Sequence record: MN445185.1 | Origin: Escherichia phage vB_EcoM_EC001 | Length of the DNA stretch: 64,000 bases | Direction: 5' to 3' (one strand) | Part shown: positions 1 through 64,000 of the stretch, piece by piece | How positions within the stretch are numbered: position 1 is the stretch's first letter | Layout of the letters: every line of letters starts with the position of its first letter | Made by a program: the position numbers and the translations under genes | The notes under the pieces: model-generated | What the model was told of the DNA's origin: nothing | The model's database searches: none | Seen by the model: the letters and a program-made list of their open reading frames with translations, nothing else

Positions 1-984
1 TATTAAGATCTTAAAACGCGTGCGGGCGCGCGCGTGATCCTTATTAAGAGATCGTGATCGGACGGAAGACCGAGATCGGGTACCCTGTGTATTTTTTACG
101 TGGTTTCCCTATCGTGTGTTCAGACCACCACTCGATGTCCAAAAACCCATAGCTTCGGTGGTCGCCTCCCTGGTCGGTAGACTCTGACAAGTCGACCCAC
201 AACACCAACCCGTCCGGGGACGGATTTTTATTCCAACGACAAGCTCCACGAAAATCCCCGCAGAGGGACTCACTGCTGTGTGACTCACCGGCTCCTGGAC
301 GCCTACGCCTCGAGCCGGTAATTTTTTGATTACGTGAGTTTGTTGTTATATGCGAATAGCGATTGACCGCGCCAATGGTCCAATCACTTTTAAACCCTGC
401 ACGCTAGGGCTCCAAGTCCTGGGACTGATACCCAGGACGCTTTTTCGAAAATACCTACCGTGGTGTCTTCGACAAAGCGCAATCTAACACTGCGTGATTT
501 ATTATGTTCTGGAAAACTTTCGCCGTGGAACAGAACCGGTGAGCGTCGGCGGGGATTCCGACAATCACCACCCATTCAGGTACTCGGTAGATAACCGACC
601 TGCCGACGGTGCTACGTCGGGCGTAGTTCGGTTTGCGAGAGTGTCGAGAAAGTCGACTGCGCACCCATGACAAAATCCGAGTTGACCGTGGCAGCGCCAG
701 AGGACTGGGCAGCGGAGAGACGTCGTTGAACTTACCTCCGATAGTTATCGCTGATTCCGCTCTGGCGTCGGGCCAAAACTGATTCGAATTCGGCGTTGCG
801 TCGAAAAGGGGTCTGCGTGTAGAACCGCAGACTTGGGGGATAACTCCAAAGTGGGGTGATCGGATCTTGACGGCTCGGAACAGACGAGAGGGGTGGGTAC
901 TCCCGTTGTGAAACGCCAGTACCTGGCTGATTAAAATTTACAGATTCTGCGTGAGGTATGATAAACCAAACGGAGAATTAAACC

Positions 985-1560
985 ATGAACTTGTATCGCA
1001 TCGGGTTTTACCGGAACGAGGTACCAGAATCGGTTTTGGTTGTCTTAGCCGAAAACGAGGAGCAGGCCAAATCCTTCTGGCCGGTTAGCGCAGAGCGTAC
1101 AGCGGTTGCGTGCTGCTACGACGGTCCAGTTGCCGCAACGGATGTCGCTGCAGGCGTAGTCCTGAAGATGGGCCGATGGGAAGATTACTCCCATCCCGGT
1201 TTGGAGTTTGTTTCCGAACCTGCCAGACATTCCTGGGAATTTCCCTCAGGCAACACCGAGACGTATTTCGGATTTCAGGTTAAACAACCTTCGACGCTCA
1301 AACTGTACCTGGTGTACAGCGACGCCGCTACCGAAGACTACGTCGATTCCGGAATCATCGTCGGGGCAACAACCCCTGCTGCGGCATTCGCACATTGGGA
1401 CGGTGATAAACCCGGAATCGTTTCGGTCTGTGAGCTACCACTTGAAGCCGGTTTGGTTACGAACATCAAGTGTGAGCAAGGCCAGGAGCTGACTTGGATC
1501 CGCCAGGATTACCTGACGGAAACGACATTCGAGTACACACCGAGGAAGGTGACCCAATGA
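985..1560 (+). CDS. hypothetical protein (MNLY N-terminal family)
   Basis: 191-aa ORF; stop overlaps next start (ATGA). N-terminal about 35 aa resembles ORF 2283..2525 (MNLY...V.VV.A..EEQA). Confidence 0.5.
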   Translation: MNLYRIGFYRNEVPESVLVVLAENEEQAKSFWPVSAERTAVACCYDGPVAATDVAAGVVLKMGRWEDYSHPGLEFVSEPARHSWEFPSGNTETYFGFQVKQPSTLKLYLVYSDAATEDYVDSGIIVGATTPAAAFAHWDGDKPGIVSVCELPLEAGLVTNIKCEQGQELTWIRQDYLTETTFEYTPRKVTQ

Positions 1561-2048
1561 CGACGATAGCGTTCGACGGAAAAGTCTTAGCTGCTGACGG
1601 TCAGCTGACCCGCGGGTCGAATATCTGCAACCTGAACACCCAGAAGTTATTCATCTGCCCTTCTGACGAGGAATGGTGGATTACTGGTGAACGGATTGTG
1701 GCGTTCGGAGTAAGCGGTGACATCACAGGACAGTTGGCCCTGCTGGAAACGGTCCGCTTGAGACCCGGCTACAAGGGGTTAACACAAAGCTCGCAGTTAC
1801 CTGCGAAGATGGATTTTACTTTCCTGATGCTTTTGGCCTCAGGAAAAGCGATAGTCGGCGGAAAACGTGAAGACGACGTGACGTTGTGGTGGAGTGAAGC
1901 CACACCACCTCTGGCAACCGGAAGCGGTTACGAGTATGCGTTGGGTGCGATGAAGATGGGCGCGAATGCGGTTCGTGCTGTTGAGATTGCGTCCGAATGC
2001 GATATCTACACCGGTGGTGAGATTAGCACTTACGAACTACGGAGGTGA
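1557..2048 (+). CDS. HslV-like Ntn-hydrolase (proteasome-type threonine peptidase)
   Basis: Internal ATG with AGGAAGG RBS. Product starts M-TTIAFDGKVLAADGQ (Thr right after Met as in HslV TTIV..GDGQ); Lys about 30 residues in; GSGYEYALGA resembles the HslV GSGG..A motif. Confidence 0.6.
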   Translation: MTTIAFDGKVLAADGQLTRGSNICNLNTQKLFICPSDEEWWITGERIVAFGVSGDITGQLALLETVRLRPGYKGLTQSSQLPAKMDFTFLMLLASGKAIVGGKREDDVTLWWSEATPPLATGSGYEYALGAMKMGANAVRAVEIASECDIYTGGEISTYELRR

Positions 2049-2140
2049 ATCATGCGGGAGTCAGAAGCACGCAAGCTTGACCCCATCAATCGCCTGCGAT
2101 AACGGGGTAGCGCATCCGTATAAACACGTTCAAGAATTCT

Positions 2141-2216
2141 AGGAAAGTGACGCAATTGGTAGCGTACCGGTCTCCAAAACCGGCTGTTTAGAGTTCGAGT
2201 CTCTACTTTCCTGCCA
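2141..2216 (+). tRNA. tRNA-Trp (anticodon CCA), CCA end encoded
   Basis: Hand-folded 76-nt cloverleaf: acceptor aggaaag/ctttcct 7 bp, D stem acgc/gcgt, anticodon stem ccggt/accgg with loop ctCCAaa, T stem tagag/ctcta, T loop ttcgagt, discriminator g, CCA. Anticodon and T arms closely match E. coli tRNA-Trp. Confidence 0.8.
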
Positions 2217-2282
2217 CATTTAGCCAACAAGGCCATGATTCAAAGCAGAATGACACCGAATGTCTAACTGCGGAGAATAATC

Positions 2283-2525
2283 ATGAACTTGTATTTGCTA
2301 GAACGAACTGACGATATCGGGTATGATGAATTTGATTCCATAATCGTGGCGGCTCCTACGGAGCAAGCCGCGTGTGCAATTCCTCCCGACCGTGGTCATT
2401 GGATGGACTGCCGCTGGTTACCGAAAGAGCGCTGGGATGAAGGGCTTACCCTGACCGTTACTCTTATCGGTACTACGCACTATCCTGCTGGGACCGTCGT
2501 TCATGAATCGTTCAATGCTGGCTAA
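2283..2525 (+). CDS. hypothetical small protein (MNLY N-terminal family)
   Basis: 80-aa ORF starting MNLYLLERTDD; N-terminus similar to ORF 985..1560; followed by hairpin gtgggcttcggcccac. Confidence 0.4.
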   Translation: MNLYLLERTDDIGYDEFDSIIVAAPTEQAACAIPPDRGHWMDCRWLPKERWDEGLTLTVTLIGTTHYPAGTVVHESFNAG

Positions 2526-3300
2526 ACAGTGGGCTTCGGCCCACTAACCCTATTCGAGCCGTGATACTTACTCAGATTGTGCGGGTTGATGTCCCGCATG
2601 AGCCGGTAGCAGCTCAGACCTACGGTAGACCAATAAATCCGTAGCAGCCAGGTACACAAAGCACCAGGTCGCTTGTACAGGATGCTGGGTATCTGACCGG
2701 TCATAACCTCATTCGATACGAGACACGTTTATGCATGAAATACTCCAGTACATCAGGATGTTGATTTCCAACATCCGGTTCTGGGTATTCAGTCATGTTT
2801 GGTTTACAGGCGATGGGTTTTCCCGTAAGGGCCCCACTTACAGACTGGCGTCTCCACGACAACCGTCCCTAGGGGACAGGCAAGCACCGGCCCATTAAGC
2901 CGCTACGCTACGCCTGTAAATCCACAATCTGATAACCGAATGGGATTGAGTTCCCAGTGTTAGGGTGACTGTGTGTCACCGTAGGCGCGGTACCTCATAC
3001 GGCCGGTACGCCACGAATGTACGTGATAGCGGGTGGTGCTTGGAGACGCTAAGACCTGACCTTACGGACAGGCTCAGAAGAAGAAGTCCATCACCTGTAT
3101 TCAGAAATGAATTTAGGTTAATTATTGGAAGTGGCGAAATCACTTACGTGATAACTTAGTAGTATGCAACGAACAATACCAGAGTGACTTTACGAGGTTA
3201 CTGTGGTATATGTCGGTGCGCCGGGCAACGTGTTGCCGCAGATAAGCCCGAGGGAGCTGAGTGCACTAACACACGCCGGGATGCACCGGCACCTTACAAC

Positions 3301-3373
3301 GGCTTTGTAGCTCAGGTAGGTAGAGCAGCCTCTTCGAGGAAGGTCGCTGGTTCGAGACCGGTCAAAGCAAGAG
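3301..3373 (+). tRNA. tRNA-like element, possibly a degenerate tRNA or pseudogene (anticodon arm does not fold canonically)
   Basis: Canonical D arm gtagctcaggtaggtagagc and T arm gctgg-ttcgaga-ccggt, acceptor 6 of 7 bp, but only 19 nt between D and T arms so no standard anticodon stem-loop. Confidence 0.35.
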
Positions 3374-3828
3374 CAGCGAAGTTAGAGGAATTAACACCCG
3401 ACTCATAATCGGATATTTCGACGGTTCGAATCCCTGCCACTTGCTCGCCCTATTTGTGTTATCCTTATCCCGAAGGCATTCGAAATAAGACGCGTATCCA
3501 CACACGGGTCAAGGATAACACGAACCACTTCCGCGGTCACCGTGTCCATTGCCGCCTACCTGCATGGGCTGTCCTCCGACACGGTGACTTCGGGCCAAAT
3601 TACAGACCAGGGCCGTTTGGGTTTTTCTTACGCATCCGTCCAGAGCCACCTCGAGCCCTGGTTTGTTCTCCCTTTTCTGTTCCTAGTTAGCCAACTAAAT
3701 CAATTAAGCCTGGTGCGTTGCCCTGGGAACAGAAAAACTTATTCGGTTACACACCGAACCCACCCACGAGGGATATGTCGTGGACTACCAATAGAAGCAG
3801 CAATAGTAGAAGTAAGAAGGAAAGCAAC

Positions 3829-4650
3829 ATGTTTACAGTTAAACGTGTGATTGATGGTGACCGCATTATTACCGAACATGAAAAAGTTCGTATCGGTGAC
3901 CGTAAGTCTCGTGTATTCCGCGAGGCATTAAAAATGCTCGAGAACGAGCGATTCGACATTGTTGTCGATGATGAAAAGTTAGCCCTTAATCCGGGGTTAA
4001 AACGCGTTGCCCCTGATGTGCCTGATCCGAACACCATGCATTTGTCTGACTACTGCAGCTGGTCGCACAGATTATATAAAAGTCAGGTTTATGCACACAC
4101 GTATTTGCGGCAGCTTTTCCCCAACCTTATTATCCCCGATTTGGAAACGGTCGAGGTGTTTAACTGCAACGCACGCGAGTTTATTAGCTACGTGCTAGAT
4201 AATAAGGGCAATGCTATCTTGGTACTGGACACAAGTTCCAGTATACCTGATGCTGTGGCTAGCATACGTGGTGAAATCATCGGTTACGGTACTCCCCCAG
4301 AGAAATTAGGCTGGTACAAACCATCTCCTGATAGCGACATGGCGATCATTGTCTACACTCAGGAAGAACTGCAACAAGTCGAATTAGAGCCTGGCCCATC
4401 TATCGAGTTCACTGATGTCCAGGAGCAGTCGCAGTGGATTAACGGTGAGTCTGTTGTTACTGTTTTAAAAGGCGCTCGCCCTGGCGACCGGTCAGTCGAT
4501 GAACTGATTGGCGCAATGTGCATCGAAGAAGAATCTGGATACGATCCTGATAACCAGATCAGTACCGGTGCGTTGTACGAACTGTTTTATAAAGGCGACG
4601 AAGTCTACGTGGTTAACTCTCACGGTAAGACTACCGACGCCCTTCGCTGA
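3829..4650 (+). CDS. hypothetical protein
   Basis: Internal ATG of track ORF 3718..4650 with AAGGAAAG RBS; 274 aa; followed by terminator. Confidence 0.6.
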   Translation: MFTVKRVIDGDRIITEHEKVRIGDRKSRVFREALKMLENERFDIVVDDEKLALNPGLKRVAPDVPDPNTMHLSDYCSWSHRLYKSQVYAHTYLRQLFPNLIIPDLETVEVFNCNAREFISYVLDNKGNAILVLDTSSSIPDAVASIRGEIIGYGTPPEKLGWYKPSPDSDMAIIVYTQEELQQVELEPGPSIEFTDVQEQSQWINGESVVTVLKGARPGDRSVDELIGAMCIEEESGYDPDNQISTGALYELFYKGDEVYVVNSHGKTTDALR

Positions 4651-4740
4651 ATTAGCTAACGCCCAGTAGCTATGTTCCTGACGATTAGCCCTCGTCTGAC
4701 CTTGTAAGACCTTGTAGATTTACATGCCAACACCAGGGAA

Positions 4741-4784
4741 GTCCTCACTCTTCGGAGTGAGGACAACTCTTTTATTTTTTTTTG
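4741..4784 (+). terminator. intrinsic terminator (hairpin gtcctcactcttcggagtgaggac plus T-run)
   Basis: Perfect GC-rich stem with TTCG loop followed by a T-run. Confidence 0.6.
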
Positions 4785-4797
4785 TATTCCAAATATA

Positions 4798-4825
4798 CAC
4801 AGATAGATATTACCTAAGTGAGATG
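4798..4825. promoter_or_regulatory. conserved promoter-like motif copy 1 (cacAGATAGATATTACCTAAGTGAGATG)
   Basis: One of 7 dispersed copies; closest match to copy at 58724; sits about 50 nt upstream of ATG 4875. Confidence 0.45.
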
Positions 4826-4874
4826 AGAAAGCCTCATCTGAATTCTCCCAACTCGACTATAAAAGGTATGCATC

Positions 4875-5825
4875 ATGTACAGACCAAGTAATCCTAGCGC
4901 TATTGAAGGATTAAACCAGGATGGCTTCAGCCTCGCAGAAGCAACCCGCATTCGACCTTTCTTACCTCGCAGATTCTTCCCTTTCGGTTCGTTATACAGA
5001 ACGAATTTCGACGCTTGGGAAGCGATACGTGCTGTAAAAGATGCACTACAGTACAAGAACTTCGAATTCCGATTTGTTTTCAAATGGGGCAACGGCGAAT
5101 TGCTCCACCACTTCGGATTCCAACAGAACGAGTTCATTGAGTATACCTCACCTACGTACCACACCAGGTTCTTAAGTATCGAATTCGTTCGCCATTTCGG
5201 CGATGCACTCTTTACGGAACGGGCTACAGATGAAAACCACGGACGTAGGCTGATGTTAACGAACGGCGCACTGCGCATCAAGATGAATCGTTTACGGGAA
5301 GCGTATAACCAGCTTATCAATCCTGAACCGGTAATGTTTCCAACTGTAGCTGATTTGAACATTACACCGCTCCAGTTACCTGTGGATGTGGATAGACCGA
5401 TTCTGGCAATCCACGCTCTCCAGGCAGGCTATGCAAACTGGTATAAAGAGCACAGTCTCCCGAACACCAGATTGAACATCGCACCGTTTGAGTTATGCCT
5501 GTTCTTAACGTTACGCAAACAACTCGAGCCAGAAAACTTAGACTTGCGTTATCTGGCTAAAACAGATAGCGGTAGTTACTACCCAACGACCTGGATGCTA
5601 GCGGCTGTACTACCCGGCGGTGAAATTATCGGTAACCCTGTCACCGATGTTCAACAGTTACCATCACCGTTAGCACCACCGAAGGATTCAATCTATCCAT
5701 ACGCTTCGTGGTACGCGAGCAGTATTGGCGTGAGATGGTTAATGTTACACGTTCCTGAAGAGGTCTATAATTTATTCCCGCATGAGCAATGGCTCCGTGC
5801 GTATGAAAATCGGTTTGGTTGGTAG
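4875..5825 (+). CDS. hypothetical protein
   Basis: 316-aa ORF between promoter-like motif and terminator. Confidence 0.65.
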   Translation: MYRPSNPSAIEGLNQDGFSLAEATRIRPFLPRRFFPFGSLYRTNFDAWEAIRAVKDALQYKNFEFRFVFKWGNGELLHHFGFQQNEFIEYTSPTYHTRFLSIEFVRHFGDALFTERATDENHGRRLMLTNGALRIKMNRLREAYNQLINPEPVMFPTVADLNITPLQLPVDVDRPILAIHALQAGYANWYKEHSLPNTRLNIAPFELCLFLTLRKQLEPENLDLRYLAKTDSGSYYPTTWMLAAVLPGGEIIGNPVTDVQQLPSPLAPPKDSIYPYASWYASSIGVRWLMLHVPEEVYNLFPHEQWLRAYENRFGW

Positions 5826-5835
5826 TCGATGCTTT

Positions 5836-5870
5836 TGAGGGAACTTCGGTTCCCTCTTTTTTTTCTTTTT
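5836..5870 (+). terminator. intrinsic terminator (gagggaacttcggttccctc plus T-run)
   Basis: Stem-loop plus long T-run; followed by conserved TTTTTTCACG...TCTTATAG module also seen at 11855..11900. Confidence 0.55.
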
Positions 5871-5907
5871 TCACGACTGCCTCAGAATCTTATAGGAGGA
5901 AGTTACC

Positions 5908-6324
5908 ATGATTACGCAGTGCTATTACCAGACGCAAGATTTATTTAAAGCATTGGAAGAAAATAAGTTACCCACGACTTTAAGACCGCAGTGCAGTTAT
6001 TCAAGAATGCTTGCAAGTGAGGTCTTTCCGGTGCTAATGCAGTTGCCTCAATTCCAACCGTGGCTCGACTCGCTAGATGTGGTAGATGTTGTGGCTATCT
6101 ACACTGGGTCAGACACACCAACAATAAATACAAGCGAGTGTTTATCCCGTAGCGAATCGTCGGCGTTAAATGAAATGCCGCAGCTAATGCCTTCTTTATT
6201 CGATTCGATGTGCGCTGCAGTTATGCAGAAACGACTACCTTATGAGGAAGTATTCGCCATTGTGTTAGACAGCATCCACGCAATGAATTATAAACACTAT
6301 AAAACCCTCGGAACCTTACACTGA
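5908..6324 (+). CDS. hypothetical protein
   Basis: 138-aa ORF with GGAGGAAG RBS. Confidence 0.55.
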   Translation: MITQCYYQTQDLFKALEENKLPTTLRPQCSYSRMLASEVFPVLMQLPQFQPWLDSLDVVDVVAIYTGSDTPTINTSECLSRSESSALNEMPQLMPSLFDSMCAAVMQKRLPYEEVFAIVLDSIHAMNYKHYKTLGTLH

Positions 6325-6391
6325 CTTTTTTACGGCAGGCACCTATCTTGTAGGGAGTCTGTGCTGTAATAGATTCCAAAGGAGATGCTCG

Positions 6392-6781
6392 ATGAAAAAC
6401 AAACTGCGTCCGCTGGACGTGATTATGGCGCATCCGGATACCCTCAAGAAAATTAAAGTGGTCAACGAACTTGACCGTGGTCTCCTGGATACAATTCAAT
6501 GGGGTTTTACTTTCCACCCCGATGAAGAGAACAACACGCGTCAATTAGATGTCTGCGACGGTGTAGAAATTGATTGGTCTTCTAACGAAGGCTTCAACGA
6601 TGTCGTCGATTATGTCAAACAAGCCACCGTTCCACCTGTGTTTCCCGTAGCGGGTTTAGCGGAACACACAATTTCTCTCCGCCGACTGGTTAACGCTCAA
6701 CCGGAAATCGTGCGTGAAGGTGAGGCGTGGACGTCAGGTATTACCCATCATCTTAAGGATGTGCTGGGTGTTGCCGGTTAA
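6392..6781 (+). CDS. hypothetical protein
   Basis: 129-aa ORF, AAGGAGA RBS, ends at bidirectional terminator. Confidence 0.55.
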   Translation: MKNKLRPLDVIMAHPDTLKKIKVVNELDRGLLDTIQWGFTFHPDEENNTRQLDVCDGVEIDWSSNEGFNDVVDYVKQATVPPVFPVAGLAEHTISLRRLVNAQPEIVREGEAWTSGITHHLKDVLGVAG

Positions 6782-6833
6782 AAAAGAAGAAGTACCTCTA
6801 CTTGCGTAGAGGTACGGAATCTTTCTTTTTTTG
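6781..6833. terminator. bidirectional intrinsic terminator
   Basis: A-run, hairpin gtacctctac-ttgc-gtagaggtac, T-run, between convergent genes. Confidence 0.6.
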
Positions 6834-7646
6834 TTACGACTTGAAGCGTCCACCGTTCATGTAGTTCCAACGGTTTCCGATGTTGTCGTTGTGGACCAGA
6901 CAACGCTGCATTTTCGGCAAGGTGTCTTCGAACATTTGACCTGCGTCCGAGTAACCTTCAATAACGTTTCTGAAGGCACCGAACTCCATACCATTTTCCA
7001 GTTTACCAGAGTCCATGTCGAAGATCATGGTGTTGTAAATATATTGCTTAACAGCCATGACTGCCAGCTCACCTACAACCGGATAGAATGCTGGTTTGAT
7101 TTCGTTCATCTCCTGGGATAGTTCGTACTTCACCACGAGTTTGGTAGAGTAAACGAACATGCCTGGGTCTTTGATACGAATGGTATTCGGACCGAGCACT
7201 TCGACTTCTGGTGAGGCGATGCGCGGCATCGCGGATTGACTATCAACCACTTGTTGAGTGGACGCCAGTACGCCAGAGGTGGCACCGTCCAGATATGAAC
7301 CTGCTGGAGGCATGGTGTACGCCTGTCCGGCAACGGGTGTTACAGAAATGTGGGCATCCAGAATAGGACGACCGCCTGTTTTGATGTCGTCGAGATAATA
7401 CACGCGACTGAAATAATCTTGCGTGTCGTTATCCCAAGGGACACCTTGCAAATCTACTTCTTGATACTGCCCCATTCTCGAGATTTCAGGGACCAGAATC
7501 TCACGAATAACACGTTGTTGGATTTCGTTATCTACAGAGCTTGCAATTCCCAGTAACTTGAGGTTTTCTGGAACAAAAGCCGCCTGTAGAATCGGGGCAG
7601 GGATATGCTGTCTGATTTTACGCAGACAGTAGTCGATAACATTCAT
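6834..7646 (-). CDS. hypothetical protein
   Basis: Track ORF 6834..7676 begins with TTG; in-frame ATG at 7646 is preceded by AGGAG at correct spacing; 270 aa. Confidence 0.65.
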   Translation of the reverse strand: MNVIDYCLRKIRQHIPAPILQAAFVPENLKLLGIASSVDNEIQQRVIREILVPEISRMGQYQEVDLQGVPWDNDTQDYFSRVYYLDDIKTGGRPILDAHISVTPVAGQAYTMPPAGSYLDGATSGVLASTQQVVDSQSAMPRIASPEVEVLGPNTIRIKDPGMFVYSTKLVVKYELSQEMNEIKPAFYPVVGELAVMAVKQYIYNTMIFDMDSGKLENGMEFGAFRNVIEGYSDAGQMFEDTLPKMQRCLVHNDNIGNRWNYMNGGRFKS

Positions 7647-7809
7647 TCTAAGGCTCCTATGAAGCTCGTAGGACAACTCATACCATCGGGTAATGCTATC
7701 CCATTACCTGACATTAAAATACGTTTTACGACCTTTATGTGCGCACCATACTCGAAGAAATTTTGCATAGATATTATCTTCGTGAATTATCCTTAAGGAG
7801 CATTTCTCG

Positions 7810-8130
7810 ATGACGCGCATGTTCTTTAATTTCTCTCCAGGGACAAATGAACAGATTGTGCCTGCGGACATGTTACTGTGCGCGATACAAGAAGTTATTT
7901 ATCCCGGCACGCATGAGTTTCCACGTGAGTGGACACGCATTGCCGAAAGTTATTTTGGCACGGAAGCGTGGTTTGTTATTTCGGCGTTGGGCCGAAACCA
8001 TCGCTATCCCTTTCATTACAAAAATGGAGTTGTGCAAACGTGGTCAGAATATACCTCGAACCAGCTGCGGTTCATTCTAGCTTCTGGGGGCCTGTCGATG
8101 CTTCCCAGTACGCTACCGCTCTGCGGATGA
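7810..8130 (+). CDS. hypothetical protein
   Basis: 106-aa ORF with TAAGGAG RBS; stop overlaps next start. Confidence 0.5.
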   Translation: MTRMFFNFSPGTNEQIVPADMLLCAIQEVIYPGTHEFPREWTRIAESYFGTEAWFVISALGRNHRYPFHYKNGVVQTWSEYTSNQLRFILASGGLSMLPSTLPLCG

Positions 8131-8690
8131 GCCAAAAAGAACGCGAGATGTTAACTGTACAACTGTTACACACTGCGCTCGAAGATATCTTTTACTCCGT
8201 TCCGGAAATGCCTAATGCACGTATGGAACCTTTGCTGGAACCTTATACTGACGCTTTTAATCTCACGATGATGTTGGTGGCTGACCAGATCATACTTCCA
8301 CCGAAAACAGTTCCTGTGGAACGTACACACGTTTCCAGTGGCGGTTTGGGTGCCCCGGTTAATAAGACGAAAGAGACCGTAGCGATTTTACGTTCTACCG
8401 AATATCTTATCGGATTGGCATTCGAAGACTGTTACAACAGTTTCCTGGACAGTATCCATGCACTTGTGGAGAATGCTGTGAAGGCCGCCAAACACCCGTT
8501 TAATCGTTATGCGACGATTAAACTGGAACCACACATAACCCGTCGTGGGCAGGTGCAATCTCTGGAGTTACAAATTGGAGAAGACATCAGATTCATCCAC
8601 TACCGCCAATGCTTCCCAAACAAACGATATCGTCCGTCTGGTACTGATCGATCACATCGCCTCGACGGCATACGTCAGGATATTGAATGA
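8127..8690 (+). CDS. hypothetical protein
   Basis: Internal ATG (MSQKEREML) of track ORF 7929..8690; upstream part of that ORF is Cys/Trp-rich and overlaps 7810..8130, so judged non-coding. Confidence 0.5.
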   Translation: MSQKEREMLTVQLLHTALEDIFYSVPEMPNARMEPLLEPYTDAFNLTMMLVADQIILPPKTVPVERTHVSSGGLGAPVNKTKETVAILRSTEYLIGLAFEDCYNSFLDSIHALVENAVKAAKHPFNRYATIKLEPHITRRGQVQSLELQIGEDIRFIHYRQCFPNKRYRPSGTDRSHRLDGIRQDIE

Positions 8691-8703
8691 CCCCAGCGAC
8701 ATC

Positions 8704-9012
8704 ATGTTCAGCATGTATGATGTTAATACGGGGTTGAAGCATATCATTCTCTGTATGCTCGAATACATGATTCCGACATTTACAGAACACGGTACGTGGG
8801 ACGTAGAAACAGTCTCACTGATTGTTAGGTGTTATCGTCCCAGAAGTCATTCGCGGGAAATCCACACCATCGCGTCACACGTTCATCGTGCTATCTGTGA
8901 GGAAATGGGCATTCCTCCAAAAGGGTATCGGTATCATTATAATCAAGCAGACAGAATTCTCCGTTTCATTCCACGTAAGGTAACAGATGTCTATGATGAC
9001 GGTTTATACTGA
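8704..9012 (+). CDS. hypothetical protein (start uncertain)
   Basis: First ATG downstream of the stop of the preceding gene within track ORF 8545..9012; true start may be upstream non-ATG. Confidence 0.4.
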   Translation: MFSMYDVNTGLKHIILCMLEYMIPTFTEHGTWDVETVSLIVRCYRPRSHSREIHTIASHVHRAICEEMGIPPKGYRYHYNQADRILRFIPRKVTDVYDDGLY

Positions 9013-9394
9013 GTTCGTGCGATTGACTTGCCGACTCACCGCACTCGTCAAAGAGAATCTCGGCATCGATTACCAGGATGCTGCGGTAGAGCTTGACGAC
9101 TATATCGAGCAAATTGTTCGGTTGCATGTTCTGCGGAAAAAATATGGCGTTATCGATAGCATGATACGTCAGTTCTTTATGGAGTATGTTCACGATAACC
9201 CAATCATTACCCCAACCACGTCGGCAAAATACTGGGCTCTTTGTCGATTTGAGTTGTTGATACGGGACACCGATTGCATCTGGCAAGCAATCGACGAGGA
9301 CATGACTTTTTTACCACAATCCGACTTTCTCCTCTGGCATGTAGGAGACGGTGTCTGGAAAATGTTAACTACAGGGGTTACTTACAATGATTGA
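8987..9394 (+). CDS. hypothetical protein
   Basis: 135-aa ORF in tightly packed operon-like array. Confidence 0.5.
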   Translation: MSMMTVYTEFVRLTCRLTALVKENLGIDYQDAAVELDDYIEQIVRLHVLRKKYGVIDSMIRQFFMEYVHDNPIITPTTSAKYWALCRFELLIRDTDCIWQAIDEDMTFLPQSDFLLWHVGDGVWKMLTTGVTYND

Positions 9395-9896
9395 GCGATC
9401 TCATTTTTATATCCCAGGCTATCAGTTATTGGCTGGGCCGTTAACGGAGTTTTCGCCAAACGATGTGCTCCGCGAAGTGAATGACGATTTGAACTCGATA
9501 ATCAATACCGCCATGAGCTTCGTGGAACGTGGAACCATTGGTAGTGAGTTAAAGTTTATGATGAACAATACCTTTGGGTTTGTTTCTCGTACACTGAATG
9601 CGCACGGCGTTGTGTTGGAAAATGAGCAAGTAATCACTTACGGCACCGCAATTCAAAACATCGGTCGTGCGTATATGACCGCCGTATCGCAGTCTCCTTA
9701 TTGGTTTACTCACTACGGTCGTTGGGTCGGTGCACAATACACAACGCGCAATCCGGCGGATGTCGAATTCTTATTAGACTATAACGGTGGTGATAAATTC
9801 CCACAGTTTGCCAGCCAGGAAGCGTACGAGCGAATCACCCCACAACTTCTGCCTGTTATCGATTTGCTTATCGGTAATCTCGGAGGTCGTGTATGA
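9387..9896 (+). CDS. hypothetical protein
   Basis: 169-aa ORF overlapping neighbours by a few nt. Confidence 0.55.
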   Translation: MIERSHFYIPGYQLLAGPLTEFSPNDVLREVNDDLNSIINTAMSFVERGTIGSELKFMMNNTFGFVSRTLNAHGVVLENEQVITYGTAIQNIGRAYMTAVSQSPYWFTHYGRWVGAQYTTRNPADVEFLLDYNGGDKFPQFASQEAYERITPQLLPVIDLLIGNLGGRV

Positions 9897-10381
9897 GCGT
9901 TCTGTTTGATGTGGCGGATATTGCGAACCAATATAGCGCGACTCGGTTTTACGAGCATGTTCGTGAAGCGGCATTGCGTGTACTGGAAGCCAGTAACCTG
10001 GAGATCGATGAAACACAGATACGTGATTTTTATCAACGTTTTGCGTTTGCATATATCATCGGTGTGAAAACTCGTGACCCTTCGACGATGGTTGATTTGT
10101 TACAGGAAGACACGCTTGAACCTCTGGGCAATTGGGAGTTGGTGTCCGATGGTCTGTCCGTTGACCAGTTCGCTAAGGAAACGTCTGTCGATACGACGTT
10201 TCTGGCAGCACAAGGTTCGCCCGAACAACATCAAGCCGCCTTCGGCGCTGCGGTAAGTTTGCTGGCCGAAGAGTTAACAAACTTAACTGGTTTTGCTGGA
10301 CTGATAGAGTCGCTGTATCCGGGGCGATATCAAACGTATGTAGGTGATAGTTTTAACGATGTGGTGTTAATCTGCGAATGA
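9893..10381 (+). CDS. hypothetical protein
   Basis: 162-aa ORF, start overlaps previous stop (ATGA). Confidence 0.55.
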   Translation: MSVLFDVADIANQYSATRFYEHVREAALRVLEASNLEIDETQIRDFYQRFAFAYIIGVKTRDPSTMVDLLQEDTLEPLGNWELVSDGLSVDQFAKETSVDTTFLAAQGSPEQHQAAFGAAVSLLAEELTNLTGFAGLIESLYPGRYQTYVGDSFNDVVLICE

Positions 10382-10809
10382 AACTGTACATGACCATAGG
10401 CGAAGTCTTCAAATATGAGTCGTTGTTGGCACGGGCCGAGATTGCTGATACTAGCGAGATCGAGCCCGCTGTCGCTTATTTGTTTCTGGCCAGTTACGCC
10501 GAATTAACGGTTCGTTCTATTGTTAATGGGCTAGGTAAGGGTAAGAACTTTCTTACTTTTATTCCCCCAGACCCTGCGTTGATACTGGAACAGTTGAGCG
10601 GGATGTGGGGTACTGAAAAGGTGCTGCCTCTAAACTGCTACAGCATGAGCAGTGGGATTAAGGATGATGTTCGGTTCTATGAAATCCTTTCCGTGATAGA
10701 ACGTGTGTGGGGCATGGCTGGCTTGACTCCAGAAGACGGAGCAAAAAAGACAAAGGTTTCACTCCTTATGAATGAAATTGGCAACGCACTCATCTGTGTT
10801 GAATGTTAA
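10378..10809 (+). CDS. hypothetical protein
   Basis: 143-aa ORF, ATGA overlap with previous gene. Confidence 0.55.
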   Translation: MKLYMTIGEVFKYESLLARAEIADTSEIEPAVAYLFLASYAELTVRSIVNGLGKGKNFLTFIPPDPALILEQLSGMWGTEKVLPLNCYSMSSGIKDDVRFYEILSVIERVWGMAGLTPEDGAKKTKVSLLMNEIGNALICVEC

Positions 10810-10818
10810 GGAGTACGA

Positions 10819-11418
10819 ATGATCTACAAGGTGATCGCCAACCACTTGATTAATGTGGACTTGGGGGTCGTGGGGTATCTTCCGGACGGTATGCGGTTTT
10901 TGGATTTGGTGGTTGACACCGTAGTCCGCCTACCGCGTATCACCGTGGAGATACCCGTAAAAGAATTGGACCAGGACGAGATGCACGAACTTATACGTGA
11001 AACGCTGACCAGCTACACGTACGAGTTTCGTTGCATGTTACCTCGCACCGACCTTACGTTCTTGCACGACTTCTTTACGTTACTGACTGACGAGTACCGT
11101 CGGTGGAAGTTTAATGTTGCAATGGAAGCCAGCACTGAATCACATTTTAACGGGCTGACACCATTGTTAGATTTAGCGTTGATGTACAAAGAGCAAGACA
11201 GCTCACACTGGGCCACGCTCAAGCACTATACGTTGGATCTAATGGCGACCGCCGTAACGGAGGCAGTTATGGTGCATTATGTTGAGCCGGTGAAGATGTT
11301 CTTAGAGGCGCATAATGGCGCTATCCGTACGTTGGTTCTCAAGGTGGACTTCCCGAAAACACCAGTGACCAATGCTTTGGATATGAGGCTGCTTATTGAT
11401 GTTCCTGAGGAGGAATAA
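10819..11418 (+). CDS. hypothetical protein
   Basis: 199-aa ORF with TAAGGAG RBS. Confidence 0.55.
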   Translation: MIYKVIANHLINVDLGVVGYLPDGMRFLDLVVDTVVRLPRITVEIPVKELDQDEMHELIRETLTSYTYEFRCMLPRTDLTFLHDFFTLLTDEYRRWKFNVAMEASTESHFNGLTPLLDLALMYKEQDSSHWATLKHYTLDLMATAVTEAVMVHYVEPVKMFLEAHNGAIRTLVLKVDFPKTPVTNALDMRLLIDVPEEE

Positions 11419-11828
11419 TGTTCGATTTACGCACACTGGTCGCTGGGCAAAAAGTTAACATTGTTTACGACACCCCTTTGAAAGGGCAAGAGACGCGTGT
11501 AATTATTCTGGCAACCGGCGTTGGCTATGAAATGGCCAAAAGCTATATGGATGTGATGGCGGAGCAGAAGAATATCTACTCATCCATCGTCTCTCAGCCA
11601 GAAGATAACGTGAACAAATACACGTATCTGATTTTCAAAGGTGTTGACGGCAAACCCAAAGTCGCTGCCGATGCCTGGATTCGTGATGTTCAGATTATCG
11701 AAAACACGAAGGTGCGTTTCACCGTCACTCTGGATAACAAACAGGAGATTGACGACCTTAAACGCGCCCTGGCTGCCAATGGTTTCAATGATGTCGATTT
11801 TGAAATCGTTGAGAGCATTGCCGGTTAA
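11418..11828 (+). CDS. hypothetical protein
   Basis: 136-aa ORF, start overlaps previous stop; followed by terminator. Confidence 0.55.
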   Translation: MFDLRTLVAGQKVNIVYDTPLKGQETRVIILATGVGYEMAKSYMDVMAEQKNIYSSIVSQPEDNVNKYTYLIFKGVDGKPKVAADAWIRDVQIIENTKVRFTVTLDNKQEIDDLKRALAANGFNDVDFEIVESIAG

Positions 11829-11834
11829 AGTAAT

Positions 11835-11869
11835 CCCACTCTTCGGAGTGGGTTATTTTTTTTTCTTTT
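11835..11869 (+). terminator. intrinsic terminator (cccactcttcggagtggg plus T-run)
   Basis: Hairpin with TTCG loop and T-run; followed by TTTTTTCACG...TCTTATAG module. Confidence 0.55.
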
Positions 11870-11919
11870 TTCACGTATCCCGCAAGTCTTATAGCTGAGT
11901 AAAAACCAAGGGGCCAGAC

Positions 11920-14211
11920 GTGGACTACAATTCACCATTTCGTCTTAGTCAAGACGAGTATCATCGCGACATTGACGTTATCGATGCGTACTACGAACAA
12001 CTGGCGCTCTACATTCATACCGTCACCAACGGGAAATATTCTTTGGAGTTCTGTCGACAGCAGGTCGAAGAAATGTTCCAACCTGGTGGTGAGTTAGTAC
12101 ACGAATTCCCCGTGTGTAAGATGTGGGTGCGCAATCAAAAGACCGGCGATCGCGAAGAAAAATACACCACGGTAGATAAACTGTTCCGTACAGTGATTGA
12201 TAAGCAGATTATTTCTGCACCGTCGCTGACCTTTTATCTGCCTGAGCACGTCAAGCGCTCTAAGCTTGCTGAATTTACCGCAGAGAACGTGCGTAAGCGT
12301 GCGGTTGTTAAGAAAGAGATGTACGCAGCAGGTGCTGCGGGTAATGAAGTTCTGCGTATTAACAAAAAGAACGAACAGAACGCTGTTAAGACGTTGAACA
12401 ACGGGATGTCGGGTGCATTCTCATCACCGTACACGGTAATCTTTAACCAGTCTTCGCACTCTGTATTGACGTCAACCTGCCGTACGGCTACATCGTTCGG
12501 TAACGCGGGCAACGAACGTCTACTGGGCGGTAATCGTCACTACGACACGCCGTCCCGTGTTATCGACCACTTACTGTCTATTGGTACACTGACTAACTTT
12601 GCTGAGTTCAAGAAGTGTATGGAACTCTATAACCTCCACTACCCAACAGTGGACGAGGTTATGGAAGTGGTTATGTACTCTGCAGAGTTTTACTTCCGTA
12701 ACGACGAAGGGCTGGAGTTCATTCGTCACTACGTCGGTAATTGTAGCCCGCTGGTACGTGCAGCGTTTGTCTACATGGGTGACTTCTACCACCTGGCGAA
12801 ATACAACGATGAATTCATGCGTGGGTTTATCGGTGCGCTGATTGCCGAGGAGATGGAAGACGAGATCACCGATTGGGATGCTGCTGAGCGCTCTATCGAC
12901 GGTGACATGCAGATCATTATCTCGCAGTTCCGTACTGATATCGTGCCGTTAGGTAAGTCGTTCTCTGACGTTAAACTCAAAGACGAAAACACGAACAAAG
13001 CGGAACCGTGGGATAAGCAGGAAAAATACAAAGAGCTGATTCGCTCAGCTGTGTATCTGCAGAAAACCATCGGTAAGTACGCGTGCTTGATTCGTAATAT
13101 CCTGACTACCAAAAACCTGCCGATTAACATTGCCAGGATGCCTGACGTGGTTCGTCGTGTCGGTGTGGTATCTGATACCGACTCCACGATGATGACTGCA
13201 CAGTGGTGGGCACAGTGGTATACCGGTCAACATTACGGTCGTGAAGCTACGCGCGTATCGGATGCGATGATTTATATTGCAACCCAGCACTTACGTCATC
13301 TGATGGCGAGCATGTCGGCGAACATTGGCGTGGCGAAAGAGCGTTTGTTCTTGTACGCAATGAAGAACGAATTTAAGTTCGACTCCTTTGCGTTAACCAC
13401 AAAAGCAAAACACTACTTCTCCATCATCACTGGTCAGGAAGGACAATTGAAGTCCGACCCTGAGTTAGAAGTTAAAGGTGTGTCTTTACGTACGTCAAAC
13501 ATACCGCCTGTGGTCATGAAAGAGTTCAAACGCACGATTAAAGAACTCTGTGAGATTGTAGCGCGCGGCGATAAGATTAAGATTCTGCCTCTGCTGGAAA
13601 AGGTTGCTGCAATTGAGCACGTTGTGGTGGACTCTATTCGTGCTGGTAAAGCAGGCTACCTGAAAACAACCAACGTCAAAGACCGTAGTGCGTACTCTGA
13701 AGATGATGAAAAGAGCTACCACTACCACCGCATGTACAACGCCATCTTTGGACCGAAGTACGGCTACCTGGACGAACCGCCTTATGATGCCGTGAAGCTT
13801 CCGGTAAACCTGGAGAACAAAACAGCCGTTAAAGAGTGGCTGGAAAACATTAAAGACCCGATGATTAAGACCACCGCAACACGGTGGTTCGAAGAAAACA
13901 ACTATCGTACCTATCGTACTCTGATACTGCCAGAGTTCCTGGTGGAAAACTTCGGTATTCCGCCGGAGCTGATTGATGCTGCAGACACACGTCGAAGCGC
14001 ATTCTCCACAGTAGAACCTTACTATCACATTCTGGAATGTCTGGGTGTGTTCATGATGGACAAGAACAGAACTCGTCTGCTTTCGGATTACTACGGCGAA
14101 TCTGTAGACTCGGTCAAGGAAGAATTAGGTAGCGGTGAGTACGTTAAGAAATCTGAACGTGATGGAGAGGAAGAAGATGGGGAAGAAGATGGGGAAGAAG
14201 CGGAGGAGTAA
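11920..14211 (+). CDS. family-B DNA polymerase, C-terminal fragment (fingers, motifs B and C, thumb); acidic C-terminal tail
   Basis: GTG start with AAGGGG RBS. Lys/Arg-rich helix then KTLNNGMSG fits motif B (K-x3-N-x3-G); VVSDTDS fits motif C (DTDS); ends EEEDGEEDGEEAEE. No exonuclease or motif A, which lie in minus-strand ORF 43654..45438. Confidence 0.6.
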   Translation: MDYNSPFRLSQDEYHRDIDVIDAYYEQLALYIHTVTNGKYSLEFCRQQVEEMFQPGGELVHEFPVCKMWVRNQKTGDREEKYTTVDKLFRTVIDKQIISAPSLTFYLPEHVKRSKLAEFTAENVRKRAVVKKEMYAAGAAGNEVLRINKKNEQNAVKTLNNGMSGAFSSPYTVIFNQSSHSVLTSTCRTATSFGNAGNERLLGGNRHYDTPSRVIDHLLSIGTLTNFAEFKKCMELYNLHYPTVDEVMEVVMYSAEFYFRNDEGLEFIRHYVGNCSPLVRAAFVYMGDFYHLAKYNDEFMRGFIGALIAEEMEDEITDWDAAERSIDGDMQIIISQFRTDIVPLGKSFSDVKLKDENTNKAEPWDKQEKYKELIRSAVYLQKTIGKYACLIRNILTTKNLPINIARMPDVVRRVGVVSDTDSTMMTAQWWAQWYTGQHYGREATRVSDAMIYIATQHLRHLMASMSANIGVAKERLFLYAMKNEFKFDSFALTTKAKHYFSIITGQEGQLKSDPELEVKGVSLRTSNIPPVVMKEFKRTIKELCEIVARGDKIKILPLLEKVAAIEHVVVDSIRAGKAGYLKTTNVKDRSAYSEDDEKSYHYHRMYNAIFGPKYGYLDEPPYDAVKLPVNLENKTAVKEWLENIKDPMIKTTATRWFEENNYRTYRTLILPEFLVENFGIPPELIDAADTRRSAFSTVEPYYHILECLGVFMMDKNRTRLLSDYYGESVDSVKEELGSGEYVKKSERDGEEEDGEEDGEEAEE

Positions 14212-14315
14212 GAATAAGTCACGATCGTGTGTACCACAAACAATAACCTTTACGTGGGTGGACCCAGCACCGGTACCGACGGCGTTACTCAATCTTTGGT
14301 TATCTTATCTAAAGG

Positions 14316-14597
14316 ATGAACATTGTGTCGAAACGAAACAGTAAAGCAAATAACTGGGGCTGGCGACAGCTCTATTTGCACAGCCAGCCTAACCTGGTAC
14401 GGCAGCATGTGTTGTCTTTGCCAACGCAGTTTCAAACACTGGCATCGTGTGAAGGTTCAGTGTCGCCACGCGACGATCGTTGGAAAACCATGAAACCGGT
14501 TGTGTCTATTGACAAGCAATTTGACAATCCTCTCGACGGTTGGTTTGCAGCAATAGGCGGTTTAAACGTGCTGGTGGAAGGGTATGTATCGAAATAG
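14316..14597 (+). CDS. hypothetical small protein
   Basis: 93-aa ORF with AAAGGA RBS. Confidence 0.35.
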   Translation: MNIVSKRNSKANNWGWRQLYLHSQPNLVRQHVLSLPTQFQTLASCEGSVSPRDDRWKTMKPVVSIDKQFDNPLDGWFAAIGGLNVLVEGYVSK

Positions 14598-14781
14598 CGG
14601 GAAGTCCACAGAGATGATAACCGCAATCCGTCGCGACCTCGAAGAACGGGGTTGCGTGGATATTGAGTTACATCAGGCAGGCGAAACGGTGCATATCACG
14701 GCATTGGATGCCAAACGGAAACGTAGTATCACTGTGTGGGGTAAACCGTACGCAAGTGATTTCATGGAGACGATAAAATGA
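14584..14781 (+). CDS. hypothetical small protein
   Basis: 65-aa ORF; stop overlaps next start (ATGA). Confidence 0.35.
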   Translation: MYRNSGKSTEMITAIRRDLEERGCVDIELHQAGETVHITALDAKRKRSITVWGKPYASDFMETIK

Positions 14782-15449
14782 GTGATGAACAAGATTTGAA
14801 GTTACCAATGTCAATACCCGAATTGACTTATCTCACCGTCAACCGAGACGATCTCATTAATCAAGTAAGCAAACGCGTAGAGAAAGCCTTTGCTCAGAGT
14901 GGTTATAGTGAAGCGATTCGTAATTTCCGTACACCACTGGCACAATCAGTTACACAACCGCATGGTAAAGGCACTCAGTTATTAGTCGCTGTTCACCCGA
15001 CCTCACCTCTGGCAAAACAGCTGCTTACTGAAATGAACTGGCACTATAAGTGTGTTGAAGAAGTTCAGTCAGCTAATATCGAATGGGCTATGTCGCACAA
15101 GTCTCGCGAAGTGGCGTTAGTCGAATACCTGCGAAAACTACCTTGGGTTGGTGATTCTGCTGTTCTCCGCGATGGCGTAGGTGGGCCGGAAGTCTGGTCA
15201 CCTAATGCGGTGATTGATGTCGATTTCGTGGTTATCGATCCGGGTAGCAATACGCATGTCGTTCGTTTTACGGATGCGAATGTCGCTTCTGTGTGTAAAC
15301 AGTTGGGTATTGCCTACTATCAATGCGGGAAGAAAAAGAAGTCGTCGAGTGTTGAAATTGAGGTGGCGTTTACTGCGGTACAAACCCTAGATCCCGCTGC
15401 GGTTGAACATGCTTTAAACTTCCTCAAGAACCACCCAGACAGCAAATAA
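14778..15449 (+). CDS. hypothetical protein
   Basis: 223-aa ORF ending at bidirectional terminator. Confidence 0.55.
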   Translation: MSDEQDLKLPMSIPELTYLTVNRDDLINQVSKRVEKAFAQSGYSEAIRNFRTPLAQSVTQPHGKGTQLLVAVHPTSPLAKQLLTEMNWHYKCVEEVQSANIEWAMSHKSREVALVEYLRKLPWVGDSAVLRDGVGGPEVWSPNAVIDVDFVVIDPGSNTHVVRFTDANVASVCKQLGIAYYQCGKKKKSSSVEIEVAFTAVQTLDPAAVEHALNFLKNHPDSK

Positions 15450-15457
15450 AAAAAGAA

Positions 15458-15483
15458 CTACACACCGAAGTGTGTAGTTTTTG
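15458..15483. terminator. bidirectional intrinsic terminator (ctacacaccgaagtgtgtag flanked by A-run and T-run)
   Basis: Between convergent genes 14778..15449 (+) and 15532..16599 (-). Confidence 0.5.
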
Positions 15484-15531
15484 TATATAGTATGAATACT
15501 CGAAAGAGTGTTCGCGAGGAGAGAGTAAGTC

Positions 15532-16599
15532 TTATTTTTCTTCTAGCTCTGTCGTCAACGGGATAATCAAATCCCGTTGGATAAAGTTATAGAAGGATTT
15601 GGTCAAACGTGTGAGGACTTTAGAGTCCACATAACGCGCCAAATCAACCAACATCGTACGTTTATGCTTTTCCATATTCCCCTGGTTGTATTGAAGACAA
15701 AACAGTGCCCAGTACCAGTTCACCATGTTCTGGTGCCAGGTGTTCTGCAGTGTTTGACCTGGTTCTCGAAAGACAATCAGTTCCAGTGCTGTGTGGCCTT
15801 CTTCATCAGGGTGTTGGAAGAACAATGGGATGTTGTTTAAGACTTGTCCCGGTAACGGGTTGGCAGCCAGTAGTTTACTACGGATGCCTTTTGCGTGCTT
15901 CACAGCTAAAGCTTGAAGCGGTGGAACAGGAATGACACGTAATGTTTCATCCGGTTCAATCTCTTTCCCAAAGGCTATCGCACGATGTATATTTACAAAG
16001 GCGATATCCATGTAGCTCGGCAACATGCGAGAGATCACATGTCGTTGGAGATACACAGGTGTGGCAATAGGTTCGGTACCGCGACTGTAGTGCTGCTGAC
16101 CTTTGACATATTGCCAAAGCAAAGCAACCAGGTTGATTTCGATCACCGTAACACCTCGGGGCCGTCCGTCACCGAACTTCCAATTGAGGTTGGTATACTC
16201 ATGGTAGAGGTAACGGGCGGGGGTGTAGTCGCGGAACGAAAGGTCTGGATTTACTGGGCGGGCTACGAGAGAGATTACCTCATCTTGGCCCTGGATAAAC
16301 TTGCTATTAAAGATTTGACCGTACTCACCAACAGACGTCAAGCGTAAGGCGTTACCGATCTGAACAAGTTTGCGACGGCAAGCCCATTCGATGTCTTCGT
16401 ACTCTGGTTCACCGGCATAGCCGATGGCAGACAACACCTGTTGCAACAAATGGCCATTACCAGCACTGCGATTAAGCTGTTCGAAGTAGTTGCGTATACG
16501 CTGGCTGTTGTTTTTTACGTGAGCCGCTAATGTTATAGCGGAGGGGTCCGTGCTGTGACCCTTTATGGCCACTTGGTTTAACTCGGCTTGGCTGAACAT
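15532..16599 (-). CDS. hypothetical protein
   Basis: Track ORF 15532..16620 starts at GTG; in-frame ATG at 16599 (MFSQAEL) is preceded by TAAGGAG; 355 aa. Confidence 0.65.
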   Translation of the reverse strand: MFSQAELNQVAIKGHSTDPSAITLAAHVKNNSQRIRNYFEQLNRSAGNGHLLQQVLSAIGYAGEPEYEDIEWACRRKLVQIGNALRLTSVGEYGQIFNSKFIQGQDEVISLVARPVNPDLSFRDYTPARYLYHEYTNLNWKFGDGRPRGVTVIEINLVALLWQYVKGQQHYSRGTEPIATPVYLQRHVISRMLPSYMDIAFVNIHRAIAFGKEIEPDETLRVIPVPPLQALAVKHAKGIRSKLLAANPLPGQVLNNIPLFFQHPDEEGHTALELIVFREPGQTLQNTWHQNMVNWYWALFCLQYNQGNMEKHKRTMLVDLARYVDSKVLTRLTKSFYNFIQRDLIIPLTTELEEK

Positions 16600-16653
16600 G
16601 GCAGACTCCTTAGATTCCACATAGGAAGTCAGTCACAGTCAAAAATATCTCAG

Positions 16654-16667
16654 ATTGATATTATCTA
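16654..16667. promoter_or_regulatory. promoter-like palindromic motif copy 2 (GATTGATATTATCT)
   Basis: In divergent intergenic region between 15532..16599 (-) and 16806..18659 (+). Confidence 0.4.
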
Positions 16668-16747
16668 TGTGACAGTTCCTGAGAAATGTCTGGACTATGT
16701 GCCTTGTAAGTAAGCGACGGCATACTTGCATTCCATGGAATTACAGG

Positions 16748-16760
16748 CAGATATTATCTC
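16748..16760. promoter_or_regulatory. promoter-like palindromic motif copy 3 (GCAGATATTATCT)
   Basis: About 45 nt upstream of ATG 16806. Confidence 0.4.
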
Positions 16761-16805
16761 TGCGAACCGAACTATGATTGCAATCACTATTAAGGAATAT
16801 TTAAA

Positions 16806-18659
16806 ATGGTAAAAATCGTTGACTCTAACAACAACGCTCAGCAGAACAACACTCAGACTCAAGACACCGCACCACTGGGCGGTCTGGGCAACGAGACTGT
16901 AAAAGTGCAAACTGCTGTGCCGGGTACTTCTACTGTCAGCCAATTCGATAACGCATTTGGCATCCGCAACATCAGCACCTATGCAATGCACTTCACCAAC
17001 CTCCTGGATGAGCTGAAGAAAAGCAACGAATACCTCAACGCATTCCGCTGGGGCACCATCGTCGGCGTGGGTAACGAAATGGGTTCCGCGGCGTATGTCG
17101 CAGGCCAATGGCAGGGCCACTGGCTGTATGGTATCATCTTCTTTGAACGCGGTCAGTCTCTGCGTCTGAAAGAAACTACCAACAACGGCCAGGAAGACTA
17201 CTACACCATCACTGAACTGTTCAACAAAGACGTGCTGGCAGTAGTACAGAAAAACATCATGGAAGCGCATGGTCTGACCAATGCGAACTTCATGATCATC
17301 AACTCCGTACCAGACCTGGGTAAAGTTCTGGATGCTGAGTGGGCACGTACACTGATGGGTCAGATGATGATGGGCATCTTCGGTCGTATCGCAGGCTACC
17401 TGGGTACGCTGAACCTGCGTAAGCATGACCGTTATCAGGCCGCAGTAATGCCGCTGGAAGATGGTGCGGTTGTTGATGCTAACGGCCACGCACAGCGTGC
17501 TGATTTCGCAATCACCGTTGAGCACAGCCCAAGCAACGTAACCGATGCCACTCCGACTCTGCTGGACACCAATCAGGTACAGGTGTATCCGCGTGTATCC
17601 GGTACCGGTTTCGTCAATATGCGTTTCACCGGTCAGAAGCCTGTCGTTAACGGCGTCTACGACCTGAAACAGCTGCAGGCTGAAATCGTAGTAAGTCTGA
17701 TCGATTCTCAAACTGAAGGTGCAATGGCACCGTATGAACGTCAACTGCTGCTGCTGGCTGCATTTGCAGAAATCGCGGCAATCGGTGGCTGGCGTGACCT
17801 GTTTGTGAAACGTCTGAACAAACAAGATCGCAAGTTCTCCCGTGTGGCAGAATACCTGTCCTGGGGTGCTGACGCTCGTCCTGATGTATCCAAAATCGAC
17901 GGTAGCCGTGAAGCTATCGAAGGTTGCCTGGATATGTTCGCACCGCGTGAAGCAGCACTGGTAGTTAGCCATCGTGCCGGTAACGGCCTGGGTGGTCTGT
18001 CTACTTTGCTGTCTGAAATTGCGGTCGGTTACGACAACTCTCTGAAACAGCTGCTCGCTATTCTGAATTCCATGTCCCCGCGTGATCAGAACGGCGAAGT
18101 TGTTGCAGCGACCAGCTTCACTGCAGTATTTGCTTCTGCACTGAAAGCACAGCTGGGCGATGCCTTCAATGGTACCATCCATTGCAGCCACATCGTGAAA
18201 GCAGCCGTACCGACTGTTTCCGGTGTTTACACCGGTACTGCACAGAAACGTAGCTTCCAGGATATGGACCTGATTTCCGTTGTTACCAAACTGGGTGATA
18301 ACGCGAACGACGTCTATAGCTACCTGAACGCACAGTCCTACAGCCACCGTGAACTGAACGAGCGTCAACAGCGTATCTACATGCTGAAACTGGCCGCTTC
18401 TCTGTTCGCATCCAAAGCACCGCAAGCTACCGGTGAATCTCTGGATATGGCTATCAACCCGATCTTCGGTAAATGCCTGCTGGACTTCGTCCGTAACAAC
18501 TGCACCTGGTCTATGACTGGTGTAAATGCCTACAACACGATGGCGACCTCTCTGTTCTTCAACAACGGTGGGGAAGACTTCACGCTGTCTGGCAACGGCC
18601 TGTCTGCAAGCGGTTCCGATTTCGGTCTGGGCGTGACTCTGAGCAACTTCAAACTGTAA
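16806..18659 (+). CDS. abundant protein with host-like codon bias; candidate phage-nucleus shell protein (chimallin-like), function unconfirmed
   Basis: 617-aa ORF with strong preference for ctg/ccg/ggt/cgt/aac codons, two promoter-like motifs upstream, TAAGGAA RBS, low-complexity N-terminal tail, immediately upstream of the RNAP beta-prime N-terminal gene. Confidence is for the CDS, not the function. Confidence 0.7.
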   Translation: MVKIVDSNNNAQQNNTQTQDTAPLGGLGNETVKVQTAVPGTSTVSQFDNAFGIRNISTYAMHFTNLLDELKKSNEYLNAFRWGTIVGVGNEMGSAAYVAGQWQGHWLYGIIFFERGQSLRLKETTNNGQEDYYTITELFNKDVLAVVQKNIMEAHGLTNANFMIINSVPDLGKVLDAEWARTLMGQMMMGIFGRIAGYLGTLNLRKHDRYQAAVMPLEDGAVVDANGHAQRADFAITVEHSPSNVTDATPTLLDTNQVQVYPRVSGTGFVNMRFTGQKPVVNGVYDLKQLQAEIVVSLIDSQTEGAMAPYERQLLLLAAFAEIAAIGGWRDLFVKRLNKQDRKFSRVAEYLSWGADARPDVSKIDGSREAIEGCLDMFAPREAALVVSHRAGNGLGGLSTLLSEIAVGYDNSLKQLLAILNSMSPRDQNGEVVAATSFTAVFASALKAQLGDAFNGTIHCSHIVKAAVPTVSGVYTGTAQKRSFQDMDLISVVTKLGDNANDVYSYLNAQSYSHRELNERQQRIYMLKLAASLFASKAPQATGESLDMAINPIFGKCLLDFVRNNCTWSMTGVNAYNTMATSLFFNNGGEDFTLSGNGLSASGSDFGLGVTLSNFKL

Positions 18660-18687
18660 TCGAATCGGTTACTGAGTAGTTAGGAAA

Positions 18688-18727
18688 CGGACGGGGGCTA
18701 ACGCCTCCGTCCTTCCCTCTTTTTTTG
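18688..18727 (+). terminator. intrinsic terminator (ggacgggggctaacgcctccgtcc plus T-run)
   Basis: GC-rich hairpin followed by T-run after 16806..18659. Confidence 0.55.
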
Positions 18728-18741
18728 TTGAGGTTGACAGT

Positions 18742-20076
18742 GTGAGAAAGGTACCAAAATTCTACGGAATATCCGGCCGGTTGGTTAGTCAGGATAACTA
18801 TTTGTCCGATTTGCAAATAGAAGCTGCTGCCAAAGGTATTAAACCACCCACTATTATTAACGATGTCGCCGTTAACGGGGATGCGATCGAGGTTGCTGAA
18901 CTTATCGATCGCATGGTACAGAACAGAATCGTTGACGAAGAACTGAACTCTGCACCGATTTGTAGTTTGGATTGTCCGGCACCGATCGCGCATCGTTACA
19001 ATCTCGGTTGTAAGTGTCCGACGTGTGGCTATGTTGTAACTGAACATCGAATTGAATCCGATGTCTGGTTACGTGCACCTGATGAAATGGGTAACTTCGT
19101 CAACCCACGATTCTGGGCAATGTTCAATGCTTTCTTTAATAGCAAGTTGAAGAAGTTTGAACGTAACAAGGTCACTATCGAACGCGGTAATGACTTGATG
19201 ATGTGGATGATTGACCCGTATTACCGTATAGAAGAACCAGACGGTAAACGCGCACATGCTGTGAAACGTGTATTGGAAGAACATGGTTTCGTTCGTGGCT
19301 TGCGCAATCTGGTTGATAACCACGTTAGTATCTTTAACATCCTTACCACGCCAGAAGCCTGGAAGGAAATCTTCGCACCTAATCGGCATAACGCCGCTGA
19401 AGGTGAACGCTTACGTTTACAATGGAAGGAGCTATTCGAAACGCAACGACACGCATTCTTCCCAAGACACTTACCGCTAATCTCCTCTAAACTTATCGTT
19501 ACTGAGGAAGGTCGTCGTGGTGTCATGGTAGACCCAGTGTTCACGGGTGCTATTGATGCGGTGAAAAATATCGCGTTGCTCTATACGCGGCGTAAAGCGA
19601 TCGAACCACGTTTTCTGATTAGTCGTGCTTTGAAAGCGAACCGTCAGTTAACGTACTTCCACATGGACTTCCGTCGTGAGTCTATGGAAGGTAAACCGGG
19701 TGACTATCGTGCGAAATTGGGTTCTACCCACATCCCGTTCGGTGGTCGTGCAACCATCTCACCTATCTCAGAACCACATGATGCCTGGAAGTTAAAAGCA
19801 CCATGGCGTTGGATGGTTGGGTTGATGTCGACCCACATCGAGAACAAACTGCTACGACGCGGTTATTCGTCACGGCAGTGTGAACGTATCGTTGCGAAAG
19901 CGGCAATGCAGTATGACCCGCTTGTAGATGAAATCTTTAAAGAACTGATTCGTGAATCCCCAGGCGGTCTTGGGATCATGGTCATACCGCTACGTAACCC
20001 AACGCTGGTACAGTTGTCTATTCAAACGCTGTACATCGATGAAGTTGTTACCGATGTTAACCAGTGTTCGCTGCGT
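18742..20076 (+). CDS. multisubunit RNA polymerase beta-prime-like subunit, N-terminal fragment, exon 1 (3-prime boundary approximate)
   Basis: GTG start. Zinc-ribbon CSLDCPAPIAHRYNLGCKCPTCG; LRNPTLVQLSIQ...CSL resembles RQPTLHRLGIQ...HPLVC just upstream of the catalytic loop. ORF continues 58 codons into the intron to stop at 20250. Confidence 0.65.
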
Positions 20077-20453
20077 ATCTCTGACCGTGTGATCAAGATG
20101 GCTAACGGTTCGAAAAGAGCCCCATCGGACGGGAAACCTCTGATGCGTATTCTCCTGAAATGCTGGGAAACCCTAAAGCGTATCTACCAGAAATGGGGAC
20201 GAAAGTCTGAAACAACAGATACGATGGCCTACGCTAAACAATACTGCTAACGGTTGTGATAATGGGTAATCAGCAGCGAAGCCTCGTGAGAGGAACGTTC
20301 AACGACTATCGCTGAAATGCGAGTAGGGGTCCCAGTGGACTTCGAAGTGGGAGAACACCTAAGGCGATAGCTATGGTGAAGATATAGTCTGTGCCTTATC
20401 GAGAGATAAGGAGGGTGTCTTAGCACACCTGCTGTATACGGAAACGGTATACG
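20077..20453 (+). ncRNA. group I self-splicing intron (no internal ORF), boundaries +/- about 10 nt
   Basis: Conserved core elements R (GTTCAACGACTA, 20297..20308) and S (AAGATATAGTC, 20379..20389) with complementary gacta/tagtc. Frame changes between flanking coding segments; beta-prime homology stops at CSLR and resumes at DKQDFDGDQ. Confidence 0.75.
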
Positions 20454-20693
20454 GTGGACAAACAGGATTTCGATGGCGACCAGTTCCAGGTACGTTTACC
20501 AGTCGATGAAACTGAGATGAAGTTGGCGCTCCAATTCCGTCCAGATAACGGCTTTATGTCTTCTACTGATGTGGACCGCGTAGAACACGGCATGGTTTTA
20601 CATAACGAGCTAATCAGTATGCAGAACCAGTTCCTTATTGAAGCAGATGAGGATGATGAAGAAGGCATTCCGTTGGAAGCGGTGATGGGCTAA
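20454..20693 (+). CDS. RNA polymerase beta-prime-like N-terminal fragment, exon 2 (catalytic DFDGDQ loop)
   Basis: Begins VDKQDFDGDQFQVRLPVDETEMKLA, matching [23 protein letters not shown]; ends 79 codons later. Confidence 0.65.
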   Translation: MDKQDFDGDQFQVRLPVDETEMKLALQFRPDNGFMSSTDVDRVEHGMVLHNELISMQNQFLIEADEDDEEGIPLEAVMG

Positions 20694-20706
20694 TAGGAGT
20701 ATTGTA

Positions 20707-21288
20707 ATGTGGCTACAAGGTAGCACGGTGTGGACGAAACAGACCGAAGGTAGCGGGGCACTCAGCGTATTCAAAGAATCGTTTTCGCTGTCTAGCCTGG
20801 CACCCGATCTCGTTGACCGTGTAAAAGAACATTGTCAGGACTTAATCTCACTGGAGCGTTTCCGTGAAACATTCAGTACCGCACGTAAATTACGTTATAG
20901 CGATGCGGTAGAGATGGTAAGACAGATCGAAGAGTTGGGTGAATTCCAGTTCGCCAATGCTGCTTTACAGCCATTCCTCGTTGCCATGCCGGAATATCGT
21001 AAGTTGTATAATGACGGTATGGCGACTGGTTATGAGAACGGCTTTTCGCGGTTGGATGTGTTCAAAGGCAATGCGTATATGCGTACCGATGACCACTTCC
21101 GCGAAGCAACATCGGGCATTTCGACGAAGTACGACGAAGATAAGATTTGGCAATGGGCTACCAATGAAGATCGTGCAGTACGACTGAGTCGAATCGATAA
21201 AGTGGATATTCAACTTAACTGGGCACGCATGTCAGCTTTCGACTGGGAAGATGGTGATCCCTGTTCGGAACTTGGCGCGACGTGTTAA
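20707..21288 (+). CDS. hypothetical protein
   Basis: 193-aa ORF followed by terminator. Confidence 0.55.
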   Translation: MWLQGSTVWTKQTEGSGALSVFKESFSLSSLAPDLVDRVKEHCQDLISLERFRETFSTARKLRYSDAVEMVRQIEELGEFQFANAALQPFLVAMPEYRKLYNDGMATGYENGFSRLDVFKGNAYMRTDDHFREATSGISTKYDEDKIWQWATNEDRAVRLSRIDKVDIQLNWARMSAFDWEDGDPCSELGATC

Positions 21289-21295
21289 AAAAGAT

Positions 21296-21318
21296 GGGGC
21301 TTCGGCCCCTCTTTTTTT
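21296..21318 (+). terminator. intrinsic terminator (ggggcttcggcccc plus T-run)
   Basis: Hairpin plus T-run. Confidence 0.6.
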
Positions 21319-21370
21319 CTTCACTGGGGGCTGTATGCAGCATCCTACCTTGAATTTGACAGGAGCTAAC

Positions 21371-21757
21371 ATGATTGCGGTAGGAACCTTATCCACACGT
21401 GGCTGGGCACGTACACCCCAGGAAAAGGCGCGTGAGCTGATGAACCATTACACCGAGTCTGGCTATAGCCAATCGGTGGTTTATCGTGGGAACATTAAAT
21501 CACTTGCGTATACGCAAGCTGTGTTTGCACAAGATCCCGACGGGATGGTTGCCCAGATTAAAATGGATTTGGAGAACCTCTACGGGAACGTATTTCCTGC
21601 TGGCGTTGAAGTTGAAACCAGCTGGGAGTTTTTAAAAGATTCAGATGTACGTTACCGCATCTTCATTAGTGTCCGTGTGCAAGAAGTTGTAGACGGTGAA
21701 TGGTACGATGTTGAGCGGTACGTGGATACCGAGTCGAGTGCGATTGAGGATATGTAA
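21371..21757 (+). CDS. hypothetical protein
   Basis: Internal ATG (MIAVGTL) of track ORF 21251..21757 with AGGAG RBS. Confidence 0.5.
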   Translation: MIAVGTLSTRGWARTPQEKARELMNHYTESGYSQSVVYRGNIKSLAYTQAVFAQDPDGMVAQIKMDLENLYGNVFPAGVEVETSWEFLKDSDVRYRIFISVRVQEVVDGEWYDVERYVDTESSAIEDM

Positions 21758-22431
21758 TGAGCCAGGAACCTACATTTAACGGTGTACCGTTAAGTCAGAT
21801 GAATGAGCAGATGCGCTTTGAGTATAACAAACTCAAAGAGATTGAAAAGGATTTGGCGGAAAGCCAGAACGTCTGTAGTGTCTTCACCGAAGCACAGTTC
21901 CGTCGACAGGGCTTACCACTGCTGTCCGGGATGCTGGATGGTACTTTTAACGAAGAGACCTGGACGGCTTACGTAGGAAGTCCATTTGTACCCCTACAGA
22001 TTGTGGACGATGCTGATAACAGCAAACTGCTATTTACCATCCCTGCTCTGTTGAACACCGGTCGCTCGTTAATCACCGTTGACGGCGAACCCTCCCTCTC
22101 CGATGAGACTGAGTACATCCGTCGTCAGGTTGATGTGATTGCAACCGTCGGTGAAACCCAGATGTACAAGATGATCGATTACACCTTAACCGGGATCGAA
22201 AATATGTCTCTGGCTGAAAATTCAGTTCGTGCGAAGTACATTATTGACTTGCTGAACTGGATTTTCCGACGCTACGGCGTGGGCGGTCAATTGCCGTATC
22301 CGGAAGGGTTGGTTGAATACGTCGATAAAATTACTGGCGGTAAAAACACAGCGACAGCTGCAGAGACCTCGGTGCAAGCCCCAGCTCAAACGCAGCCAAT
22401 CGTAGGGATCGGTGATGGAGAAGATTACTAA
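21757..22431 (+). CDS. hypothetical protein
   Basis: 224-aa ORF, start overlaps previous stop. Confidence 0.55.
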   Translation: MSQEPTFNGVPLSQMNEQMRFEYNKLKEIEKDLAESQNVCSVFTEAQFRRQGLPLLSGMLDGTFNEETWTAYVGSPFVPLQIVDDADNSKLLFTIPALLNTGRSLITVDGEPSLSDETEYIRRQVDVIATVGETQMYKMIDYTLTGIENMSLAENSVRAKYIIDLLNWIFRRYGVGGQLPYPEGLVEYVDKITGGKNTATAAETSVQAPAQTQPIVGIGDGEDY

Positions 22432-23563
22432 ACCTCCTAAAAAACCAGAAGGTGTTAAGCGCCTTTTGAACACTAACGATATCCATTTGTTGCATAAACG
22501 TGTGCCCACTTGGCACATCGTGGATGTGATACGTGAGGTACTCATTAGCTGCGAAAATACGCTTGACGCCTTTTATATAGCAGGGGATTTATTTGATGAT
22601 TCCCGACATCTTCGCCAGGAAGATTCTCAAGAAGCTGTGGGCTTCTTGACGTGGTTGCTCCAGTGGTCTAAGGCCACTAATACCGCAGTTCGCATCGTTG
22701 AGGGAACACCGTCCCATGACCACGGCCAGTCCAAAATAGTTGAGTCGCTGAACATCAGTATAGGCGCAGACTGTTTGTATTTGGCAGGGATCGGGATATT
22801 TTACGATCCGGCTCTCGATGCGATGGTAGGTTGGGTGCAGGACGAATATAAAGCTGCTGGCGTCGATGAAATTAATGCTGCTGCCACTGAGGCAGAAATG
22901 GCAGAACTGATGGCGACACGAGGCTTGGAGAAGTTAGACTTTATCTTCATGCACGGCTGCTTCCAGTTTCAACTCCCTGTCGAGTCCCCTCGTTCTTTCC
23001 ACGAGGAGTTCTGGTTGCCGAGAGTCAAGCACCTGATATTTATCGGGCACGACCATCGACCTAAAGAATTAGACAAGATAAGAGTTGTAGGTAGTCCTGA
23101 GCGACTATCTCAAGGTGAAGAGGAGGACAAAGGCGTAGCTCTTGTCGATTTCACCGATACGGTTGCCAGGGACTATTTCCTGGTTAACCCACGCGCGTGC
23201 CCGCAGAAAAAGATTCGGGCACAGGAAGACTTTGATGCGCAGTTAGCAGCTTGTCTTTCTGCATTAGAATACATCGACAATCATCCCTCGTCCGCTATTG
23301 GGCGATTTGAAGTCGAGTATTACGCAGGTTCACCGATGGCCGAATACGTCAGTCGGTGGAAAAAAGAATACACGTTCCACATATCTGGAGAACGTGTGCG
23401 CTCCTCTGAAGAAGAGGAGTTGTTAGTGAAGAGTTTTTCGAACGAAGCCCCAGTGTACGAAAAACCTACTCCTGAGAACTTCGAACGGTTGGTTCTCGAA
23501 GAGCTAACATCAGTGAAGTACGACCCTGATGTTGTTACTGCAATCATTAGGAAAATAGAATGA
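22415..23563 (+). CDS. calcineurin-like metallophosphoesterase (SbcD/Mre11-type nuclease or phosphatase)
   Basis: Ordered motifs TNDIHL (D-x-H), IAGDLFD (GD-x2-D), VEGTPSHD (GNH[DE]-like), FIFMHG, IFIGHDH (GH-x-H). Confidence 0.6.
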   Translation: MEKITKPPKKPEGVKRLLNTNDIHLLHKRVPTWHIVDVIREVLISCENTLDAFYIAGDLFDDSRHLRQEDSQEAVGFLTWLLQWSKATNTAVRIVEGTPSHDHGQSKIVESLNISIGADCLYLAGIGIFYDPALDAMVGWVQDEYKAAGVDEINAAATEAEMAELMATRGLEKLDFIFMHGCFQFQLPVESPRSFHEEFWLPRVKHLIFIGHDHRPKELDKIRVVGSPERLSQGEEEDKGVALVDFTDTVARDYFLVNPRACPQKKIRAQEDFDAQLAACLSALEYIDNHPSSAIGRFEVEYYAGSPMAEYVSRWKKEYTFHISGERVRSSEEEELLVKSFSNEAPVYEKPTPENFERLVLEELTSVKYDPDVVTAIIRKIE

Positions 23564-24396
23564 ATCCAATCAGTGTTGATCGCACTTTCGGGTTCTATTC
23601 AGTGTCAATCGCCAGTTCGCTGGCGTTTGAAGGTCTGCTGCATACCGGCGAATACGCCGACTGGAAAGGCGAATTGCCTATCCATTCCTATCAGGAAATA
23701 TACCTGAATCTCCGGACATTGTTCCGTAACGCCTTCTATGCGTTTGAAGAGAATAGAGAACGGTTAACACCCGACGTGATGCTAACATCGATTGAAGAAG
23801 ATATTAATAATCTTACGGCTACCGCGAGAGCGGTAGCCCCTTCGGTGTTATGCGTTCCGTACCTTTGTAGCTATCGTAGCGCTAACAAAGTGTTTCCCGA
23901 AGCCTCGTTCAAAAACATTGCAGGCGGTCAGGATAAGATGACGCCAAACCAGCTGCACTATAATGCACTGGAACACGACACCTTAAAAATGTACGGTGAG
24001 AAACACGAAAATGACTTCCGTCAATTCGATGTTTTCCCAGAGGGTAGCCGCGACACACTGTTACTGACCCACATGCCAGCTGATCTCCTGGCACGTAAAG
24101 ATTTCCCTAAACTGGGTTTGTTGGAATCGCACACCGGTAAAGTGAAAACACAACTGGAGTGGTACACCAAACTTAACGGGAAACCCCAACATATTCCGTT
24201 TAACAAAGCGTTCCTGACGTTGTTTGGCGACGGGATAATGTTTTCACCCCTCGATCGCAAAACGCGTGGGGTGGTGTTAAAAACCGCAGAGAAGTACAGC
24301 TGGAAACAGGATACCACAATGGACCGTATTTATAACTGTCTAAAACTGGTGAATGAGCCATTTGTAATTGAACTGCTCCGCAGGCTTATGAAGTAA
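23560..24396 (+). CDS. hypothetical protein
   Basis: 278-aa ORF, ATGA overlap with previous gene. Confidence 0.55.
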   Translation: MNPISVDRTFGFYSVSIASSLAFEGLLHTGEYADWKGELPIHSYQEIYLNLRTLFRNAFYAFEENRERLTPDVMLTSIEEDINNLTATARAVAPSVLCVPYLCSYRSANKVFPEASFKNIAGGQDKMTPNQLHYNALEHDTLKMYGEKHENDFRQFDVFPEGSRDTLLLTHMPADLLARKDFPKLGLLESHTGKVKTQLEWYTKLNGKPQHIPFNKAFLTLFGDGIMFSPLDRKTRGVVLKTAEKYSWKQDTTMDRIYNCLKLVNEPFVIELLRRLMK

Positions 24397-24461
24397 GTTA
24401 AAATTTACGTTAGTGGGACATCATGTGTGAACCACTAGACTGCTTTTCCGAAAAGGATGAA

Positions 24462-25115
24462 ATGATGATTAACCAAGAAATTTTCAAAGACAAATGGCTT
24501 TACCCGCAGACCGAACCGGATCAGCAAAACCGTACGCGTAAACTCAACATCGAACCGAATGATTTCAACGGTGATGTTGAAACTATGAAGTTTAGCTACT
24601 CCTTTGGTAAGGGCGAAGGTCTCTATTTCTCTGCGCCGATTACGGTTTGCCGTACCATTATCGAAGCTCTGCAGGATTGTCTGCGTAAGAGCGAAAAGAG
24701 TATGCTGAAGTTTACTAACGAAAACGGCAACAAACCGCCCGTTAGTCTGATTGTTGGCCGTGAAGACAACCTGGTACCGTTCATCGCTATTGCCGGTGAA
24801 ATCCAGGGCGTTGGTGCCCGCCAGAAGAAGTTCTACTTCTCCTACCCGAAAGGTTTCCGTATTTTCCGCGACGGCCAGCAGGTTTCTGATTTAGAACTTG
24901 CTGAGCGCTGTGCACGTGCGTTTATCACTAACTTCGAGAAGTTCTTACAGAACCTGGAAGAGAAATATAAGCCGCGTGAATTCCAGCAAGGTGGTGGTAG
25001 CTTCGGTCGTGGCGGATACGGCGGTGGCCAGGGTGGCGGTCAGCGTAGCGGCGGTTATCAACAGCAACAATCTGCACCTCCAGCAACCACTGATTCTTAC
25101 GACGAATTCCTCTAA
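24462..25115 (+). CDS. abundant protein with SSB-like C-terminal tail (Gly/Gln-rich linker plus acidic tip); possible ssDNA-binding protein or SSB-tail mimic
   Basis: Host-like codon usage; ends GGGSFGRGGYGGGQGGGQRSGGYQQQQSAPPATTDSYDEFL, resembling the E. coli SSB tail (shared QQSAP, acidic aromatic terminus). Start chosen at ATG after AAGGA; track ORF starts 24423. Confidence 0.5.
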   Translation: MMINQEIFKDKWLYPQTEPDQQNRTRKLNIEPNDFNGDVETMKFSYSFGKGEGLYFSAPITVCRTIIEALQDCLRKSEKSMLKFTNENGNKPPVSLIVGREDNLVPFIAIAGEIQGVGARQKKFYFSYPKGFRIFRDGQQVSDLELAERCARAFITNFEKFLQNLEEKYKPREFQQGGGSFGRGGYGGGQGGGQRSGGYQQQQSAPPATTDSYDEFL

Positions 25116-25200
25116 GAAACAAAATAAAAAATACGCCCAAGGGAAACCTTGGGCTATTAACGCTTATGCGTGGTCCTGCAACACACACTGTAAGAAGATT

Positions 25201-25221
25201 GAGATAGATATTATCTCAGTG
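25201..25221. promoter_or_regulatory. promoter-like palindromic motif copy 4 (GAGATAGATATTATCTCAGTG)
   Basis: About 30 nt upstream of ATG 25251. Confidence 0.45.
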
Positions 25222-25250
25222 CAATCGACTATTCGCGGAGTTCAACTATA

Positions 25251-26885
25251 ATGAAAATTACGAAGATTAAAGACCGGATGACAATCGAGCATCACGGTCA
25301 AGAGGTCTCATTTATTGGCTTACGTTATCGGAAGGATAACAACGCACCCGACTACATCACTGTTAAAGGTAAACAGATTGCACGCGACAACATTCTCTTC
25401 ATGGAATTACAACGCGTGTGGGATTATTTAACGCCAGACGAACAAGATGAACTGTTCATGGCGTATCTGATGCTGGACGAGCTGGCAAACGAATCGACGG
25501 AAACGCAGCGTAAGCACATGCCGAAGATTGTGCAGACGATTGCGAAGTTCCACAAGGCCGAAGTGTATCGTAAGCTGTATCCCATCGATAAGCTGTGGAT
25601 TCCGCAGAACATGGAAGATACGCACGATGAAATGAACAGTAATTATCCGGAAGCGATGACGTACATTCGTCCGGACTATTACGAGTTGTTGATACTGGTC
25701 CTGATGATTAAACCGTATATTCCGGTGTTCCTTACCATGGGGACGTTCCCGATAGGTAAGAACTTGCCAATCGAAACACATCGGAAAATGGTGTACAATC
25801 TGACATACTGTCTGGAGATGCTTCAAGACACAGAAGTCATGTCTTTACCTGCTATTCCGAAACTGCGTGGGTTCCTACAGACAGTGATGGAAAAGGTAGA
25901 AAAAGAACTGGCAAACAAAGGTACGAACAGCACCAGTTTGTCGGTACTGGCTACGGTGCGGGGCTATGGCACGGATATGATGGAAGATTATATCCTGGCG
26001 TATGCTATTATTAAATTGTTGGCTGTCCGTGAAGTCGGTGGTGAATTACCGGTTGAAATCATGGTTAACAACAATATCGTCACCGGCATGTATTTTCTGG
26101 TTAAACAAGAGATTGAAACAGGTTTTGCAAACAAAATCTCTAACCAGCCGGTGCTGTTGAAAGCGCATCCAGAAAGTGTGGTATTCAATGGCGAAAAGGG
26201 CAAGATAAACGCCATGGATTTGGTGCAGGCACGTTCTCCTGCCCAGATGAAAGAATACGTCCGTACCGAGTACGTATTTAAAGAATACCGCTCTTTCTTG
26301 AAAACAATGCGTCTGGATAATGCCGCTCCAGCAGATGTTAAGTTATTGATTGATTCGCAACTGGCAACACACGACGGTCCTGTCTATACATTGCACGAAT
26401 GGTTAGTCGCATTAGCACTCCATCGTAGCGCGCATTATAAGACGTATACTGAATGTGGACCAGAAGCGTTTCGCTACGGTATGGCGTTGGCGCAGGCAAC
26501 TTATCTCAATTATGGAATGTATGACGTTGCGCAACTGTTAAGTTGCAATATGGTGCGTTCTGAGATGTCTGCCGGTTATGCAGCCGATCCAATTCGATCT
26601 GAACTCAAAGCAGATTTAGATAGATATTATCTTCAGGAGTATCGCAACCCGCGTAATCTCGAACCGCAATCTACACCACGGGAATCACTGACCTTGTTAC
26701 ACAAGGATCACATCAACCCGTATCTGTTCCATCTCAGGGCTACACCAGAAGCAGCTGCGCTGCTGAAGTGTGAGACGGATCAGCCAAACTATATACCTCA
26801 CTTGTCACTGCACAATAGCCTGGCGGAGTTTATGGTGTTGAATGCACGTCGCAAGTTAGAAGAAGTTGAATGGTTTAATTCTTAA
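25251..26885 (+). CDS. hypothetical protein
   Basis: 544-aa ORF downstream of promoter-like motif. Confidence 0.65.
   Translation: MKITKIKDRMTIEHHGQEVSFIGLRYRKDNNAPDYITVKGKQIARDNILFMELQRVWDYLTPDEQDELFMAYLMLDELANESTETQRKHMPKIVQTIAKFHKAEVYRKLYPIDKLWIPQNMEDTHDEMNSNYPEAMTYIRPDYYELLILVLMIKPYIPVFLTMGTFPIGKNLPIETHRKMVYNLTYCLEMLQDTEVMSLPAIPKLRGFLQTVMEKVEKELANKGTNSTSLSVLATVRGYGTDMMEDYILAYAIIKLLAVREVGGELPVEIMVNNNIVTGMYFLVKQEIETGFANKISNQPVLLKAHPESVVFNGEKGKINAMDLVQARSPAQMKEYVRTEYVFKEYRSFLKTMRLDNAAPADVKLLIDSQLATHDGPVYTLHEWLVALALHRSAHYKTYTECGPEAFRYGMALAQATYLNYGMYDVAQLLSCNMVRSEMSAGYAADPIRSELKADLDRYYLQEYRNPRNLEPQSTPRESLTLLHKDHINPYLFHLRATPEAAALLKCETDQPNYIPHLSLHNSLAEFMVLNARRKLEEVEWFNS
26612..26636. promoter_or_regulatory. 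promoter-like motif copy 5, internal to the 3-prime end of CDS 25251..26885
   Basis: AGATTTAGATAGATATTATCTTCAGG about 260 nt upstream of the next gene. Confidence 0.35.
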
Positions 26886-26897
26886 GGAGTATTTAAA

Positions 26898-28598
26898 ATG
26901 CAGCTTGTAAATCTACTGATGTATCCGGTCTACGATGTTCCAGAGCAAGTTCGTCGCCGCATCGGCTTTAACGCATCGACGGGTGCACTGGATGACTTAG
27001 CAGCAGCGGTTGAACTGGGCGGGGAAAAAGCTGTGGGAACACAGCAGTATCAAGAAGCGTTATCTGCCATCGTGGGCTTCGATGGCACCCAGAATGGTTT
27101 TGAGCGTCCATTCATCAACGTGTCCGATGATGACAATCGTCCTGTACAGTTCCAATGGGAATCACGTGATACCGGTATCTTTAACTTCGTGGCGGTGTTT
27201 ATTGCTAAACCTCTGAATGCAACACGCACTCAGGAAACGCAATACATCGTCTCCGGTTATACCAGTCAGGCAGAAACCAGCCTGGGTAGCCTGCTGCCGG
27301 ACGATATGGTGTTGTACATTAACGACATCTACGGCTTACAGGCAACGTATACACACGATGCCCTGGGCGGCAAAACATTGAACCCAGACTCATTCCGTCT
27401 ACTGGATAACTACGTTTTATCGAAAGCGCTGTCTGTTGAAGGTCAAACAGAAAGTACGGTAGATATCATTTCGATCGCGAAAGCAGCGGACATGGTAAAA
27501 CGTATTGAAATGAATAGCGGTGAGAAGTTCGTCCCAACGAGCGACTCTGTGCTATCCGCAACCAGTAGCTCTGCACCACAGTTGATGGTATCCCAACTCC
27601 AGCGTCCAGAAAACTACGTATCTGCAATCAGTAATGCGTATCTGGCAAGCTCTGGGGTAGATACCGAACTCGGTAGCGTGGAAAGCTTCTTTGCAGGTAA
27701 TAACTCCATCGGCGTTGAATCTGAATTGAAGCAGCGTGGTGTTATCCGTAACTACAGCAACCACGAACTGATTGCTGCGATGCGTCAAGCACTCCAGAAC
27801 GGGATGTCTGATGTATCTGGCGGTTGGAAAGCAACCAGTAAGGCGACGTTCCGTTTGGCTGATTTGCGTAATGCGATTGTCAACCCAATGCGGTTGGATG
27901 AATGTATCCGTGAATCGCTGGCGCTGGCAAGTCGCCGTGGGTTGGGTGCAGGGCTGGTTAACCAAACCGACCACTGGATTGGACGTAATGGCTTCTCCAC
28001 GCAGGGTAGTCTAGTTGCGTATGATCTGGCTATGTCTATCGGGCCGATTATGTCACGTAACCTGATTGGTGAAGTGAGCTTTGTCTTTGATAACCGCAAC
28101 ACAGATATCATGATAGAGCCTACGCTGGAAGTTATTCCTAACTCAGTCAGCAGCATCACGCACCATCAGTTACCTGCTGCATTAGGTCGTCGTTTCTTGC
28201 AGAACATGAAAGAAGCGATGGTTCAGGTTACTAAACATAACCATATTCGCTGCCACATGCTGGTCACCGCATTGTTGGGGACCGTTACTCGTATTGAAAT
28301 CCGTGTCGACGACGAACCGCTGGAATATTACACCTACGCGTCGTTTATGCAATTCCGTCTCCATACCGGCAACACCACCGATCTCAAATACGTTGGTGAG
28401 CTGGCACAGAACACCGCAACGCTGCTGAAAGCCGTGGAAGAAGGTTATACAGAATTCGAGAAAGGCCAAGGCCGGGGTCGAATGCTATCTAACATTCCAA
28501 CTAACACAGGTGGCTTAGATCCTCTTGGAGGTCTTGACCTGGGTGGTGGCTTAGGCGGTATAGGCGGAAACGGACTCGGCAACGGTCTCATTGATTAA
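26898..28598 (+). CDS. hypothetical protein with glycine-rich repetitive C-terminal tail
   Basis: 566-aa ORF, TAAGGAG RBS; tail GGLDPLGGLDLGGGLGGIGGNGLGNGLID. Confidence 0.65.
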   Translation: MQLVNLLMYPVYDVPEQVRRRIGFNASTGALDDLAAAVELGGEKAVGTQQYQEALSAIVGFDGTQNGFERPFINVSDDDNRPVQFQWESRDTGIFNFVAVFIAKPLNATRTQETQYIVSGYTSQAETSLGSLLPDDMVLYINDIYGLQATYTHDALGGKTLNPDSFRLLDNYVLSKALSVEGQTESTVDIISIAKAADMVKRIEMNSGEKFVPTSDSVLSATSSSAPQLMVSQLQRPENYVSAISNAYLASSGVDTELGSVESFFAGNNSIGVESELKQRGVIRNYSNHELIAAMRQALQNGMSDVSGGWKATSKATFRLADLRNAIVNPMRLDECIRESLALASRRGLGAGLVNQTDHWIGRNGFSTQGSLVAYDLAMSIGPIMSRNLIGEVSFVFDNRNTDIMIEPTLEVIPNSVSSITHHQLPAALGRRFLQNMKEAMVQVTKHNHIRCHMLVTALLGTVTRIEIRVDDEPLEYYTYASFMQFRLHTGNTTDLKYVGELAQNTATLLKAVEEGYTEFEKGQGRGRMLSNIPTNTGGLDPLGGLDLGGGLGGIGGNGLGNGLID

Positions 28599-28610
28599 GG
28601 ATTATTAACC

Positions 28611-29978
28611 ATGAAATTGATTGAATTCTACCGTTCGTTTCTGACCTCGCTCGGATACGGATTCGAAGGTGACATGCTGACTATCGATGATGGTCATCCG
28701 GCAATGTTCACCTACAACAAAGTGAAGCGCCGCTTGGTGCTTCCAACTGCAGCGATGATTAAGCGTGGGTTGGAAGATGACGAAGGTAGTGAATGTCATG
28801 CGTTCCACCCACTGTGTGAATCGGTACTGGCTGGCGAATCTGGAACGATTCGTTTCCTGAAGAAAGCCATCAGCGCGAACCTCTTCCTGAAAAGCTTCGA
28901 GTTAATCGATGCGATTTTGGAAACAGCAGCCGAAGGAAAAAATATCCGTCTGGCATCGTACAAGAAGTTTTTAAGCGATGTGGTTTGTGCTGACCTGAAA
29001 GATCCAACGATGGATAAGAAACTGGTTCAGAGCTGGCACGCAGTGAAGAACTACGTTTACGGGTTGCTGGAAGAAGATAAAAAGACAAAGATCACCAGTA
29101 TCTTCATCTCCAGCGATATGACCATTGAAGGTATCAAATATATCCGTGTGGCGAACTACAAACACATGTTTGAAGAAGAGTCACTGGATGGTACGGCAAC
29201 ATTCTTCGGTGCCAAGCTCCAGCGTAAGCAGGATAAGGTTATTATCTTTAACCTGCTAACTGCAGTGTTTGGTTGGTATCCTTCGGTTACGGGTTCTAAC
29301 GATCCGCGTCCGTACTTCGGTTCTTTGGCACGCGGTTGGGCACAATACGTGACCAACTACAATCAAGTGGTTCGTGGTCTGCGTGACCACACTCCACTGC
29401 GTCCGTTAGAAGAAGAATGGATTGGCCAACTGGATAACATGAGCGTTTATGATAACGTTATCCAAACTCTGCCGTATAATACCGGCCCACGTAACGATCA
29501 GGCAACAGACACCACCGCAACGGATTTCCGTATCGGGCGTACACCTGCCGGCACAAAGCCGGTCGTTGCTTTAGCTTCTCAACAAGCTCCGCAGGAAAAT
29601 CTTGATCTCAACGATCCGGTAAACTATTTCCGTGCGAAGAAAGCGCAACAGGCGTCTTCAGCTAATAGCTTCAATGCGTTAGCACCGAAGATTCAGGAAG
29701 CGCTGCGTGAGAACAACGGCCATTTACCGAAAGGGACAATTAAAGAACTGTCTCTCGGTGAAGCGCTGCGTGGTAATGCGGTGACGAAAGAAAGTGGTCT
29801 GGGTTCTGGTTTGCTGGGAAGTAGTAATAATCTCTTGGGGGGTAGCACGCAGTTGGGCGGCGGTAGCACCAACCTCTTAGGAGGGAGTAGTGACGTGTTA
29901 GGTGGTCTGGGTGGTTTAGGTGGCGGAAGTAGCAGCAGTTTAGGCAACCTACCATTCTCATCAGCTAATTTACGTTAA
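28611..29978 (+). CDS. hypothetical protein with glycine/serine-rich repetitive C-terminal tail
   Basis: 455-aa ORF; tail SGLGSGLLGSSNNLLGGSTQLGGGSTNLLGGSSDVLGGLGGLGGGSSSS. Confidence 0.65.
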   Translation: MKLIEFYRSFLTSLGYGFEGDMLTIDDGHPAMFTYNKVKRRLVLPTAAMIKRGLEDDEGSECHAFHPLCESVLAGESGTIRFLKKAISANLFLKSFELIDAILETAAEGKNIRLASYKKFLSDVVCADLKDPTMDKKLVQSWHAVKNYVYGLLEEDKKTKITSIFISSDMTIEGIKYIRVANYKHMFEEESLDGTATFFGAKLQRKQDKVIIFNLLTAVFGWYPSVTGSNDPRPYFGSLARGWAQYVTNYNQVVRGLRDHTPLRPLEEEWIGQLDNMSVYDNVIQTLPYNTGPRNDQATDTTATDFRIGRTPAGTKPVVALASQQAPQENLDLNDPVNYFRAKKAQQASSANSFNALAPKIQEALRENNGHLPKGTIKELSLGEALRGNAVTKESGLGSGLLGSSNNLLGGSTQLGGGSTNLLGGSSDVLGGLGGLGGGSSSSLGNLPFSSANLR

Positions 29979-29989
29979 GCGTTAGAAAG

Positions 29990-30016
29990 AAGGGACTGGG
30001 CGTCCCTTCTTTTTTT
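29990..30016. terminator. intrinsic terminator (aagggactgggcgtccctt plus T-run)
   Basis: Between convergent genes 28611..29978 (+) and 30016..30339 (-). Confidence 0.5.
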
Positions 30017-30339
30017 CAAGATTCTACGATAGTCGATAAGATGTTACTTACCACACCGACACTAGGAACCAATAAGGTCCTTATCTCTGGCGTGAAATCA
30101 AACGGAGTAGAAATTCCGTTCATTAACATCATCGGATAAATAATACTATTATCGTACTGTTTGAGACGACAGTACGCGTAGAAACTGTGTACCTCTGGGT
30201 AGGCATATTTTGGGTCAACAACTTCTTCTGTAGTATCTGGGTGTTTGCGAAGGAAGTCTGTATAGTCATGCAACACCTTATACTTGGTCGAATCAGGCGA
30301 AGGTATTATTTCGGATAAGGTAGCAAATTTATCTAGCAT
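30016..30339 (-). CDS. hypothetical protein
   Basis: 107-aa ORF; TAAGGAG 5 nt upstream of ATG on minus strand. Confidence 0.6.
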   Translation of the reverse strand: MLDKFATLSEIIPSPDSTKYKVLHDYTDFLRKHPDTTEEVVDPKYAYPEVHSFYAYCRLKQYDNSIIYPMMLMNGISTPFDFTPEIRTLLVPSVGVVSNILSTIVES

Positions 30340-30360
30340 CGTCTCTCCTTAAAATAAAAC

Positions 30361-30383
30361 AGATAGATATTATCTTACCGAGG
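30361..30383. promoter_or_regulatory. promoter-like palindromic motif copy 6 (AGATAGATATTATCTTACCGAGG)
   Basis: Single copy between divergent genes 30016..30339 (-) and 30406..32643 (+). Confidence 0.45.
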
Positions 30384-30405
30384 TAACCAAAAGGAGCATT
30401 TACGA

Positions 30406-32643
30406 ATGAAAACACCAGTCGAACTCATGTCAAGCGTTGCTGACCGTGAGGTGAATATCACTGGCGTATCTGGGGCACGTGCCTCAATGGTGGGTGGACA
30501 TATGAAGTCGGCGGTACCACTGGACAATCCAGATCCGACTATCCATTTTACCGGCGCTGATGTGAACTACCACGATTATTGTTTTAACGATATCGTGGAA
30601 GACAGTGGTACCGTGTGCAGTTACACAACCAAAGAAGGTGTTACTCGTGCAGCTGTTTTTGCACGCTATGGTCGTGAAGGGGATCACGATCCGCTCCAAC
30701 ATGTTATCTTCTTCACGCGCGCAGATTTAACCAACCAGCGCAAAGTGATGATTGATGTAATCGATATCAAGTATTACACCAACCACGATAACATTTTCTC
30801 GTCTAAGAAAGAGGCTACTGGGAAACTTCAGGCGTTGCTGCGCGGACAGACGCAGCACCTGGAAAAAGATGAAATGCTTACCGTACTGCCGGCACAGAAA
30901 GACGGTGAGTTTGTCGATGGGGTCAACCTGCACACTGTGACAATGTCGCACCCGGACATTATCGAGGACTCGTACACCATCTCCGAAACTGCAGCGAAGG
31001 CGATGCACGCTTATGGTTTGCGTGCAATCGACTTTACCTTGCGCGACGACGAGTACCTGCTTGATACGTATGGGACAACGGGTATTGATGGCGTTCGTCG
31101 GCCACAGTACCTGCCCAATAAAGGACAGGCAATTCGCGATGATGGGTTGGTTATAGCCGCGCGTCGTTTCGATAAGCTGTGGGCGGCTATTGACTCGCAC
31201 GTGGGCGAAACACAACATATCTCTCCACACTTCGACCGTTGTGAGTATGTTGATGCTGACCCTGAGCATTACAAAGCGCGTCAGGCCGGCGACTTTGAAA
31301 AGATGGAACGTACCGGTTCTCGTGTCGTTGATATTCAGGTATGGCGGGACGAAACCAAATGCGATCGTGGTGTTAACAATATCGCATGTACCGAAGAGAA
31401 CAAACGCGAGTTAGATCACTACGCGAACGCTTTGAAACGTTTTTACAATGATATCGTGCGGTTCTATTTTGCGATGTCCAAAGACAAGAACATTGTCTGG
31501 TCACCGAAAGCGTTTGAGATCCTTGACAAGGCGTTCTGTTCTGAGACGTATGAAGTCTATAACGACTTCCGTGAAGAGATTGGTCGTGAATACGATGAAG
31601 CCATGCGTAAAGGTGAGTATAACCGTTCTGCTGATAAGAACGTGTTGAACAAACTGGCGCAGCCGGTTCAGCGTGGTCTCTGGGACCCAATTGGTAGCTA
31701 CACGATACGCATCGTGGTACGTTATCCAATCCCAGTTACCGTCTCATCGAAAATCACCGACCGTTCAGGTACAAAAGGTATCGTGGGTGCAGTGCGGCCT
31801 GATGAAGAAATGCCGATTAACGAGTTCGGAGAACGTGTGCATGTCATTCGTTCCATGAACGCCGTAATTCGTCGTTCGACTTATGCTGCGCTGTTCCACA
31901 TGTATTGGTCTGCTGCATCCGAGCAGTTGAAGATGCGGTTGAAACCATTACTTGCCGCCAACCAGGTTGACGAAGCCTGGGAAATCCTGATGGACTATAT
32001 CGATCGCTATAACCCACGCTGGACATTCTATCTCAATGCCAGTCACCCGGATACTGGGTCACGTCTGGAACTCTTTAAAGAGATTTACGACTTCACGATT
32101 CGTATCTGGCTTCCCCACGAATTGAATGCTACCCAGGTAGAAATCTGCCGTGCTCTAGGCGAGTATGCACCACGCAAGTCTAAGCTACTGATTACTAACT
32201 ATCAGGGTGAGAAAGAGTGGACGAAGAACCAGTTCTACGTCGGCATGGTAGAGACTCTGCGCCTGGATAAAACCGGTCGTGAGTTCTCCAGTATCTCGTC
32301 GATGTACACGAACTATTTGGGTTGTATTGATGCATCCAACCAAGGACGTGGTTCATATCCGATTAACCTGAAAGGGTTGAAGTGGGGTGGTCCTTCCGAG
32401 CAGCGTCTTACCGACGGCTTTGGTCCGGGCAACTTCCCCGAAACTCATGACCGCGCTAATAACCCTGCGGTACACCGTGCGATCGTAACGGGGTTGTATA
32501 ACTCGCCAACACCAACCAATCCGGGGGTGCTGGTCGATCGTAAGAAACTGCCAATGGGAGATTCGCAGATTGACAGGATGATACGTAACATCCATCGCTG
32601 TGAAGGTTTTGAATTAGTGCGTCCAATTCGGGAGGATAAATAA
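30406..32643 (+). CDS. multisubunit RNA polymerase beta-like subunit, C-terminal half
   Basis: GARASMVGGHMKSAVPL resembles GANMQRQAVPTL; IIEDSYTISE resembles NFEDSILVSE; DRSGTKGIVGAVRPDEEMPINEFGERVHVIRSMNAVIRRSTYAALFHMY resembles GRHGNKGVIS..PVEDMPY..G.PVDIVLNPLGVPSRMN.GQI.E.HLG. Confidence 0.65.
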   Translation: MKTPVELMSSVADREVNITGVSGARASMVGGHMKSAVPLDNPDPTIHFTGADVNYHDYCFNDIVEDSGTVCSYTTKEGVTRAAVFARYGREGDHDPLQHVIFFTRADLTNQRKVMIDVIDIKYYTNHDNIFSSKKEATGKLQALLRGQTQHLEKDEMLTVLPAQKDGEFVDGVNLHTVTMSHPDIIEDSYTISETAAKAMHAYGLRAIDFTLRDDEYLLDTYGTTGIDGVRRPQYLPNKGQAIRDDGLVIAARRFDKLWAAIDSHVGETQHISPHFDRCEYVDADPEHYKARQAGDFEKMERTGSRVVDIQVWRDETKCDRGVNNIACTEENKRELDHYANALKRFYNDIVRFYFAMSKDKNIVWSPKAFEILDKAFCSETYEVYNDFREEIGREYDEAMRKGEYNRSADKNVLNKLAQPVQRGLWDPIGSYTIRIVVRYPIPVTVSSKITDRSGTKGIVGAVRPDEEMPINEFGERVHVIRSMNAVIRRSTYAALFHMYWSAASEQLKMRLKPLLAANQVDEAWEILMDYIDRYNPRWTFYLNASHPDTGSRLELFKEIYDFTIRIWLPHELNATQVEICRALGEYAPRKSKLLITNYQGEKEWTKNQFYVGMVETLRLDKTGREFSSISSMYTNYLGCIDASNQGRGSYPINLKGLKWGGPSEQRLTDGFGPGNFPETHDRANNPAVHRAIVTGLYNSPTPTNPGVLVDRKKLPMGDSQIDRMIRNIHRCEGFELVRPIREDK

Positions 32644-34748
32644 TGGCGGGTCGTTCTGTACACGTGCGTGATTTGCGTATGCTTAACTCTGATCAGGTGT
32701 GGAAACTACGCGGGCGTTATTACGTGACATTCGACGATGGTAAGTCGTTGGAAATGTCTAGTCGCCACATCAAACTCAGCTGGCCGTATTGGGGTGTGTC
32801 GCGTCTGTATCCGCAGGTGCCCACTCCATCGACCATGGCGTATCGTCCAGGTCAGGTAGCAACAGATGACCTGCATCTGGACTTTATGTCGGAAGCAGCG
32901 GTACTGGCCCGTAAAGCAGGTGTCGACCTTGCTGAAACGCGTTATATCCTGAGTCAACATGTCTACGCCGATGCGTTCAACATGACAGTGAAGAACCTGC
33001 TGTCCTATTGCACGACAATCGACTTTGATACGATGATGGAGATCTACGACCATCCGAACTTCGAACTCATCCGTCAGTGGGAAGTGCAATATCCTACTGG
33101 CTACGATGAAGATGGTCGGGATATGGTTGAAGAAGCGTACAAGCTTATCGAGAAAATCTTCAAAGACCCTGCGCTACGGTATAACCCGGTCGTGATGTCG
33201 GTACTGGATGGTACTGTGAAGATGAACCAGGTACTGCAAGCCTTCGTGCGTGGTAAAACGTCAGAAATTGACTCACGTGTATACACCAATCAGGTGTGGG
33301 AAGGCTTCTTTACCGGAATGCATTCGGTTATTTCGCGTTTGAAAGAATCTGGTGCAACTTCACGTTCCCACTTGTACAACACTGACAAGATTGCCGAAGC
33401 AGAATACGCCTCACGTAAACTGCAGCTGGCAGCAAACGTACTGATGTATTTCACGTACGACGACTGCGGTACAACTCACGCACACCGCTACACGTTTAAG
33501 GATACGCAGCTGGATGAGCGTGCCTATAAAGCGATGGTGGGGATGCGTTATCGTTTAGAAGGTGATAATGGTCCGTGGTTGAGATTTGAGAAAGGTGGAT
33601 ACGCAGACCTGGTTGGCAAACCGCTGGTCTTCCGTAGTGCCATGACCTGTAAAGAGATGGCGAATCAGTCCATCTGTGCGACCTGTATGGGGGATTTGAT
33701 TTATAACCTCTCTGAAGGTACGTCACCAGGTCATCTGGCATCCACGTCCATCTCGGAAAAGGGTACACAGGGAATTCTCTCTACCAAGCACCTTGACTTC
33801 TTGCGTTATCTGCTCAACCTGGTACTCACCCCACGTATGCGTGAGTATATGACCGAATACAAACATAACTCTCTGAAAGGGTTGTGCTTGCTGCCAAAAC
33901 CACAGCGTGGGAATTGGTCAGAATACGAGTTGGTTGTTACCGACAAAGTTTATTCGGAGCTGAGCCAGATTGCGTATCATGAAGATCTCGATGCAATTGA
34001 TGAAACGGCATTACCAGAAATCACCGACTTAACTTTCCAACGTCGTTTAGAAGATGGGCAGATAATCGCTGCGGATTCTATCGATGTGCGAATGGGTGTT
34101 TGTGGGAACTTCTCTAAACCGTTCCTGCACTACTTCTTGAAACAACGAGCGAACATTCGTATCGAGAAGAAGACGGTTCAGATTCCTTTGAAAGGATGGA
34201 ACCCGAAACACCCGGTCCTGGTCTACACCAACCGTTCTGAATCGATGGCGGAGTTCGTAGCCGGCTTAGAAACCAAGCTCCGTTCGATTGCTGCCGATAA
34301 GAACGAAGACATTGTGGAAATCATCAACACAGCCTCGACTGTGAAGCTGAACAAGAAACAAGGTCGTGTGAAACCGGTGACGTTGGTTGAAATGGGTGGT
34401 GCTACAGAGAAACAGTGTACTTATGCGTTGATGGACACGTTTAAGTATATCCAGCGTAAGCTGAGTGGTATACCGATGACGCACATTGCGATTATGTTGG
34501 CGATATCTCGTGTAGAGTCGCCAACCAATCCGTTCCCGGCAGTAGGATTTGACAGTGAGGATTCTACTAATGCCACCGGGAAACGGTTTGTCGATCACAA
34601 CACGCTCATTAGTTTGCGCTCGGCAATTCCGATGTTGTTGTTTGAAGGACAGCAGGGGAATATCGATCGCGTTGGTTTTTATACCGAGTACAAAATCCCG
34701 GCATCGTTGTACGATGACCTAGGAGCCGCTGTGGTAATTGAGTTGTAA
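32643..34748 (+). CDS. multisubunit RNA polymerase beta-prime-like subunit, C-terminal fragment (bridge helix and trigger-loop region)
   Basis: ATG overlaps the beta stop by 1 nt. ISRLKESGATSRSHL resembles the bridge helix ALKTANSGYLTRRL; ASTSISEKGTQGILSTKHLDF resembles SIGEPGTQLTMRTFH. Confidence 0.55.
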   Translation: MAGRSVHVRDLRMLNSDQVWKLRGRYYVTFDDGKSLEMSSRHIKLSWPYWGVSRLYPQVPTPSTMAYRPGQVATDDLHLDFMSEAAVLARKAGVDLAETRYILSQHVYADAFNMTVKNLLSYCTTIDFDTMMEIYDHPNFELIRQWEVQYPTGYDEDGRDMVEEAYKLIEKIFKDPALRYNPVVMSVLDGTVKMNQVLQAFVRGKTSEIDSRVYTNQVWEGFFTGMHSVISRLKESGATSRSHLYNTDKIAEAEYASRKLQLAANVLMYFTYDDCGTTHAHRYTFKDTQLDERAYKAMVGMRYRLEGDNGPWLRFEKGGYADLVGKPLVFRSAMTCKEMANQSICATCMGDLIYNLSEGTSPGHLASTSISEKGTQGILSTKHLDFLRYLLNLVLTPRMREYMTEYKHNSLKGLCLLPKPQRGNWSEYELVVTDKVYSELSQIAYHEDLDAIDETALPEITDLTFQRRLEDGQIIAADSIDVRMGVCGNFSKPFLHYFLKQRANIRIEKKTVQIPLKGWNPKHPVLVYTNRSESMAEFVAGLETKLRSIAADKNEDIVEIINTASTVKLNKKQGRVKPVTLVEMGGATEKQCTYALMDTFKYIQRKLSGIPMTHIAIMLAISRVESPTNPFPAVGFDSEDSTNATGKRFVDHNTLISLRSAIPMLLFEGQQGNIDRVGFYTEYKIPASLYDDLGAAVVIEL

Positions 34749-34751
34749 ACC

Positions 34752-34777
34752 GAGGGGCCTTGCGCCCCTCTTTTTTT
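34752..34777 (+). terminator. intrinsic terminator (gaggggccttgcgcccctc plus T-run)
   Basis: Hairpin plus T-run after the RNAP genes. Confidence 0.55.
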
Positions 34778-34794
34778 GTGCGAAGAGGGGCAGC

Positions 34795-37539
34795 ATGGTA
34801 GAAATTCAAATGACTTACACGAGTATGGGGGTACGGGTTGAAGTCCCTATCCGCCAGGCTGAAAGGGCCATACTCGCGTGGGCCGAAGAGAATATGCACG
34901 CCCCAAAGATGGGCAAGCAACATGGACGAATAACTACGGAACGCGGTGACGCGTACTACGCCCACATTCCGTCTTTAAGGACGTTCATTTTCCATAAAGT
35001 GTTCGCTGAGAAGATTAAACATATCCTCCAACGAGCAGCAATTGAATATGCTTTTCAGTACAAGCTTACAGAGCACCATCCTGAGCGAGGAACACCTTAC
35101 TGCTGTACATTTGATAACTACGGCTTCTCGATGGTAGAAAGCGATCCGGAGTCGCGTTTCTACTATCAGAACGAGGTTGTGGATGCAGCGTCCGATCCAA
35201 ACCGACCACAGACAATCTTTGCCATTCAGACAGGGAGAGGAAAATGCTGTGCTCATGGTACGCGTGTGCGTGTACCGGGTGGTTGGAAGAACATTGAGGA
35301 TATACAGCTAGGTGATTACGTTACGGGGCGTGACGGAAAACCAGCAATGGTCTCTGGAGTGTTCCCACAGGGTGTGGTTGACCTGTATCAGGTGACGTTT
35401 TGGGATGGTAGGAGTGTTGACGTATGTGGCGAGCACTTGTGGCAAAGCTACTACGTTAATACCACCGAGAATCGTCGCTGGGGTGTACGTGATACCCTAG
35501 AGATGAAACGTTTAATTTCGATGCCTAATCCACGGGTATACATCCCATTACCAGAACCAGAGGAAATGCCAGCTAAGGATTTTGTCATTCATCCGTATTT
35601 ACTCGGTATCCTCTTGGGTGATGGCTCCCTATCGATGCCTGGTGTTTTATACACCAAAGGCGATGTGGAGATTCGTGACCGTGTTGCTGAGGTCATGCCC
35701 GCTGGACATGCAATCCATGATTCATCGTACAGCGATGGGATAACGAAGTGCATCTCTTGTCCCGGCGGTGTTAACCTTGTCCGCAGAGAGCTTGAGCGGT
35801 TAGGGTTAATTGGCTGCAGGTCTTGGGAAAAGTTCATACCTGGAGATTACTTCGAAACGTCCATCGAACAACGGTGGGAGTTGTTGCGTGGCTTGATGGA
35901 TACTGACGGTACTGTGGATAAGGATGGTGGTACGCCTTCTTTCTGTTCCACCAGTAAAGAATTGGCTTTAGGTGTTCAGGAACTTGTGCGGTCTTTAGGA
36001 GGGATTGCAACACTACGCGAGAAACGTCCGTTCTTCACACACAACGGCGAACGTCGTGAAGGTCGTTTGGCTTATAACGTCTCCATCCGCCACAAAACAC
36101 CATCGAAACTGTTCCACCTTCCAAGGAAGAAAGAACTGTGTCGTGATAACGGACAATACACCGATATACTGAAACTCCGTGTTAAGTCTATCGAACCCAT
36201 TGGTCGTGATCTTGCCACGTGTATTCGTGTCGAGAACGACGATGCGTTGTTTGTGGTGGACAAGTGGATCGTTACGCACAACACCAAGACCTGTATGAAG
36301 TCGATGGTTAAACGGGGAACCCGTACCGCATTGATTCACCGTCCGTCGTACGTTCCCAAATGGCTGTTTGACGTCTGTGATGATGAAACAGGACTTCGTA
36401 TACTTCGTGACGAGGTGTTAGTTTGTACAGGCGTACAGGCGATTTACGACGCGCTGGAGATGGGTAAGTCGGGAGAGCTAGATAGTCGTGGTATTAAGGT
36501 AATAATCCTCCCCACGGTCTCTCTACAGCGTTTCCTGAAGGAGTACATTAACACTGCTGCGACTAACCCTGTGGACCTGGATACGTTTTATGATGTTCTG
36601 GGTGTGGGTCTGGTGGCGATGGATGAGGTGCACGAGCATTTTCACCTCGTTTACATGGCTGGTATAATGTTGAACCCTCCGGCATCGATAGAGATGTCTG
36701 CAACCCTTAAGCCGGGTAGCAGTAAAGCCTTTATCGCGGAGCGGTATTTAGAACGTTTCCCAATGGAGTACCGAATCAGTATTCCAATCATTCCGGTGGT
36801 TGACGTGAAGGCGTTGTACTATCGACTGGATGATAAGAAGTTTGCGTGGTGGGCGTCGAAGATGACGCCGTATAACCACAAGCTCTTCGAAGGGAAGCTG
36901 ATTAAAGAGAACTTGCATTTAGAATACGCGAACATGATCTGGGATGTGGTTGAGAAATCGTTCCTTAAACGGTATCAACCTGGCCAAAAATGTTTGATAC
37001 TCTTTGCTACGGTAGCGATGTGTGAGTTCTTTACCGAGTATGTGAAAGATAAGTTATCGCGTGACCCTGTATTCCATCCGTTGATGGTGGCGAAATATAA
37101 TGCAGGCGATTCGTATGACGACTTTATCCAAGCAGACTTCTCTATCTCCACACCGGGGAAAGCGGGGACTGCGGTCGATAAACCTGGGTTGGTACACATG
37201 TACATTTCAACCCCGGTAGAAGACCAGCAACTGAACGAACAGATGGCCGGTCGTCCACGTAAGATTCTCCACAACGAATGGGGTGAAATAGACCCAACGG
37301 TGTGGTTATTCCATGCGTATAACGTACCGAAGCATTGCAATTACCTGAATGCCCGCCAGAAATCACTCAAGGATGTCGTATTGTCGTTCCGTATCGCGAC
37401 ATCCCCCTACGTTGTAAGGAAATCACATGCTCACTCCGCCGCGTCCAGCAGAGCCGCTGCCACCCTACATCGGAATGACTTTAGCAAGTTTTCTCGAAAA
37501 CGTTCTAAAGGCGTATCCCGGCGTAGAAGACGTCGCTAA
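34795..37539 (+). CDS. SF2 (DExH-box) helicase interrupted by an intein in the Walker A motif; 3-prime end uncertain
   Basis: Start at ATG with GAGGGG RBS (track ORF 34738). Extein motifs: P-loop GRGK-[intein]-TKT, DEVHEH, SAT, QMAGRPRK. Basic C-terminal tail overlaps the next ORF. Confidence 0.65.
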   Translation: MVEIQMTYTSMGVRVEVPIRQAERAILAWAEENMHAPKMGKQHGRITTERGDAYYAHIPSLRTFIFHKVFAEKIKHILQRAAIEYAFQYKLTEHHPERGTPYCCTFDNYGFSMVESDPESRFYYQNEVVDAASDPNRPQTIFAIQTGRGKCCAHGTRVRVPGGWKNIEDIQLGDYVTGRDGKPAMVSGVFPQGVVDLYQVTFWDGRSVDVCGEHLWQSYYVNTTENRRWGVRDTLEMKRLISMPNPRVYIPLPEPEEMPAKDFVIHPYLLGILLGDGSLSMPGVLYTKGDVEIRDRVAEVMPAGHAIHDSSYSDGITKCISCPGGVNLVRRELERLGLIGCRSWEKFIPGDYFETSIEQRWELLRGLMDTDGTVDKDGGTPSFCSTSKELALGVQELVRSLGGIATLREKRPFFTHNGERREGRLAYNVSIRHKTPSKLFHLPRKKELCRDNGQYTDILKLRVKSIEPIGRDLATCIRVENDDALFVVDKWIVTHNTKTCMKSMVKRGTRTALIHRPSYVPKWLFDVCDDETGLRILRDEVLVCTGVQAIYDALEMGKSGELDSRGIKVIILPTVSLQRFLKEYINTAATNPVDLDTFYDVLGVGLVAMDEVHEHFHLVYMAGIMLNPPASIEMSATLKPGSSKAFIAERYLERFPMEYRISIPIIPVVDVKALYYRLDDKKFAWWASKMTPYNHKLFEGKLIKENLHLEYANMIWDVVEKSFLKRYQPGQKCLILFATVAMCEFFTEYVKDKLSRDPVFHPLMVAKYNAGDSYDDFIQADFSISTPGKAGTAVDKPGLVHMYISTPVEDQQLNEQMAGRPRKILHNEWGEIDPTVWLFHAYNVPKHCNYLNARQKSLKDVVLSFRIATSPYVVRKSHAHSAASSRAAATLHRNDFSKFSRKRSKGVSRRRRRR
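35245..36282 (+). mobile_element. intein (346 aa) with double-motif LAGLIDADG homing endonuclease
   Basis: Begins CCAHGTRVRVPGG...IEDIQLGDYV directly after P-loop GK; contains LLGILLGDGSL and LRGLMDTDGTV; ends VVDKWIVTHN followed by Thr. Predicted spliced P-loop is GRGKTKT. Confidence 0.7.
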
Positions 37540-37810
37540 GAAACTCTGCACCGACGCCACTATCAACCAAGCGTTTCATTACTACATGGTCACTGAACAT
37601 TACAGTGGCCTGTTCCTTAACCAACGCGGGTTGACGTATTACGTCACCCGCACGTCAAGTATCCGTAACACTTCGTCGTACGAGCTTTATACGTACGTGT
37701 TGTGGAATGAGAACCCGGCCGGTAGTGTCGATCAGAATCCAAAGATGGCTTATCGTCTTTACTCTGAAAAATGGCACGATTGGGTGACTGTTCCACACGA
37801 TGCAAGTTAA
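37475..37810 (+). CDS. hypothetical protein (start uncertain)
   Basis: Internal ATG (MTLASFLEN) of track ORF 37427..37810, which overlaps the helicase 3-prime end. Confidence 0.4.
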   Translation: MTLASFLENVLKAYPGVEDVAKKLCTDATINQAFHYYMVTEHYSGLFLNQRGLTYYVTRTSSIRNTSSYELYTYVLWNENPAGSVDQNPKMAYRLYSEKWHDWVTVPHDAS

Positions 37811-37870
37811 TCACGTTTTGGGTGTATATTGTGTATACACCCAACCCCTAATTTCAAAAGGATTATTACG

Positions 37871-38491
37871 ATGAGTCGTCGCAAAAAGAAACCCGCTTAT
37901 AACCCACGTAAAGACGCCCGCGATTTCGTCAAGGCGATGATGCAGTCTGTGTTGAAAAAACAAGCTGTGTTTATCGAAAGTACCGAATTCCTGTCAGGCA
38001 GAATTGATCGGGAGCGTGAAGTAACTGAAGCCATTACGCACGAAGAGCTGAAAGCCTTTACGTTGAAAGCGCTGGATGAAGCACAGGCGGCTTTCCTTGG
38101 CATGTGTCAGCAAGGCAAAGAGCTGTTCGGTAAACTGATTGTTGAGGCAGATGCTAAGGCTGTGCCGGTGTTTGACATGCTGAACGATAACAGCAAAACG
38201 TGGAAAGAAATCAAAGACCAGTTCCACGTCGACCACACCGAACTGTCCCTGATTGACCAGCGGGCAAACATGCTTGCGATGGATATTCAGGGCACCAGTA
38301 TCGAAATCTTCTCCACGTATAACGCGAAAGTGAAGTTCGTGAAGCAGGCGCTGAATAACGGGCATACCGTGGAACAAGCCGAAGTTCTGTTGGCTGAAGC
38401 TCTGGCTAATAATTCGAAGGAACTCCCTAAAAACGCCATCGTCGATCACAACGACGTTGTAGTAGAAACCGAGGAAGCGGCACATGTCTGA
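37871..38491 (+). CDS. hypothetical protein
   Basis: Internal ATG (MSRRKKKPAYN) of track ORF 37829..38491 with AAAGGA RBS. Confidence 0.55.
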   Translation: MSRRKKKPAYNPRKDARDFVKAMMQSVLKKQAVFIESTEFLSGRIDREREVTEAITHEELKAFTLKALDEAQAAFLGMCQQGKELFGKLIVEADAKAVPVFDMLNDNSKTWKEIKDQFHVDHTELSLIDQRANMLAMDIQGTSIEIFSTYNAKVKFVKQALNNGHTVEQAEVLLAEALANNSKELPKNAIVDHNDVVVETEEAAHV

Positions 38492-40454
38492 GATCCAAGA
38501 TCAGCGTCCGGGTAATGCCCGTCGCCCTAATCCCGACCAGCCAGCCCCTGTGGCGGCTGCTACCCAACAAGAGATGATTCTTCCGACCGTGCCTGATGAC
38601 GCGACCTCGGATGCAATCATCATGGCTATTAAACAAGCCAATCCCGATTTTTCTTTTGCCCGTGCAGAAGAAGTTTATCACCAACACTATCATCGTCCGG
38701 AGCCTAAGCTTGAGCGTCCGACGTTTGTAGAAGAGGCGTTGCCTGAACCTGCTGCACCTGTACCACCGGCACCTCAGACTTTTGCTGAACAGGTGCAGGA
38801 GCACCTACATCGTGCCCCGGAACCGGTAGTAGAGAAAGCGCCTACGGTAGAACCTGCTCCGCAGCCAAAAGCTCCGGAAGCGGTTGCACCGGCACAGCCG
38901 GCTGTAAAAGAAATGGAAGATGCAGCACCGAAGGTTCCGGAACAACAACAGATGCGTGAGATTGACTTCGGTAATACCCATTTAGCTGAAACCGCCGAAA
39001 TGGGTGAAGATGAAGCCGATCGTATTCTGACACAGTCGAAGATGTTGATTGGTCTGAAACAAGACCCTAACATCATTGCAGACTCCCTGCAAAAGTTCCT
39101 CGGTAATATTAAACGTTCACCGAAAGACGGCCGGCTGCTATTCGAAAGCCCTGAACAGCAACAGGTTTACGACGACATCTATCGTGCTTTGAACATGACC
39201 CCGCCACGTCTACAGGACGGCGTACCGGCATTCGCGGGTGCACTGGACCGTGGTGATACCGCTTGGGAACAGCGTGTGATGTTGCCGGACGGCAAGGCAT
39301 CTGGTGCTATTGCACCGCGTGACAATATGCACACTGGCGCGCTGGCTGCCTTACGTCGTGTACGTAAGTCGGGTATTCCGAACATGGTTTGGTTGCCGGC
39401 CACAGGTATCTACGTGGGCTTCCGCGCACCGCACGAACGTGACCTTTGTGACTTCGACATGCGTCTAACGCTGGAAACTGCGACCATCGGTATGCAGACC
39501 TACGGATTGATGCTGTCGTCGTCTTCTGGCGTGTACATGCGCCACATGGTTGAATTCGCACTTCAGTTTGTTACCGAAGCAACCATCGATTGTGCGGGTA
39601 ACGATCTGCGTACGGTGCTGTTGGATACCATTGATCTGGCTGACTACTGGCTGGTTATTCTGGGTCCGTTGCAGGCGAAGTGGCCGTCTGGTATTCCATG
39701 GACGCTGATGTGTGGCGAAGACGGTTGCAACCAGCAGGAAGATGTGAAGCTGAACATCGCGCGTTGTATCCGTTTCGGTTCCGGACTGTTTAGCGACCTG
39801 CAGAAACAACTGTGGGCACGTCAACGCGGTACTGAGCGTCCAGTGATTTCTATTGCAGAACAGCGCGAATATATCGCGGCGCATCAGGTTGATCCGTCCT
39901 CGGTATTTGAATACCACGACGTGCGTGTTGAATTTGGCCGTTCCACCCTGGGTAGCTTCTTTGACTCCACCGAGAAGTGGATTGAAGACGTTAACGCGTC
40001 AACTACGGCAGCGCTGTCTGAATTTGCTACCGAGCGTGAACGTGAATCCCATATGCGTTTAACTGCGGAAGCCCGTCGCTTAACGCGTTACGCTCACATG
40101 GTGAAGTCTATCACTGTTAATGAGCAACGTGAAGTAAACGGTGAAATGCAGGTTATCCCACAAACTGAAACCGACACAGCGAAAATCGTTGAGATGCTGG
40201 AAGAGCTGTCTTCCGACCGTATCTACGTTGGTCAGTTTGAAAACGCGATTGCTGAATACAACGAACGTACACGTTTAGCGGTATTCGGTTACATGGGTAA
40301 ACGCTGCCCGGCGTGTGGTAAAACACACGGCGAGAAAGACGGTCTGTATCGCGGTATTGTTACCATCAGTCCGGACAGGGTTTTTTTCGTGCTCTCTCGA
40401 GTGGTGTCCGAGATTCAGAAATTCTTGCTGGATCAATACGCCGATATTGGCTAG
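38484..40454 (+). CDS. hypothetical protein with proline-rich PAPE-repeat N-terminal region and single CxxC near the C-terminus
   Basis: 656-aa ORF, host-like codon usage; low-complexity Pro/Ala/Glu-rich N-terminal segment (about residues 80-140) with repeated PAP/PEP units; later CPACGKTHG. Confidence 0.6.
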   Translation: MSEIQDQRPGNARRPNPDQPAPVAAATQQEMILPTVPDDATSDAIIMAIKQANPDFSFARAEEVYHQHYHRPEPKLERPTFVEEALPEPAAPVPPAPQTFAEQVQEHLHRAPEPVVEKAPTVEPAPQPKAPEAVAPAQPAVKEMEDAAPKVPEQQQMREIDFGNTHLAETAEMGEDEADRILTQSKMLIGLKQDPNIIADSLQKFLGNIKRSPKDGRLLFESPEQQQVYDDIYRALNMTPPRLQDGVPAFAGALDRGDTAWEQRVMLPDGKASGAIAPRDNMHTGALAALRRVRKSGIPNMVWLPATGIYVGFRAPHERDLCDFDMRLTLETATIGMQTYGLMLSSSSGVYMRHMVEFALQFVTEATIDCAGNDLRTVLLDTIDLADYWLVILGPLQAKWPSGIPWTLMCGEDGCNQQEDVKLNIARCIRFGSGLFSDLQKQLWARQRGTERPVISIAEQREYIAAHQVDPSSVFEYHDVRVEFGRSTLGSFFDSTEKWIEDVNASTTAALSEFATERERESHMRLTAEARRLTRYAHMVKSITVNEQREVNGEMQVIPQTETDTAKIVEMLEELSSDRIYVGQFENAIAEYNERTRLAVFGYMGKRCPACGKTHGEKDGLYRGIVTISPDRVFFVLSRVVSEIQKFLLDQYADIG

Positions 40455-40498
40455 ACCAGGAAGACGTTCCGTCCGAGCAAATCATTACAACGCTCAAG

Positions 40499-40870
40499 AT
40501 GGATACCACCTCTCTCTTCAAGCAGCGTAGCACACGTCCTATTACGTATCAGGAAGCCCATAACGAGCTTCTGGAAGCGTATGACCGTACACTGGCTCTT
40601 AATACCGGCGACCATCAGGTAGGGTTGTCGGATTTTGAAAACCCGGTATACGGTAGTCTTTACGATATCTGGTACGCCACTTACTTACGTGAAGAGGTCG
40701 GTGAAAACTACCGGATGTCGATAGACGAGTTCCTCGACCGTCCCCGCTGGCAGATACTGCTGATGCTCGACAATATCCGTCGTCGCAAAGCGATTATCGC
40801 CAAAGCCGGCGAACAGGTGGCAGGTGAACGTGCGCTAAAGGAGCTGGAGAAAGATCTGACGGGACATTAA
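40499..40870 (+). CDS. hypothetical protein
   Basis: 123-aa ORF followed by terminator. Confidence 0.5.
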   Translation: MDTTSLFKQRSTRPITYQEAHNELLEAYDRTLALNTGDHQVGLSDFENPVYGSLYDIWYATYLREEVGENYRMSIDEFLDRPRWQILLMLDNIRRRKAIIAKAGEQVAGERALKELEKDLTGH

Positions 40871-40879
40871 TAGAAATTC

Positions 40880-40908
40880 GGGGCTTCGGCCCCGTTTTCT
40901 TTTTTTTA
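40880..40908 (+). terminator. intrinsic terminator (ggggcttcggcccc plus T-run)
   Basis: Hairpin plus long T-run. Confidence 0.6.
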
Positions 40909-40923
40909 TTCGCCTTGGTATGA

Positions 40924-41808
40924 ATGCCCTTTTCACTATGGAACAGAGCCATGATTGATATTTATACCGACTATGCGGCTGTATTGACAGTCAACCGTCA
41001 CGAAGGTCGTGCAGCACCGATGCTAGATTTAGTGACGCTCGGTATGGATTACGGTTACGATGTGGCGTTATCCGATGTTTATAGCAACCCGTTGTCTGAC
41101 CCCGCGGACGAAACTGTCCGTCTGGAATCCATTATCGTGAAGGTAGCGGTTGGATTAGGCAACCGCCTCGGTATCGGACTTAATCCACAAATCGTCTTCC
41201 AGAAACCGAAAGAAACCGTACGTATCCTTCACGGTGTGTTGGAAGCCTTCGAGGAGTTCGAAGACAGTGATGCCCTTTACGGGATTGTCTCCTCTGGTGA
41301 GACACCAGAGTATATCCTGGAGAACATGTGTCGTTATGTTTACGGTGACGAAAACCTGCACTTCGAAGACCTGATTACTGTTGTCAGCCCACGCGTGCTT
41401 ACCGTGATGGAGAACTTCTTAGCAGCAGAGTCGTTGGAAAGCCAGAAACGAAACGGCGACGACGAGCGTCAACAGCGTATCGTCGCTTACTTGCGGTTGT
41501 TCCCTGAGAACCCGTCAGCGTTTGTCTTTATGAATCTGCCTGCTGAGCCAGACTTAACGGTGGTGCAGCAGTCGTTAGAGTTTCGCGTAGAGGACATTAG
41601 CGAAATTGATTTGCTGACGATGTATGCGGTGGGCTTATCGATTATTCCTCATGCGGAGTTTGATGGGGCTTACGGTGACTTAGAAAAGAACCTTGCCCTG
41701 TTGAACGTCGACAACGTCCCGCCTGGAGAAATCTTGCGGAAAGGATTGGAAGCGTTGAAAGTCATATACGCTAGTGGGGACGCGGAGGTAGATGATGAAC
41801 AAGATTGA
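40924..41808 (+). CDS. hypothetical protein (start may be 40951)
   Basis: 294-aa ORF; alternative in-frame ATG at 40951. Confidence 0.5.
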   Translation: MPFSLWNRAMIDIYTDYAAVLTVNRHEGRAAPMLDLVTLGMDYGYDVALSDVYSNPLSDPADETVRLESIIVKVAVGLGNRLGIGLNPQIVFQKPKETVRILHGVLEAFEEFEDSDALYGIVSSGETPEYILENMCRYVYGDENLHFEDLITVVSPRVLTVMENFLAAESLESQKRNGDDERQQRIVAYLRLFPENPSAFVFMNLPAEPDLTVVQQSLEFRVEDISEIDLLTMYAVGLSIIPHAEFDGAYGDLEKNLALLNVDNVPPGEILRKGLEALKVIYASGDAEVDDEQD

Positions 41809-43090
41809 CTATCTGGTCGCTGCGTGTAAAGCAGAAGCTTGGCGTAGACTGGTGTGGCGTATTGCGGTTTTCAACGTGGCAATCTTTAATGAAAAAGGTG
41901 AGCCACCTGAGCAATACGACCTGAACTATATTGACGGCTTGCCCCACTACTGGGAAAACGAAGAAATTAAATGGGTGCCGATTGAAGGGTGCAAAAAAGA
42001 TGAAGAGCTGTTCGTGCCAGAAGAGCAGTTTGAATTGCGTCCTGAGATGTACCCAGGTTTAGCTGGTCCCATTCCGACTACCGTGGGTCGCTATGTCTTT
42101 AACTGGATTGCTATCTATTACGCTTTCGGTACCCGTCTCCCGTATCTGGCAGAGTCTCGTGACCCACTAGCCTACCGTAAAGAGATGTATGAGCGTTGTG
42201 TGGAATATGATGACAGCGATCCAGACAACGAAGACGCGATTCGACCGTACATGATAGGACGCTTTGTAGGGGGTCTACACGAGCTTGCTCCGTTGTGTCG
42301 TGGGATTGCCCCAACAGGAACTATTAGAAGCCTTACAACGCATCCTGACGCGTATAAGGTACGAGATGCGTTGCTGTTGAAGCACAAAGACGAACTGGAT
42401 AACCCTGCGGTTATCGTTATGATTGAAAAAGCTCTCGATGAACTTGATAAAGAGTGGTTGAGTGGCGACCAGTCCGTTGAGTTCTACAGCTCTCCTAAAG
42501 CGCGTATGCGTCGCCGTAAGCTGATGCTGATGTACGGTATTCAGACCGCTTTTAAAGAAGGTGCAGATTTTACCTTAATCCCAACGAGCCTGATGGAAGT
42601 TGATCAGACCGGGATGAAGTATCTGGTAGAGAAATTCAATGATACGCGAGAAGGTTCCTTCATGCGTGGTGCAGAAACTGCCAAGGGCGGGGAGCAAGTA
42701 CGTATCATCCAGATGATCTTCCAGAACCACAAAATCGTGCCTGGTGATTGCGGGACAAAACTGACACATGCAGTTGTAATTAACCAGTATAACTACAAGC
42801 GTTATGTTGGCATGAACGCGATGGTTAACGGTAAAGTTACCCAACTCACCGAAGAGTATTTGAAAACGCAATTTGGTAAAGTTGTTCGACTCCGCCGACC
42901 CATCTTATGTCAGCAAGGTCACGTAGACTGTTGTGCGGCGTGCTCCTCTGCACACAAAGCAGAAGAGCCACGGGCAATCGCTGCGGATATCTCTTCCGGC
43001 TTCTCGAACGTTATGACCACTGCAATGGGTGCGATGCACGGTCGTGAAACCGTGGTTAAAGAGTACATCCCTAAATTCCACATCACCTAA
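41792..43090 (+). CDS. hypothetical protein
   Basis: 432-aa ORF overlapping previous gene end. Confidence 0.55.
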   Translation: MMNKIDYLVAACKAEAWRRLVWRIAVFNVAIFNEKGEPPEQYDLNYIDGLPHYWENEEIKWVPIEGCKKDEELFVPEEQFELRPEMYPGLAGPIPTTVGRYVFNWIAIYYAFGTRLPYLAESRDPLAYRKEMYERCVEYDDSDPDNEDAIRPYMIGRFVGGLHELAPLCRGIAPTGTIRSLTTHPDAYKVRDALLLKHKDELDNPAVIVMIEKALDELDKEWLSGDQSVEFYSSPKARMRRRKLMLMYGIQTAFKEGADFTLIPTSLMEVDQTGMKYLVEKFNDTREGSFMRGAETAKGGEQVRIIQMIFQNHKIVPGDCGTKLTHAVVINQYNYKRYVGMNAMVNGKVTQLTEEYLKTQFGKVVRLRRPILCQQGHVDCCAACSSAHKAEEPRAIAADISSGFSNVMTTAMGAMHGRETVVKEYIPKFHIT

Positions 43091-43103
43091 GGATTGTTTC
43101 CTC

Positions 43104-43604
43104 ATGACTAAGAAAGACACTACTACCCTTGACCCGCGTACAGAAGGCGTGGTCCGTGATAGCGCTTCTTACAGCAACGACGACCAATATCGTGTTAAAC
43201 TGATCACCACGATGCTCGATGAAGCAGGTAACAATGCCGGTCCACGCAAAGCATCTGGTACCCAGGCTGAGAAAGATGCGTATAATAAGCTGCATCACTC
43301 TTTCCGTGAGCTGTTTAAACTGCGCGGTCAGGCCTTCCTGGACGGTTTCTACGCCTTCGTAGAAGCGGCTAATAAGCATCGTAACGGTATTTTCTACGCA
43401 CCGGCTGCTAATAACCGTATCAGTGAGAACTTCCCGAATCGCGACGAGCGTGAAGTCTTCGTTATCTTTATTAACATGCTGATTCGTTACGCACGTTGCG
43501 CCGACAAAGGCCGTTTCCGTGATACCAACGATGTTGACCGTCTGGCTCGTCGCTTGAACGACCCGGACCTGCGTTCGCTGGTTATGCACGCCTTTGGCGG
43601 TTAA
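43104..43604 (+). CDS. hypothetical protein (host-like codon usage)
   Basis: Internal ATG (MTKKDTTT) of track ORF 43029..43604 with AAGGA RBS; 166 aa. Confidence 0.6.
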   Translation: MTKKDTTTLDPRTEGVVRDSASYSNDDQYRVKLITTMLDEAGNNAGPRKASGTQAEKDAYNKLHHSFRELFKLRGQAFLDGFYAFVEAANKHRNGIFYAPAANNRISENFPNRDEREVFVIFINMLIRYARCADKGRFRDTNDVDRLARRLNDPDLRSLVMHAFGG

Positions 43605-43613
43605 ATAAAAGTA

Positions 43614-43650
43614 CCTCTCTACCCTAGGGTAGAGAGGCCTTTCTTTTTTT
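43614..43650. terminator. bidirectional intrinsic terminator (cctctctaccctagggtagagagg flanked by A-run and T-run)
   Basis: Between convergent genes 43104..43604 (+) and 43654..45438 (-). Confidence 0.55.
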
Positions 43651-43653
43651 GTT

Positions 43654-45438
43654 TTAGAACCCGCAGATGTACTCCATAGGCTCTGTCACTACTTCCCCTT
43701 GCTTACGTAAGAACGTAGACAGGACAGTGTCTTTGTCCGGTAAGCAGAAGAAGTCTGTCGCTATTTCCATGGCATTAACTCGCCCAGCAGTTAAGTTGAC
43801 GCCCGTGCGACGTCGAATCTCTTCACTAACCCCATTGATGGACAGTAGTTCGATGAGTGTGGTCTCACGAGACTGGTTCATCATGTTTGTGGCCGAAGGG
43901 TAGGCCTGGGTTAAGTCCGCATCCGCAGTTTGTCCACGGAACGCAGAGTAATATTCGTCAATCTCCTCCAGAATGTTATTCAGACCGTTCTCAGCATTCA
44001 TACATGCTGTCAGGGTAACAATCCAACCGTCTGTACCGATAACCTCTTCATCGTAATCGTTACGCATTGCAGACCCTACGGAACCGATGACGTATCCTTT
44101 GTCATACAGATAATAGGTAAAGGCCACACAGATACGTTTTGGTAACGACGGGAAGATATCGTACATCGAGAAACCTGCCAGAATGGATATTGCTGAAGAC
44201 AAGTCGTTCGTCTTCTTATCCAACAACACGATTAACAAGTTATCCATCATGTTGTATACGGCATATTCGGCAGGGTAGTCCCGTTGTGCTTTTATGTGCC
44301 ATTGCAGGTTATCTTCATACGGCAGTCCAGGAATGTCGAGTTTGTGTAAACCGAGTTCGGTGTACAGTATGGCAGATAACTTGTACGAAGGACGTTGCCC
44401 TTCGTGGACACGCAACGAACGGAATAACACCATGGCATCCACACAGTAGAAAGACGCAGTACAGTAGAGTACGTGCCACTGTTGAGACGGTGCTTTGGTG
44501 AGTGACTTGGATTCCGTCTTTTTGTTCGCCTGGTCTTCTTTAAACCACAGACGACGGTATTTCTCCGGAACATCCGGATGGTTAAAGACGCCCAGTGGAT
44601 CGATACCTTCTTTCTGCAAGGTTTCCAACATGCGTGAAATATCGAACTGGTGGTTCCATGCGACCAGCAAATCAGGAAGACGTGGATGAATTTCTTCGAA
44701 CATCCTGACGATGCACTGCCCTGCCGTAGCGCAGGTATAGGTGAATATTTTATAACCGCTGATAATGTCTTTGGTCTTTGTCACCTTTTCGCCAGTCTTT
44801 TTGTCTTTCTCATCGAATTCGATTTTGCTTAAGAGTTCCTGCGCTTTTTTGAGAATGACTTCTTCCGCGTTTTTACCGATGCGGTCCATGTAGTTCTTAG
44901 CACCAAAGAAATGGATTTCGTCGTCTAAGATAAACGACACGATCCACGGTTCCTTCGTGCCGTCCATTTCGTTGGTCTCCACGTCGTATACGCAAAGACG
45001 GTTAGGGCTGATGTTGTTCGGCCAGCGCTTTAAGTATTTCTGTTTAATCCAGCTGGTAATCGGTAAGTCGGCCCAATAAACGTACGGGCTAGTACAGACT
45101 CGGCGCAGGTTCTTTTTCGGGTCAGGGAAACGTGCACCTAAACCCATCTGCAACGTCTTCGCCATCTGCGCATCAGTAGTCCAGAGTTCTTGACATTTTC
45201 CTTTTTCTTCGAACTCTTTTTTCTCCTGGTGGTTACGATATTCTTCACGGGTAACGTACACCGGACGCTTTAAATTCTCACGCATTACCAAGCGCGGGAT
45301 AAGCCTGCCATCCTTAGTATGGATGACCTCTTTGATGAGGACAAAGTCATTTTCTTTTTCTTCGTCCGTCGCATAAGCGACGTGCTTGCACTCTTTAGCG
45401 ATGACATCCTCGGGTGCGTAATAGGTATTGATTTCCAT
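43654..45438 (-). CDS. family-B DNA polymerase, N-terminal fragment (3-prime to 5-prime exonuclease domain plus palm motif A)
   Basis: Exo I LCVYDVETNEMDG (D-x-E), Exo II WNHQFDISRML, Exo III YAVYNMMDNLL (Y-x3-D), motif A DLTQAYPSA (D-x2-SLYPS-like). ORF stops about 80 aa after motif A; motifs B and C are in 11920..14211. Confidence 0.65.
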   Translation of the reverse strand: MEINTYYAPEDVIAKECKHVAYATDEEKENDFVLIKEVIHTKDGRLIPRLVMRENLKRPVYVTREEYRNHQEKKEFEEKGKCQELWTTDAQMAKTLQMGLGARFPDPKKNLRRVCTSPYVYWADLPITSWIKQKYLKRWPNNISPNRLCVYDVETNEMDGTKEPWIVSFILDDEIHFFGAKNYMDRIGKNAEEVILKKAQELLSKIEFDEKDKKTGEKVTKTKDIISGYKIFTYTCATAGQCIVRMFEEIHPRLPDLLVAWNHQFDISRMLETLQKEGIDPLGVFNHPDVPEKYRRLWFKEDQANKKTESKSLTKAPSQQWHVLYCTASFYCVDAMVLFRSLRVHEGQRPSYKLSAILYTELGLHKLDIPGLPYEDNLQWHIKAQRDYPAEYAVYNMMDNLLIVLLDKKTNDLSSAISILAGFSMYDIFPSLPKRICVAFTYYLYDKGYVIGSVGSAMRNDYDEEVIGTDGWIVTLTACMNAENGLNNILEEIDEYYSAFRGQTADADLTQAYPSATNMMNQSRETTLIELLSINGVSEEIRRRTGVNLTAGRVNAMEIATDFFCLPDKDTVLSTFLRKQGEVVTEPMEYICGF

Positions 45439-45508
45439 GGTCTACTCTCAAATATGGTGTCTGCTATACTGATTTGTGGGTAACGTATTTTCTAAAAGGA
45501 ACGTCTAA

Positions 45509-46861
45509 ATGGGACACTGGCAAAAGCACATAACCTCGTTGGCCGACGCGAAAGCCGTGGCCTCGGAATCCATCGGATTCCAAGATAAAAAGAAACTCGC
45601 CTCTTTGGCGGAAGTGGTACGTAAGTTCCGTGATGCGGGCGACTTCTCGCCAGCGGGTTATCAGAGTTCTGGTATTGCTGCCTGGGTCTTTGACAACAAC
45701 GGTATTACAGTCCTGCCTCGTAACGGGTCCGACTTAGGTGTGGCGGACGTTGTGTTTGCGGGTGTGGAGCCGCCGAAGCTCGACGCGAACAACCCAATCA
45801 TCGCCGACCTGCAACGCAAGATGGTGCAGGGTAACATCGACCTGGATGTCTACAGTAAGTTCTTAAAAGAGAACGAGCTGAACGGCGAGTTCGACGATAA
45901 AAATGCGAAGCTTTCAGGCGAACTCAGCAAGGTGCCGTCCCCACTTTGGCTGACCCCGAAACTACTGACCGGTATCGAGTTAACGGATTTAGAAGTCGCG
46001 GCGATAATTCTGCATGAAGTCGGCCACGTCTATTACTATTTCCGTACCTTGATGCGTACGGTGGTAACGAACCTGATTGCGGATGCTGCAGCGAACCGCA
46101 TGATGCAAACCGAAGACCCGACAGTGCGTTTAAAAGTCGTAAAAGACGTTGAACGTATGCTGAACACCAAAGTGAATCAGCCGGAAACTATCTGCAAAGA
46201 GATGTCTAAAGAGAACATCTACATGCATCTGGTGACAGACATTCTGCTTGAGCGTCCGTTTGTTACCGGTTCGGAAGGGTTCGCTAACCGTACCTGGGAA
46301 CGTGCTGCGGATGACTTCGCAGCTCGCTTTGGTGCAGCCCCGTACCTGGCGTCAGCCTTGTACAAAATCGAAACGTCCCAATTCTATCTCTGCCGGAACG
46401 CGTCGTACATGAACTACGGTGTGCATCTGATGCTGGAAATGCTTAACGTTTCGCTGCTGATTGTGGCTTCGACTAATCCAGTTGGCCTGTTCTTCACGAC
46501 TATCTCGGTGGCGTTCGGTCTGATTGTGAACGACCCACGCAACACCATCTACGATCCGCCGCAGGAACGTTTTGAGACGATGCGTCGTAACTTAGTGGAG
46601 GAGCTGAACACCTTAAAAGGCAGCACCACGAAAGAAGCGAACGAACACCGTAAACGTATTCTGCAGGGCATTGCGTCTATCGACGAATTACTGAAAACCG
46701 TGAAAGACAAAGACAACGTCTTTAGCTTCATCATGAAAACGCTGACCCCTGGCGGTCGCCGTGAGCGTGCTGGGGTGGATTATCAGCGTACGATGGAGCG
46801 CTATCTTTCTAATGACCTGCGTGTGGCTTCTGCGAAGCTTAGTCAGGCGACTTCTTCCTAA
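45509..46861 (+). CDS. putative membrane-associated zinc metallopeptidase (HExxH)
   Basis: 450-aa ORF with IILHEVGHVYYY and hydrophobic segment NVSLLIVASTNPVGLFFTTISVAFGLIV. Confidence 0.5.
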   Translation: MGHWQKHITSLADAKAVASESIGFQDKKKLASLAEVVRKFRDAGDFSPAGYQSSGIAAWVFDNNGITVLPRNGSDLGVADVVFAGVEPPKLDANNPIIADLQRKMVQGNIDLDVYSKFLKENELNGEFDDKNAKLSGELSKVPSPLWLTPKLLTGIELTDLEVAAIILHEVGHVYYYFRTLMRTVVTNLIADAAANRMMQTEDPTVRLKVVKDVERMLNTKVNQPETICKEMSKENIYMHLVTDILLERPFVTGSEGFANRTWERAADDFAARFGAAPYLASALYKIETSQFYLCRNASYMNYGVHLMLEMLNVSLLIVASTNPVGLFFTTISVAFGLIVNDPRNTIYDPPQERFETMRRNLVEELNTLKGSTTKEANEHRKRILQGIASIDELLKTVKDKDNVFSFIMKTLTPGGRRERAGVDYQRTMERYLSNDLRVASAKLSQATSS

Positions 46862-46876
46862 GTAAGGGTACTTAAC

Positions 46877-47320
46877 ATGACGCATAAAGTTTCTTTAAAT
46901 AACCTGGTACTGGATTTCAAACGTACCAACGAAGGGAAAGGTGTACACGCCCAGCGTGCTTTGACCGGCCTGGTTGCTTTCTCACTGGCGTATAACGCGG
47001 TACTGGCTGATAATGGTCAATATGGCGCTGCAGAGGCCGCTGGGACGTTTTTACGTCCGGTAATGCGTAATATCGTCTCTGACGTTAACGAGCTGTACTG
47101 TGTTGATTTGGGCGTGATTGAGGACATGACCGTGGGTCTGTACTGCAATCGTTACTGCAACGTGTATGGCGGCGCTAAAGCTCTGGAAAGTTTCTCAGTT
47201 CGTGAGATTTTCAACCAGGCACTCGGGGAAGATATCTGGGAAACCGTTGGTCTGTGGATTAGCCGCTTTATGGAAGTGGTTGGTTTCTACATGGCAGAAC
47301 TGAAAGGGCAAATTTCATGA
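46877..47320 (+). CDS. hypothetical protein
   Basis: 147-aa ORF; stop overlaps next start. Confidence 0.5.
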   Translation: MTHKVSLNNLVLDFKRTNEGKGVHAQRALTGLVAFSLAYNAVLADNGQYGAAEAAGTFLRPVMRNIVSDVNELYCVDLGVIEDMTVGLYCNRYCNVYGGAKALESFSVREIFNQALGEDIWETVGLWISRFMEVVGFYMAELKGQIS

Positions 47321-49050
47321 GCATGGAAATGACAGGTAACGCCACCCACCCCAAATGGCGTTTGGGGGAGATCGGTGAAGTCCTGCGTTCACGTATGGCC
47401 GAGCGTATTGATTCTGTCAACCAGCTCAATCTGTACATGCAACGCAACGAAGCCGACCTAATCTACGGCTCTCGACTGATTCTGCAAATTGACGCGATTC
47501 TTGACGAAGTGCGTCGCGCAGGTCTGTCGAAAGATGTCGCTGTCGCTGTTGAATCTTCTCGCCCAGGTACAATTCCCGAAGCCGTTCGCAAAATCCTGAC
47601 TTCGAACTATACCCGCACGCACCAGAAAGAGACTATTGTTGCGCTCGAATCCTGGGCAAATGCAGGTAAAGTGGGATTGGTTGTGCTGATCATGACCGCG
47701 ATTATCAAAATCATCGGTTGGATTATCAGCAACGGTAACGGGTTTGCTGGTAATGGCGAATTCGATGGCGAAGGTTACGCTGAGAAAGTCGGCGAAAAAG
47801 CAGAGAGTTTCTCCCAGACCGAAAATACTATCATCGGTCAGCTGAAAATCAGCGCAGTGAAAGATGCATACATCGAAGCCTCTAAGGGTCTGAAAGGTCG
47901 TGACCTGGAAAACCTGAACTTGGCTATCGCGATGGCCGACGAAGTGTTTACGAACATGAACGCGGAAGAGTATCTGAACGACTTGAGCAGCGCGCTGGGT
48001 CGTTCGCCGTTCACTGAGTTGTTCAAAGGTTACACTAAGAAACGTCAGTCAAGCCAGCAGGTTATTCACGATCTGTTAGATACCCTGTTACAACACAACG
48101 TGACGTACGGTATCTACCCGATTGAAGTGGGTAAGAAAGCCTGGCAGGCGTTACCGAAGTCTGCTCGCGAAGCCGGTGTGCGTATTCCGAACCTGTTGAA
48201 CTTCCATCAGATGTCGAATGTTGCCAGCGAACTTATCGGTTACTTTGGCTCGCTCCAGAGTGCCTTTAAAGCGATGATTGACCCAAGCGTCGCCGAAGGT
48301 TTTAAGAATCAGCAAGGTTCAACCACCACGCACAACGGTAAGCAGGTTAACAAAGCAGCACACGACACCGCGCTTATTTTCGGTCAGGCGTTAGCGCAGC
48401 TGAACACCACGATGAACTTCATCATCAGCGACGTTTCCCGCAAAGGATTCGAATACGCCACTGCACCTTTGGTCGTTATCCCAGAAAACAAAGTTCGTGG
48501 TTTAGTGGGTTATGATGATGGTGTGGACTTCGTGCCTGGTAAGGTATTGGTCAACGCACAAGCATCTGCGTTCTTGGGACGCGAGTGCTTAGAGCAAATG
48601 CGCCAGGCAGGCACGTTATCGGTTGGTGACGAACGTGAGTTGCTGGCTGTAGTGGTAACGTTAGGTAAACAAGGCTTTACCAACGACACCGCTGCGACTA
48701 ACCTGAATCGTTACAGTGCGCTGGATAAGGCGGTTAACAACACGATTAAAGTGTTGGAGCAGTTCCAGAAAGCAACCAAGGATAACGTTGAATACGTTAA
48801 CCTGATTAGCGAAGTCATCATGAATGAGCTTAATCAGCCTTCTGGCCTGCGTACCGATGGTCGTGAACTCTCGATGGTGTTATTCTCCCCAGACGGGGAT
48901 GAAGACCTCTTCGTCGGCTTGCGACGTAACCTGTCGTTGGTGCGTCGTTGTTGCAGTGCTGCCGCTACATTGCAGACGATACTGAACCTGGCCAAACGTA
49001 ACCCGTTGGTGAAAGGCAATAATCGCAAAAACATGCTTGACGGCGAATAA
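47317..49050 (+). CDS. hypothetical protein with one predicted transmembrane helix
   Basis: 577-aa ORF; hydrophobic stretch GLVVLIMTAIIKIIGWII. Confidence 0.55.
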   Translation: MSMEMTGNATHPKWRLGEIGEVLRSRMAERIDSVNQLNLYMQRNEADLIYGSRLILQIDAILDEVRRAGLSKDVAVAVESSRPGTIPEAVRKILTSNYTRTHQKETIVALESWANAGKVGLVVLIMTAIIKIIGWIISNGNGFAGNGEFDGEGYAEKVGEKAESFSQTENTIIGQLKISAVKDAYIEASKGLKGRDLENLNLAIAMADEVFTNMNAEEYLNDLSSALGRSPFTELFKGYTKKRQSSQQVIHDLLDTLLQHNVTYGIYPIEVGKKAWQALPKSAREAGVRIPNLLNFHQMSNVASELIGYFGSLQSAFKAMIDPSVAEGFKNQQGSTTTHNGKQVNKAAHDTALIFGQALAQLNTTMNFIISDVSRKGFEYATAPLVVIPENKVRGLVGYDDGVDFVPGKVLVNAQASAFLGRECLEQMRQAGTLSVGDERELLAVVVTLGKQGFTNDTAATNLNRYSALDKAVNNTIKVLEQFQKATKDNVEYVNLISEVIMNELNQPSGLRTDGRELSMVLFSPDGDEDLFVGLRRNLSLVRRCCSAAATLQTILNLAKRNPLVKGNNRKNMLDGE

Positions 49051-49057
49051 AATAAAA

Positions 49058-49096
49058 GGCTACCCTCTCCTTCGGGAGAGGGTAGTGCTTTTTTTA
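49058..49096. terminator. bidirectional intrinsic terminator (ggctaccctctccttcgggagagggtag plus T-run)
   Basis: Between convergent genes 47317..49050 (+) and 49094..52054 (-). Confidence 0.55.
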
Positions 49097-52054
49097 TTCT
49101 TTTTCGGTATCGTGACGGTTGTACGACAGTACGATGTCATCTTTCAAACCGATGTCGCCATTGGCTTCAATATCGAGCTTCTTACCAATTGTAGCTCGCG
49201 CTGCTTCGGTAATGACAGTGAACAGCCGCAGGTCTTTATCTGGCCCCATATCGTCGAGTTCAACACCGATAATGGCATCGTTAAGCGTATTGCGTAACGC
49301 ATTACCGATCTCGGTTGCTGAAACGGTCAGATGTGTTGACAGATAGTCGTTAATGACTTGCGAAGTCCGTTTCCGGATTTGTGCCAGAAGCTCGCTGTTT
49401 GCACGGTTCGCTGCAGTGAGGTAATATTTGACAGTGAACTGGTTTTCAGCAGGCAACGGTGACACAACCCCGTCTTCGGTACGTACGTCGATATAACCCA
49501 TCGTGGTGATAGGAACAAAGAAGCCTTCAGTTTGCTCCAACAGCAGCGGTTTCAGATTAGGCAGTACCACCGTAACATAGTTGATGATGTTGTCAATTAC
49601 GCTATCAAGGTACGTTTTAACCGCCTTCGAGGTTGCGAACTTATAACGGGCATCAAAGACAGCCATTTCACTACGGAACTTAATACTGCGCGGTTTCGCA
49701 ATAATAGGCTGACCGTTCCCGTCGAAGATTTGCTCCCCAACGTGGTGTGCGATTTCTTGTTCACCGGTGGCCGGGTCTATTTTCGGATCGCCTTTACGAT
49801 GCAGGTACGTGATTTGCAACGGTGGAACAGCATTAGGGTCGTACGTATACTCAGGCGTTACACCGTCGTCTTTGGTTTTAATAACATCCTTTTCCCAATA
49901 CGCCAGAACGTCCTTCTGGTAGTATTCGTAGTTTATGCTGTCCGTTACTGCACGTGCTTTTCGCCAGTAATAGGACATGGCTTTACCCAGCTCGATTTTG
50001 AAAATCTCATGAGTAATCCCAATACCATCGCGCGCAGGTGGTACAATCATTGTATCCATTTCAGCGCGTTCGTAATTACCGGGGTAGTAACCCGTACAGC
50101 CGTAGAACACGTTATACTCGGTTAACAACGGTACCGGAGTATCCACGTCCGCTTCGGTGGTGATTCGGGTGTTGTTGATAATCAGCTCATCGTTACGGTC
50201 AACATCGAGATTGGTTTTCAACAAGAATTCCCATACACGCTCCGAACCTTGACGACCCACTAAGGTGCCGTTGATGTACGCCAACTTACCGTCTGCGTTA
50301 CGCGGCGAGAAGGAAATCTGCGCAAAGACTTGGTCATCACTTAACGCCTGGTACGGCGGTTCTGACTTAGTCACAGTGCGCAGGATATAACCTTCGCTCG
50401 TTTTCTCAATCTGATAATCTGCAGTGACAACACTCAGCTCCGTTGTCACGTTGGTGCTAACGAAACGTTTTGAGTTCAACTGCGGTTTATCGAGTTGGTA
50501 AATACGAACATCGCAAGATTTGTTGTTAATGTCCACCACGTAATGGAACGGCGTGAACAGGTAACGGTTAGTGTTACCCGCGTTAACCAAATCTTCTTTA
50601 CGCATGGTCTTCGCAAGAATGGTCATCTCCGCATCGATTTGCAGACTGGTATCCGTAAAGCGATACAGCGTATCTGGCTCAATTGTCAAACGGTTGCCGT
50701 TAATACGGACCGTCGGCAGTTTCACCAGTTCATCCCAGCTAAAGTACAGCGGGGCGGTGATGGTCCCGATAGGGGAACTCACTTTAGATAACGTGGATTC
50801 CGGCATCGGCGCGGTCAGGAAGTAAGTACGCCCAGTTACGTAATCGTTCGGCTTAGACAAGGTCAGGCCGTAATCCGATACCGTGGCTTCTAACTGCTTC
50901 TCTGTTACTGGCAGTTTGCGAATCCCCACTGCATTGTTTACCACACGGTCACGCAACTCATCAAACGAAAGTTGTGTACGCCCCCCAGTGGCGTAACTGC
51001 CTTCTTCCGCAACCAACATTTTGATGGAGAATGATTTCAACGGGTTGATGTATCCCGCATCGTATTCACCGTTCAAGTCTCGCAATGAGAAGGTGTACTC
51101 GTCCGCCGGAAATGCAGAAACGTCGAGGTCGAGTGGGCCGATGGTCGTATATACGTCCATGCGGATTTCACCACTTACCAGGTTCTTCGCCATGTAGATA
51201 GACGGTATCGTACAGCGAATGGACTGGTTAACGACTTGAATCAGCGCCGTAGGTGTGTTTGGATCGTAAACGTCACGACTGTGCGTGTGGTGGATTTCTG
51301 TCCAGGTGTTTGAATTGGACGGTTTATTCCACACCCGTGCGTAGAAGAACTTGTTGGTGAACGTGCGCGTCATCACAAACGTGTTCTGCCCCAACAACGT
51401 ATCGTTCTCGTCCTTTACACTGTACTGCATCACCGGAATACGGATAGCCAGTATCTGCGACGGTGTGCTAGGAACACTTGTCAGTTCCCAGTCCAACGCG
51501 TTAGTGGTTACGGGCGATATCGGTGACTGGGTTTCGGTAATCCACAAGACCTGGAAGGCTGGATTATCAACGGTACCATACGGCAGCACTCGAATTTCGA
51601 TGGGATACTGAATGGCAAAGTTGTAACCTGAAACAGTAAAGACGGTATCCCGTGGAATCACGACTTTACGAATACCTGCCACGTTTAACGGCATCGCCTT
51701 CGCTAATAGAGAGTCGACATCTAGAAGCAGCAGTAAGGTCGCTTGTGATGGCTGGGCAAAAACATCGACATAATCCACGTCAGACATGTGGCGGAACAGA
51801 TCATCGTGAGTTTGTGCCATAGAGGGGAACATTTTCGGAATGGTGTCCCGATCGCCCTGGATAATCGTGTGGCCCATCGTAATTCCGACTTCGGTCATGT
51901 AGACCACCGGGTCGGTCGGGTCACGTAGCAGGATTTGCCCGTCGGCGTCCTGCACGTCTTGGAGCTGGTTCAGCATTAATGACTGCATTGCTGATGGGTT
52001 ATGTGCCATCAGCAGCAAGTCTTTCGATAATGCGTCGTACGTTTTCGTAGTCAT
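49094..52054 (-). CDS. large hypothetical protein (986 aa), possibly virion structural
   Basis: Long ORF with upstream gene 52054..53316 overlapping at its start; no enzymatic motif seen; structural role is a guess from size and context. Confidence 0.6.
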   Translation of the reverse strand: MTTKTYDALSKDLLLMAHNPSAMQSLMLNQLQDVQDADGQILLRDPTDPVVYMTEVGITMGHTIIQGDRDTIPKMFPSMAQTHDDLFRHMSDVDYVDVFAQPSQATLLLLLDVDSLLAKAMPLNVAGIRKVVIPRDTVFTVSGYNFAIQYPIEIRVLPYGTVDNPAFQVLWITETQSPISPVTTNALDWELTSVPSTPSQILAIRIPVMQYSVKDENDTLLGQNTFVMTRTFTNKFFYARVWNKPSNSNTWTEIHHTHSRDVYDPNTPTALIQVVNQSIRCTIPSIYMAKNLVSGEIRMDVYTTIGPLDLDVSAFPADEYTFSLRDLNGEYDAGYINPLKSFSIKMLVAEEGSYATGGRTQLSFDELRDRVVNNAVGIRKLPVTEKQLEATVSDYGLTLSKPNDYVTGRTYFLTAPMPESTLSKVSSPIGTITAPLYFSWDELVKLPTVRINGNRLTIEPDTLYRFTDTSLQIDAEMTILAKTMRKEDLVNAGNTNRYLFTPFHYVVDINNKSCDVRIYQLDKPQLNSKRFVSTNVTTELSVVTADYQIEKTSEGYILRTVTKSEPPYQALSDDQVFAQISFSPRNADGKLAYINGTLVGRQGSERVWEFLLKTNLDVDRNDELIINNTRITTEADVDTPVPLLTEYNVFYGCTGYYPGNYERAEMDTMIVPPARDGIGITHEIFKIELGKAMSYYWRKARAVTDSINYEYYQKDVLAYWEKDVIKTKDDGVTPEYTYDPNAVPPLQITYLHRKGDPKIDPATGEQEIAHHVGEQIFDGNGQPIIAKPRSIKFRSEMAVFDARYKFATSKAVKTYLDSVIDNIINYVTVVLPNLKPLLLEQTEGFFVPITTMGYIDVRTEDGVVSPLPAENQFTVKYYLTAANRANSELLAQIRKRTSQVINDYLSTHLTVSATEIGNALRNTLNDAIIGVELDDMGPDKDLRLFTVITEAARATIGKKLDIEANGDIGLKDDIVLSYNRHDTEKE

Positions 52055-53316
52055 TACAGTAAGCCCGCTCGTTTAAGGATGAATTGGTAATCTGCCTGAT
52101 AAACATACCAGGTCAGTTTACGACGCAGGGAGTCGATGTGCGGATAGCCGTAGTAGTTGAACAGCGGTAGTAGCTGTGGTGCAATCGGCACAAGCTGGTC
52201 TTCAGCAATCGGGATAAAGTTGCCCGCTGCAACACTCCCTGGTTGCGGCATCATATCCGGGTTAAACATAGACACCGTCAAGTTGAACATCTCCATGTAC
52301 AATGGGTCATCGAAGCGCGCCCCGATGCATTGCCAGTTGAGGTTAATTGTGGTGTCGTCATTTAATTGAGGCTTGGTGTTATCGACATTCGCCATTTGAC
52401 CGGCGTTATCGTTCATCGGCCAACAAACACACGCTGTCCAGAAACGGGTAATGTTTCCGAGCGCGTCGTATTTAAACCCGTACATCCTTGACTGGTAGTC
52501 GATACGACGTTGGATGGAGTTACGCATCTTCGGTTTGAACTTACCCATTTTAATGCCGGACATATACTCCAGCCACACGCCCATCATTCGCATGATTGGG
52601 TTGCCGTATGGGTTGTTCAGCGACATCGACATGCTGTACTGGTTATTGATTTCATGTGTGGAGTCAACCATACCCCATTGTTCGCGCATTAAACCTTCTT
52701 CAGACATCCAGTTATCGACAGACTGGTCAGGCATCCCCGAGAGGCTCAGCATCTGCGTACTCAGCAATGGTATGAATGCCTGAAGATTGTCAAACATAAT
52801 GTCCTTCATGAATGGCGTGCCCAAACGGTTCTTTCTTCGCCCATCTTCCATCGGTGAATCAGAGAACCCCAATTCAAAATCTGGGTCTAACGCTGCCAGA
52901 ATGGAATAGTCGAGTGACGATTTCGGCTGAGAAGCCATGTTCGACATCTTGCGCGAGTTGGCAATGTTGTCAAAGCACAAGTTGAAGTCAGGGCGGGTAA
53001 TGAAGGTTAGGCCACCGTACTCACGGTTAACAGGCGTCGGGTTCGACGCCATCATATGGTTGAACCCCATGTAGGGGTTGGTCACACGCTGCGCAGCCAG
53101 ACCCAAACCTAACGTAAGACGGATACGGTCATTCCAACCCGATAACTCATCATTAACGTTGTACGCCGTGGTGGGTTTCGCATCGGACAGTCGACGGTCA
53201 AAGTAGTCGGCGACCGATGGTACTGCATCGATATTATTCGGGTTTTGATACGAATTGTCGTAGTCGGTATTCGGGTCATACCCCGGATCGTTCTTATCGG
53301 TCTCGTTACTCATCAT
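52054..53316 (-). CDS. hypothetical protein (420 aa), possibly virion structural
   Basis: Minus-strand ORF co-oriented with 49094..52054; start 22 nt from divergent + gene 53339. Confidence 0.6.
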   Translation of the reverse strand: MMSNETDKNDPGYDPNTDYDNSYQNPNNIDAVPSVADYFDRRLSDAKPTTAYNVNDELSGWNDRIRLTLGLGLAAQRVTNPYMGFNHMMASNPTPVNREYGGLTFITRPDFNLCFDNIANSRKMSNMASQPKSSLDYSILAALDPDFELGFSDSPMEDGRRKNRLGTPFMKDIMFDNLQAFIPLLSTQMLSLSGMPDQSVDNWMSEEGLMREQWGMVDSTHEINNQYSMSMSLNNPYGNPIMRMMGVWLEYMSGIKMGKFKPKMRNSIQRRIDYQSRMYGFKYDALGNITRFWTACVCWPMNDNAGQMANVDNTKPQLNDDTTINLNWQCIGARFDDPLYMEMFNLTVSMFNPDMMPQPGSVAAGNFIPIAEDQLVPIAPQLLPLFNYYGYPHIDSLRRKLTWYVYQADYQFILKRAGLL

Positions 53317-53338
53317 TAACTCCGGAGTTTAGTTAAAA

Positions 53339-54457
53339 ATGGCAGAAAAAACATTTGAGACATCGCTCGTCTCCTTTCTTTCTAAGTTTCCCATGCTGCT
53401 TCGCCAGCGGGCGGAATCGACGGAAGAATTCAACTCTGTGCTGTACAACGAGCACACCACGCTGGTTGAACAAAGTCTGTTGGGCTTAGATTACCTGCCA
53501 GGTATTCTGGAGAAAATCCAAATCCTGCTCGCGGGCAACCAACTTACCGCCATCTCAATTCTGGTAGGTGTTCCTGAGGTTGATATCCTTGGTACGCTTG
53601 ACCAGGTTAGCACCCGTCGTAATGCCCTCGATGCGGCTGCACGTTCGGGTTCTCGCTTAGCGTCTTTCGCAATCGGCGAGTCCTCCCGTCACACGCTGCC
53701 GTCATACGATAAAATCGGGCTTGCGGTCGGTGAATCCCGTCGCCAGAAATCCGATAACAAAGTAGCGACTGAATCATCCGCAGGTTCTGTGCTGCCGAAC
53801 AACACGCTGAAGCTCCTGCACGATCAGGAAGGTCTGTCCAACGGTAAAGTGTTCTCTGTTACCTTCGAACGCGACGGTAATAAAGTCGAGCTGCCGATGC
53901 GTCTGCGTCTTGATGTGAAGTCTCTGCCAACCGATGAAATGAAGACGCTGATTGCGTTCAGCGATCAAACCAAAACCTTCTGGGAACGTGTGCTGCGGGC
54001 GAAGGTCGGTTCTCTCAGCTACGCGAAAGATATCGCGCTGTGTAATGACCTCATTGAAGAATACCGTAAGAACCGCTTCCGTGATAAGTCCGGTTATTAC
54101 CGTAAGATGATGGAAAAGAAAAACGCCAACTGGCTGTCTGGCCTGCTGACGCTGAGCCCATCCATCAACAACGCGTCTTCGGTTATGGTGGTTTCTCAAG
54201 AAACTATCGACGATCTGACTGCTCAGCTGGGCGGAGACTTCGATGATTACAATATCCGCCAGCGTGTGTTCAAAGACACCCTGACTGTTTACTACGTGGT
54301 TGTCGACCAGACCTGGAACCGTGTAACCATTTATACGCGTGGTCAGACCGGGTCTCAGGAACTCGACAAATCAGACTTTAGCAAGGCGAAGTCCGGTAGC
54401 GGCGATGTAAACAAAATCATCGATGCCTATCGCGTCGGCGCGAATCCGGTACTGTAA
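53339..54457 (+). CDS. hypothetical protein (host-like codon usage)
   Basis: 372-aa ORF biased to ctg/ccg/cgt codons. Confidence 0.65.
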   Translation: MAEKTFETSLVSFLSKFPMLLRQRAESTEEFNSVLYNEHTTLVEQSLLGLDYLPGILEKIQILLAGNQLTAISILVGVPEVDILGTLDQVSTRRNALDAAARSGSRLASFAIGESSRHTLPSYDKIGLAVGESRRQKSDNKVATESSAGSVLPNNTLKLLHDQEGLSNGKVFSVTFERDGNKVELPMRLRLDVKSLPTDEMKTLIAFSDQTKTFWERVLRAKVGSLSYAKDIALCNDLIEEYRKNRFRDKSGYYRKMMEKKNANWLSGLLTLSPSINNASSVMVVSQETIDDLTAQLGGDFDDYNIRQRVFKDTLTVYYVVVDQTWNRVTIYTRGQTGSQELDKSDFSKAKSGSGDVNKIIDAYRVGANPVL

Positions 54458-54467
54458 GGGGAAAAGA

Positions 54468-55400
54468 ATGCCGATTCCGAATATGTTGGCGATGTTGCTG
54501 CCGAGCTTCGAAGCCACCAACTTAAAAAATCAACTGTCATCTAACTGCGACTCGATTGCTGCGTTAGAGCCACAGTTCCAGAACCTCCAGGAACTGGTAG
54601 GAAGTATCCAGGGTAAGCCATTTAAAGCGAAGCCTGTTGCAGACCTTTCTACTGAAATCGTTAAGTACCTGCATAGCTCCGGTTTGGAAGTTAAAGGGTT
54701 ACGTAACGCAAGTATGCTGGAGTACGTCATCGCGTCTATGCAGAACGTACAGGCGCTGCGACCTTTCCTGGAGCAGTGTATCGACCGTGACATCGGGAAA
54801 ACGTTGGTGACATCATCTCTAACGTTCAACAAACAAACCGTGTTGCAGTTGCTGGATATGATCGAATTCTTCGTCGGTTACGCTAGCACCCTGATTAACT
54901 ACATCACGGCCGAAGAGATTGCCGCTGTACAAGACTCGAACATTGCAGTGAAGGGAATCGGTCCGAAAGACCTTCAGTATCTGCAAACCCGTAAGACGTC
55001 TTTCTGTATTGCGGTGCGCGTCCTGGCAACCCCCATTACCAAACTGAAAGCAGACTACGCTGAGATACCCGAAGCGGTGTTTGACGAAGAGACATATAGC
55101 CAATTGGTTCAGCAGTTCGGTTCGAACACCACTGACCCGCTGGGTATGTCCTCCGTTCCGTTCCCGCTGTCGATCGTCTACCGCGTGCGTCTGAATATTG
55201 CAGAATGGCAAATGGATCGTTATGACGAGTGCGTGGAAGCCGCGAAAGCGACTGAGCTGCGTATTCTGTTGTACAAGAAACAACAGGCTGCCGGTGAAGG
55301 GGACGTGCACATTGAGAAACTCATCGAAGCACACGAAAAGCGCTTGATGGAACTCAAGTACAAACGTGAACGTCTGGAGAAAAAATACGGTCTGGTCTAA
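54468..55400 (+). CDS. hypothetical protein
   Basis: Internal ATG (MPIPNML) of track ORF 54423..55400 with GGGGAAAAGA RBS. Confidence 0.55.
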   Translation: MPIPNMLAMLLPSFEATNLKNQLSSNCDSIAALEPQFQNLQELVGSIQGKPFKAKPVADLSTEIVKYLHSSGLEVKGLRNASMLEYVIASMQNVQALRPFLEQCIDRDIGKTLVTSSLTFNKQTVLQLLDMIEFFVGYASTLINYITAEEIAAVQDSNIAVKGIGPKDLQYLQTRKTSFCIAVRVLATPITKLKADYAEIPEAVFDEETYSQLVQQFGSNTTDPLGMSSVPFPLSIVYRVRLNIAEWQMDRYDECVEAAKATELRILLYKKQQAAGEGDVHIEKLIEAHEKRLMELKYKRERLEKKYGLV

Positions 55401-55423
55401 GACCGTATTATCAGGAGAGTCTC

Positions 55424-55981
55424 ATGTTTGACAATGACCAGAATTTTAACCTCGCCGAGAAGTTGATTAAAAACTACATGGCGAAACTGACCCAAAACCC
55501 CGTGCTGGTTCATGACGACGAACTGATACATGAAACCCTGGAAGCTGCAGCCGTTGTGCTGCCGTATTTCCGCATGATGGGCGCTGACTCTGTCCAACAA
55601 GTATTATATGACGAATATCCGCAGGTCGGTTTTACGTTTAATACGTTTTATAACGAATCTGCATCGTTCATACTTGACGGTAAACGCCGTACAGTGTCAA
55701 CAGGACAGTGGTCCGTTCTTCTGGTATCGTACATGAACGATATCCACTCTACTAAGCAAGTAGAGCGAACCGGTTCCCTGGGCTCACGACTTCTTGCTGC
55801 GGCTTACGGTCGTAGTGGGCAAGTTCGCCGTATGGGAACTGCGCATCAGACGTACACGCCTGACCGGCGTCTATTATCTTATGCAGACCACGAACTGCTG
55901 GCACGTTGGTTGACACGTCCGAACGGGTTATCCGATATGATCTCGTCGTTAGCAGTGTTTTTAAAAATCGCACGTCCCTAA
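55424..55981 (+). CDS. hypothetical protein
   Basis: 185-aa ORF with AGGAGAG RBS. Confidence 0.5.
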   Translation: MFDNDQNFNLAEKLIKNYMAKLTQNPVLVHDDELIHETLEAAAVVLPYFRMMGADSVQQVLYDEYPQVGFTFNTFYNESASFILDGKRRTVSTGQWSVLLVSYMNDIHSTKQVERTGSLGSRLLAAAYGRSGQVRRMGTAHQTYTPDRRLLSYADHELLARWLTRPNGLSDMISSLAVFLKIARP

Positions 55982-56037
55982 GGGGGCCCCTTATCTAGGG
56001 GCGTGTAATTGGGTTATAACCAAAGGAACCGAAACAA

Positions 56038-57315
56038 ATGGCAAACTTTGTAAAAAGTAAACTCGCCCGCGAGTCCGTTGAAGCTACCGGCGACGTAATC
56101 GACGGTCTGAGCAACGTTGAACCGGCAGAAGAGAACATCGACGTTCAGCTGGCAGAAGTTGCGTCTATCGACGGTCAGCTGGAACAGCTCGATGGTGACC
56201 AGGAAACCCTGGCTGCTGATACCGAGCGTACCGAAGCTGCTATCGACGCTGCTGACGAAAAAATCGAAAACGGTGAAGAGATGCCTGAAGAAGCCATCGC
56301 TCACACCGAAGTGGCGCAGGAATCTATCCGTAAGCGTTGGGCTATCGATCGTACCAAACTGGCACGCGAATCTTATCGCCGCGGCCGTGGCATGACCAAA
56401 GCAGCTCAGGAAGGCTGGAAAGAAACCCTGAAAGATCTGTTCAAGCGCTTCGTTGAACTGTGTAAAGCAGTTATCGCGAAAGCGAAAGAGCTGAAGCTGA
56501 AATACATCAACGTTGGTAAGTCTGCACAGAAACGTGCGAAAGCTTACCAAGAGATGCTGCGTAAGCTCGGTAAGCAGAAGAAAGAAAACATCTCTGGCGG
56601 CTTTATTAGCAAACTGTCTATCGAAGGCGACTTCGATGTGGCCAACTCCATCGCTATCGCGAAAGAGCTGACCGGCGGTAAAGCGAAAGATGCTATCAAC
56701 AAGCTGTCCTCTCAGGCGGCTGACTCTGCCGTAGCGATCACCAAAACTGCAGAAGGTACTGCAACGGCTGCTAAAGGCGCCGTTGATGTTGCCCTGTTCG
56801 GTACCGCTGCTAAGAAACTGCGCACCCTGCCGCAGTTCGAAGATGGCGAAGGCGGTCAGAAAGTTCTGGCACTGCCAGGCAACGCCTATGTGCAGATCGG
56901 TAGCAAAACTCTGGCCGGCGGCCAGGAGTACACTGCGGTGGCGTTCCTGTCAACTGGCGACTCTACCGACACGAAAGAGATTGCTACCCCGGCAATTACC
57001 GCACTGGCGTCTGCAGCAACCGCTCTTGATGCGATCGGTAAAGGTTTCGAGAAAGTGCTGCAGGACTTCCGCTCCTATGACGCCGAAGTTGAGAAACTGG
57101 AGCAGGCTGCTAGCAAAGCTGCTGCTGCCCTGGATAAATCCAACGACGAAGGCGAGTGGGAAGCACTGCGTAATGCACGTACTGCAGCCGACCAGGCTGT
57201 GCGTAACTACCAGACTCTGAACCGTGCCGTGGCGCATGTTGGTAACACTGTTATCAGCGGCCTGAACGGTTACATCGGTGCTGGTATCGGCGCGTACGAA
57301 AAGTCTAAAGCTTAA
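56038..57315 (+). CDS. abundant paralog A with acidic N-terminal propeptide-like region; possibly virion or internal protein
   Basis: 425-aa ORF, host-like codon usage; first 15 aa identical to 57393..58652; shared VAQESIRKRW and C-terminal GLNGYIGAGIGAYEKSKA. Confidence 0.7.
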   Translation: MANFVKSKLARESVEATGDVIDGLSNVEPAEENIDVQLAEVASIDGQLEQLDGDQETLAADTERTEAAIDAADEKIENGEEMPEEAIAHTEVAQESIRKRWAIDRTKLARESYRRGRGMTKAAQEGWKETLKDLFKRFVELCKAVIAKAKELKLKYINVGKSAQKRAKAYQEMLRKLGKQKKENISGGFISKLSIEGDFDVANSIAIAKELTGGKAKDAINKLSSQAADSAVAITKTAEGTATAAKGAVDVALFGTAAKKLRTLPQFEDGEGGQKVLALPGNAYVQIGSKTLAGGQEYTAVAFLSTGDSTDTKEIATPAITALASAATALDAIGKGFEKVLQDFRSYDAEVEKLEQAASKAAAALDKSNDEGEWEALRNARTAADQAVRNYQTLNRAVAHVGNTVISGLNGYIGAGIGAYEKSKA

Positions 57316-57392
57316 TCCGCTTTACGTACCAAACGTCGGTTGACAAATCATTAATGGCGGTACACGGCGTACCGCCTAGAGGATAGAAAAAG

Positions 57393-58652
57393 ATGGCAAA
57401 CTTTGTAAAAAGTAAACTCGCTCGTGAATCTGTCGAAGGCGCAGGCACTGTCGTTCCAGATGGTATCGAGCTGCCGGCTGAGTCCGTGGAAGGTACTCTG
57501 GCTGACATCGAGCATGACACCAAACCGATCGACCAGCTGGACGCAGAAGCAGACGTGCTGGCAGAAGACGGTGACGAAACTGATGCACAGCTGGATGCAG
57601 TTGATGCTGCTGAAGCTGCCGCTGACGGTGAAGGTGAAGATGGCGAAGAGCCAATGGAAGTGGAAGAAGATATGCCTGACGATGCTGCTGAGCAGCTGGA
57701 CGTTGCGCAGGAATCTATCCGTAAACGTTGGGCATTCGACCACCGCGTAAGCGTTGCGCAGGAATCTTACGGTGCACGTAAGCGTCGTCAGGTTGCTCGT
57801 GAAAGCCTGTGGGAAGATATCAAAGCCTTCCTGAAGCGCATCTACGAGTGGCTGAAAGAGCAGGGCCGTAAAATCAAAGATCGCTGGCTCAAGTTCAGCA
57901 ACCAGGGTAAATCCATTCAGGCGCGTGCTAAGAAATATGACGCTGCGCTGTCTGGCCTGGGCAAGCAGAAGAAAGACACCGTTTCCGGTGGCTTCATCAA
58001 GAACCTGACCTCTAACGGCAAGTTCCTGGGTGACAACCTGCAGGTGCTGAAAGAGCTGCTGGCTAACATCGGTGGCGTTTACAGCATGCAAGAAGACGTC
58101 GTTCGTGAAGCAACTGTAATGGTAACTTCTATTGAGTCTGGCAAACACGTTGGCGGTTTCGCTGCAGCGGTTAATAAAGCAGTTTCTGGTAAGTCCGGCG
58201 ATCTGCAGCTGCTGGGCAACCAGATCGGTAAAGCTGACGTTAAAGTCAACGGTGACGACCTGGAAGCATCCTTCACTGTTATCGATGCAGAAGGCAGCGT
58301 AGAGCAGTCCGTAGCGACTCCTTCTCTGACCACCCTGAGTGGTCTGGTGGCGTTCTTCAATCAGCTGGGTAAAGCTGTGGAAGAAAACGTGAAAGCGTAC
58401 CACAAGAACAACCAGGCGCAAGAGAAGTACGAGCAGGCTATTGACAAGCTGCTGAAGCGTATCGACAGCGTGAAGATCGACGACAACGCCGAGCTGACCA
58501 ACAACGTACGTGTTGCTCGCCGTGCTATCACCATCGCGAACCAGTTCGTTTCCTGGACCGAACGTTGCGTTGCAACTGGCCAGAAAAACCTGATCGCCGG
58601 TGTTAACGGCTACATCAGCGCCGGTATCGGTGCTTATGAAAAGGCTAAGTAA
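57393..58652 (+). CDS. abundant paralog B (tandem duplicate of 56038..57315)
   Basis: 419-aa ORF; same N-terminus, AQE motifs and C-terminal GVNGYISAGIGAYEKAK; followed by terminator. Confidence 0.7.
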   Translation: MANFVKSKLARESVEGAGTVVPDGIELPAESVEGTLADIEHDTKPIDQLDAEADVLAEDGDETDAQLDAVDAAEAAADGEGEDGEEPMEVEEDMPDDAAEQLDVAQESIRKRWAFDHRVSVAQESYGARKRRQVARESLWEDIKAFLKRIYEWLKEQGRKIKDRWLKFSNQGKSIQARAKKYDAALSGLGKQKKDTVSGGFIKNLTSNGKFLGDNLQVLKELLANIGGVYSMQEDVVREATVMVTSIESGKHVGGFAAAVNKAVSGKSGDLQLLGNQIGKADVKVNGDDLEASFTVIDAEGSVEQSVATPSLTTLSGLVAFFNQLGKAVEENVKAYHKNNQAQEKYEQAIDKLLKRIDSVKIDDNAELTNNVRVARRAITIANQFVSWTERCVATGQKNLIAGVNGYISAGIGAYEKAK

Positions 58653-58663
58653 TTAGTCTGGCG

Positions 58664-58703
58664 AATCCCCCACTTCGGTGGGGGATTTACCCTTTCTTTT
58701 TTT
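58664..58703 (+). terminator. intrinsic terminator (aatcccccacttcggtgggggatt plus T-run)
   Basis: Hairpin with TTCG loop then T-run. Confidence 0.6.
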
Positions 58704-58723
58704 GTCTCGGATTAGAAAAGATT

Positions 58724-58750
58724 TCAGATATATATTACCTAGGTGAGATT
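58724..58750. promoter_or_regulatory. promoter-like motif copy 7 (CAGATATATATTACCTAGGTGAGATTG)
   Basis: Nearly identical to copy 1 over TATTACCTA(A/G)GTGAGAT; about 40 nt upstream of ATG 58789. Confidence 0.45.
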
Positions 58751-58788
58751 GCATTGGTAATCTTTTAACCGACTATCACTTAAGGAAT

Positions 58789-59550
58789 ATGAAAATGAAA
58801 ACTATCAATCTGCTCACTCTGGCTAATGGCTCTATCGAACGTAACGAAGACGACGGTGCTATCCTGCAAGCAACCAACGGCTTTAAAGTTATACTGTCCC
58901 CAATTCAATTCACAGGCTTACAAGTCTGGCTGCGCGAAATCAACAAACGCAAACTGCCGCGTCGTATGGCGGTTGGCGACCTGCTCTTTACACTGGATAA
59001 CGTTGACGGTGTTAAACCGGAACTGTACGAAGTTCAGTACAAAGCCGCAGTCGATACACTGCGACTGAAGAAAGGGGAAGAAATCAAATTCATTCCGGTG
59101 ACCTATAATGGTAACACTTACCTGCAGATGGAAGACACTCCGTTCGCTGCGCACGTCACTGACACTGCTGTTGAACTGGTCATTGCCATTGGTCTGGTTG
59201 CGACTCCGGCGGTACTGGAAGTCAGCGAAGATCCACTGCAGGATTTCGGTACGCTGTTCGAAACCATACTGGGTGGCACGAAGCTCGGGAACATCACCAA
59301 GGTCATCCGCCGTATTCCGATTCGGAATGCGCAGCCGAAAGTGATGACGCTGGCAGAAAGCATGACGGAACACCCGGAGCTGACTGCTGAAGAAATTCAG
59401 GCGCAAGAAGAAGCAATTGAAGAAGAACGTCAGAACGCCCAGCGTGAAGCCATGAAGCCGTTCCGTGGTTTCCTGGATGCTATCTTCGACTGTGCGAACT
59501 CGCTGATGAAACCGGTTGAAGTGAAAACCGCTGAAGAACCAGCAGCGTAA
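58789..59550 (+). CDS. hypothetical protein (start may be second ATG at 58795)
   Basis: 253-aa ORF with TAAGGAA RBS. Confidence 0.6.
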   Translation: MKMKTINLLTLANGSIERNEDDGAILQATNGFKVILSPIQFTGLQVWLREINKRKLPRRMAVGDLLFTLDNVDGVKPELYEVQYKAAVDTLRLKKGEEIKFIPVTYNGNTYLQMEDTPFAAHVTDTAVELVIAIGLVATPAVLEVSEDPLQDFGTLFETILGGTKLGNITKVIRRIPIRNAQPKVMTLAESMTEHPELTAEEIQAQEEAIEEERQNAQREAMKPFRGFLDAIFDCANSLMKPVEVKTAEEPAA

Positions 59551-59608
59551 ATATTACGTTAGCCCGAAACCGTATGTAATCGACCATTAATCTTAAGGAG
59601 TATTTATA

Positions 59609-60154
59609 ATGAAACGTGTCAATCTTAAAGATATTATTAGCGTAAGTAACGATAAATCATCACCCCTTTGGGATGAGGTTACTACGCTGCAATTTAGTAC
59701 CAGTGTCATGACAATTCCACGTCCAGTTATGATTGGTCTAGGTGTGTTTATTTTAGAATGTGACCGTCGCTCAGCAGGCACGCACATTCTAACGTACGGT
59801 GGGTACGAGTTTGTCGTCGAAAGCGAACTTAACAAACATTGCTCAGAGGGCATCATCGGTCTTTGGAAATACTTAATCGATGCGGGATTGTCCGACATGT
59901 CTAAAGTCTGTAGTCACGATTACGGTAAGTTGGAGCATTTTGTTCGTCGTAACGGTGAGCGTGTTCCGGTGACGATTGATGGTTACCAGACCAAAATGGT
60001 CACCGCGCCTTACAGCGCTGAGGGGATACGTGCAACGCTTTACATTCGCCAGACGCTCGTACGCGATGACCTGTTAGACGAAGCAGAGCAAACTCTACAT
60101 GGTCGTGTTGTGAACCTCGCACCGTCTTACGACGCGCAGCGTATGGTTCAATGA
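59609..60154 (+). CDS. hypothetical protein
   Basis: 181-aa ORF, TAAGGAG RBS, followed by terminator. Confidence 0.55.
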   Translation: MKRVNLKDIISVSNDKSSPLWDEVTTLQFSTSVMTIPRPVMIGLGVFILECDRRSAGTHILTYGGYEFVVESELNKHCSEGIIGLWKYLIDAGLSDMSKVCSHDYGKLEHFVRRNGERVPVTIDGYQTKMVTAPYSAEGIRATLYIRQTLVRDDLLDEAEQTLHGRVVNLAPSYDAQRMVQ

Positions 60155-60160
60155 TTTAAT

Positions 60161-60190
60161 AAGGTGGCCTAACAAGCCACCTTCTTTTTT
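60161..60190 (+). terminator. intrinsic terminator (aaggtggcctaacaagccacctt plus T-run)
   Basis: Hairpin plus T-run. Confidence 0.55.
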
Positions 60191-60198
60191 GGGATTGT

Positions 60199-60573
60199 GT
60201 GATGACTGATAAATTTAAATTTGAGATGACGCCAGAAACCGCAAACGTAGAACCGCAGATTCGCCTCCGTGTACGAGATGACGAATACTGTCTAGCGATA
60301 GTTGAAGAAGACCTGGCAGAGGCCTTGTTGCTGCTCGGCGACAGAGAATGGCTTGGCACGCTAACTATTAGGCTTAAGAGGCCGTTGGTTGGTAGTGGGA
60401 TGTTTGCAGGTTGCTGTACGAACAGTCTGTTGGTCGATGTGGATGCCAGAACGGTATCACTGTCGGTGATTCTGGACTATCCGGTGACATTCTCGTATAG
60501 CCGTCTTGAATTTAGTCGCCATTTACGCCACGCAATGAAAGAATTATCTAAAGCCCGTAGGAGCAAACCGTGA
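60199..60573 (+). CDS. hypothetical protein
   Basis: 124-aa ORF; stop overlaps DHFR GTG start. Confidence 0.5.
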   Translation: MMTDKFKFEMTPETANVEPQIRLRVRDDEYCLAIVEEDLAEALLLLGDREWLGTLTIRLKRPLVGSGMFAGCCTNSLLVDVDARTVSLSVILDYPVTFSYSRLEFSRHLRHAMKELSKARRSKP

Positions 60574-61121
60574 AACTCTCTATTATCGTCGCGATGGACC
60601 GCAACAATGCCATCGGTAAAAACAATGAACTGCCGTGGCGTCTGCCTGCCGACCTGGCTAACTTTAAGGCAATTACCACAGGGAAGAACGTTATCATGGG
60701 TAGTAGGACCTGGGAATCGTTAGGTTGTCGTCCTTTGCCTAACCGCGGCAACTTAATTGTTACTCGTAACCCAGAAGGGTACATCAATGGCCGGGAAGAA
60801 CACACGGACATGCGTTTGGTGACGTTTCACACGAGTATTGATTTAGCCATCAAAGCTCTGGAACGTATCGAGAAAGATACCGGAAAAGAGCAAGAGGTGA
60901 TGATTATTGGTGGCGCATCAGTTTATCAACAAACCCTCGCTCGTGCGGATCGTATTTATCTATCGCGTATTGACATCGCTGTTGAAGGTGCCGATGCTTT
61001 CTTCCCAGAAATTGACAGAGATGTTTTTCAAGTCGATTACACCATGACCCATTTACCCGACGGCCAGAAACACACGCACCGTTGGACGTATCAAATTTTA
61101 AATCGTATCGCTGGAGTTTAA
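60570..61121 (+). CDS. frd: dihydrofolate reductase
   Basis: GTG start with GTAGGAG RBS. MKLSIIVAMDRNNAIGKNNELPWRLPADLANFKAITTGKNVIMGSRTWESLG and VMIIGGASVYQQ match DHFR signature regions. Confidence 0.85.
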   Translation: MKLSIIVAMDRNNAIGKNNELPWRLPADLANFKAITTGKNVIMGSRTWESLGCRPLPNRGNLIVTRNPEGYINGREEHTDMRLVTFHTSIDLAIKALERIEKDTGKEQEVMIIGGASVYQQTLARADRIYLSRIDIAVEGADAFFPEIDRDVFQVDYTMTHLPDGQKHTHRWTYQILNRIAGV

Positions 61122-61122
61122 A

Positions 61123-61452
61123 GTGGAAAAGAAATCTGTTAAAGGTTACGTGATGGAAGTAACCCCAAAAGCGGCTGAACTGGCGAGAGAATATACCGGA
61201 TGTATCGTGCCACTGACCTCAATCGTGGTGTGTGAGGGTTCCTTCTATCTCATCTTCGGCAGTAATGAGCCGGTCTATGCGTACATCGATGACCCTGATC
61301 AAGTTACAGCCCTCTCTATTGCGATGGGTAAAATGGTATCAGACAAGATGATTGAATTCGTTGTCGGGAAAACGATGGACATTATCCGCAATCCGGTTGG
61401 ACACAGCGGAATAAAATGTAAGAAGTGGCAGCTAGCTTGGCTGGCACATTAA
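61123..61452 (+). CDS. hypothetical protein
   Basis: 109-aa ORF from GTG with GGAG RBS. Confidence 0.45.
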   Translation: MEKKSVKGYVMEVTPKAAELAREYTGCIVPLTSIVVCEGSFYLIFGSNEPVYAYIDDPDQVTALSIAMGKMVSDKMIEFVVGKTMDIIRNPVGHSGIKCKKWQLAWLAH

Positions 61453-61479
61453 ACGGTTATCTTCTTAAGGAGTATTAAA

Positions 61480-62070
61480 ATGCTTAGTGAACGTGCGCCC
61501 CGTTTAGAAGCGGCGGTATTGAAAATTGAACGTGTGAATATCAAATTGTTATCGAACGATGTTGGTCGGGCATCGTACAGTGACTTATGGAGTATCCCCG
61601 CACCACCGCGTACGTTGGTGGTGAACTGGTTAACGAATCGTTTGGGCTCATGCGATGTTAAAGCCAAGGATGTCGTACTAACGCTACCTGACGGCAAAAC
61701 AACTACCGGCGATGTGTTGATTGCCAGTGGTTCTAAATTGCGTATGGGCGATATTCGCTTGGGTGAGTCCTATCTTCCGGACGGTATGCGACCTATGCCG
61801 ATTGGCGAGGTAGAAAACCGAATTCTGGAAAAAGAAAGAGTGCTGGCGTTCATACGCCGCCCGCCGGATAGCACGGTGTCGTTTAAGCAACGTAAACCGG
61901 CTGCAGACAACACACCCGTTGTCGAGTGGCTCGAAAAGTATTTTGGCGAATATGGCATCAGTCCTGATGAGGTCATTCTCATCAACGGCCACGCCATGAT
62001 GCCGTTTAAGCCCAGCCCGTATTACACGATGGGACAACTGCGCGCTTCCTTCAAAGGGAAAGCACGCTAA
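61480..62070 (+). CDS. hypothetical protein
   Basis: 196-aa ORF, TAAGGAG RBS, followed by terminator. Confidence 0.55.
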   Translation: MLSERAPRLEAAVLKIERVNIKLLSNDVGRASYSDLWSIPAPPRTLVVNWLTNRLGSCDVKAKDVVLTLPDGKTTTGDVLIASGSKLRMGDIRLGESYLPDGMRPMPIGEVENRILEKERVLAFIRRPPDSTVSFKQRKPAADNTPVVEWLEKYFGEYGISPDEVILINGHAMMPFKPSPYYTMGQLRASFKGKAR

Positions 62071-62074
62071 AGTG

Positions 62075-62103
62075 TGGGGGACTTCGGTCCCCTTTCTTTT
62101 TTT
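62075..62103 (+). terminator. intrinsic terminator (ggggacttcggtcccc plus T-run)
   Basis: Hairpin plus T-run. Confidence 0.55.
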
Positions 62104-62144
62104 GCGTTTTAGGCCAGTGATATGACTACAACGAGGGACAGCTA

Positions 62145-63647
62145 ATGCAACAGTATTTTGAAATTCCATCGTTGGACAAGACCATGCGCAAAGCTGTGGT
62201 CGACGGCGTCGTAGAACGTGTGCTAAACGAATCTGGTATTGAACGTGCCAGTGTTGTTTTCACGGATAGCTTCAACACCGCCCATCAGCCAGGCTCTACG
62301 CTCGGCGATGAGACACCGGTGGACTATTCAGCACCGAACCGTGTCTACGTCGAAGTGGAAGAAGAACGTGATGAACGCGCACGCATTAACCGTCAAGTTG
62401 GGTTAGCGGCAGAGATTCCATTCTTCCATAACCCCGAAGACCAAGTACGCGCCGCTCCTGTCCGCGTAATGTATAACGTGACTATCACGCTACGGCGTGT
62501 CGGCCCATCGCGTGACGAATTGTTACGTTGGGCGAACCGCCTGGATTCACTTATCGACATGGGTCGCTATTCAACCATGACGGAATCCGAAGCGTACTAC
62601 TTGATTCCAAAACCTGCGCTTAAGCTATTGAACGAATGCTATATCGCCGCAGGGACCCGTGTGCCGAAATACGATGACTTTAAAGATTATCTAAAGGCGC
62701 ACTTCACACCCGACGTTTTCACCACAGGTAATGTTGCCGGTGGTCAGAATGTCTTAGCGGTACGCTACGCACCAACCCGTATCGAGACGGTTTACGATGT
62801 TATCTCTCCTACCTGGGATAACGACGAAAACCGTTACGAGACCAGCTTCGTTATACGCTTCTCATATCAGCGACCCGAAGAGGTGGTGATTACCTACCCG
62901 TACATTATCAACCAGACACCGTTGCCTGATGAATGGTGGCCTGAGATAGACCCACCGTTTGTGAGTAATGAAGAGGGTGTGCAACGTCACCAACAGCAAA
63001 AGAACCTCGACGGCACTTGGTGGATTAATGAATCTCGCCAGTTCTTACGCCTACCGTATCTGCTGTCACCGACAGAACAGTTTGAACGTACACACTCGCC
63101 GCTAAAAGCAAAGCTTCTGCATGTGTTCGGCACCGATGTAGCCTTCGGTGAAGAAAACATGATCGACCCTGAGGTTTGTAGTATCGATGATTTACCGTAT
63201 GTCTGGAATGCCGACGTGGTTCCTTATATCGAACACTGTCGCACGATAGACCCGACAGGTCAGACTGGCATTATCCGTATGGAATTGTTCGAGAATGGTC
63301 AAATCATTGAACCACGTTTCTACCATTGGGAAAACGGCGTCTTCTCGCTACGTAACCGTGAAGTTCATGTCGAGAAAGCGTACTACTTAACAGAGTCGGC
63401 AATACACGACTGGCGTAATATGGACTTATGGCCACTGCATCTTTATCCAAAAGCGGCAAAAGTGCTTATTGAGTGGTTATTCCCAGATTGGGATTGCCCG
63501 GATTGGTGGTGGGATAAACCTGTGTTACCACCAAGTGTGATTGATGAAATCACGAAGTTCTATCGCCGTGTCCTGTTGACGCAATTTAATACCACGATTA
63601 TAGCCATCAGAGGAGCCGATAATGCTCAAGGCGAACAAGAGGGGTGA
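62145..63647 (+). CDS. hypothetical protein
   Basis: 500-aa ORF. Confidence 0.6.
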   Translation: MQQYFEIPSLDKTMRKAVVDGVVERVLNESGIERASVVFTDSFNTAHQPGSTLGDETPVDYSAPNRVYVEVEEERDERARINRQVGLAAEIPFFHNPEDQVRAAPVRVMYNVTITLRRVGPSRDELLRWANRLDSLIDMGRYSTMTESEAYYLIPKPALKLLNECYIAAGTRVPKYDDFKDYLKAHFTPDVFTTGNVAGGQNVLAVRYAPTRIETVYDVISPTWDNDENRYETSFVIRFSYQRPEEVVITYPYIINQTPLPDEWWPEIDPPFVSNEEGVQRHQQQKNLDGTWWINESRQFLRLPYLLSPTEQFERTHSPLKAKLLHVFGTDVAFGEENMIDPEVCSIDDLPYVWNADVVPYIEHCRTIDPTGQTGIIRMELFENGQIIEPRFYHWENGVFSLRNREVHVEKAYYLTESAIHDWRNMDLWPLHLYPKAAKVLIEWLFPDWDCPDWWWDKPVLPPSVIDEITKFYRRVLLTQFNTTIIAIRGADNAQGEQEG

Positions 63648-64000
63648 TACTAAATTCGTTCCTGTTGAACCTGAAATTCCGATTATCAATAAACCGCAGG
63701 ACGGGGTGAAAGAAGCCAGCAACTTGGTAACGATTCCAACCCGCACCACGGTAACGGACTTCGACAGGATTCCGAAACAGTATCTCCTGCAATACAACGA
63801 AGGTTCTGAATGGCCGGTTGATTTTTATCACGCGTTGTCGGGTCGCAACGATCCGAAGACGATGTTCGATACTCAGAATGACAGCCCTACGCAACAGCTG
63901 CTTAAGATTGTTAATCTGTCATTACGTGTTAACGCACCGCTCGACCGTACGCAGGACGAACAACGTAAGACTTTCGAACTGACCGGGACGTCGACCCTGG
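63622..64000 (+). CDS. hypothetical protein, 5-prime partial (runs off window end)
   Basis: ATG at 63622 with AGGAG RBS; open frame (MLKANKRGDTKFVPVEPE...) to the last base; not in the ORF track because no stop is reached. Confidence 0.45.
   Translation, partial: MLKANKRGDTKFVPVEPEIPIINKPQDGVKEASNLVTIPTRTTVTDFDRIPKQYLLQYNEGSEWPVDFYHALSGRNDPKTMFDTQNDSPTQQLLKIVNLSLRVNAPLDRTQDEQRKTFELTGTSTL

Follow-up and report, generated by a model that had tools for sequence, protein, structure and literature searches.

Residue-level map of a divided family B DNA polymerase in an SPN3US-like jumbo phage

The 64,000-nucleotide stretch of Escherichia phage vB_EcoM_EC001 analyzed here (the window) belongs to an SPN3US-like jumbo phage and is 99% identical to Escherichia phage Lh1B. 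At 11920–14211 on the plus strand it carries a 763-aa ORF with a GTG start, originally predicted from its sequence alone to encode the C-terminal fragment of a DNA polymerase. Which parts of a family B enzyme does this protein hold, and which are supplied from elsewhere in the genome? Divided polymerases of this kind were reportedly first described by Cornelissen in 2012. The split polymerase of phiKZ/SPN3US-like jumbo phages is already known from work published between 2011 and 2021, with SPN3US gp18 and gp44 described as a split-subunit DNA polymerase (PMC5694885), and the present gene is not new.

Family and catalytic motifs of the C-terminal fragment

The ORF is real, and the SPN3US annotation uses the identical start. 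An in-frame TGA lies upstream at 11896–11898, a Shine-Dalgarno-like AAGGGG stands 6 nt 5′ of the GTG, and no alternative start codon is found ahead of the conserved S5-P-F7. Minus-strand ORFs within the gene (for example 13495–14028 and 12786–13187) were treated as shadow ORFs. The protein is the ortholog of SPN3US gp18 (YP_009153312.1, annotated 'DNA polymerase'; 96.7% DNA identity), the exemplar used by Iyer 2021 for PF20286, "Divergent Family B DNA polymerase". PF20286 (divDNApol) matches residues 11–725 over profile positions 3–705 of 705 (E=4e-284; 944.6 bits, gathering cut-off 25.7), which, together with the orthology to gp18, bears out the reading as the C-terminal (fingers–palm–thumb) fragment of a split family B polymerase. 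A PHROG assignment also gives 'DNA polymerase', and PF00136 matches residues 94–189. Other PF20286 members are phiKZ gp50, EL gp21 and 201phi2-1 gp83. Shared with the family are the full-length HMM match, the DTD motif C and a long helical insert before the motif C hairpin; the locus further shares the unfused exonuclease, the upstream SH3-fold gene and the phiKZ-like jumbo phage host genome. Nothing essential differs from PF20286 generally, and this clade has an extra 38-residue acidic tail after TRLLSDYY.

We then compared the fragment with the T4-like gp43 profile by hhalign. With the full fragment profile, the insert interrupts the local alignment and nothing beyond the stretch from motif C to the thumb was recovered, so the alignment was split into residues 1–210, 205–412 and 1–100. 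The individual segments are weak alone (Prob 21–34%, E about 1e-3) and draw their weight from being collinear and coinciding with invariant residues. Residues 85–203 (12172–12528, +) comprise a palm hairpin, shortened fingers helices, motif B and the next palm helix. Within them, residues 85–195 align to RB69 440–598 (E=1.1e-3), with R127, K131, Q153, K157, N161, G165 and T184 equivalent to RB69 R482, K486, Q556, K560, N564, G568 and T587, and the same palm/fingers/motif B region is matched by Pol zeta residues 1018–1098 (E=0.003). Residues 412–568 align to RB69 617–772.

The two motifs on which the prediction had rested both hold. KTLNNGMSG at residues 157–165 (12388–12414, +) is motif B, with K157, N160, N161, S164 and G165 invariant in 53 diverse homologs. 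The canonical Kx3NSxYG appears as K157-x3-N161-G-x-S-G165 against RB69 K560..G568, S164 standing where RB69 has Tyr567, and the segment also aligns to motif B of Pol zeta. VVSDTDS at residues 416–422 contains motif C: S418-D419-T420-D421-S422-T423 (13171–13188, +) is invariant in 56/56 sequences, the DTD aligns to RB69 D621-T-D623, and strands predicted at 417–419 and 422–424 flank it as a catalytic beta-hairpin. Invariance and the Pol zeta and RB69 alignments rule out a chance match of either motif. Downstream lie a KxY motif, K497-H-Y499 (13408–13416, +), whose invariant K497 and Y499 align with RB69 K706 and Y708, and a thumb domain at residues 530–717 (13507–14070, +). The fold is that of a palm/fingers/thumb catalytic core.

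Could such a divergent protein be the degenerate relic of a polymerase, catalytically dead and serving another role? Its divergence from other family B enzymes is extreme, phmmer with the single protein against PDB returned only noise, and the motif B Tyr is replaced by S164. Against this, every metal-binding and triphosphate-binding residue is invariant across the family, in 53–56 sequences reaching down to about 26% identity; published surveys of these genomes list no second replicative polymerase (Kazlauskas & Venclovas 2011; Iyer 2021); and the polymerase is a core gene of nucleus-forming phages, that of RAY localizing with phage DNA. We regard a dead relic as highly improbable.

The partner subunit and the position of the break

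As predicted, the 763-aa protein has neither an exonuclease domain nor motif A. The motif A pattern DxxSLYPS is absent, and residues 1–84 and 205–412 have no gp43 counterpart by hhalign. Both missing elements map to a second gene at 43654–45438 on the minus strand, about 30 kb from the first and on the opposite strand, which encodes a 594-aa protein with an N-terminal domain, a 3′–5′ exonuclease and the first part of the palm. This protein is the ortholog of SPN3US gp44 (YP_009153338.1) and is assigned to phrog_3011, 'DNA polymerase'; the two genes have near-identical genus counts (300 versus 294 phage records). Its residues 35–531 align to RB69 15–434 (Prob 98.5%, E=2e-15), covering Exo I–III and motif A, with D152/E154, D266, Y395/D399, D506/D508 and Y513/P514 invariant. 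Motif A itself reads D506-A-D508-L-T-Q-A-Y513-P514-S515 (43894–43923, −) and aligns to RB69 D411-LTSL-Y416-PS; D506, D508, Y513 and P514 occur in every one of 49 sequences. The break point therefore falls inside the palm, just past motif A at RB69 residues ~434/440, and the active site would be drawn from two polypeptides. As elsewhere in PF20286, no exonuclease is fused to the polymerase fragment, and the family B motif A is present only in the two-protein assembly, through partner D508...Y513-P514.

This allocation differs from that of Kazlauskas & Venclovas 2011, who placed both active-site aspartates in the C-fragment homolog (EL D229 and D398) and called the partner an exonuclease, and implicitly from that of Iyer 2021, where the polymerase lacks a fused exonuclease that is 'encoded elsewhere'. 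On their reading the ORF would be a self-sufficient polymerase with both catalytic aspartates, and the 594-aa protein a loosely associated stand-alone proofreading exonuclease. EL, 201phi2-1 and KTN4 were added to the alignment to check the D229 assignment. Where EL has D229, the present protein has N226, and across 56 sequences the column contains 42 D and 14 N, a mixture that does not suit a metal ligand. An invariant Asp, D288, does occur in the insert and would favor self-sufficiency, but the insert, D288 included, does not resemble the motif A region of gp43 (E=0.29), and D288 is predicted to lie in a helix–loop–helix rather than at a strand end. In the partner, by contrast, the invariant D-x-D-x-x-Q-A-Y-P...N-x-S-x-E-T aligns residue-for-residue to RB69 F-D411-LTSL-Y416-PS...N-IS-PET, as part of the 98.5% hhalign match, which continues unbroken from the exonuclease domain. 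We consequently align motif A to the partner and consider a self-sufficient C-fragment improbable.

Both proteins carry extra sequence at the break: the N-fragment has about 63 residues at its C-terminal end, and the C-fragment about 84 at its N-terminal end, without equivalent in unsplit polymerases. The latter extension, residues 1–84 (11920–12171, +), consists of two helices and a beta-hairpin, is confidently folded (pLDDT 82–96 in the predicted structure), holds the invariant F7, Y14 and R16 (53 homologs) and has no gp43 counterpart (E=0.29 for residues 1–100). We infer that it is a junction or docking element for the partner subunit, and both extensions probably serve in docking. Scarcely credible is the idea that a split intein joins the halves into one chain post-translationally: the junction sequences lack a gp43 counterpart and an intein does occur in the genome, but neither fragment contains a Hint/intein domain (at E<=10, divDNApol and DNA_pol_B are the sole Pfam hits for the C-fragment, and the N-fragment and its last 63 residues have none), the consensus of C-fragment residues 1–84 has no conserved HN-C/S/T splice junction, and the predicted structure confidently folds that extension into the protein. 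The genomic intein, with Hint and LAGLIDADG domains, lies in a helicase ORF at 34738–37539. Polymerases that are joined by split inteins, such as Nanoarchaeum PolB and MIJ3 PolB, have Hint/intein halves at the junction, unlike either fragment here.

A parallel is the T4-like split gp43A/gp43B of the Aeromonas phage Riv-10/44RR group and Acinetobacter phage Ac42, in which a family B replicase is likewise encoded as two polypeptides with the same allocation: exonuclease and motif A on gp43A, motifs B and C and the thumb on gp43B. The break differs, lying at the fingers tip in Riv-10 (43A on RB69 5–512, 43B on 521–902) rather than in the palm. In the T4-like phages both halves lie on a single strand, either next to each other or with 2.5 kb between them, and have neither junction extensions nor a 200-aa insert; here about 30 kb separates the two genes, which occupy opposite strands. 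Relative to unsplit RB69/T4 gp43, identity is about 11–15%, the fingers are about 50 residues shorter, and a 209-aa insert is present.

Insert, neighboring genes and C-terminal tail

The spacing of about 270 residues between motifs B and C had suggested an insertion, and the count agrees: K157 to D419 spans 262 residues against 61 in RB69 (K560 to D621), hence about 200 inserted. The palm helix after motif B (T184, RB69 T587) places this insert at about residues 204–412 (12529–13155, +). It is family-specific and entirely helical (pLDDT 91.6 in the predicted structure), with P242, Y285, D288 and N296 invariant; hhalign gave no gp43 counterpart, and no structural neighbor of the 209-residue all-alpha domain was found. 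The insert, and especially D288, was also considered as a displaced motif A and rejected, its predicted secondary structure being wrong for that role. The literature suggests that the insert makes up for a missing sliding clamp, and published surveys report no recognizable clamp in these phages (Kazlauskas & Venclovas 2011; Iyer 2021).

Upstream of the polymerase gene lies a 136-aa SH3-fold gene (11418–11828, +), assigned to PF20287, 'SH3 fold domain associated with phage DNA polymerases' (E=3.2e-35). It is a conserved neighbor of PF20286 genes, as noted by Iyer 2021; in phage EL the order is the same, ORF020 (PF20287, E=4e-35) being directly 5′ of ORF021. In the gap separating the SH3 gene from the polymerase gene, a pattern scan located a putative terminator at 11835–11862 (+), the hairpin CCCACTC-TTCG-GAGTGGG with a 7-bp stem (5 GC pairs), followed by the T-run TTATTTTTTT.

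The family core truly ends at a conserved peptide, T718-RLLSDY-Y725 (14071–14094, +), in which S722 is invariant and D723 at least 90% conserved; most homologs terminate at its equivalent or a few residues beyond. The related 'TRLISDFY' was noted as a possible clamp-binding-like motif (Kazlauskas & Venclovas 2011). Residues 726–763 (14095–14208, +) form the predicted acidic tail, which does exist, with 18 D/E against 4 K/R in the last 38 residues, and residues 731–763 are predicted to be disordered (pLDDT below 50). Part of it is the product of a perfect 12-nt tandem repeat, GGAAGAAGATGG, present in 2.7 copies at 14169–14200 (+; TRF, 100% matches) and encoding EEDG repeats, and the closest database protein, P0001 (759 aa), is shorter by exactly one such repeat (4 codons). 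The acidic extension occurs in only 22/120 best homologs and is restricted to the SPN3US/Erwinia-phage clade, and the tail is missing from about 78% of the sampled family; the phiKZ, 201phi2-1 and EL homologs all stop at the conserved ...TRL(I/V)SD(F/E)(Y/H). The proposal that the tail contacts the N-terminal fragment is weakened, because the split is universal in the family and the tail is not, and a general partner-docking role is unlikely. The tail would instead be a clade-specific, disordered, repeat-encoded appendage outside the conserved mechanism, which may give accessory electrostatic contacts.

A probable composite active site in the jumbo phage replicase

Taken together, the comparisons make it very probable that this SPN3US/phiKZ-like (nucleus-forming) jumbo phage has a family B replicase of the RNA-primed type made of two polypeptides, the C-terminal one being the product of the ORF. 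By homology, the two proteins would form a heterodimer with a composite active site. The C-fragment would bring the fingers that bind dNTP (R127 and K131, plus K157 and N161 of motif B), the metal ligands of motif C (D419, D421), the KxY that contacts the primer (K497/Y499) and the thumb, with the helical domain predicted to sit before the motif C hairpin. The partner would bring the exonuclease and motif A, with catalytic D508 and Y513 at the steric-gate position. Since the break lies inside the palm just after motif A, polymerization should need both proteins. A literature search found no biochemical or structural study of any phiKZ-type family member or replisome.

Published surveys report no clamp, clamp loader or primase for this replisome, and parts of a wider idea have been raised as speculation by Iyer 2021 and Kazlauskas 2011. 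The insert (Y285/D288/N296), the junction extensions and TRLLSDYY might make up a built-in or SH3-assisted sliding-clamp substitute or a primer-handling module, with the SH3-fold protein binding the C-terminal peptide as the missing accessory subunit. We consider this conceivable though rather unlikely.

Nucleus-forming jumbo phages currently attract interest in phage therapy and cell biology, and the gene product is their replicative polymerase. Our addition is modest. The split is mapped residue by residue and motif A lies on the partner, which corrects the position given to the motif A aspartate in 2011; the large insert has no known fold; and the acidic tail is repeat-derived and confined to one clade, not a conserved interface. 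The gene's identity as already understood is unchanged, while the choice of mutants and truncations gains a guide.

The C-terminal fragment as a family B polymerase subunit

The C-terminal fragment of the split polymerase (C-fragment) is encoded on the plus strand at 11920–14211 and, as predicted, comprises 763 residues initiated at GTG. This start is forced, since an in-frame TGA lies upstream at 11896–11898 and the codons scanned between the two contain no ATG, GTG or TTG, while a later start is excluded by S5-P-F7, Y14 and R16, which are conserved or invariant family-wide. AAGGGG sits 6 nt 5′ of the GTG. At the DNA level the gene is 99.1% identical to that of Escherichia phage vB_EcoM_Lh1B, at equal coordinates, 95–99% identical to those of many Salmonella SPN3US-like phages (genus Seoulvirus), and 96.7% identical to that of SPN3US, whose RefSeq record labels the ortholog (CDS 11544–13823, YP_009153312.1) ‘DNA polymerase’ and gives the same label to a second CDS on the minus strand (41224–43008). 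Two antisense ORFs inside the gene, 12786–13187(−) (133 aa) and 13495–14028(−) (177 aa), are probably shadow ORFs of the coding strand. Nearby, a 223-aa ORF at 14778–15449(+) has no Pfam match, and apparently nothing corresponding to it is annotated in SPN3US; the coordinate offset between the window and SPN3US jumps from ~390 to ~1050 nt across it, which suggests an insertion or deletion of ~0.7 kb between these close relatives.

The C-fragment is an unremarkable member of a family that has already been described. Residues 11–725 match Pfam PF20286, ‘Divergent Family B DNA polymerase’ (E = 4.2e-284), residues 94–189 give a sub-threshold match to PF00136 (DNA_pol_B), and PHROGs returns phrog_2927 ‘DNA polymerase’ (E = 0) together with weak matches to classical PolB families at residues 417–543. 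A search of 5.8 billion proteins yielded 346 homologs, mostly of 705–770 aa and all carrying PF20286. A near-identical ortholog is the published exemplar of the family, and the split is already known from the literature.

We then examined the two motifs, KTLNNGMSG (residues 157–165) and VVSDTDS (416–422), in 53 homologs of 35–85% identity. R127, K131, Q153, K157, N160, N161, S164 and G165 are invariant, as are T172, H180, L183, T184, C187 and R188 beyond them and S418-D419-T420-D421-S422-T423, K497 and Y499 further on. When EL, 201phi2-1 and a phiKZ strain (26–34% identity) were added, D288, D419 and D421 were retained in 56 of 56 sequences. Such invariance shows that the motif matches are not due to chance.

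Alignment to a gp43 profile of eight T4-like sequences, headed by the unsplit RB69 replicase, places residues 85–195 on RB69 440–598 (E = 1.1e-3) and 412–568 on RB69 617–772 (E = 4.4e-4); no gp43 counterpart was found for residues 1–84 or 205–412 (E = 0.29 each). R127, K131, Q153, K157, N161, G165 and T184 correspond to RB69 R482, K486, Q556, K560, N564, G568 and T587, D419/D421 to D621/D623, and K497/Y499 to K706/Y708. In RB69, R482, K486 and K560 are triphosphate-binding residues of the fingers and N564 lies in motif B; the RB69 fingers tip has ~50 further residues that the C-fragment lacks. An independent profile search of the PDB aligned residues 84–165 with the motif B region of Pol zeta (E = 0.003) and 482–531 with RB69 706–755.

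The AlphaFold2 model built on the 53-sequence alignment (pLDDT 86.4, pTM 0.81) shows long antiparallel helices (115–139 and 143–168) terminating in motif B, a helical block (179–395), the motif C hairpin (417–424), and a three-stranded sheet (485–519) bearing KxY, followed by an alpha/beta thumb. Every Foldseek match in the PDB at E ≤ 1e-3 is RB69 or T4 gp43 (probability 1.0, E ~3e-4), so the palm/thumb similarity to family B expected from the original prediction is present. Its observation and main interpretation of the C-fragment are correct.

The partner subunit and the break in the palm

The missing exonuclease and motif A, whose absence from the C-fragment had been recognized, are both found on the 594-aa product of 43654–45438(−) (N-fragment). 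This protein matches phrog_3011 ‘DNA polymerase’ and, at positions 91–369, a classical PolB PHROG. Its profile, built from 49 sequences, aligns with the gp43 profile (Prob 98.5%, E = 2e-15), residues 35–531 covering RB69 15–434 without a break. Exo I (D152/E154, RB69 D114/E116), Exo II (N262..D266, RB69 N217..D222), Exo III (Y395/D399, RB69 Y323/D327) and motif A (D508-L-T-Q-A-Y513-P-S, RB69 D411-L-T-S-L-Y416-P-S) are invariant in 49/49 sequences.

For Kazlauskas and Venclovas (2011, PMC3201878), who discovered these polymerases, the partner was the exonuclease, and the C-fragment homolog carried both catalytic aspartates, EL D229 (motif A) and D398. By alignment, D398 is D421 of the C-fragment, and D229 falls on N226 (nt 12595–12597), in a column with D in 42 of the 56 sequences and N in the other 14. 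This variability is not what a metal ligand would show, and our map differs here from the 2011 assignment of motif A. Later papers are consistent with motif A on the N-fragment.

Given that the N-fragment alignment ends at RB69 434 and that of the C-fragment resumes at 440, the ancestral polymerase was broken between RB69 ~434 and ~440, within the palm and just past the motif A helix. The ~63 residues that end the N-fragment (532–594) and the 84 that lead the C-fragment have no gp43 equivalent, and we infer that they form the subunit interface. Aeromonas phage Riv-10, which is T4-like, encodes its halves in neighbouring genes, 43A (RB69 5–512) and 43B (RB69 521–902), and in Acinetobacter phage Ac42 the halves lie 2.5 kb apart; in contrast to the break described here, both are divided at the fingers tip.

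Phage records with a tblastn match number 300 for the C-fragment and 294 for the N-fragment, and the counts by genus nearly coincide, as in Pseudomonas (81/81), Erwinia (62/62), Vibrio (23/23), Serratia (21/21), Aeromonas (20/20), Klebsiella (16/16), Ralstonia (13/13) and Burkholderia (4/4) phages. The two genes are unlinked, lying ~30 kb apart on opposite strands in the window and at ~42 kb and 78 kb in phiKZ. In the phiKZ group (NC_004629.1, 78008–79888) the N-fragment match falls into two tblastn pieces, with E far weaker than in similarly identical clades, hinting at an insertion or divergent segment.

No intein signature was found in either fragment. Elsewhere in the window, the 933-aa ORF at 34738–37539(+) is equivalent to the ‘DNA helicase’ region of SPN3US, annotated there as three separate CDSs; its Pfam matches to Hint (residues 170–221) and a LAGLIDADG homing endonuclease (374–453) indicate an intein within the replicative helicase.

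The insert domain and the C-terminal tail

The insertion predicted from a spacing of about 270 residues between motifs B and C is real: K157 and D419 are 262 residues apart, versus 61 in RB69. Since RB69 T587..G590 is the homologous counterpart of the helix past motif B (T184-x2-C187-R188), the true insert spans approximately residues 204–412. It occurs in every homolog, with well-conserved blocks at 241–260 and 281–300, the latter containing the invariant Y285, D288 and N296. Modelled alone, it forms a compact all-alpha domain (pLDDT 91.6, pTM 0.83) for which no recognisable solved relative was found. Iyer et al. (2021) described this ‘unusually long multi-helical insert’ and speculated that it makes up for a missing sliding clamp.

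T718-RLLSDY-Y725, in which S722 is invariant, closes the conserved core, and the phiKZ, 201phi2-1 and EL homologs terminate precisely at its equivalent. Kazlauskas and Venclovas (2011, PMC3201878) discussed this motif, written ‘TRLISDFY’, as possibly a clamp-binding-like peptide. The C-fragment continues for 38 residues past Y725 (731–763 disordered in the model) and, as originally described, ends in an acidic tail, EEEDGEEDGEEAEE. A perfect tandem repeat of the 12-nt unit GGAAGAAGATGG, with 2.7 copies at 14169–14200(+), underlies the acidic run and specifies its EEDG units. The closest database protein, at 759 aa, is one unit shorter, a difference suggestive of slippage during replication. 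The 38-residue tail is missing from ~78% of the sampled family, and only 22 of the 120 best homologs, chiefly in the SPN3US/Erwinia-phage clade, have an acidic extension 15 or more residues long. Because the split is universal and the tail is not, the proposed role of the tail in holding the two halves together is unlikely. Acidic C-termini are known in T7 gp2.5, T7 gp4 and T4 gp32, and by analogy an accessory electrostatic role is possible.

The upstream SH3 gene

Directly upstream of the C-fragment gene lies 11418–11828(+), a match to PF20287, ‘SH3 fold domain associated with phage DNA polymerases’. This pairing is kept in EL, where polymerase identity is 26%. A GC-rich, strong terminator-like hairpin with a T-run (11835–11862(+)) follows the SH3 gene, 58 nt before the polymerase start, so the conserved pair may not be one simple transcription unit. 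In 201phi2-1, the SH3 ortholog gp81 (L013 1–32), ‘similar to phiKZ gp49 and EL gp20’, is annotated ‘detected by mass spectrometry’, and in KTN4 the gene just 5′ of the polymerase (L014 1–379), a possible SH3 ortholog, is annotated ‘putative virion-associated protein’. Packaging of the SH3 protein in the virion, if true, would be hard to square with its proposed role as a polymerase subunit.

Follow-up and report, generated by a model that had tools for sequence, protein, structure and literature searches.

The repeated motif in this phage DNA is real, and we interpret its copies as early promoters of an SPN3US-like chimallivirus that are read by the virion RNA polymerase (vRNAP), a reading to which we assign a probability of about 0.85. 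In the window, i.e., the whole stretch of 64,000 nt that was analyzed, eight true copies were located (starts at 4801, 7765, 16652, 16745, 25202, 26618, 30361 and 58726), all of them on the plus strand. The original prediction had listed seven; each of these proved genuine, with coordinates off by at most 6 nt, and the eighth copy at 7765 had been overlooked. It had also called the motif promoter-like and placed it upstream of gene starts, a description that is borne out by intergenic and co-oriented sites, by a layout shared with AR9 and phiKZ and by a matrix of the sites that cross-finds those of phiKZ.

The window corresponds to the initial 64 kb of a Seoulvirus genome, i.e., of a nucleus-forming jumbo phage that resembles SPN3US, and is collinear with Escherichia phage vB_EcoM_Lh1B. 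A total of 41 phage records match window positions 15000-19000; vB_EcoM_Lh1B (Seoulvirus, 240,200 bp) gives the best match, at identical coordinates, and SPN3US and its relatives come next. Since the window differs from Lh1B 1-64000 by 1371 substitutions and zero indels across 64 kb, the annotation and the whole genome of Lh1B were used as reference. The substitution rate amounts to 2.1% in coding and 2.9% in intergenic DNA, and a total absence of indels over 64 kb is unusual for two natural isolates.

Phages of the SPN3US type are nucleus-forming chimalliviruses with two split multisubunit RNAPs, a packaged vRNAP and an unpackaged nvRNAP (PMC5694885; PMC13282480), and the SPN3US virion RNAP subunits gp42, 218, 240, 241 and 244 have been detected by mass spectrometry (PMC5694885). 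Two split multisubunit RNAPs are encoded here as well: homologues of PHIKZ055, 068, 071, 074 and 123 were found, and a gp42-type virion gene is located at 41795-43090. Synteny between phiKZ 40-90 kb and the window covers the DNA polymerase, a minus-strand head protein, chimallin gp54, nvRNAP gp55, SbcD, gp68, gp71-74 and the helicase.

Copy number and anatomy of the element

Allowing up to three mismatches, the 15-mer AGATAGATATTATCT matched the window ten times against 1.18 expected matches, a number that none of 100 shuffles reached, and the 18-mer ATATTACCTAGGTGAGAT matched twice (0.01 expected). A match at 22932 (three mismatches, inside the SbcD gene) was dismissed as chance, as it fails the position-weight matrix, and a minus-strand match at 16656-16670 as the reverse-strand shadow of the partly palindromic site 16652. 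With a matrix derived from the eight window sites, 14 further sites were located in the rest of Lh1B, already separated from background. The refined matrix spans 38 nt and was trained on the very sites that it then scores, so absolute scores are inflated. On the whole Lh1B genome, where we ran the genome-wide count that the original prediction had proposed, it returned 23 sites scoring at least 25.8; the next-best plus-strand score was 9.7 and the best minus-strand score 18.4, the latter coming from shadows only. All 23 sites are located on the plus strand and point at the next gene, and 21 of them are intergenic in a genome of which 5.76% is intergenic (P = 2e-24).

The full element consists of an A/T-rich tract, CAGATAGATATTAYCT and NN-GTGAG, and its alignment reads A/T-rich tract, C-AGATA-G/T-AT-A/G-TTA-Y-C-T, NN, G-T/G-G-A-G. 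Across 39 sites (23 from Lh1B and 16 from three relatives and phiKZ), A7, T8, T10, A12 and G20 are invariant, while the core A7 T8 R9 T10 T11 A12 Y13 is at least nearly so and resembles TATATTAC or ATATATTAT, the highly conserved AT-rich early element of phiKZ-related phages, which measures about 10-13 nt and is centered around -10. G20 is present in 39 of 39 sites, exactly 6 nt after TTAY. With G20 taken as +1, predicted leaders measure 26-135 nt with a median of 53 nt, apart from the outlying sites 74671 and 26618 with 233 and 261 nt. In nine leaders, a hairpin can be folded whose first base lies at +1 to +3, and about 40% of the predicted transcripts open with one at +1 or +2. From copy to copy, the stem sequence changes and the pairing is kept (GAGAGTT/AACTCTC, GAGCGTT/AACGCTT, AGATGAG/CTCATCT), which lends the predicted start some independent support. 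This start-site hairpin probably stabilizes the mRNA. The arrangement is reminiscent of the T4-type 'promoter-early stem-loop' (PeSL) cassettes attributed to Arbiol et al. 2010, in which an early promoter is likewise directly followed by a stem-loop and the unit is repeated before small accessory genes; the PeSL promoters are reportedly host sigma-70 promoters.

Between the 15-mer and the start codon lie 31-60 nt at the sites 4801, 16745, 25202, 30361 and 58726, 30 nt at 7765 and 140 nt at 16652. Of the six copies for which a spacing of 30 to 65 nt to the start codon had been put forward, five agree with it, the exception being 16652. The further claim of one copy inside the 3' part of a gene was correct, as 26618 falls within the CDS 25251-26885. 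Copies had also been described as often lying just after a terminator. Here, strong GC-rich tetraloop hairpins are indeed found upstream of about 10 sites, among them those 32-38 nt upstream of 4801 (4743-4762), 25202 (25135-25154) and 58726 (about 58660-58691). However, a strict rule, which demands a T-rich tail at most 8 nt from the hairpin, flagged just 3 of 23 sites in comparison to 18 of 300 random positions; the pattern thus rests on the tetraloop hairpins and does not extend to canonical intrinsic terminators.

Genes downstream of the predicted promoters

Two copies are found in tandem in the intergenic region 16600-16805, upstream of the gene for chimallin, the major protein of the phage-nucleus shell. 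The features of this region and of the transcription unit that follows are:

16618..16627, minus strand: invariant block CACATAGGAA, reading TTCCTATGTG on the minus strand; invariant in six genomes, last base 18 nt upstream of the ATG of 15532-16599
16640..16673, plus strand: P1, predicted distal chmA early promoter with A/T-rich tract, AGATTGATATTATCT and ATGTGA; start G16671, leader of 135 nt, score 42.7
16714..16721, plus strand: invariant block GCGACGGC at the tip of the hairpin 16705-16730, inside the P1 leader between P1 and P2; invariant in six genomes
16733..16766, plus strand: P2, predicted proximal chmA early promoter with AGGCAGATATTATCT and CTGCGA; start G16764, leader of 42 nt, score 26.8
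16806..18659, plus strand: chmA, chimallin (phage-nucleus shell); 65% identity to Asesino gp039, syntenic with PHIKZ054
18742..20250, plus strand: PHIKZ055 homologue that follows chmA in its unit, N-terminal beta' subunit of the nvRNAP (7OGP chain A, E 1.5e-32)

Asesino gp039 has been identified as ChmA by GFP localization (PMC11724907). A sequence search against the PDB did not find chimallin, and the assignment is made via Asesino gp039 and synteny. Both P1 and P2 are kept in all six genomes compared, which cover four to five genera. The hairpin between them (16705-16730, -11.4 kcal/mol) lies 14 nt upstream of P2, and at four of its predicted pairs both partners differ among the six genomes; an attenuator, a processing site or a protein-binding site are all possible. 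By eye, an imperfect inverted repeat is seen around P1 (GGAAC..GTCAC ... GTGAC..GTTCC), which the repeat search did not report.

On the other side of this intergenic region, the divergent gene 15532-16599 encodes a homologue of the phiKZ head protein PHIKZ052. TATG is the phiKZ late motif (PMC7598289), and the TTCCTATGTG block, which contains it, is a candidate late-type (TATG) promoter, separate from the early element. Genome-wide, TATGA occurs 41 times in intergenic DNA against 12.4 expected occurrences; such sites may represent late promoters, whose prediction in phages of this kind is described as difficult.

In Lh1B and the window, the annotation divides the PHIKZ055-like gene into two pieces (18742-20250 and 20454-20693, with about 200 nt between them, 20250-20454). 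In SPAsTU, Asesino and Caitlin it is a single gene of about 1600 nt, and in phiKZ an HNH endonuclease comes next after gp55. The two pieces could reflect an intron, an insertion or an annotation split.

The remaining sites of the window, together with the polymerase genes to which they relate, are:

4789..4822, plus strand: predicted early promoter with TTACCT core; start G4820, score 44.3, 5'-terminal hairpin 4821-4839 (-8.7 kcal/mol)
7753..7786, plus strand: predicted early promoter, the copy overlooked before; start G7784, score 36.8
25190..25223, plus strand: predicted early promoter of the PHIKZ068-like gene; start G25221, 30-nt leader beginning GCAATCGAC, score 33.2, kept in relatives
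25251..26885, plus strand: fifth, sigma-like nvRNAP subunit, PHIKZ068 homologue; 7OGP chain B, E 3e-6, syntenic with phiKZ
26606..26639, plus strand: motif copy within the 3' part of the PHIKZ068-like CDS, encoding D-R-Y-Y; predicted start G26637, score 32.9
30349..30382, plus strand: predicted early promoter of the nvRNAP beta/beta' gene pair; start G30380, 26-nt leader, score 34.5, kept in relatives
30406-32643 and 32643-34748, plus strand: nvRNAP genes, PHIKZ071 and PHIKZ074 homologues; 7OGP chain C, E 1.8e-29, and chain D, E 8.9e-39
58714..58747, plus strand: predicted early promoter of the CAGATATATATTACCTAGGTGAG type; start G58745, score 42.1, 5'-terminal hairpin 58745-58764 (-6.7 kcal/mol), exact 21-mer present in 15 IMG/VR contigs
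Lh1B 75939-77717: PHIKZ123 homologue (nvRNAP)

All five nvRNAP genes are located 26-2263 nt downstream of a predicted start, an arrangement that was reached in 15 of 20000 random placements. For the vRNAP genes, the nearest upstream site is 11-22 kb away, and when the 23 Lh1B sites were checked against the annotation, none was found directly upstream of a vRNAP gene or of a structural gene block. The site at 7753..7786 heads the plus-strand block 7810-15449, which includes a DNA polymerase fragment gene. Site 173531 is followed by a gene for a putative endolysin, not an obvious early function. Pfam and PHROGs returned no function for most genes downstream of the sites. The suggestion that the copies serve highly expressed or RNAP genes stands as far as the RNAP genes and chimallin, as major nuclear-shell protein, are concerned; it does not extend to the expression level of the other genes.

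The copy inside the PHIKZ068-like gene is, from its sequence and position, a candidate promoter for the PHIKZ069-like gene at 26898-28598. An alignment of four genomes from three genera shows its codons GAT AGA TAT TAT unchanged (P about 0.008), suggesting selection at the DNA level for an internal promoter. In Huxley and Kwan, too, a matching site is found inside the orthologous gene.

Two classes of sites can be described. Sites of the TATATATTACYTAGGTGAG class stand before accessory genes and combine a start-site hairpin, an AATCGACYATTA box and a ribosome-binding site, while those of the GATAGATATTATCT class stand before core genes, i.e., chimallin, nvRNAP and the block with the DNA polymerase fragment gene. 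It is a rather doubtful idea, which we put forward tentatively, that the two are not equivalent, with TATATATTACYTAGGTGAG forming a self-contained and possibly mobile immediate-early cassette, GATAGATATTATCT being separately controlled, and the injected polymerase thereby serving two tiers of early expression. Candidate control features of the GATAGATATTATCT class would be the tandem P1/P2 arrangement, the invariant GCGACGGC hairpin and the copy inside the CDS of the sigma-like subunit.

The AATCGACYATTA box itself lies just ahead of the ribosome-binding site, at a distance of 20-31 nt from the start codon that follows (28-31 nt in most cases). In the window, it occurs at 25223-25234 and 59578-59589 and, in degenerate form, at 4851-4862 and 58767-58778; in Lh1B, it occurs at 67886, 96917, 116710, 164337, 166166, 185338, 222859 and 223738. 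It frequently trails the hairpin of an early promoter and is found without an early promoter, too. In the window alone and with two mismatches allowed, its count was not significant (12 matches, 9.25 expected). The box may be an element of the leader or of translation, or it may belong to a further class of promoters. A second recurrent motif of intergenic plus-strand DNA, TTTTTT(C)ACG, often lies 40-66 nt upstream of start codons (window 92, 5867, 6326 and 11867, with a variant at 3623; Lh1B 74820, 98701, 160252, 167415 and 171647). Fifteen of its 20 pattern matches, representing about nine distinct sites, are intergenic, compared to 1.2 expected; the motif may be a mere terminator tail followed by ACG, or another promoter class.

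Relation to known promoters and alternative readings

Early promoters of phiKZ were reportedly described by Ceyssens in 2014. Later studies place the number of vRNAP-read early promoters of phiKZ at 28-32 sites (Wicke 2020, PMC8244752; Putzeys 2024, PMC10914365). Applied to phiKZ 40-90 kb, the Lh1B matrix found exactly three sites, with scores of 21.6-27.4 and a next-best score of 12.6. They are located upstream of PHIKZ054 (chimallin), PHIKZ058.1 and PHIKZ068 (e.g., AATTTCAGATTTATATTACTAAGGTG), and PHIKZ054 has a mapped primary start that is tied to the early motif (PMC8244752). The original prediction had pointed to a likeness to the TATATTAC-like early promoter of phiKZ-like phages; the three cross-detected sites and the mapped early start of PHIKZ054 bear this likeness out.

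The elements of both phages share an ...AGAT-NN-ATATTAC... core, an upstream A/T-rich tract and a G 6 nt downstream; they precede chimallin and gp68-type genes in a syntenic block and occur at comparable density (23 sites per 240 kb here, about 30 per 280 kb in phiKZ). The A/T-rich tract of the Lh1B sites is a loose parallel to a T-rich tract that early promoters of phiKZ are reported to have upstream of position -19 (PMC8244752). The two differ in that most sites here read GATATTATC where phiKZ has TATATTAC, in the two tandem copies before the chimallin gene of the present phage, and in the starts, which are predicted from sequence here but mapped in phiKZ. The AR9 early promoter is AAATATATATTAT-(6N)-G+1 (Lavysh 2017, PMC5312081), and the mapped early starts of phiKZ and phiR1-37 are likewise found 6 nt downstream of the conserved element (PMC5312081). 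The AR9 core ATATATTA-Y and the 6-nt spacing to the G start are nearly identical to those of the present element, whereas the flanking consensus differs, as do the uracil-containing DNA of AR9, its lack of a phage nucleus and its Bacillus host.

For the infection cycle, we infer the following scheme. The multisubunit vRNAP would enter the cell together with the DNA and recognize an asymmetric element of ~35 bp, made up of an A/T-rich tract, the core (C)AGAT-A/T-G/T-AT-A/G-TTA-Y-C and the start region NN-G-T/G-G-A. Initiation would take place at the invariant G, 6 nt after TTAY. First-wave transcripts would then cover chimallin, all five nvRNAP subunits and many small accessory genes, along with the block 7810-15449, in which the DNA-polymerase fragment gene is located, and the nvRNAP would next take over the middle and late genes. 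This corresponds to the known circuit from injected vRNAP through nvRNAP to late genes, in which the nvRNAP genes are early in phiKZ and AR9 (PMC7598289).

The sites might instead be promoters of the nvRNAP, and hence belong to the middle rather than the early class. Sequence alone cannot identify the phage polymerase that binds, and in phiKZ a secondary start of the middle type exists for chimallin as well (PMC8244752). However, the motif heads the genes of all five nvRNAP subunits, which cannot rely solely on their own product, and it fits the phiKZ early element, not the middle (TACT plus an A-rich run) or late (TATG) one. We hold this reading to be very unlikely.

An equally slim chance is given to host sigma-70 promoters, in which the E. 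coli or Salmonella RNAP would read GATATTAT as a -10 box. The core TATTAT matches TATAAT at five of six positions, so that some use by the host polymerase is compatible with the sequence, and the upstream A/T-rich tract could serve as an UP-like element. Two phiKZ-related Ralstonia phages have furthermore been reported to be rifampicin-sensitive (PMC5312081). Nevertheless, a -35/-10 scan of 16-31 kb called none of the five motif sites there and produced 20 hits against 19.5 expected, i.e., chance level. Sigma-70 promoters carry a -35 hexamer 16-18 nt upstream of the -10 hexamer; the site alignment has no conserved -35, and the conserved AGAT, G20 and GTGAG are not sigma-70 determinants. The phiKZ counterpart, moreover, belongs to an early class that is transcribed without host RNAP (PMC7598289); rifampicin independence has been shown for phiKZ and AR9, which are outside the present clade.

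We regard it as exceedingly unlikely that the sites are palindromic operators of a dimeric regulator, or bidirectional promoters that also serve divergent genes. The original prediction had drawn attention to the inverted-repeat arms AGATA/TATCT and to copies between divergent genes, and both can be seen: the commonest variant contains AGATA-T-TATCT, a perfect 5+1+5 dyad, copies adjoin divergent genes in the intergenic regions 16600-16805 (two copies), 30340-30405 and 7647-7809, and 5 of the 23 sites adjoin a divergently transcribed gene. The dyad, however, is not a conserved property. It is complete in 10 of 23 Lh1B sites and in 4 of the 16 found in relatives and phiKZ; the base at position 15 is free to vary in relatives, the pairs 6-14 and 7-13 are complementary in 61-81% across both site sets, and the seven best-conserved TTACYT sites break it. 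The flanks are asymmetric, with the A/T-rich tract upstream and GTGAG downstream. In reverse orientation, sites score at most 18.4 in comparison to at least 25.8 for true sites and are devoid of the G20/GTGAG start region, and at least two of the divergent neighbors are virion-protein genes, one of them, the head-protein gene, with its own conserved TATG block. Taken together, these points argue against a bidirectional element or a dimeric regulator site and indicate that the dyad is incidental, a by-product of GATATTATC standing in place of TATATTAC. Promoters of the N4 type, in which an inverted repeat extrudes a 5-7 bp stem with a 3-nt loop for a single-subunit vRNAP, were rejected as well, because AGATA-T-TATCT leaves a 1-nt loop and therefore cannot form a hairpin, and because the polymerase here is of the multisubunit type.

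Conservation and significance of the proposed early promoters

The sites before the chimallin (P1 and P2), gp68-like and RNAP beta genes are kept in SPAsTU, Asesino, Caitlin, Huxley and Kwan, while their flanks diverge, and orthologous sites span the genera Seoulvirus, Erskinevirus, Machinavirus and Wellingtonvirus. The motif cores of the window and those of Lh1B differ at none of 176 positions, compared to an intergenic rate of 2.85% (P = 0.006). In IMG/VR, the exact 21-mer AGATATATATTACYTAGGTGA occurs 41 times in 15 contigs, nearly all of them 220-246 kb long, a size typical of jumbo phages, with two to six copies per contig that lie on a single strand within each contig. The motif sites appear to be under purifying selection.

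Lavysh et al. 2016 (Virology) reportedly made the same kind of prediction, with a conserved motif ahead of presumed early operons. Within the literature searched, no transcription starts, timing, polymerase dependence, transcriptome or explicit SPN3US-type consensus were found for Seoulvirus. The element is not a new kind of promoter, as the kind is already known from phiKZ; its Seoulvirus form is new or at most little documented.

Read as vRNAP early promoters, the sites provide a testable early-transcription map for the SPN3US/Seoulvirus group, with 23 predicted promoters and starts and with units that encode, among others, chimallin and the complete second polymerase. Among the nucleus-forming jumbo phages of enteric bacteria, SPN3US serves as the genetic model. 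The map may be of use for the annotation of metagenomic jumbo-phage contigs, for early-expression cassettes in engineered phages and for the biochemistry of the poorly characterized vRNAP. It would also mean that the core and the spacing of the vRNAP promoter have been preserved from the Pseudomonas phage phiKZ to phages of enterobacteria.

Follow-up and report, generated by a model that had tools for sequence, protein, structure and literature searches.

Chimallin hides the DNA of its phage family from restriction and CRISPR nucleases. Knowing which gene is chmA in a given phage matters for phage therapy, for studies of defence and for annotation. In phage SPN3US, ACQ60_gp244 was named as a diverged chimallin homologue, and the square lattices in lysates of this phage were credited to chimallin; their repeat, a 67-Å unit read as a periodicity of 13.5 nm, is described as similar to that of the 201phi2-1 and Goslar shells (Laughlin et al. 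2022, PMC9365700). SPN3US lysates contain tetragonal p4 protein sheets with a spacing of 67 Å (PMC7552025), whose protein is chimallin by interpretation. The SPN3US protein called gp22 occurs in large amounts in infected cells; mature virions lack it (PMC7552025, PMC7411985). For gp39 (ChmA) of the Erwinia phage Asesino, a GFP fusion forms a ring around the DAPI-stained phage DNA, and the gene next to it, gp40, encodes the nvRNAP beta-prime 1 subunit (Prichard et al. 2025, PMC11724907). In phiKZ, chmA (054) is followed by the polymerase gene 055. The two are co-transcribed, and knock-down of chmA abolishes nucleus formation (PMC12571901). The identity of the protein discussed here is already published, as SPN3US 'gp244' (Laughlin et al. 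2022) and as Asesino gp39 (Prichard et al. 2025).

We analyzed a window of 64,000 nucleotides from Escherichia phage vB_EcoM_EC001 (MN445185.1), an SPN3US-like jumbo phage of the genus Seoulvirus in the chimallivirus group. The first-pass annotation had marked an ORF of 617 amino acids, starting with ATG on the plus strand, and guessed from its position and expression features that it encodes the phage-nucleus shell protein. The limits of the ORF were confirmed exactly (Table 1). We put at about 95 % the probability that its product is chimallin (ChmA), the main protein of the phage nucleus; by homology, the protein should localize to the shell in this phage. The earlier guess is supported by the chimallin fold of the protein, by profile homology and by the GFP ring formed by Asesino gp39.

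Table 1. Features of the chmA locus of vB_EcoM_EC001, with positions counted from the first nucleotide of the window.
Feature	Position	Strand	Remarks
Promoter-like motif, distal copy ATTGATATTATCT	16654..16666	+	139 nt upstream of chmA ATG; exact 10-mer at 16657
Promoter-like motif, proximal copy GCAGATATTATCT	16747..16759	+	ends 46 nt before chmA ATG; exact 10-mer at 16750
Shine–Dalgarno-like AAGGA	16792..16796	+	9 nt upstream of chmA ATG; read from sequence
chmA coding sequence	16806..18659	+	probable chimallin, major phage-nucleus shell protein; 617 aa, 67.1 kDa
N-terminal tail, residues 1–42	16806..16931	+	conserved MVK-x-V start, then a low-complexity, indel-rich, disordered stretch
Conserved segment before core, residues 43–56	16932..16973	+	conserved block; position matches the 201phi2-1 NTS
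Folded two-domain core, residues 57–571	16974..18518	+	alpha/beta N-domain and GNAT-like C-domain
C-terminal tail, residues 572–617	18519..18656	+	two conserved blocks with a variable linker between; candidate CTS1 and CTS2
Terminator-like hairpin GGACGGGGGC-TAAC-GCCTCCGTCC	18689..18726 (whole element; hairpin 18689–18712)	+	seven-T run at 18720–18726; sequence and fold
Exon 1, non-virion RNAP beta-prime N-terminal subunit gene	18742..20109	+	phrog_2987, E 5e-155; aligned with the SPN3US gene, which lacks the intron
Group I intron, 356 nt	20110..20465	+	Rfam RF00028, 69.4 bits (gathering score 50), E 5.8e-17
Exon 2, RNAP beta-prime N-terminal subunit gene	20466..20693	+	phrog_2987 positions 418–477, E 6.5e-17

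The protein is 99.0–99.8 % identical to proteins in 22 records of Salmonella, Escherichia and Proteus phages, and the gene coordinates around chmA are identical in Escherichia phage vB_EcoM_Lh1B. The SPN3US orthologue (YP_009153316.1) is 99.5 % identical and has the same neighbours; it is effectively the same gene. Asesino gp39 is 64.3 % identical over the full length. A tblastn search of 50,697 phage records (E up to 10) listed matches only from Salmonella, Erwinia, Cronobacter, Proteus and Escherichia phages.

The SPN3US protein goes by several names: ACQ60_gp244 in RefSeq, SPN3US_0022 in GenBank, 'gp22' in the usage of the Thomas laboratory and 'gp244' in Laughlin et al. 2022. One protein has thus been discussed as a possible head scaffold under the number gp22 and called chimallin under the number gp244. 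The label 'gp244' also names an unrelated piece of the virion RNA polymerase. The accession YP_009153538, apparently cited in at least one preprint as the SPN3US chimallin, belongs to a virion protein of 240 aa that shows no significant similarity to the ORF. There are 72 matching GenBank phage records; all of the 60 that were listed leave the protein unnamed ('hypothetical protein').

Direct sequence searches do not place the protein. Scans of the ORF against NCBIfam and Pfam, the latter with E cut-offs of 0.01 and 10, matched no family, and the only match in PHROGs was phrog_8316, which is labelled 'unknown function'. A phmmer search against the PDB sequences returned nothing even at E 10, as did an hmmsearch of the same sequences with a 28-sequence family profile (A1). 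The fold search settles the identity where these searches fail. An AlphaFold model was built from the family alignment (pTM 0.81) and compared with known structures using Foldseek. The nine best matches in the PDB are all chimallin/PhuN structures (Goslar, 201phi2-1 and phiPA3), with E values from 2.5e-20 to 3.4e-16 and TM scores of 0.57–0.70; the tenth match has an E value of 0.035. In BFVD the model matches proteins of approximately 600–690 aa from the large phages Noxifer, RP12, RSF1, Eowyn and pTD1. Neither list contains a capsid, sheath or tube fold.

Sequence homology to the known chimallins emerges only after iteration. Profile A1 found 25 proteins among 1.84 billion representative proteins, and it reaches one of them, P0050, at E 9.4e-5. 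P0050 passes the gathering threshold of the Pfam family PF25677, Chimallin_Phikzvirus (35.4 bits vs. 27), and matches the Goslar chimallin 7sqt at E 8.6e-9. Widening the family profile with the new proteins found by A1 gave profile A2. In the PDB, A2 matches almost the whole of phiPA3 PhuN (8fne; E 8.4e-21); it also matches the 201phi2-1 chimallin (7sqq/8igg) at about 2e-7. Apart from chimallins, there is no match below E 0.1. Other distant profile matches (P0045, P0049, P0051 and P0052) returned nothing from the PDB with phmmer, and the bridge to the chimallins is provided only by P0050 and A2. Several close homologues carry a precomputed match to PF25677.3. Between chimallin and capsid models, the structure and profile comparisons favour chimallin.

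The architecture of the protein resembles that of a known chimallin. The 201phi2-1 chimallin consists of an N-terminal tail (residues 1–47), which is dispensable, an N-terminal segment (NTS, 48–61), an N-domain (62–228), a C-domain (229–581) and the segments CTS1 (590–611) and CTS2 (622–631). The layout of the protein studied here matches it, with candidate counterparts of the tail, NTS, CTS1 and CTS2 at corresponding positions. The N-terminal tail had been described as disordered in the first-pass annotation, and the model agrees: the pLDDT is 25–35 over residues 1–50 and stays low through residue 56. Large hydrophobic residues (FWYILM) make up 5 % of residues 7–46, compared with 26 % of the whole protein, and no part of the family alignment is richer in indels than the tail. 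A conserved F-D-x-A-F-G block (47–52) lies immediately before the folded core. By analogy with the NTS, the segment around it probably docks on a neighbouring protomer. The core itself is compact and superposes on the solved chimallins. In the C-terminal tail, the conserved blocks are S-L-F-x-N-N-G-G-E-x-F-x-L-S-G-N-G (582–598) and S-D-F-G-L-G-V (604–610), and the pLDDT is below 50 at residues 580–604. The correspondence with 201phi2-1 suggests that these blocks act as CTS1 and CTS2.

The C-domain of chimallin has a proposed evolutionary source in AtaT and TacT, toxins of the GNAT fold that acetylate tRNA. Chimallin differs from these toxins in its additional N-domain and tails, and no catalytic role is known for it. 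A glycine-rich loop, H-R-A-G-N-G-x-G-G-L (389–398), is conserved in the clade of the window phage. It lies at a strand–helix junction and resembles GNAT motif A. The loop could point to a second activity retained from a GNAT ancestor, such as acetyltransferase activity or the ability to bind acetyl-CoA or a nucleotide, so that the chimallin would be more than an inert brick. We consider this very unlikely. The protein has no sequence-family match to AtaT or TacT, and a Pfam scan relaxed to E 10 matches no GNAT family. The active-site residues of AtaT are missing from the published chimallins. The register of the motif is off by one residue, and glycine-rich turns can be kept for structural reasons alone.

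Distant relatives and phiPA3 have only a degenerate form of the loop, and the phiPA3 chimallin is without the glycine-rich sequence of the window clade. The SPN3US/Asesino clade may have kept an ancestral GNAT feature that was lost in phiPA3 chimallin and the distant relatives, with the invariant motif at the acetyl-CoA pyrophosphate site; we regard this as very unlikely. If the loop did bind a small molecule such as CoA or a nucleotide, the clade would stand functionally between acetyltransferases of the toxin type and shell proteins with a purely architectural role, and the shell could sense or gate metabolites.

Codon usage is the next line of evidence on the chimallin and on the two remaining explanations. 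Codon adaptation was calculated with the E. coli w-values of Sharp and Li. The CAI of chmA is 0.659, compared with a mean of 0.335 (sd 0.108) for the 60 long ORFs of the window (z = 3.0). Two ORFs have higher values, 0.674 and 0.671; they encode paralogous internal head proteins (56038–57315 and 57393–58652). The effective number of codons of chmA is 34.6, the minimum of the window. The ORF had been said to have the strongest codon bias in the window. This is true by the effective number of codons; by CAI it ranks third of the 60, so that only a place in the top three stands.

[quoted passage not shown] This role was proposed for SPN3US gp22 before chimallin had been described. In prohead-rich preparations of protease mutants, gp22 reaches approximately the level of the major capsid protein, and it is missing from the mature virion; the authors of that study suggested a scaffold or core function (PMC7411985). 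Large chimallin sheets co-sedimenting with the proheads explain the abundance of gp22 in these preparations, however, and the fold, the localization of the Asesino orthologue and the gene neighbourhood are all contrary to a scaffold. We therefore judge this role to be highly improbable. That the ORF encodes the major capsid protein, the tail sheath or another virion structural protein, the alternative named in the first-pass annotation, has next to no probability: its very high codon adaptation and large size are as expected of an abundant structural protein, but no capsid or sheath fold is matched and the SPN3US orthologue is reported to be absent from virions.

Upstream of the chimallin gene, a spacer of 206 bp separates the chmA ATG from the ATG (16599) of a divergent gene, which encodes a family B DNA polymerase (PF20286, E 4e-284). 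Two copies of a promoter-like motif had been noted here, and the spacer does contain two exact plus-strand copies of the 10-mer GATATTATCT. There are 6 exact copies in the 64 kb. Allowing up to one mismatch gives 17 matches, where 2.9 are expected, and none of 100 shuffled sequences reaches 17. The probability that six copies scattered at random would include two within 185 bp is approximately 1.5e-4. Other strong copies of the 13-mer extended consensus ATAGATATTATCT are found at 7767, 25204, 26620 and 30363, and at 4803 with one mismatch. All of these are on the plus strand. Three of them end 30–34 nt before a start codon, and one of the three precedes the RNA polymerase subunit gene at 30406. 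The distal copy upstream of chmA has one mismatch to the 13-mer and is kept in SPN3US and Asesino; the GATATTAT core of the proximal copy is kept in Asesino. Asesino retains both copies at the same positions in a spacer that has otherwise diverged, with the protein at 64 % identity.

Early operons of jumbo phages are preceded by a phage-specific, highly conserved AT-rich motif of approximately 10 nt near −10, and this class of motif is taken as the promoter of the virion polymerase (PMC7598289). From their enrichment, position and conservation, we infer that the motifs upstream of chmA are early promoters of the virion RNAP. Two other assignments were considered. The distal copy probably does not act on the divergent minus-strand gene: like all the other strong sites, it matches the 10-mer exactly in the plus orientation alone. 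For a sigma-70 promoter, the region offers one weak 9/12 match, which overlaps the region of the start codon and is no better than those in shuffled sequence.

The gene directly downstream of chmA had been annotated as the N-terminal part of RNAP beta-prime. It matches phrog_2987, 'RNA polymerase beta subunit', and the gene carries the catalytic DFDGD motif of beta-prime, in agreement with that annotation. The parallel that had been drawn with phiKZ, in which the shell gene lies upstream of the nvRNAP beta-prime gene, also holds. The order of chmA and the polymerase gene agrees with both Asesino gp39/gp40 and phiKZ 054/055 (PMC12571901). With RNAP subunit genes at 18742 and 30406, the window has the genome context of a chimallivirus.

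A hairpin lies between the chmA stop codon and the polymerase gene (Table 1). It is kept in Asesino with a compensatory change from G–C to A–U. A scan for consensus terminators misses this element because its stem and T run are 7 nt apart. The hairpin could raise the output of ChmA relative to the polymerase subunit. The polymerase gene is itself split by a group I intron without a long ORF, which is inserted just ahead of the codons for the catalytic DFDGD motif. The last nucleotide is U in exon 1 and G in the intron. Predicted removal of the intron restores KMANG/DFDGDQ (exon junction at the slash) as in SPN3US, and at the DNA level exon 2 and the 3′ end of the SPN3US gene are 98.3 % identical.

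Two motif copies, optimal codons and a terminator-like hairpin together suggest early timing and high expression of chmA in this phage. By homology with the chimallins of 201phi2-1, Goslar, phiPA3 and phiKZ, the following mechanism can be proposed. Transcription of chmA would start very early and be strong, from one or both of the AT-rich upstream motifs, which appear to be of the kind recognized by the injected virion RNA polymerase. Host-optimal codons would then allow efficient translation of ChmA. The 67-kDa protein would self-assemble, probably through its tails by analogy with 201phi2-1: the short N-terminal segment would tie the two-domain cores into tetramers, and the two short C-terminal segments on flexible linkers would join tetramer to tetramer. 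The outcome would be a flexible square lattice, one molecule thick, that closes around the replicating phage DNA. Such a shell would exclude host nucleases and CRISPR and restriction enzymes, while transcription and replication continue inside.

The practical value of this analysis is one of bookkeeping, as the identity given in the literature is not reflected in the sequence databases. It adds independent confirmation from structure and profiles, a reconciliation of the names gp22 and gp244, and the conserved dual motif and hairpin. It also indicates that position and expression signals suffice to pick chmA in a very diverged clade.

The distance to the solved chimallins is considerable. Those of 201phi2-1 (gp105), Goslar, phiPA3 (gp53) and phiKZ (gp54; PDB IDs: 7SQQ–7SQV, 8IGG and 8FNE; PF25677) are 12–13 % identical to the protein of the window in structural alignments and are not linked to its clade by single-sequence or first-round profile searches. 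SPN3US is the nearest system. Its protein differs by few substitutions, and of the two phages only that of the window has a group I intron in the polymerase gene that follows. Asesino infects Erwinia and belongs to the genus Erskinevirus, and its polymerase gene is annotated as a single uninterrupted CDS, whereas that of the window carries the intron. The locus is otherwise laid out alike in Asesino and the window: the divergent upstream gene, chmA with two motif copies before it and the hairpin after it, the nvRNAP beta-prime 1 gene, and then the same downstream genes.

The gene for the N-terminal beta-prime subunit of the non-virion RNA polymerase (18742-20693, plus strand), directly downstream of chmA, is interrupted by a group I intron. 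The intron is inserted directly 5' of the catalytic DFDGD motif, and no long ORF is present within its 356 nt. The last base of exon 1 is U and the last base of the intron is G. Removal of the intron restores KMANG joined to DFDGDQ, which matches the SPN3US gene, from which the intron is absent. Among the relatives, it is carried by Lh1B, 1252, JN03, SPLA3 and SPLA5c. The Lh1B annotation splits the intron-bearing gene into 'beta subunit 1' and 'beta subunit 2', each entered as a CDS of its own.

Features located in the window
Feature	Position	Strand	Remarks
Promoter-like motif ATAGATATTATCT, further copies	4803, 7767, 25204, 26620, 30363	+
Invariant glycine-rich loop H-R-A-G-N-G-L-G-G-L	17970-17999	+	ORF residues 389-398
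GC-rich 10-bp hairpin with T7 run	18689-18726	+	Between chmA stop codon and polymerase gene start
Group I intron, 356 nt	20110-20465	+	Rfam RF00028, 69.4 bits, E 5.8e-17
Two adjoining paralogous 'internal head protein' genes	56038-57315, 57393-58652	+	phrog_2497

The hairpin that separates chmA from the polymerase gene is kept in Erwinia phage Asesino, with a compensatory change of G-C to A-U. The consensus terminator scan made no call at this hairpin. Its possible roles are those of a terminator, of an attenuator or of an element that stabilises the mRNA.

Three of the five further copies of the promoter-like motif, all of which are on the plus strand, end 30-34 nt 5' of start codons. Of these three, one stands ahead of a gene for an RNA polymerase subunit (30406-32643, phrog_3295). 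The 3' end of an ORF (25251-26885) contains the copy at 26620. The first-pass annotation had given the strongest codon bias in the window to the chimallin ORF; the highest CAI values are those of the two internal head protein genes (0.674 and 0.671), slightly above that of chimallin.

The chimallin homologue of SPN3US (NC_027402.1 15768-17621) bears two numbers, ACQ60_gp244 in RefSeq and SPN3US_0022 ('gp22') in GenBank. Papers from the Thomas laboratory call it 'gp22'. [quoted passage not shown] The accession given for 'SPN3US chimallin' in a preprint (10.1101/2024.12.31.630880) is YP_009153538. This is ACQ60_gp022, a 240-aa virion protein that adjoins the head protease (gene at NC_027402.1 220023-220745). 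Comparison with the chimallin ORF found no significant similarity, and YP_009153538 was rejected as the SPN3US chimallin.

In several Salmonella phage SPFM records (e.g. LR535907, LR535908 and LR535911), the tblastn matches to the chimallin gene consist solely of 8-15 short pieces, and the proteins called there (homologues P0029-P0032) are garbled. These fragmentary matches and garbled proteins suggest assemblies with many frameshift errors and not real decay of the gene. The protein database holds precomputed matches to Pfam PF25677.3 for close homologues of the window protein (P0005, P0008, P0015, P0019-P0021 and P0023-P0025), whereas hmmscan with PF25677.1 gave no match for P0005, P0008, P0015, P0020 or the window protein itself. 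The discrepancy is probably due to the difference in model version.

The glycine-rich loop is situated between a predicted strand and a predicted helix in the GNAT-like domain of the ORF, and is kept in homologues down to approximately 29% identity. In phiPA3 PhuN and the more distant relatives the loop is degenerate. It is similar to the acetyl-CoA-binding motif A of GNAT enzymes.

Follow-up and report, generated by a model that had tools for sequence, protein, structure and literature searches.

Seven genes in the opening 64 kb of a Seoulvirus genome (an SPN3US-like nucleus-forming jumbo phage) show a strong host-type codon preference, and translational selection on a phage reliant on the host tRNA pool very probably explains this bias. 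In the collinear phage vB_EcoM_Lh1B this stretch carries 66 annotated CDS, every one of which is intact in the window analyzed here (64,000 nucleotides in all); the two sequences differ patchily, with hot spots at the homologues of gp39 and gp54. The GC content of the window is uneven, with maxima of about 0.53 near 38–40 kb and 56–58 kb. The only tRNA gene in the window is a tRNA-Trp, so that phage mRNAs would be read with host tRNAs. The codon adaptation index (CAI) was computed against 31 ribosomal-protein, tufA, fusA and rpoA genes of E. coli K-12 (5,222 codons), the reference thus being E. coli and not Salmonella. The genes with the highest values are:

16806–18659, + strand: homologue of ChmA (from Foldseek, locus and identity to Asesino), predicted phage-nucleus shell protein; CAI 0.728, no TTA, CTA or TCA codons
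24465–25115, + strand: ChmC-like protein, SPN3US gp29 homologue (from AF2/Foldseek, hhalign and gene order); CAI 0.637
38484–40454, + strand: conserved Chimalliviridae protein, homologue of SPN3US gp39, PhiPA3 gp074 and phiKZ gp077; CAI 0.554
43104–43604, + strand: small basic protein, SPN3US gp43 homologue; CAI 0.656, no TTA, CTA or TCA codons
46877–47320, + strand: head protein, SPN3US gp46 homologue; CAI 0.539, borderline, with a wide bootstrap interval
53339–54457, + strand: head protein processed by the prohead protease, SPN3US gp50 homologue; CAI 0.532, the weakest of the seven genes
56038–57315, + strand: phiKZ-type internal head (ejection) protein, SPN3US gp53 homologue (PF12699, E 5e-77); CAI 0.738
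57393–58652, + strand: phiKZ-type internal head (ejection) protein, SPN3US gp54 homologue (PF12699, E 5e-54); CAI 0.744, the window maximum
58795–59550, + strand: SPN3US gp55 homologue; CAI 0.591, rank 6 of 66

Codon preference of the listed genes

A preliminary description of this DNA had set apart seven genes (those above except 46877–47320 and 58795–59550, hereafter the listed genes) as preferring codons typical of highly expressed enterobacterial genes. This subset does stand out, with CAI ranks 1, 2, 3, 4, 5, 7 and 9 of 66. Against the host ribosomal-protein reference, the CAIs of the listed genes differed from those of all other genes (median 0.393; Mann-Whitney p = 9e-9) and also from those of the 27 other genes inside 16806–58652 (p = 3.7e-7). 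The three top genes of the window (0.73–0.74) fall within the range of E. coli ribosomal-protein genes, 0.65–0.84, ordinary E. coli genes lying at 0.33–0.46. The five codons named at the outset all have higher pooled fractions in the listed genes than in the others: CTG (0.74 against 0.33), CCG (0.58 against 0.38), CGT (0.74 against 0.53), GGT (0.59 against 0.46) and AAC (0.80 against 0.69). Overall, the preferred codons are CTG, CGT, CCG, GGT, TCT, ACC, ATC and AAC, and the shift in codon fractions (listed minus other) correlated with relative adaptiveness (w) in E. coli (rho 0.74, p = 2e-11). Moreover, a reference-free principal component analysis of RSCU values placed the listed genes at the extreme of axis 1, which held 25% of the variance and followed CAI with a rho of 0.94. 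Two further high-CAI genes, 58795–59550 (rank 6) and 46877–47320 (rank 8), had been absent from the earlier list. Shine-Dalgarno strength did not covary with CAI (rho -0.03), giving no independent sequence sign of higher initiation.

The bias is codon-specific and occurs without a shift in GC content. The remaining genes had been described as more AT-rich at third positions, which was not borne out (GC3 of 0.549 in the listed genes and 0.521 in the others, p = 0.07; p = 0.27 within the 16806–58652 region only). The listed genes in fact have marginally more T at third positions, T being the final base of many preferred codons (CGT, GGT, TCT, ACT, GTT, GCT), and the G-ending TCG, ACG, CGG, GGG and TTG are avoided in these genes. 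Nor did two codon-usage classes emerge: for log-CAI, BIC favored one Gaussian component, in the window as well as over all 264 SPN3US genes, and a two-component fit on the linear scale captured the right skew only. In the window, three extreme genes (0.73–0.74) are followed by a graded tail. Codon bias in this phage varies continuously, with a heavy upper tail, and dividing the genes into two discrete classes draws the line too sharply.

Products of the biased genes and their abundance

The product of 16806, which is SPN3US GenBank gp22 (also labelled RefSeq gp244), is a chimallin homologue according to its structural model, and a predicted shell protein. RefSeq gp244 (YP_009153316.1), listed among chimallin homologues by Laughlin 2022, occupies the same locus, and the product is 64% identical to Asesino gp39, a GFP-verified ChmA whose GFP fusion forms a ring round the DNA (PMC11724907). 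With the AF2 model (pLDDT 76, pTM 0.78) as query, the nine best Foldseek matches in the PDB were all chimallin/PhuN (E 1e-20 to 2e-15; next E 0.03), and the TM scores with these nine solved chimallin chains were 0.59–0.71. Compared with the chimallins of 201phi2-1 (gp105), Goslar (gp189), PhiPA3 (gp53) and Asesino (gp39), the product shares the fold, the disordered N- and C-terminal tails and a high abundance, residues 1–56 and 578–617 being predicted as disordered in the AF2 model, consistent with flexible lattice-tying segments. The next gene downstream encodes a non-virion RNA polymerase subunit, an arrangement also found in PhiPA3 and Asesino. Unlike the fold, the sequence is just 12–13% identical to the solved chimallins, and neither phmmer nor a 23-sequence profile detected them. 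SPN3US gp22 has been described as "abundant in infected cells", at a level in prohead preparations comparable to that of the major capsid protein (PMC7552025; PMC7411985); a tetragonal lattice was observed in SPN3US lysates (PMC7552025), and a possible role as head scaffold has been considered for gp22 (PMC7411985).

The product of 24465 is a ChmC-like, putative RNA-binding protein, its gene having been given a start at 24462 in the preliminary description, which is the SPN3US-style ATG one codon 5' of the Lh1B start. Its Whirly/PUR-fold domain precedes a disordered tail, rich in Gly/Gln, with an acidic tip, and the AF2 model had a pLDDT of 81 overall, above 90 for residues 1–170 and below 50 for residues 174–216. 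The best Foldseek matches were to PUR-alpha repeat I-II, with probabilities of 0.97–0.98 but weak (E 5e-3, TM 0.3–0.45). Alignment with PhiPA3 gp061 (ChmC) by hhalign gave a probability of 97.5% (E 8e-12), the score being partly aided by low-complexity sequence, and pairwise BLAST against ChmC found no similarity (E = 12); the homology is visible at the profile level and as a weak fold match, not pairwise. PhiPA3 has its genes in the same order here (ChmA, RNA polymerase subunit, ..., SbcD, one gene, ChmC), and the Gly/Gln/Asn-rich linker with the tip D-x-[FY]-D-[DE]-[FI]-[LIV] is conserved in 15 homologues. Set beside PhiPA3 gp61, phiKZ gp67, Goslar gp176 and 201phi2-1 gp123, the product resembles ChmC in its Whirly/PUR-like fold of two strand-rich, helix-capped repeats, in its disordered C-terminus with a Gly-rich stretch and then an acidic tip, and in the placement of its gene, separated from the preceding SbcD by one gene, and ChmC homologues are highly abundant; the product differs in that its linker is Gly/Gln-rich, whereas that of ChmC is Asn/Gly-rich. 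RNA binding and association with the nuclear shell have been shown for PhiPA3 ChmC, and in PhiPA3 and 201phi2-1 the homologues of ChmC count among the non-structural proteins of highest abundance.

The 56038 and 57393 products scored 260 and 184 bits against PF12699 (cutoff 27) and fall in PHROG 2497, internal head protein; a terminator-like hairpin lies 3' of the latter gene, at 58663–58688. In SPN3US, gp53 and gp54 (SC/M, i.e. spectral count per kDa, of 21.0 and 20.2) take second and third place among virion proteins by this measure, behind only the major capsid protein, and a capsid holds >600 copies of each (PMC5694885). SPN3US gp43 and gp39 are both absent from the 86 SPN3US virion proteins, and a strong hairpin at 43614–43637 lies 3' of the 43104 gene. 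Matches to the 58795–59550 product were limited to SPN3US-like (Seoulvirus-type) phages, except for one Erwinia phage record.

Over the 86 virion proteins of SPN3US (abundance data from PMC5694885), CAI correlated with SC/M (Spearman 0.42, p = 5e-5) and with log abundance (Pearson 0.63), and significance survived dropping the top 3 or 7 proteins. The moderate overall rho arises because some abundant virion proteins carry only moderate CAI. One abundant protein of this kind is SPN3US gp160 (SC/M 9.46, CAI 0.506). The CAI ranking of the 264 SPN3US genes is headed by that of the major capsid protein (0.778), with gp53 (0.751) and gp22 (0.731) next and gp54 fifth; the tail tube protein, encoded outside the window, is, like the major capsid protein, a product made in large amount with host-favored codons. 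The earlier proposal that strong bias marks likely high-abundance products therefore finds support, given that homologues of gp53, gp54, gp22 and ChmC are abundant and that CAI tracks SC/M in the virion. The comparison with proteomic abundance that had been suggested as a check agrees for the virion proteins taken together and fits less well for 53339, whose counterpart gp50 is only of mid-abundance in the virion (SC/M 2.19; PMC5694885). The evidence for scaling with abundance covers virion proteins and, among non-virion genes, gp22 and ChmC alone; for the gp43, gp39 and gp55 homologues we infer that they are abundant as well. The bias is probably maintained by selection, as it is kept in the diverged Asesino orthologue of ChmA, the one orthologue compared (64% amino acid identity; CAI 0.723, against 0.42 and 0.39 in the adjacent genes).

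Antisense shadow ORFs

The preliminary description had also ascribed the long antisense ORFs opposite these genes to their codon usage, and this account held. The ORFs concerned, all in the codon-aligned antisense frame, are:

16695–18425, - strand: shadow ORF of 576 aa, opposite the predicted ChmA gene, non-coding
39465–39917, - strand: shadow ORF of 150 aa, opposite the gp39 homologue; length unexceptional (simulation P = 0.30)
43083–43589, - strand: shadow ORF of 168 aa, opposite the gp43 homologue
53774–54199, - strand: shadow ORF of 141 aa, opposite the gp50 homologue
56014–56550, - strand: shadow ORF of 178 aa, opposite the gp53 homologue
57351–58421, - strand: shadow ORF of 356 aa, opposite the gp54 homologue, non-coding
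58918–59406, - strand: shadow ORF of 162 aa, opposite the gp55 homologue

Antisense ORFs of 100 aa or more number 31, of which 21 are codon-aligned. The aligned frame lacks stops because TTA, CTA and TCA, the reverse complements of TAA, TAG and TGA, are avoided; these codons are entirely missing from 16806, 43104 and 57393, opposite which the frame is stop-free over the whole gene (618, 167 and 420 codons, respectively). Stops in the aligned antisense frame become sparser as CAI rises (rho -0.72 with stop density, p = 2e-8), a correlation that is not significant in the two other antisense frames. When genes were resynthesized in simulation with the codon usage of the other genes, the open runs of 16806, 56038 and 57393 were never attained (P < 0.004), whereas with the usage of the listed genes the open runs were unremarkable for most genes (P = 0.06–0.95). 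The fully open frame opposite 16806 was reached in just 1% of the latter simulations, because the bias of this gene exceeds the pooled usage.

The antisense ORFs are non-coding, without purifying selection on the antisense frame. Between the window and Lh1B, synonymous and nonsynonymous changes in the listed genes stand at 185:91 when read in sense and at 30:246 in the aligned antisense frame. Of the 16 changed codons in 16806, 13 alter the antisense amino acid and 6 the sense amino acid, and the corresponding synonymous:nonsynonymous counts for 57393 are 79:47 in sense and 10:116 in antisense. Shadow ORFs arising from biased codon usage are a known gene-finder artefact, and those described here are no different: they are codon-aligned, TTA, CTA and TCA are rare, the longest lie opposite the most biased genes, and the protein is not conserved, the 576-aa ORF opposite the predicted ChmA gene being an extreme textbook case.

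Probable translational selection and competing explanations

Genes for the products required in greatest quantity have gained the synonymous codons of highly expressed E. coli/Salmonella genes, the cause being presumably selection for translation speed or accuracy. In the window these products are ChmA, the ChmC-like protein and both internal head proteins, and elsewhere in the genome the major capsid and tail tube proteins. The bias is stronger where more protein is made, which gives the continuum with its heavy upper tail, and as a by-product TTA, CTA and TCA are nearly lost from the most biased genes, leaving long shadow ORFs on the other strand.

Regional GC content, or a mosaic or enterobacterial origin of some genes, could separate the gene groups in place of expression level. 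The GC peaks near 38–40 kb and 56–58 kb coincide with some of the listed genes, and the patchy divergence from Lh1B at the gp39 and gp54 homologues suggests recombination; however, GC3 does not separate the groups, T-ending codons are preferred and the G-ending TCG, ACG, CGG, GGG and TTG avoided, and the bias falls on core phage genes (ChmA, ChmC, phiKZ-type internal head proteins), nearly all of their detected homologues being in phage genomes or metagenomic contigs. As the Asesino orthologue moreover keeps the bias at 64% protein identity, such an origin is largely refuted and we consider it highly improbable. It is extremely improbable that the antisense ORFs are real overlapping genes, driving the avoidance of TTA, CTA and TCA and a part of the bias. 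The frames open over whole genes opposite 16806, 43104 and 57393 and the unusual length of the 576 and 356 aa ORFs would agree with such genes, but the substitutions are those of a frame read in sense, codon usage alone quantitatively reproduces the open frames, the bias reaches codons unrelated to antisense stops (CGT, GGT, ATC, ACC, AAC), and the sense products have been experimentally detected as abundant proteins.

A very unlikely explanation, too, is that codon usage follows temporal class (early genes of the virion RNA polymerase, late genes of the non-virion one) and tracks a changing tRNA pool, not abundance. In its favor, the gp50, gp53, gp54 and major capsid genes, expected to be late, are enriched among those of high CAI, and the median CAI of SPN3US virion proteins is slightly above that of non-virion proteins (0.417 and 0.397, p = 0.002). 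Yet most virion, i.e. late, genes have ordinary CAI, copy number is what CAI tracks among virion proteins, and the sole tRNA gene of the window, tRNA-Trp, cannot re-shape codon preferences. Furthermore, the bias is equally strong for the nuclear-shell proteins ChmA and ChmC and for the late head proteins, ChmC being reported as early-expressed and chimallin expression as initiating nucleus formation. Since the bias is found alike in nuclear-shell proteins, made before head assembly, and in head proteins, timing alone is no explanation, and translational selection on the amount of product remains the preferred one.

Translational selection on the codons of highly expressed genes of E. coli/Salmonella and of virulent phages is well known (the CAI framework of Sharp and Li), as is the host-adapted codon usage of phage structural genes. 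The present case is like these in its preference for the codons of ribosomal-protein genes, in being graded with expression and independent of GC3, and in that the best-adapted proteins are structural or otherwise high-copy, and nothing in it is different in kind: host-adapted codons in the abundant genes of this phage are a real but ordinary, already known effect. Particular to it is that transcription, inside a protein nucleus, is set apart from translation, and that the strongest bias among non-structural genes is that of the predicted nuclear-shell protein itself. Among the matches listed by a literature search, no title or abstract dealt with per-gene codon adaptation in jumbo phages. It is quite possible, if somewhat short of probable, that CAI is a cheap and accurate predictor of abundance in this clade and that the gp43, gp55 and gp39 homologues are major unrecognized components of the infected cell. 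If so, the products of 43104–43604, 58795–59550 and 38484–40454 would reach amounts similar to those of ChmA and ChmC and could be further nucleus-associated or mRNA-handling factors, and SPN3US gp252, gp235, gp215 and gp201, encoded outside the window, would belong in the same category.

Codon adaptation of the window genes

By megablast the window falls among the SPN3US-like jumbo phages (genus Seoulvirus, nucleus-forming Chimalliviridae). It is collinear, with zero indels, with positions 1-64000 of phage vB_EcoM_Lh1B (Lh1B), from which it differs at 1,371 positions (133 of them N bases in the Lh1B record), and all 66 of the 66 CDS annotated in Lh1B are intact as ORFs. The codon adaptation index (CAI) of each of the 66 window genes was computed against a host reference of 31 E. 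coli K-12 genes (5,222 codons), comprising the ribosomal proteins of the S10, spc, alpha and str operons together with rpoA, tufA and fusA. The seven genes that the preliminary description had singled out as biased are listed below under their window starts; gene numbers (gpN) here and throughout are those of SPN3US in GenBank unless another source is named.

Biased genes: window start, SPN3US (GenBank JN641803) homologue and CAI
57393, gp54, CAI 0.744
56038, gp53, CAI 0.738
16806, gp22, CAI 0.728
43104, gp43, CAI 0.656
24462/24465, gp29, CAI 0.637 (from 24465)
38484, gp39, CAI 0.554
53339, gp50, CAI 0.532

These genes rank 1, 2, 3, 4, 5, 7 and 9 among the 66, the median CAI of the remaining genes being 0.393, and the two groups differ both across the window (Mann-Whitney p = 9e-9) and when the comparison is made with the 27 other genes lying within 16806-58652 (p = 3.7e-7). 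Two high-CAI genes had been overlooked, at 58795-59550 (CAI 0.591, rank 6) and 46877-47320 (CAI 0.539, rank 8). In the same-locus E. coli comparison, ordinary genes gave CAI values of 0.33-0.46 and ribosomal-protein genes 0.65-0.84, and therefore the three highest-scoring phage genes match host ribosomal-protein genes in adaptation. The reported preference for five codons was borne out for every one of them, as their fractions in the listed and the other genes were 0.74 and 0.33 for CTG, 0.58 and 0.38 for CCG, 0.74 and 0.53 for CGT, 0.59 and 0.46 for GGT, and 0.80 and 0.69 for AAC. TCT, TCC, ACC, ACT, ATC, GTT, GCT, TTC, TAC and CAG were also preferred in the listed genes. Moreover, a principal component analysis of RSCU values made without the host reference gave a main axis (25% of the variance) that followed CAI with a rho of 0.94, and its largest positive loadings were those of CTG, CGT, CCG, TCT, GGT, ACC, ATC and AAC.

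Two parts of the original statement did not hold. The other genes were said to be more AT-rich in third positions, but third-position GC (GC3) was 0.549 in the listed genes and 0.521 in the others (p = 0.07), and third-position T was slightly more frequent in the listed genes; the bias lies in the choice of particular codons, not in base composition. Neither do the genes fall into two codon-usage classes: in a mixture test log-CAI was best described by one Gaussian, without bimodality, in the window as well as across the 264 SPN3US genes, and in the window three genes are extreme, with a smooth tail after them.

Other features of the window were observed along the way. A group I catalytic intron at 20090-20411 (+) (Rfam RF00028, E 2e-17, scoring 69.4 bits where the gathering score is 50) splits an RNA polymerase subunit gene, the homologue of the Asesino nvRNAP beta'1 subunit, which the Lh1B annotation divides into two CDS (18742-20250 and 20454-20693) and which is unsplit in SPN3US (gp23). 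The helicase gene at 34795-37539 (+), of low CAI (0.343), exceeds SPN3US gp36 in length by 1,038 bp and carries an intein-like insertion at protein residues ~151-434, with Hint (PF05203) and LAGLIDADG homing endonuclease (PF14528, PF05204) domains. Between a DNA polymerase subunit gene and the gp21 homologue, a gene at 14778-15449 (+), whose 223-aa product had no Pfam match, sits in a ~660-bp stretch absent from SPN3US and may have been inserted as a mobile or accessory element. Differences from Lh1B are spread very unevenly, with 165 substitutions in the gp54 homologue (57393-58652; 47 changed codons nonsynonymous), 76 in the gp39 homologue (38484-40454) and 8-24 in the other high-CAI genes examined, which suggests that recombination has taken place, or that one of the ejection-protein paralogues evolves fast while keeping its codon adaptation.

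Protein abundance and the origin of the bias

The proposal that the bias marks high-abundance products agrees with published protein measurements. In purified SPN3US virions, the three highest spectral counts per kDa (SC/M) belong to the major capsid protein (22.6), gp53 (21.0) and gp54 (20.2), with gp53 and gp54 each estimated at >600 copies per capsid (PMC5694885). The gp22 protein is not found in virions and is described as "abundant in infected cells", its amount in prohead preparations being about that of the major capsid protein (PMC7552025, PMC7411985), and ChmC, the RNA-binding protein gp061 of PhiPA3, is highly abundant in infections with that phage. The abundance of gp50 is only middling. 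When the SPN3US genome was assembled and the CAI of all 264 genes computed, the major capsid protein gp75 came first (0.778), followed by gp53, gp22, gp172 and gp54, while the tail tube gp255 was ninth, gp141 eleventh and the tail sheath gp256 eighteenth. For 86 SPN3US virion proteins, CAI correlated with the published SC/M (Spearman 0.42, p = 5e-5) and with log abundance (Pearson 0.63), and the correlation with SC/M persisted without the top 3 or the top 7 virion proteins. The bias is also kept in a diverged orthologue, as the gene of Asesino for the nuclear-shell protein chimallin (ChmA) has a CAI of 0.723 and its neighbours 0.42 and 0.39.

Explanations of the bias other than translational selection fared poorly. 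Compositional heterogeneity or horizontal transfer is excluded by the GC3 result, by the T-ending codons among those preferred and by the core-gene status of the biased genes in these phages. A purely temporal effect, in which the bias would follow the stage of infection, is unlikely: the nuclear-shell proteins ChmA and ChmC precede head assembly and yet carry a bias equal to that of the late head proteins, the bias is absent from most late genes, and the only tRNA gene of the window is a tRNA-Trp. Translational selection for abundant products is the probable explanation. Shine-Dalgarno strength did not correlate with CAI (rho -0.03), and thus the sequence gave no second, independent sign of expression; a sigma-70 promoter scan of the window gave matches at chance level only and is irrelevant here because the phage has its own RNA polymerases. 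Strong terminator-like hairpins lie 3' of 58652, 43604 and 25115. Strong GC-rich hairpins with T-runs directly downstream of genes were seen at 43614-43637, 58663-58688, 49059-49086, 60161-60183 and 25135-25154; three of them adjoin high-CAI genes, and some are bidirectional, between convergent genes.

Antisense shadow ORFs

Long antisense ORFs lie opposite the biased genes, and the preliminary description attributed them to the codon bias.

Shadow ORFs (window coordinates)
16695-18425, antisense, 576 aa
39465-39917, antisense
43083-43589, antisense
53774-54199, antisense
56014-56550, antisense
57351-58421, antisense, 356 aa
58918-59406, antisense

That explanation is upheld. All seven are read in register with the sense codons, and of the antisense ORFs with a length of 100 aa or more, 21 of 31 are in this frame. 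Stops in this frame arise only from sense TTA, CTA and TCA, which are absent from 16806, 43104 and 57393 and occur once in 56038, and CAI correlated with the density of such stops (rho -0.72, p = 2e-8), with no correlation in the two other antisense frames. Finally, in simulations the same proteins were re-encoded either with the average usage of the other genes or with the pooled usage of the listed genes. Under other-gene usage, open runs averaged ~110 codons and the observed 618, 420 and 304 codons were never attained, whereas under the pooled usage of the listed genes the observed runs were unremarkable for most genes (P = 0.06-0.95). A fully open 16806 frame appeared in only 1% of runs under the pooled usage, because the bias of this gene exceeds it. 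The shadow ORFs of 38484 were not exceptional (P = 0.30).

The substitutions that separate the window from Lh1B exclude real antisense genes: the changed codons of the listed genes are 185 synonymous and 91 nonsynonymous in the sense frame, against 30 and 246 in the antisense frame. The shadow ORFs are not genes, and those of 576 aa and 356 aa should not be annotated as such.

ChmA, a ChmC-like protein and other biased genes

The product of 16806 had no sequence-level match to Pfam families or PDB sequences, and a 23-sequence profile of its family had no PDB match either. Its chimallin identity was detected by fold comparison only: with an AlphaFold model (23 homologues, pLDDT 76), the top structural matches were all chimallin/PhuN (nine chains, E 1e-20 to 2e-15, TM 0.59-0.71), and the first non-chimallin match had an E of 0.03. 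The protein is 64% identical to Asesino gp39, which makes the nuclear shell as seen by GFP tagging (PMC11724907). Its SPN3US orthologue bears the RefSeq tag ACQ60_gp244 (YP_009153316.1), the entry given by Laughlin et al. (2022) for the diverged SPN3US homologue of chimallin, and therefore gp22 of the assembly literature, an abundant candidate head scaffold (PMC7411985), is gp244 of the nucleus literature. The clash is one of numbering, as GenBank SPN3US_0022 (window 16806-18659, SPN3US 15768-17621) is RefSeq ACQ60_gp244, and GenBank gp244 is another protein, a 240-aa virion RNA polymerase subunit.

A direct search of the 24465 product against PDB sequences gave no match. The protein has a confidently predicted domain of ~170 residues, whose best structural matches, although weak (prob 0.97-0.98, E 5e-3), are PUR-alpha repeats of Whirly-like fold. 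After this domain come a Gly/Gln-rich linker that is disordered and an acidic-aromatic tip that is conserved. This is the published ChmC architecture; the family profile of the protein aligned with PhiPA3 gp061 (ChmC) at 97.5% probability (hhalign), and in the window as in PhiPA3 the ChmA gene is followed by that of an RNA polymerase subunit and, further on, by SbcD, one gene and then ChmC. An OB-fold SSB, an idea raised by the Gly-rich linker and acidic tip, was rejected, as the fold is Whirly/PUR and ChmC matches better. The SPN3US gp29 family, annotated as hypothetical everywhere, thus looks like the ChmC orthologue of the clade, a new assignment. The two most biased non-virion genes, 16806 and 24465, are identified as those of ChmA and a ChmC-like protein.

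Among the other products, those of 56038 and 57393 belong to the internal head proteins of phiKZ type (PF12699, with E 5e-77 and 5e-54), and that of 53339 is the processed head protein gp50. The 38484 family is conserved across Chimalliviridae (PhiPA3 gp074, phiKZ gp077), and a literature search found no function for it; the 43104 and 58795 products are lineage-restricted. Direct searches of the 38484 and 43104 products against PDB sequences gave no match. The non-virion high-CAI proteins had zero Pfam matches and fell only in PHROGs families without known function, seven high-CAI proteins scanned had zero NCBIfam matches, and hmmscan did not bear out the PF25677 tag that some homologues carry in precomputed annotation. 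In tblastn searches against annotated phages, the matches of the gp22, gp29, gp39, gp43 and gp55 homologues were almost all labelled "hypothetical protein". Beyond the window, further SPN3US genes with a CAI of at least 0.55 include gp252, gp235, gp215, gp201, gp172, gp66 and gp136, mostly uncharacterised; gp172 is a 7-kDa virion protein and the other six are non-virion.

The codon bias is real, although neither the claim on GC3 nor the sharp division into two classes holds, and its interpretation was correct. Translational selection, together with the shadow ORFs that come with it, is a long-known textbook effect, and the finding of biased genes leaves the understanding of phages unchanged. 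The CAI ranking correctly picks out the major capsid protein, gp53, gp54, ChmA and ChmC, already known as the most abundant proteins, and can therefore serve to set priorities among uncharacterised high-CAI genes, whose products are predicted to be abundant; the gp43, gp55 and gp39 homologues are those prioritised for study in nucleus-forming jumbo phages. This short list, the identification of ChmA and a ChmC-like protein and the reconciliation of gp22 with gp244 are the useful by-products of the analysis.
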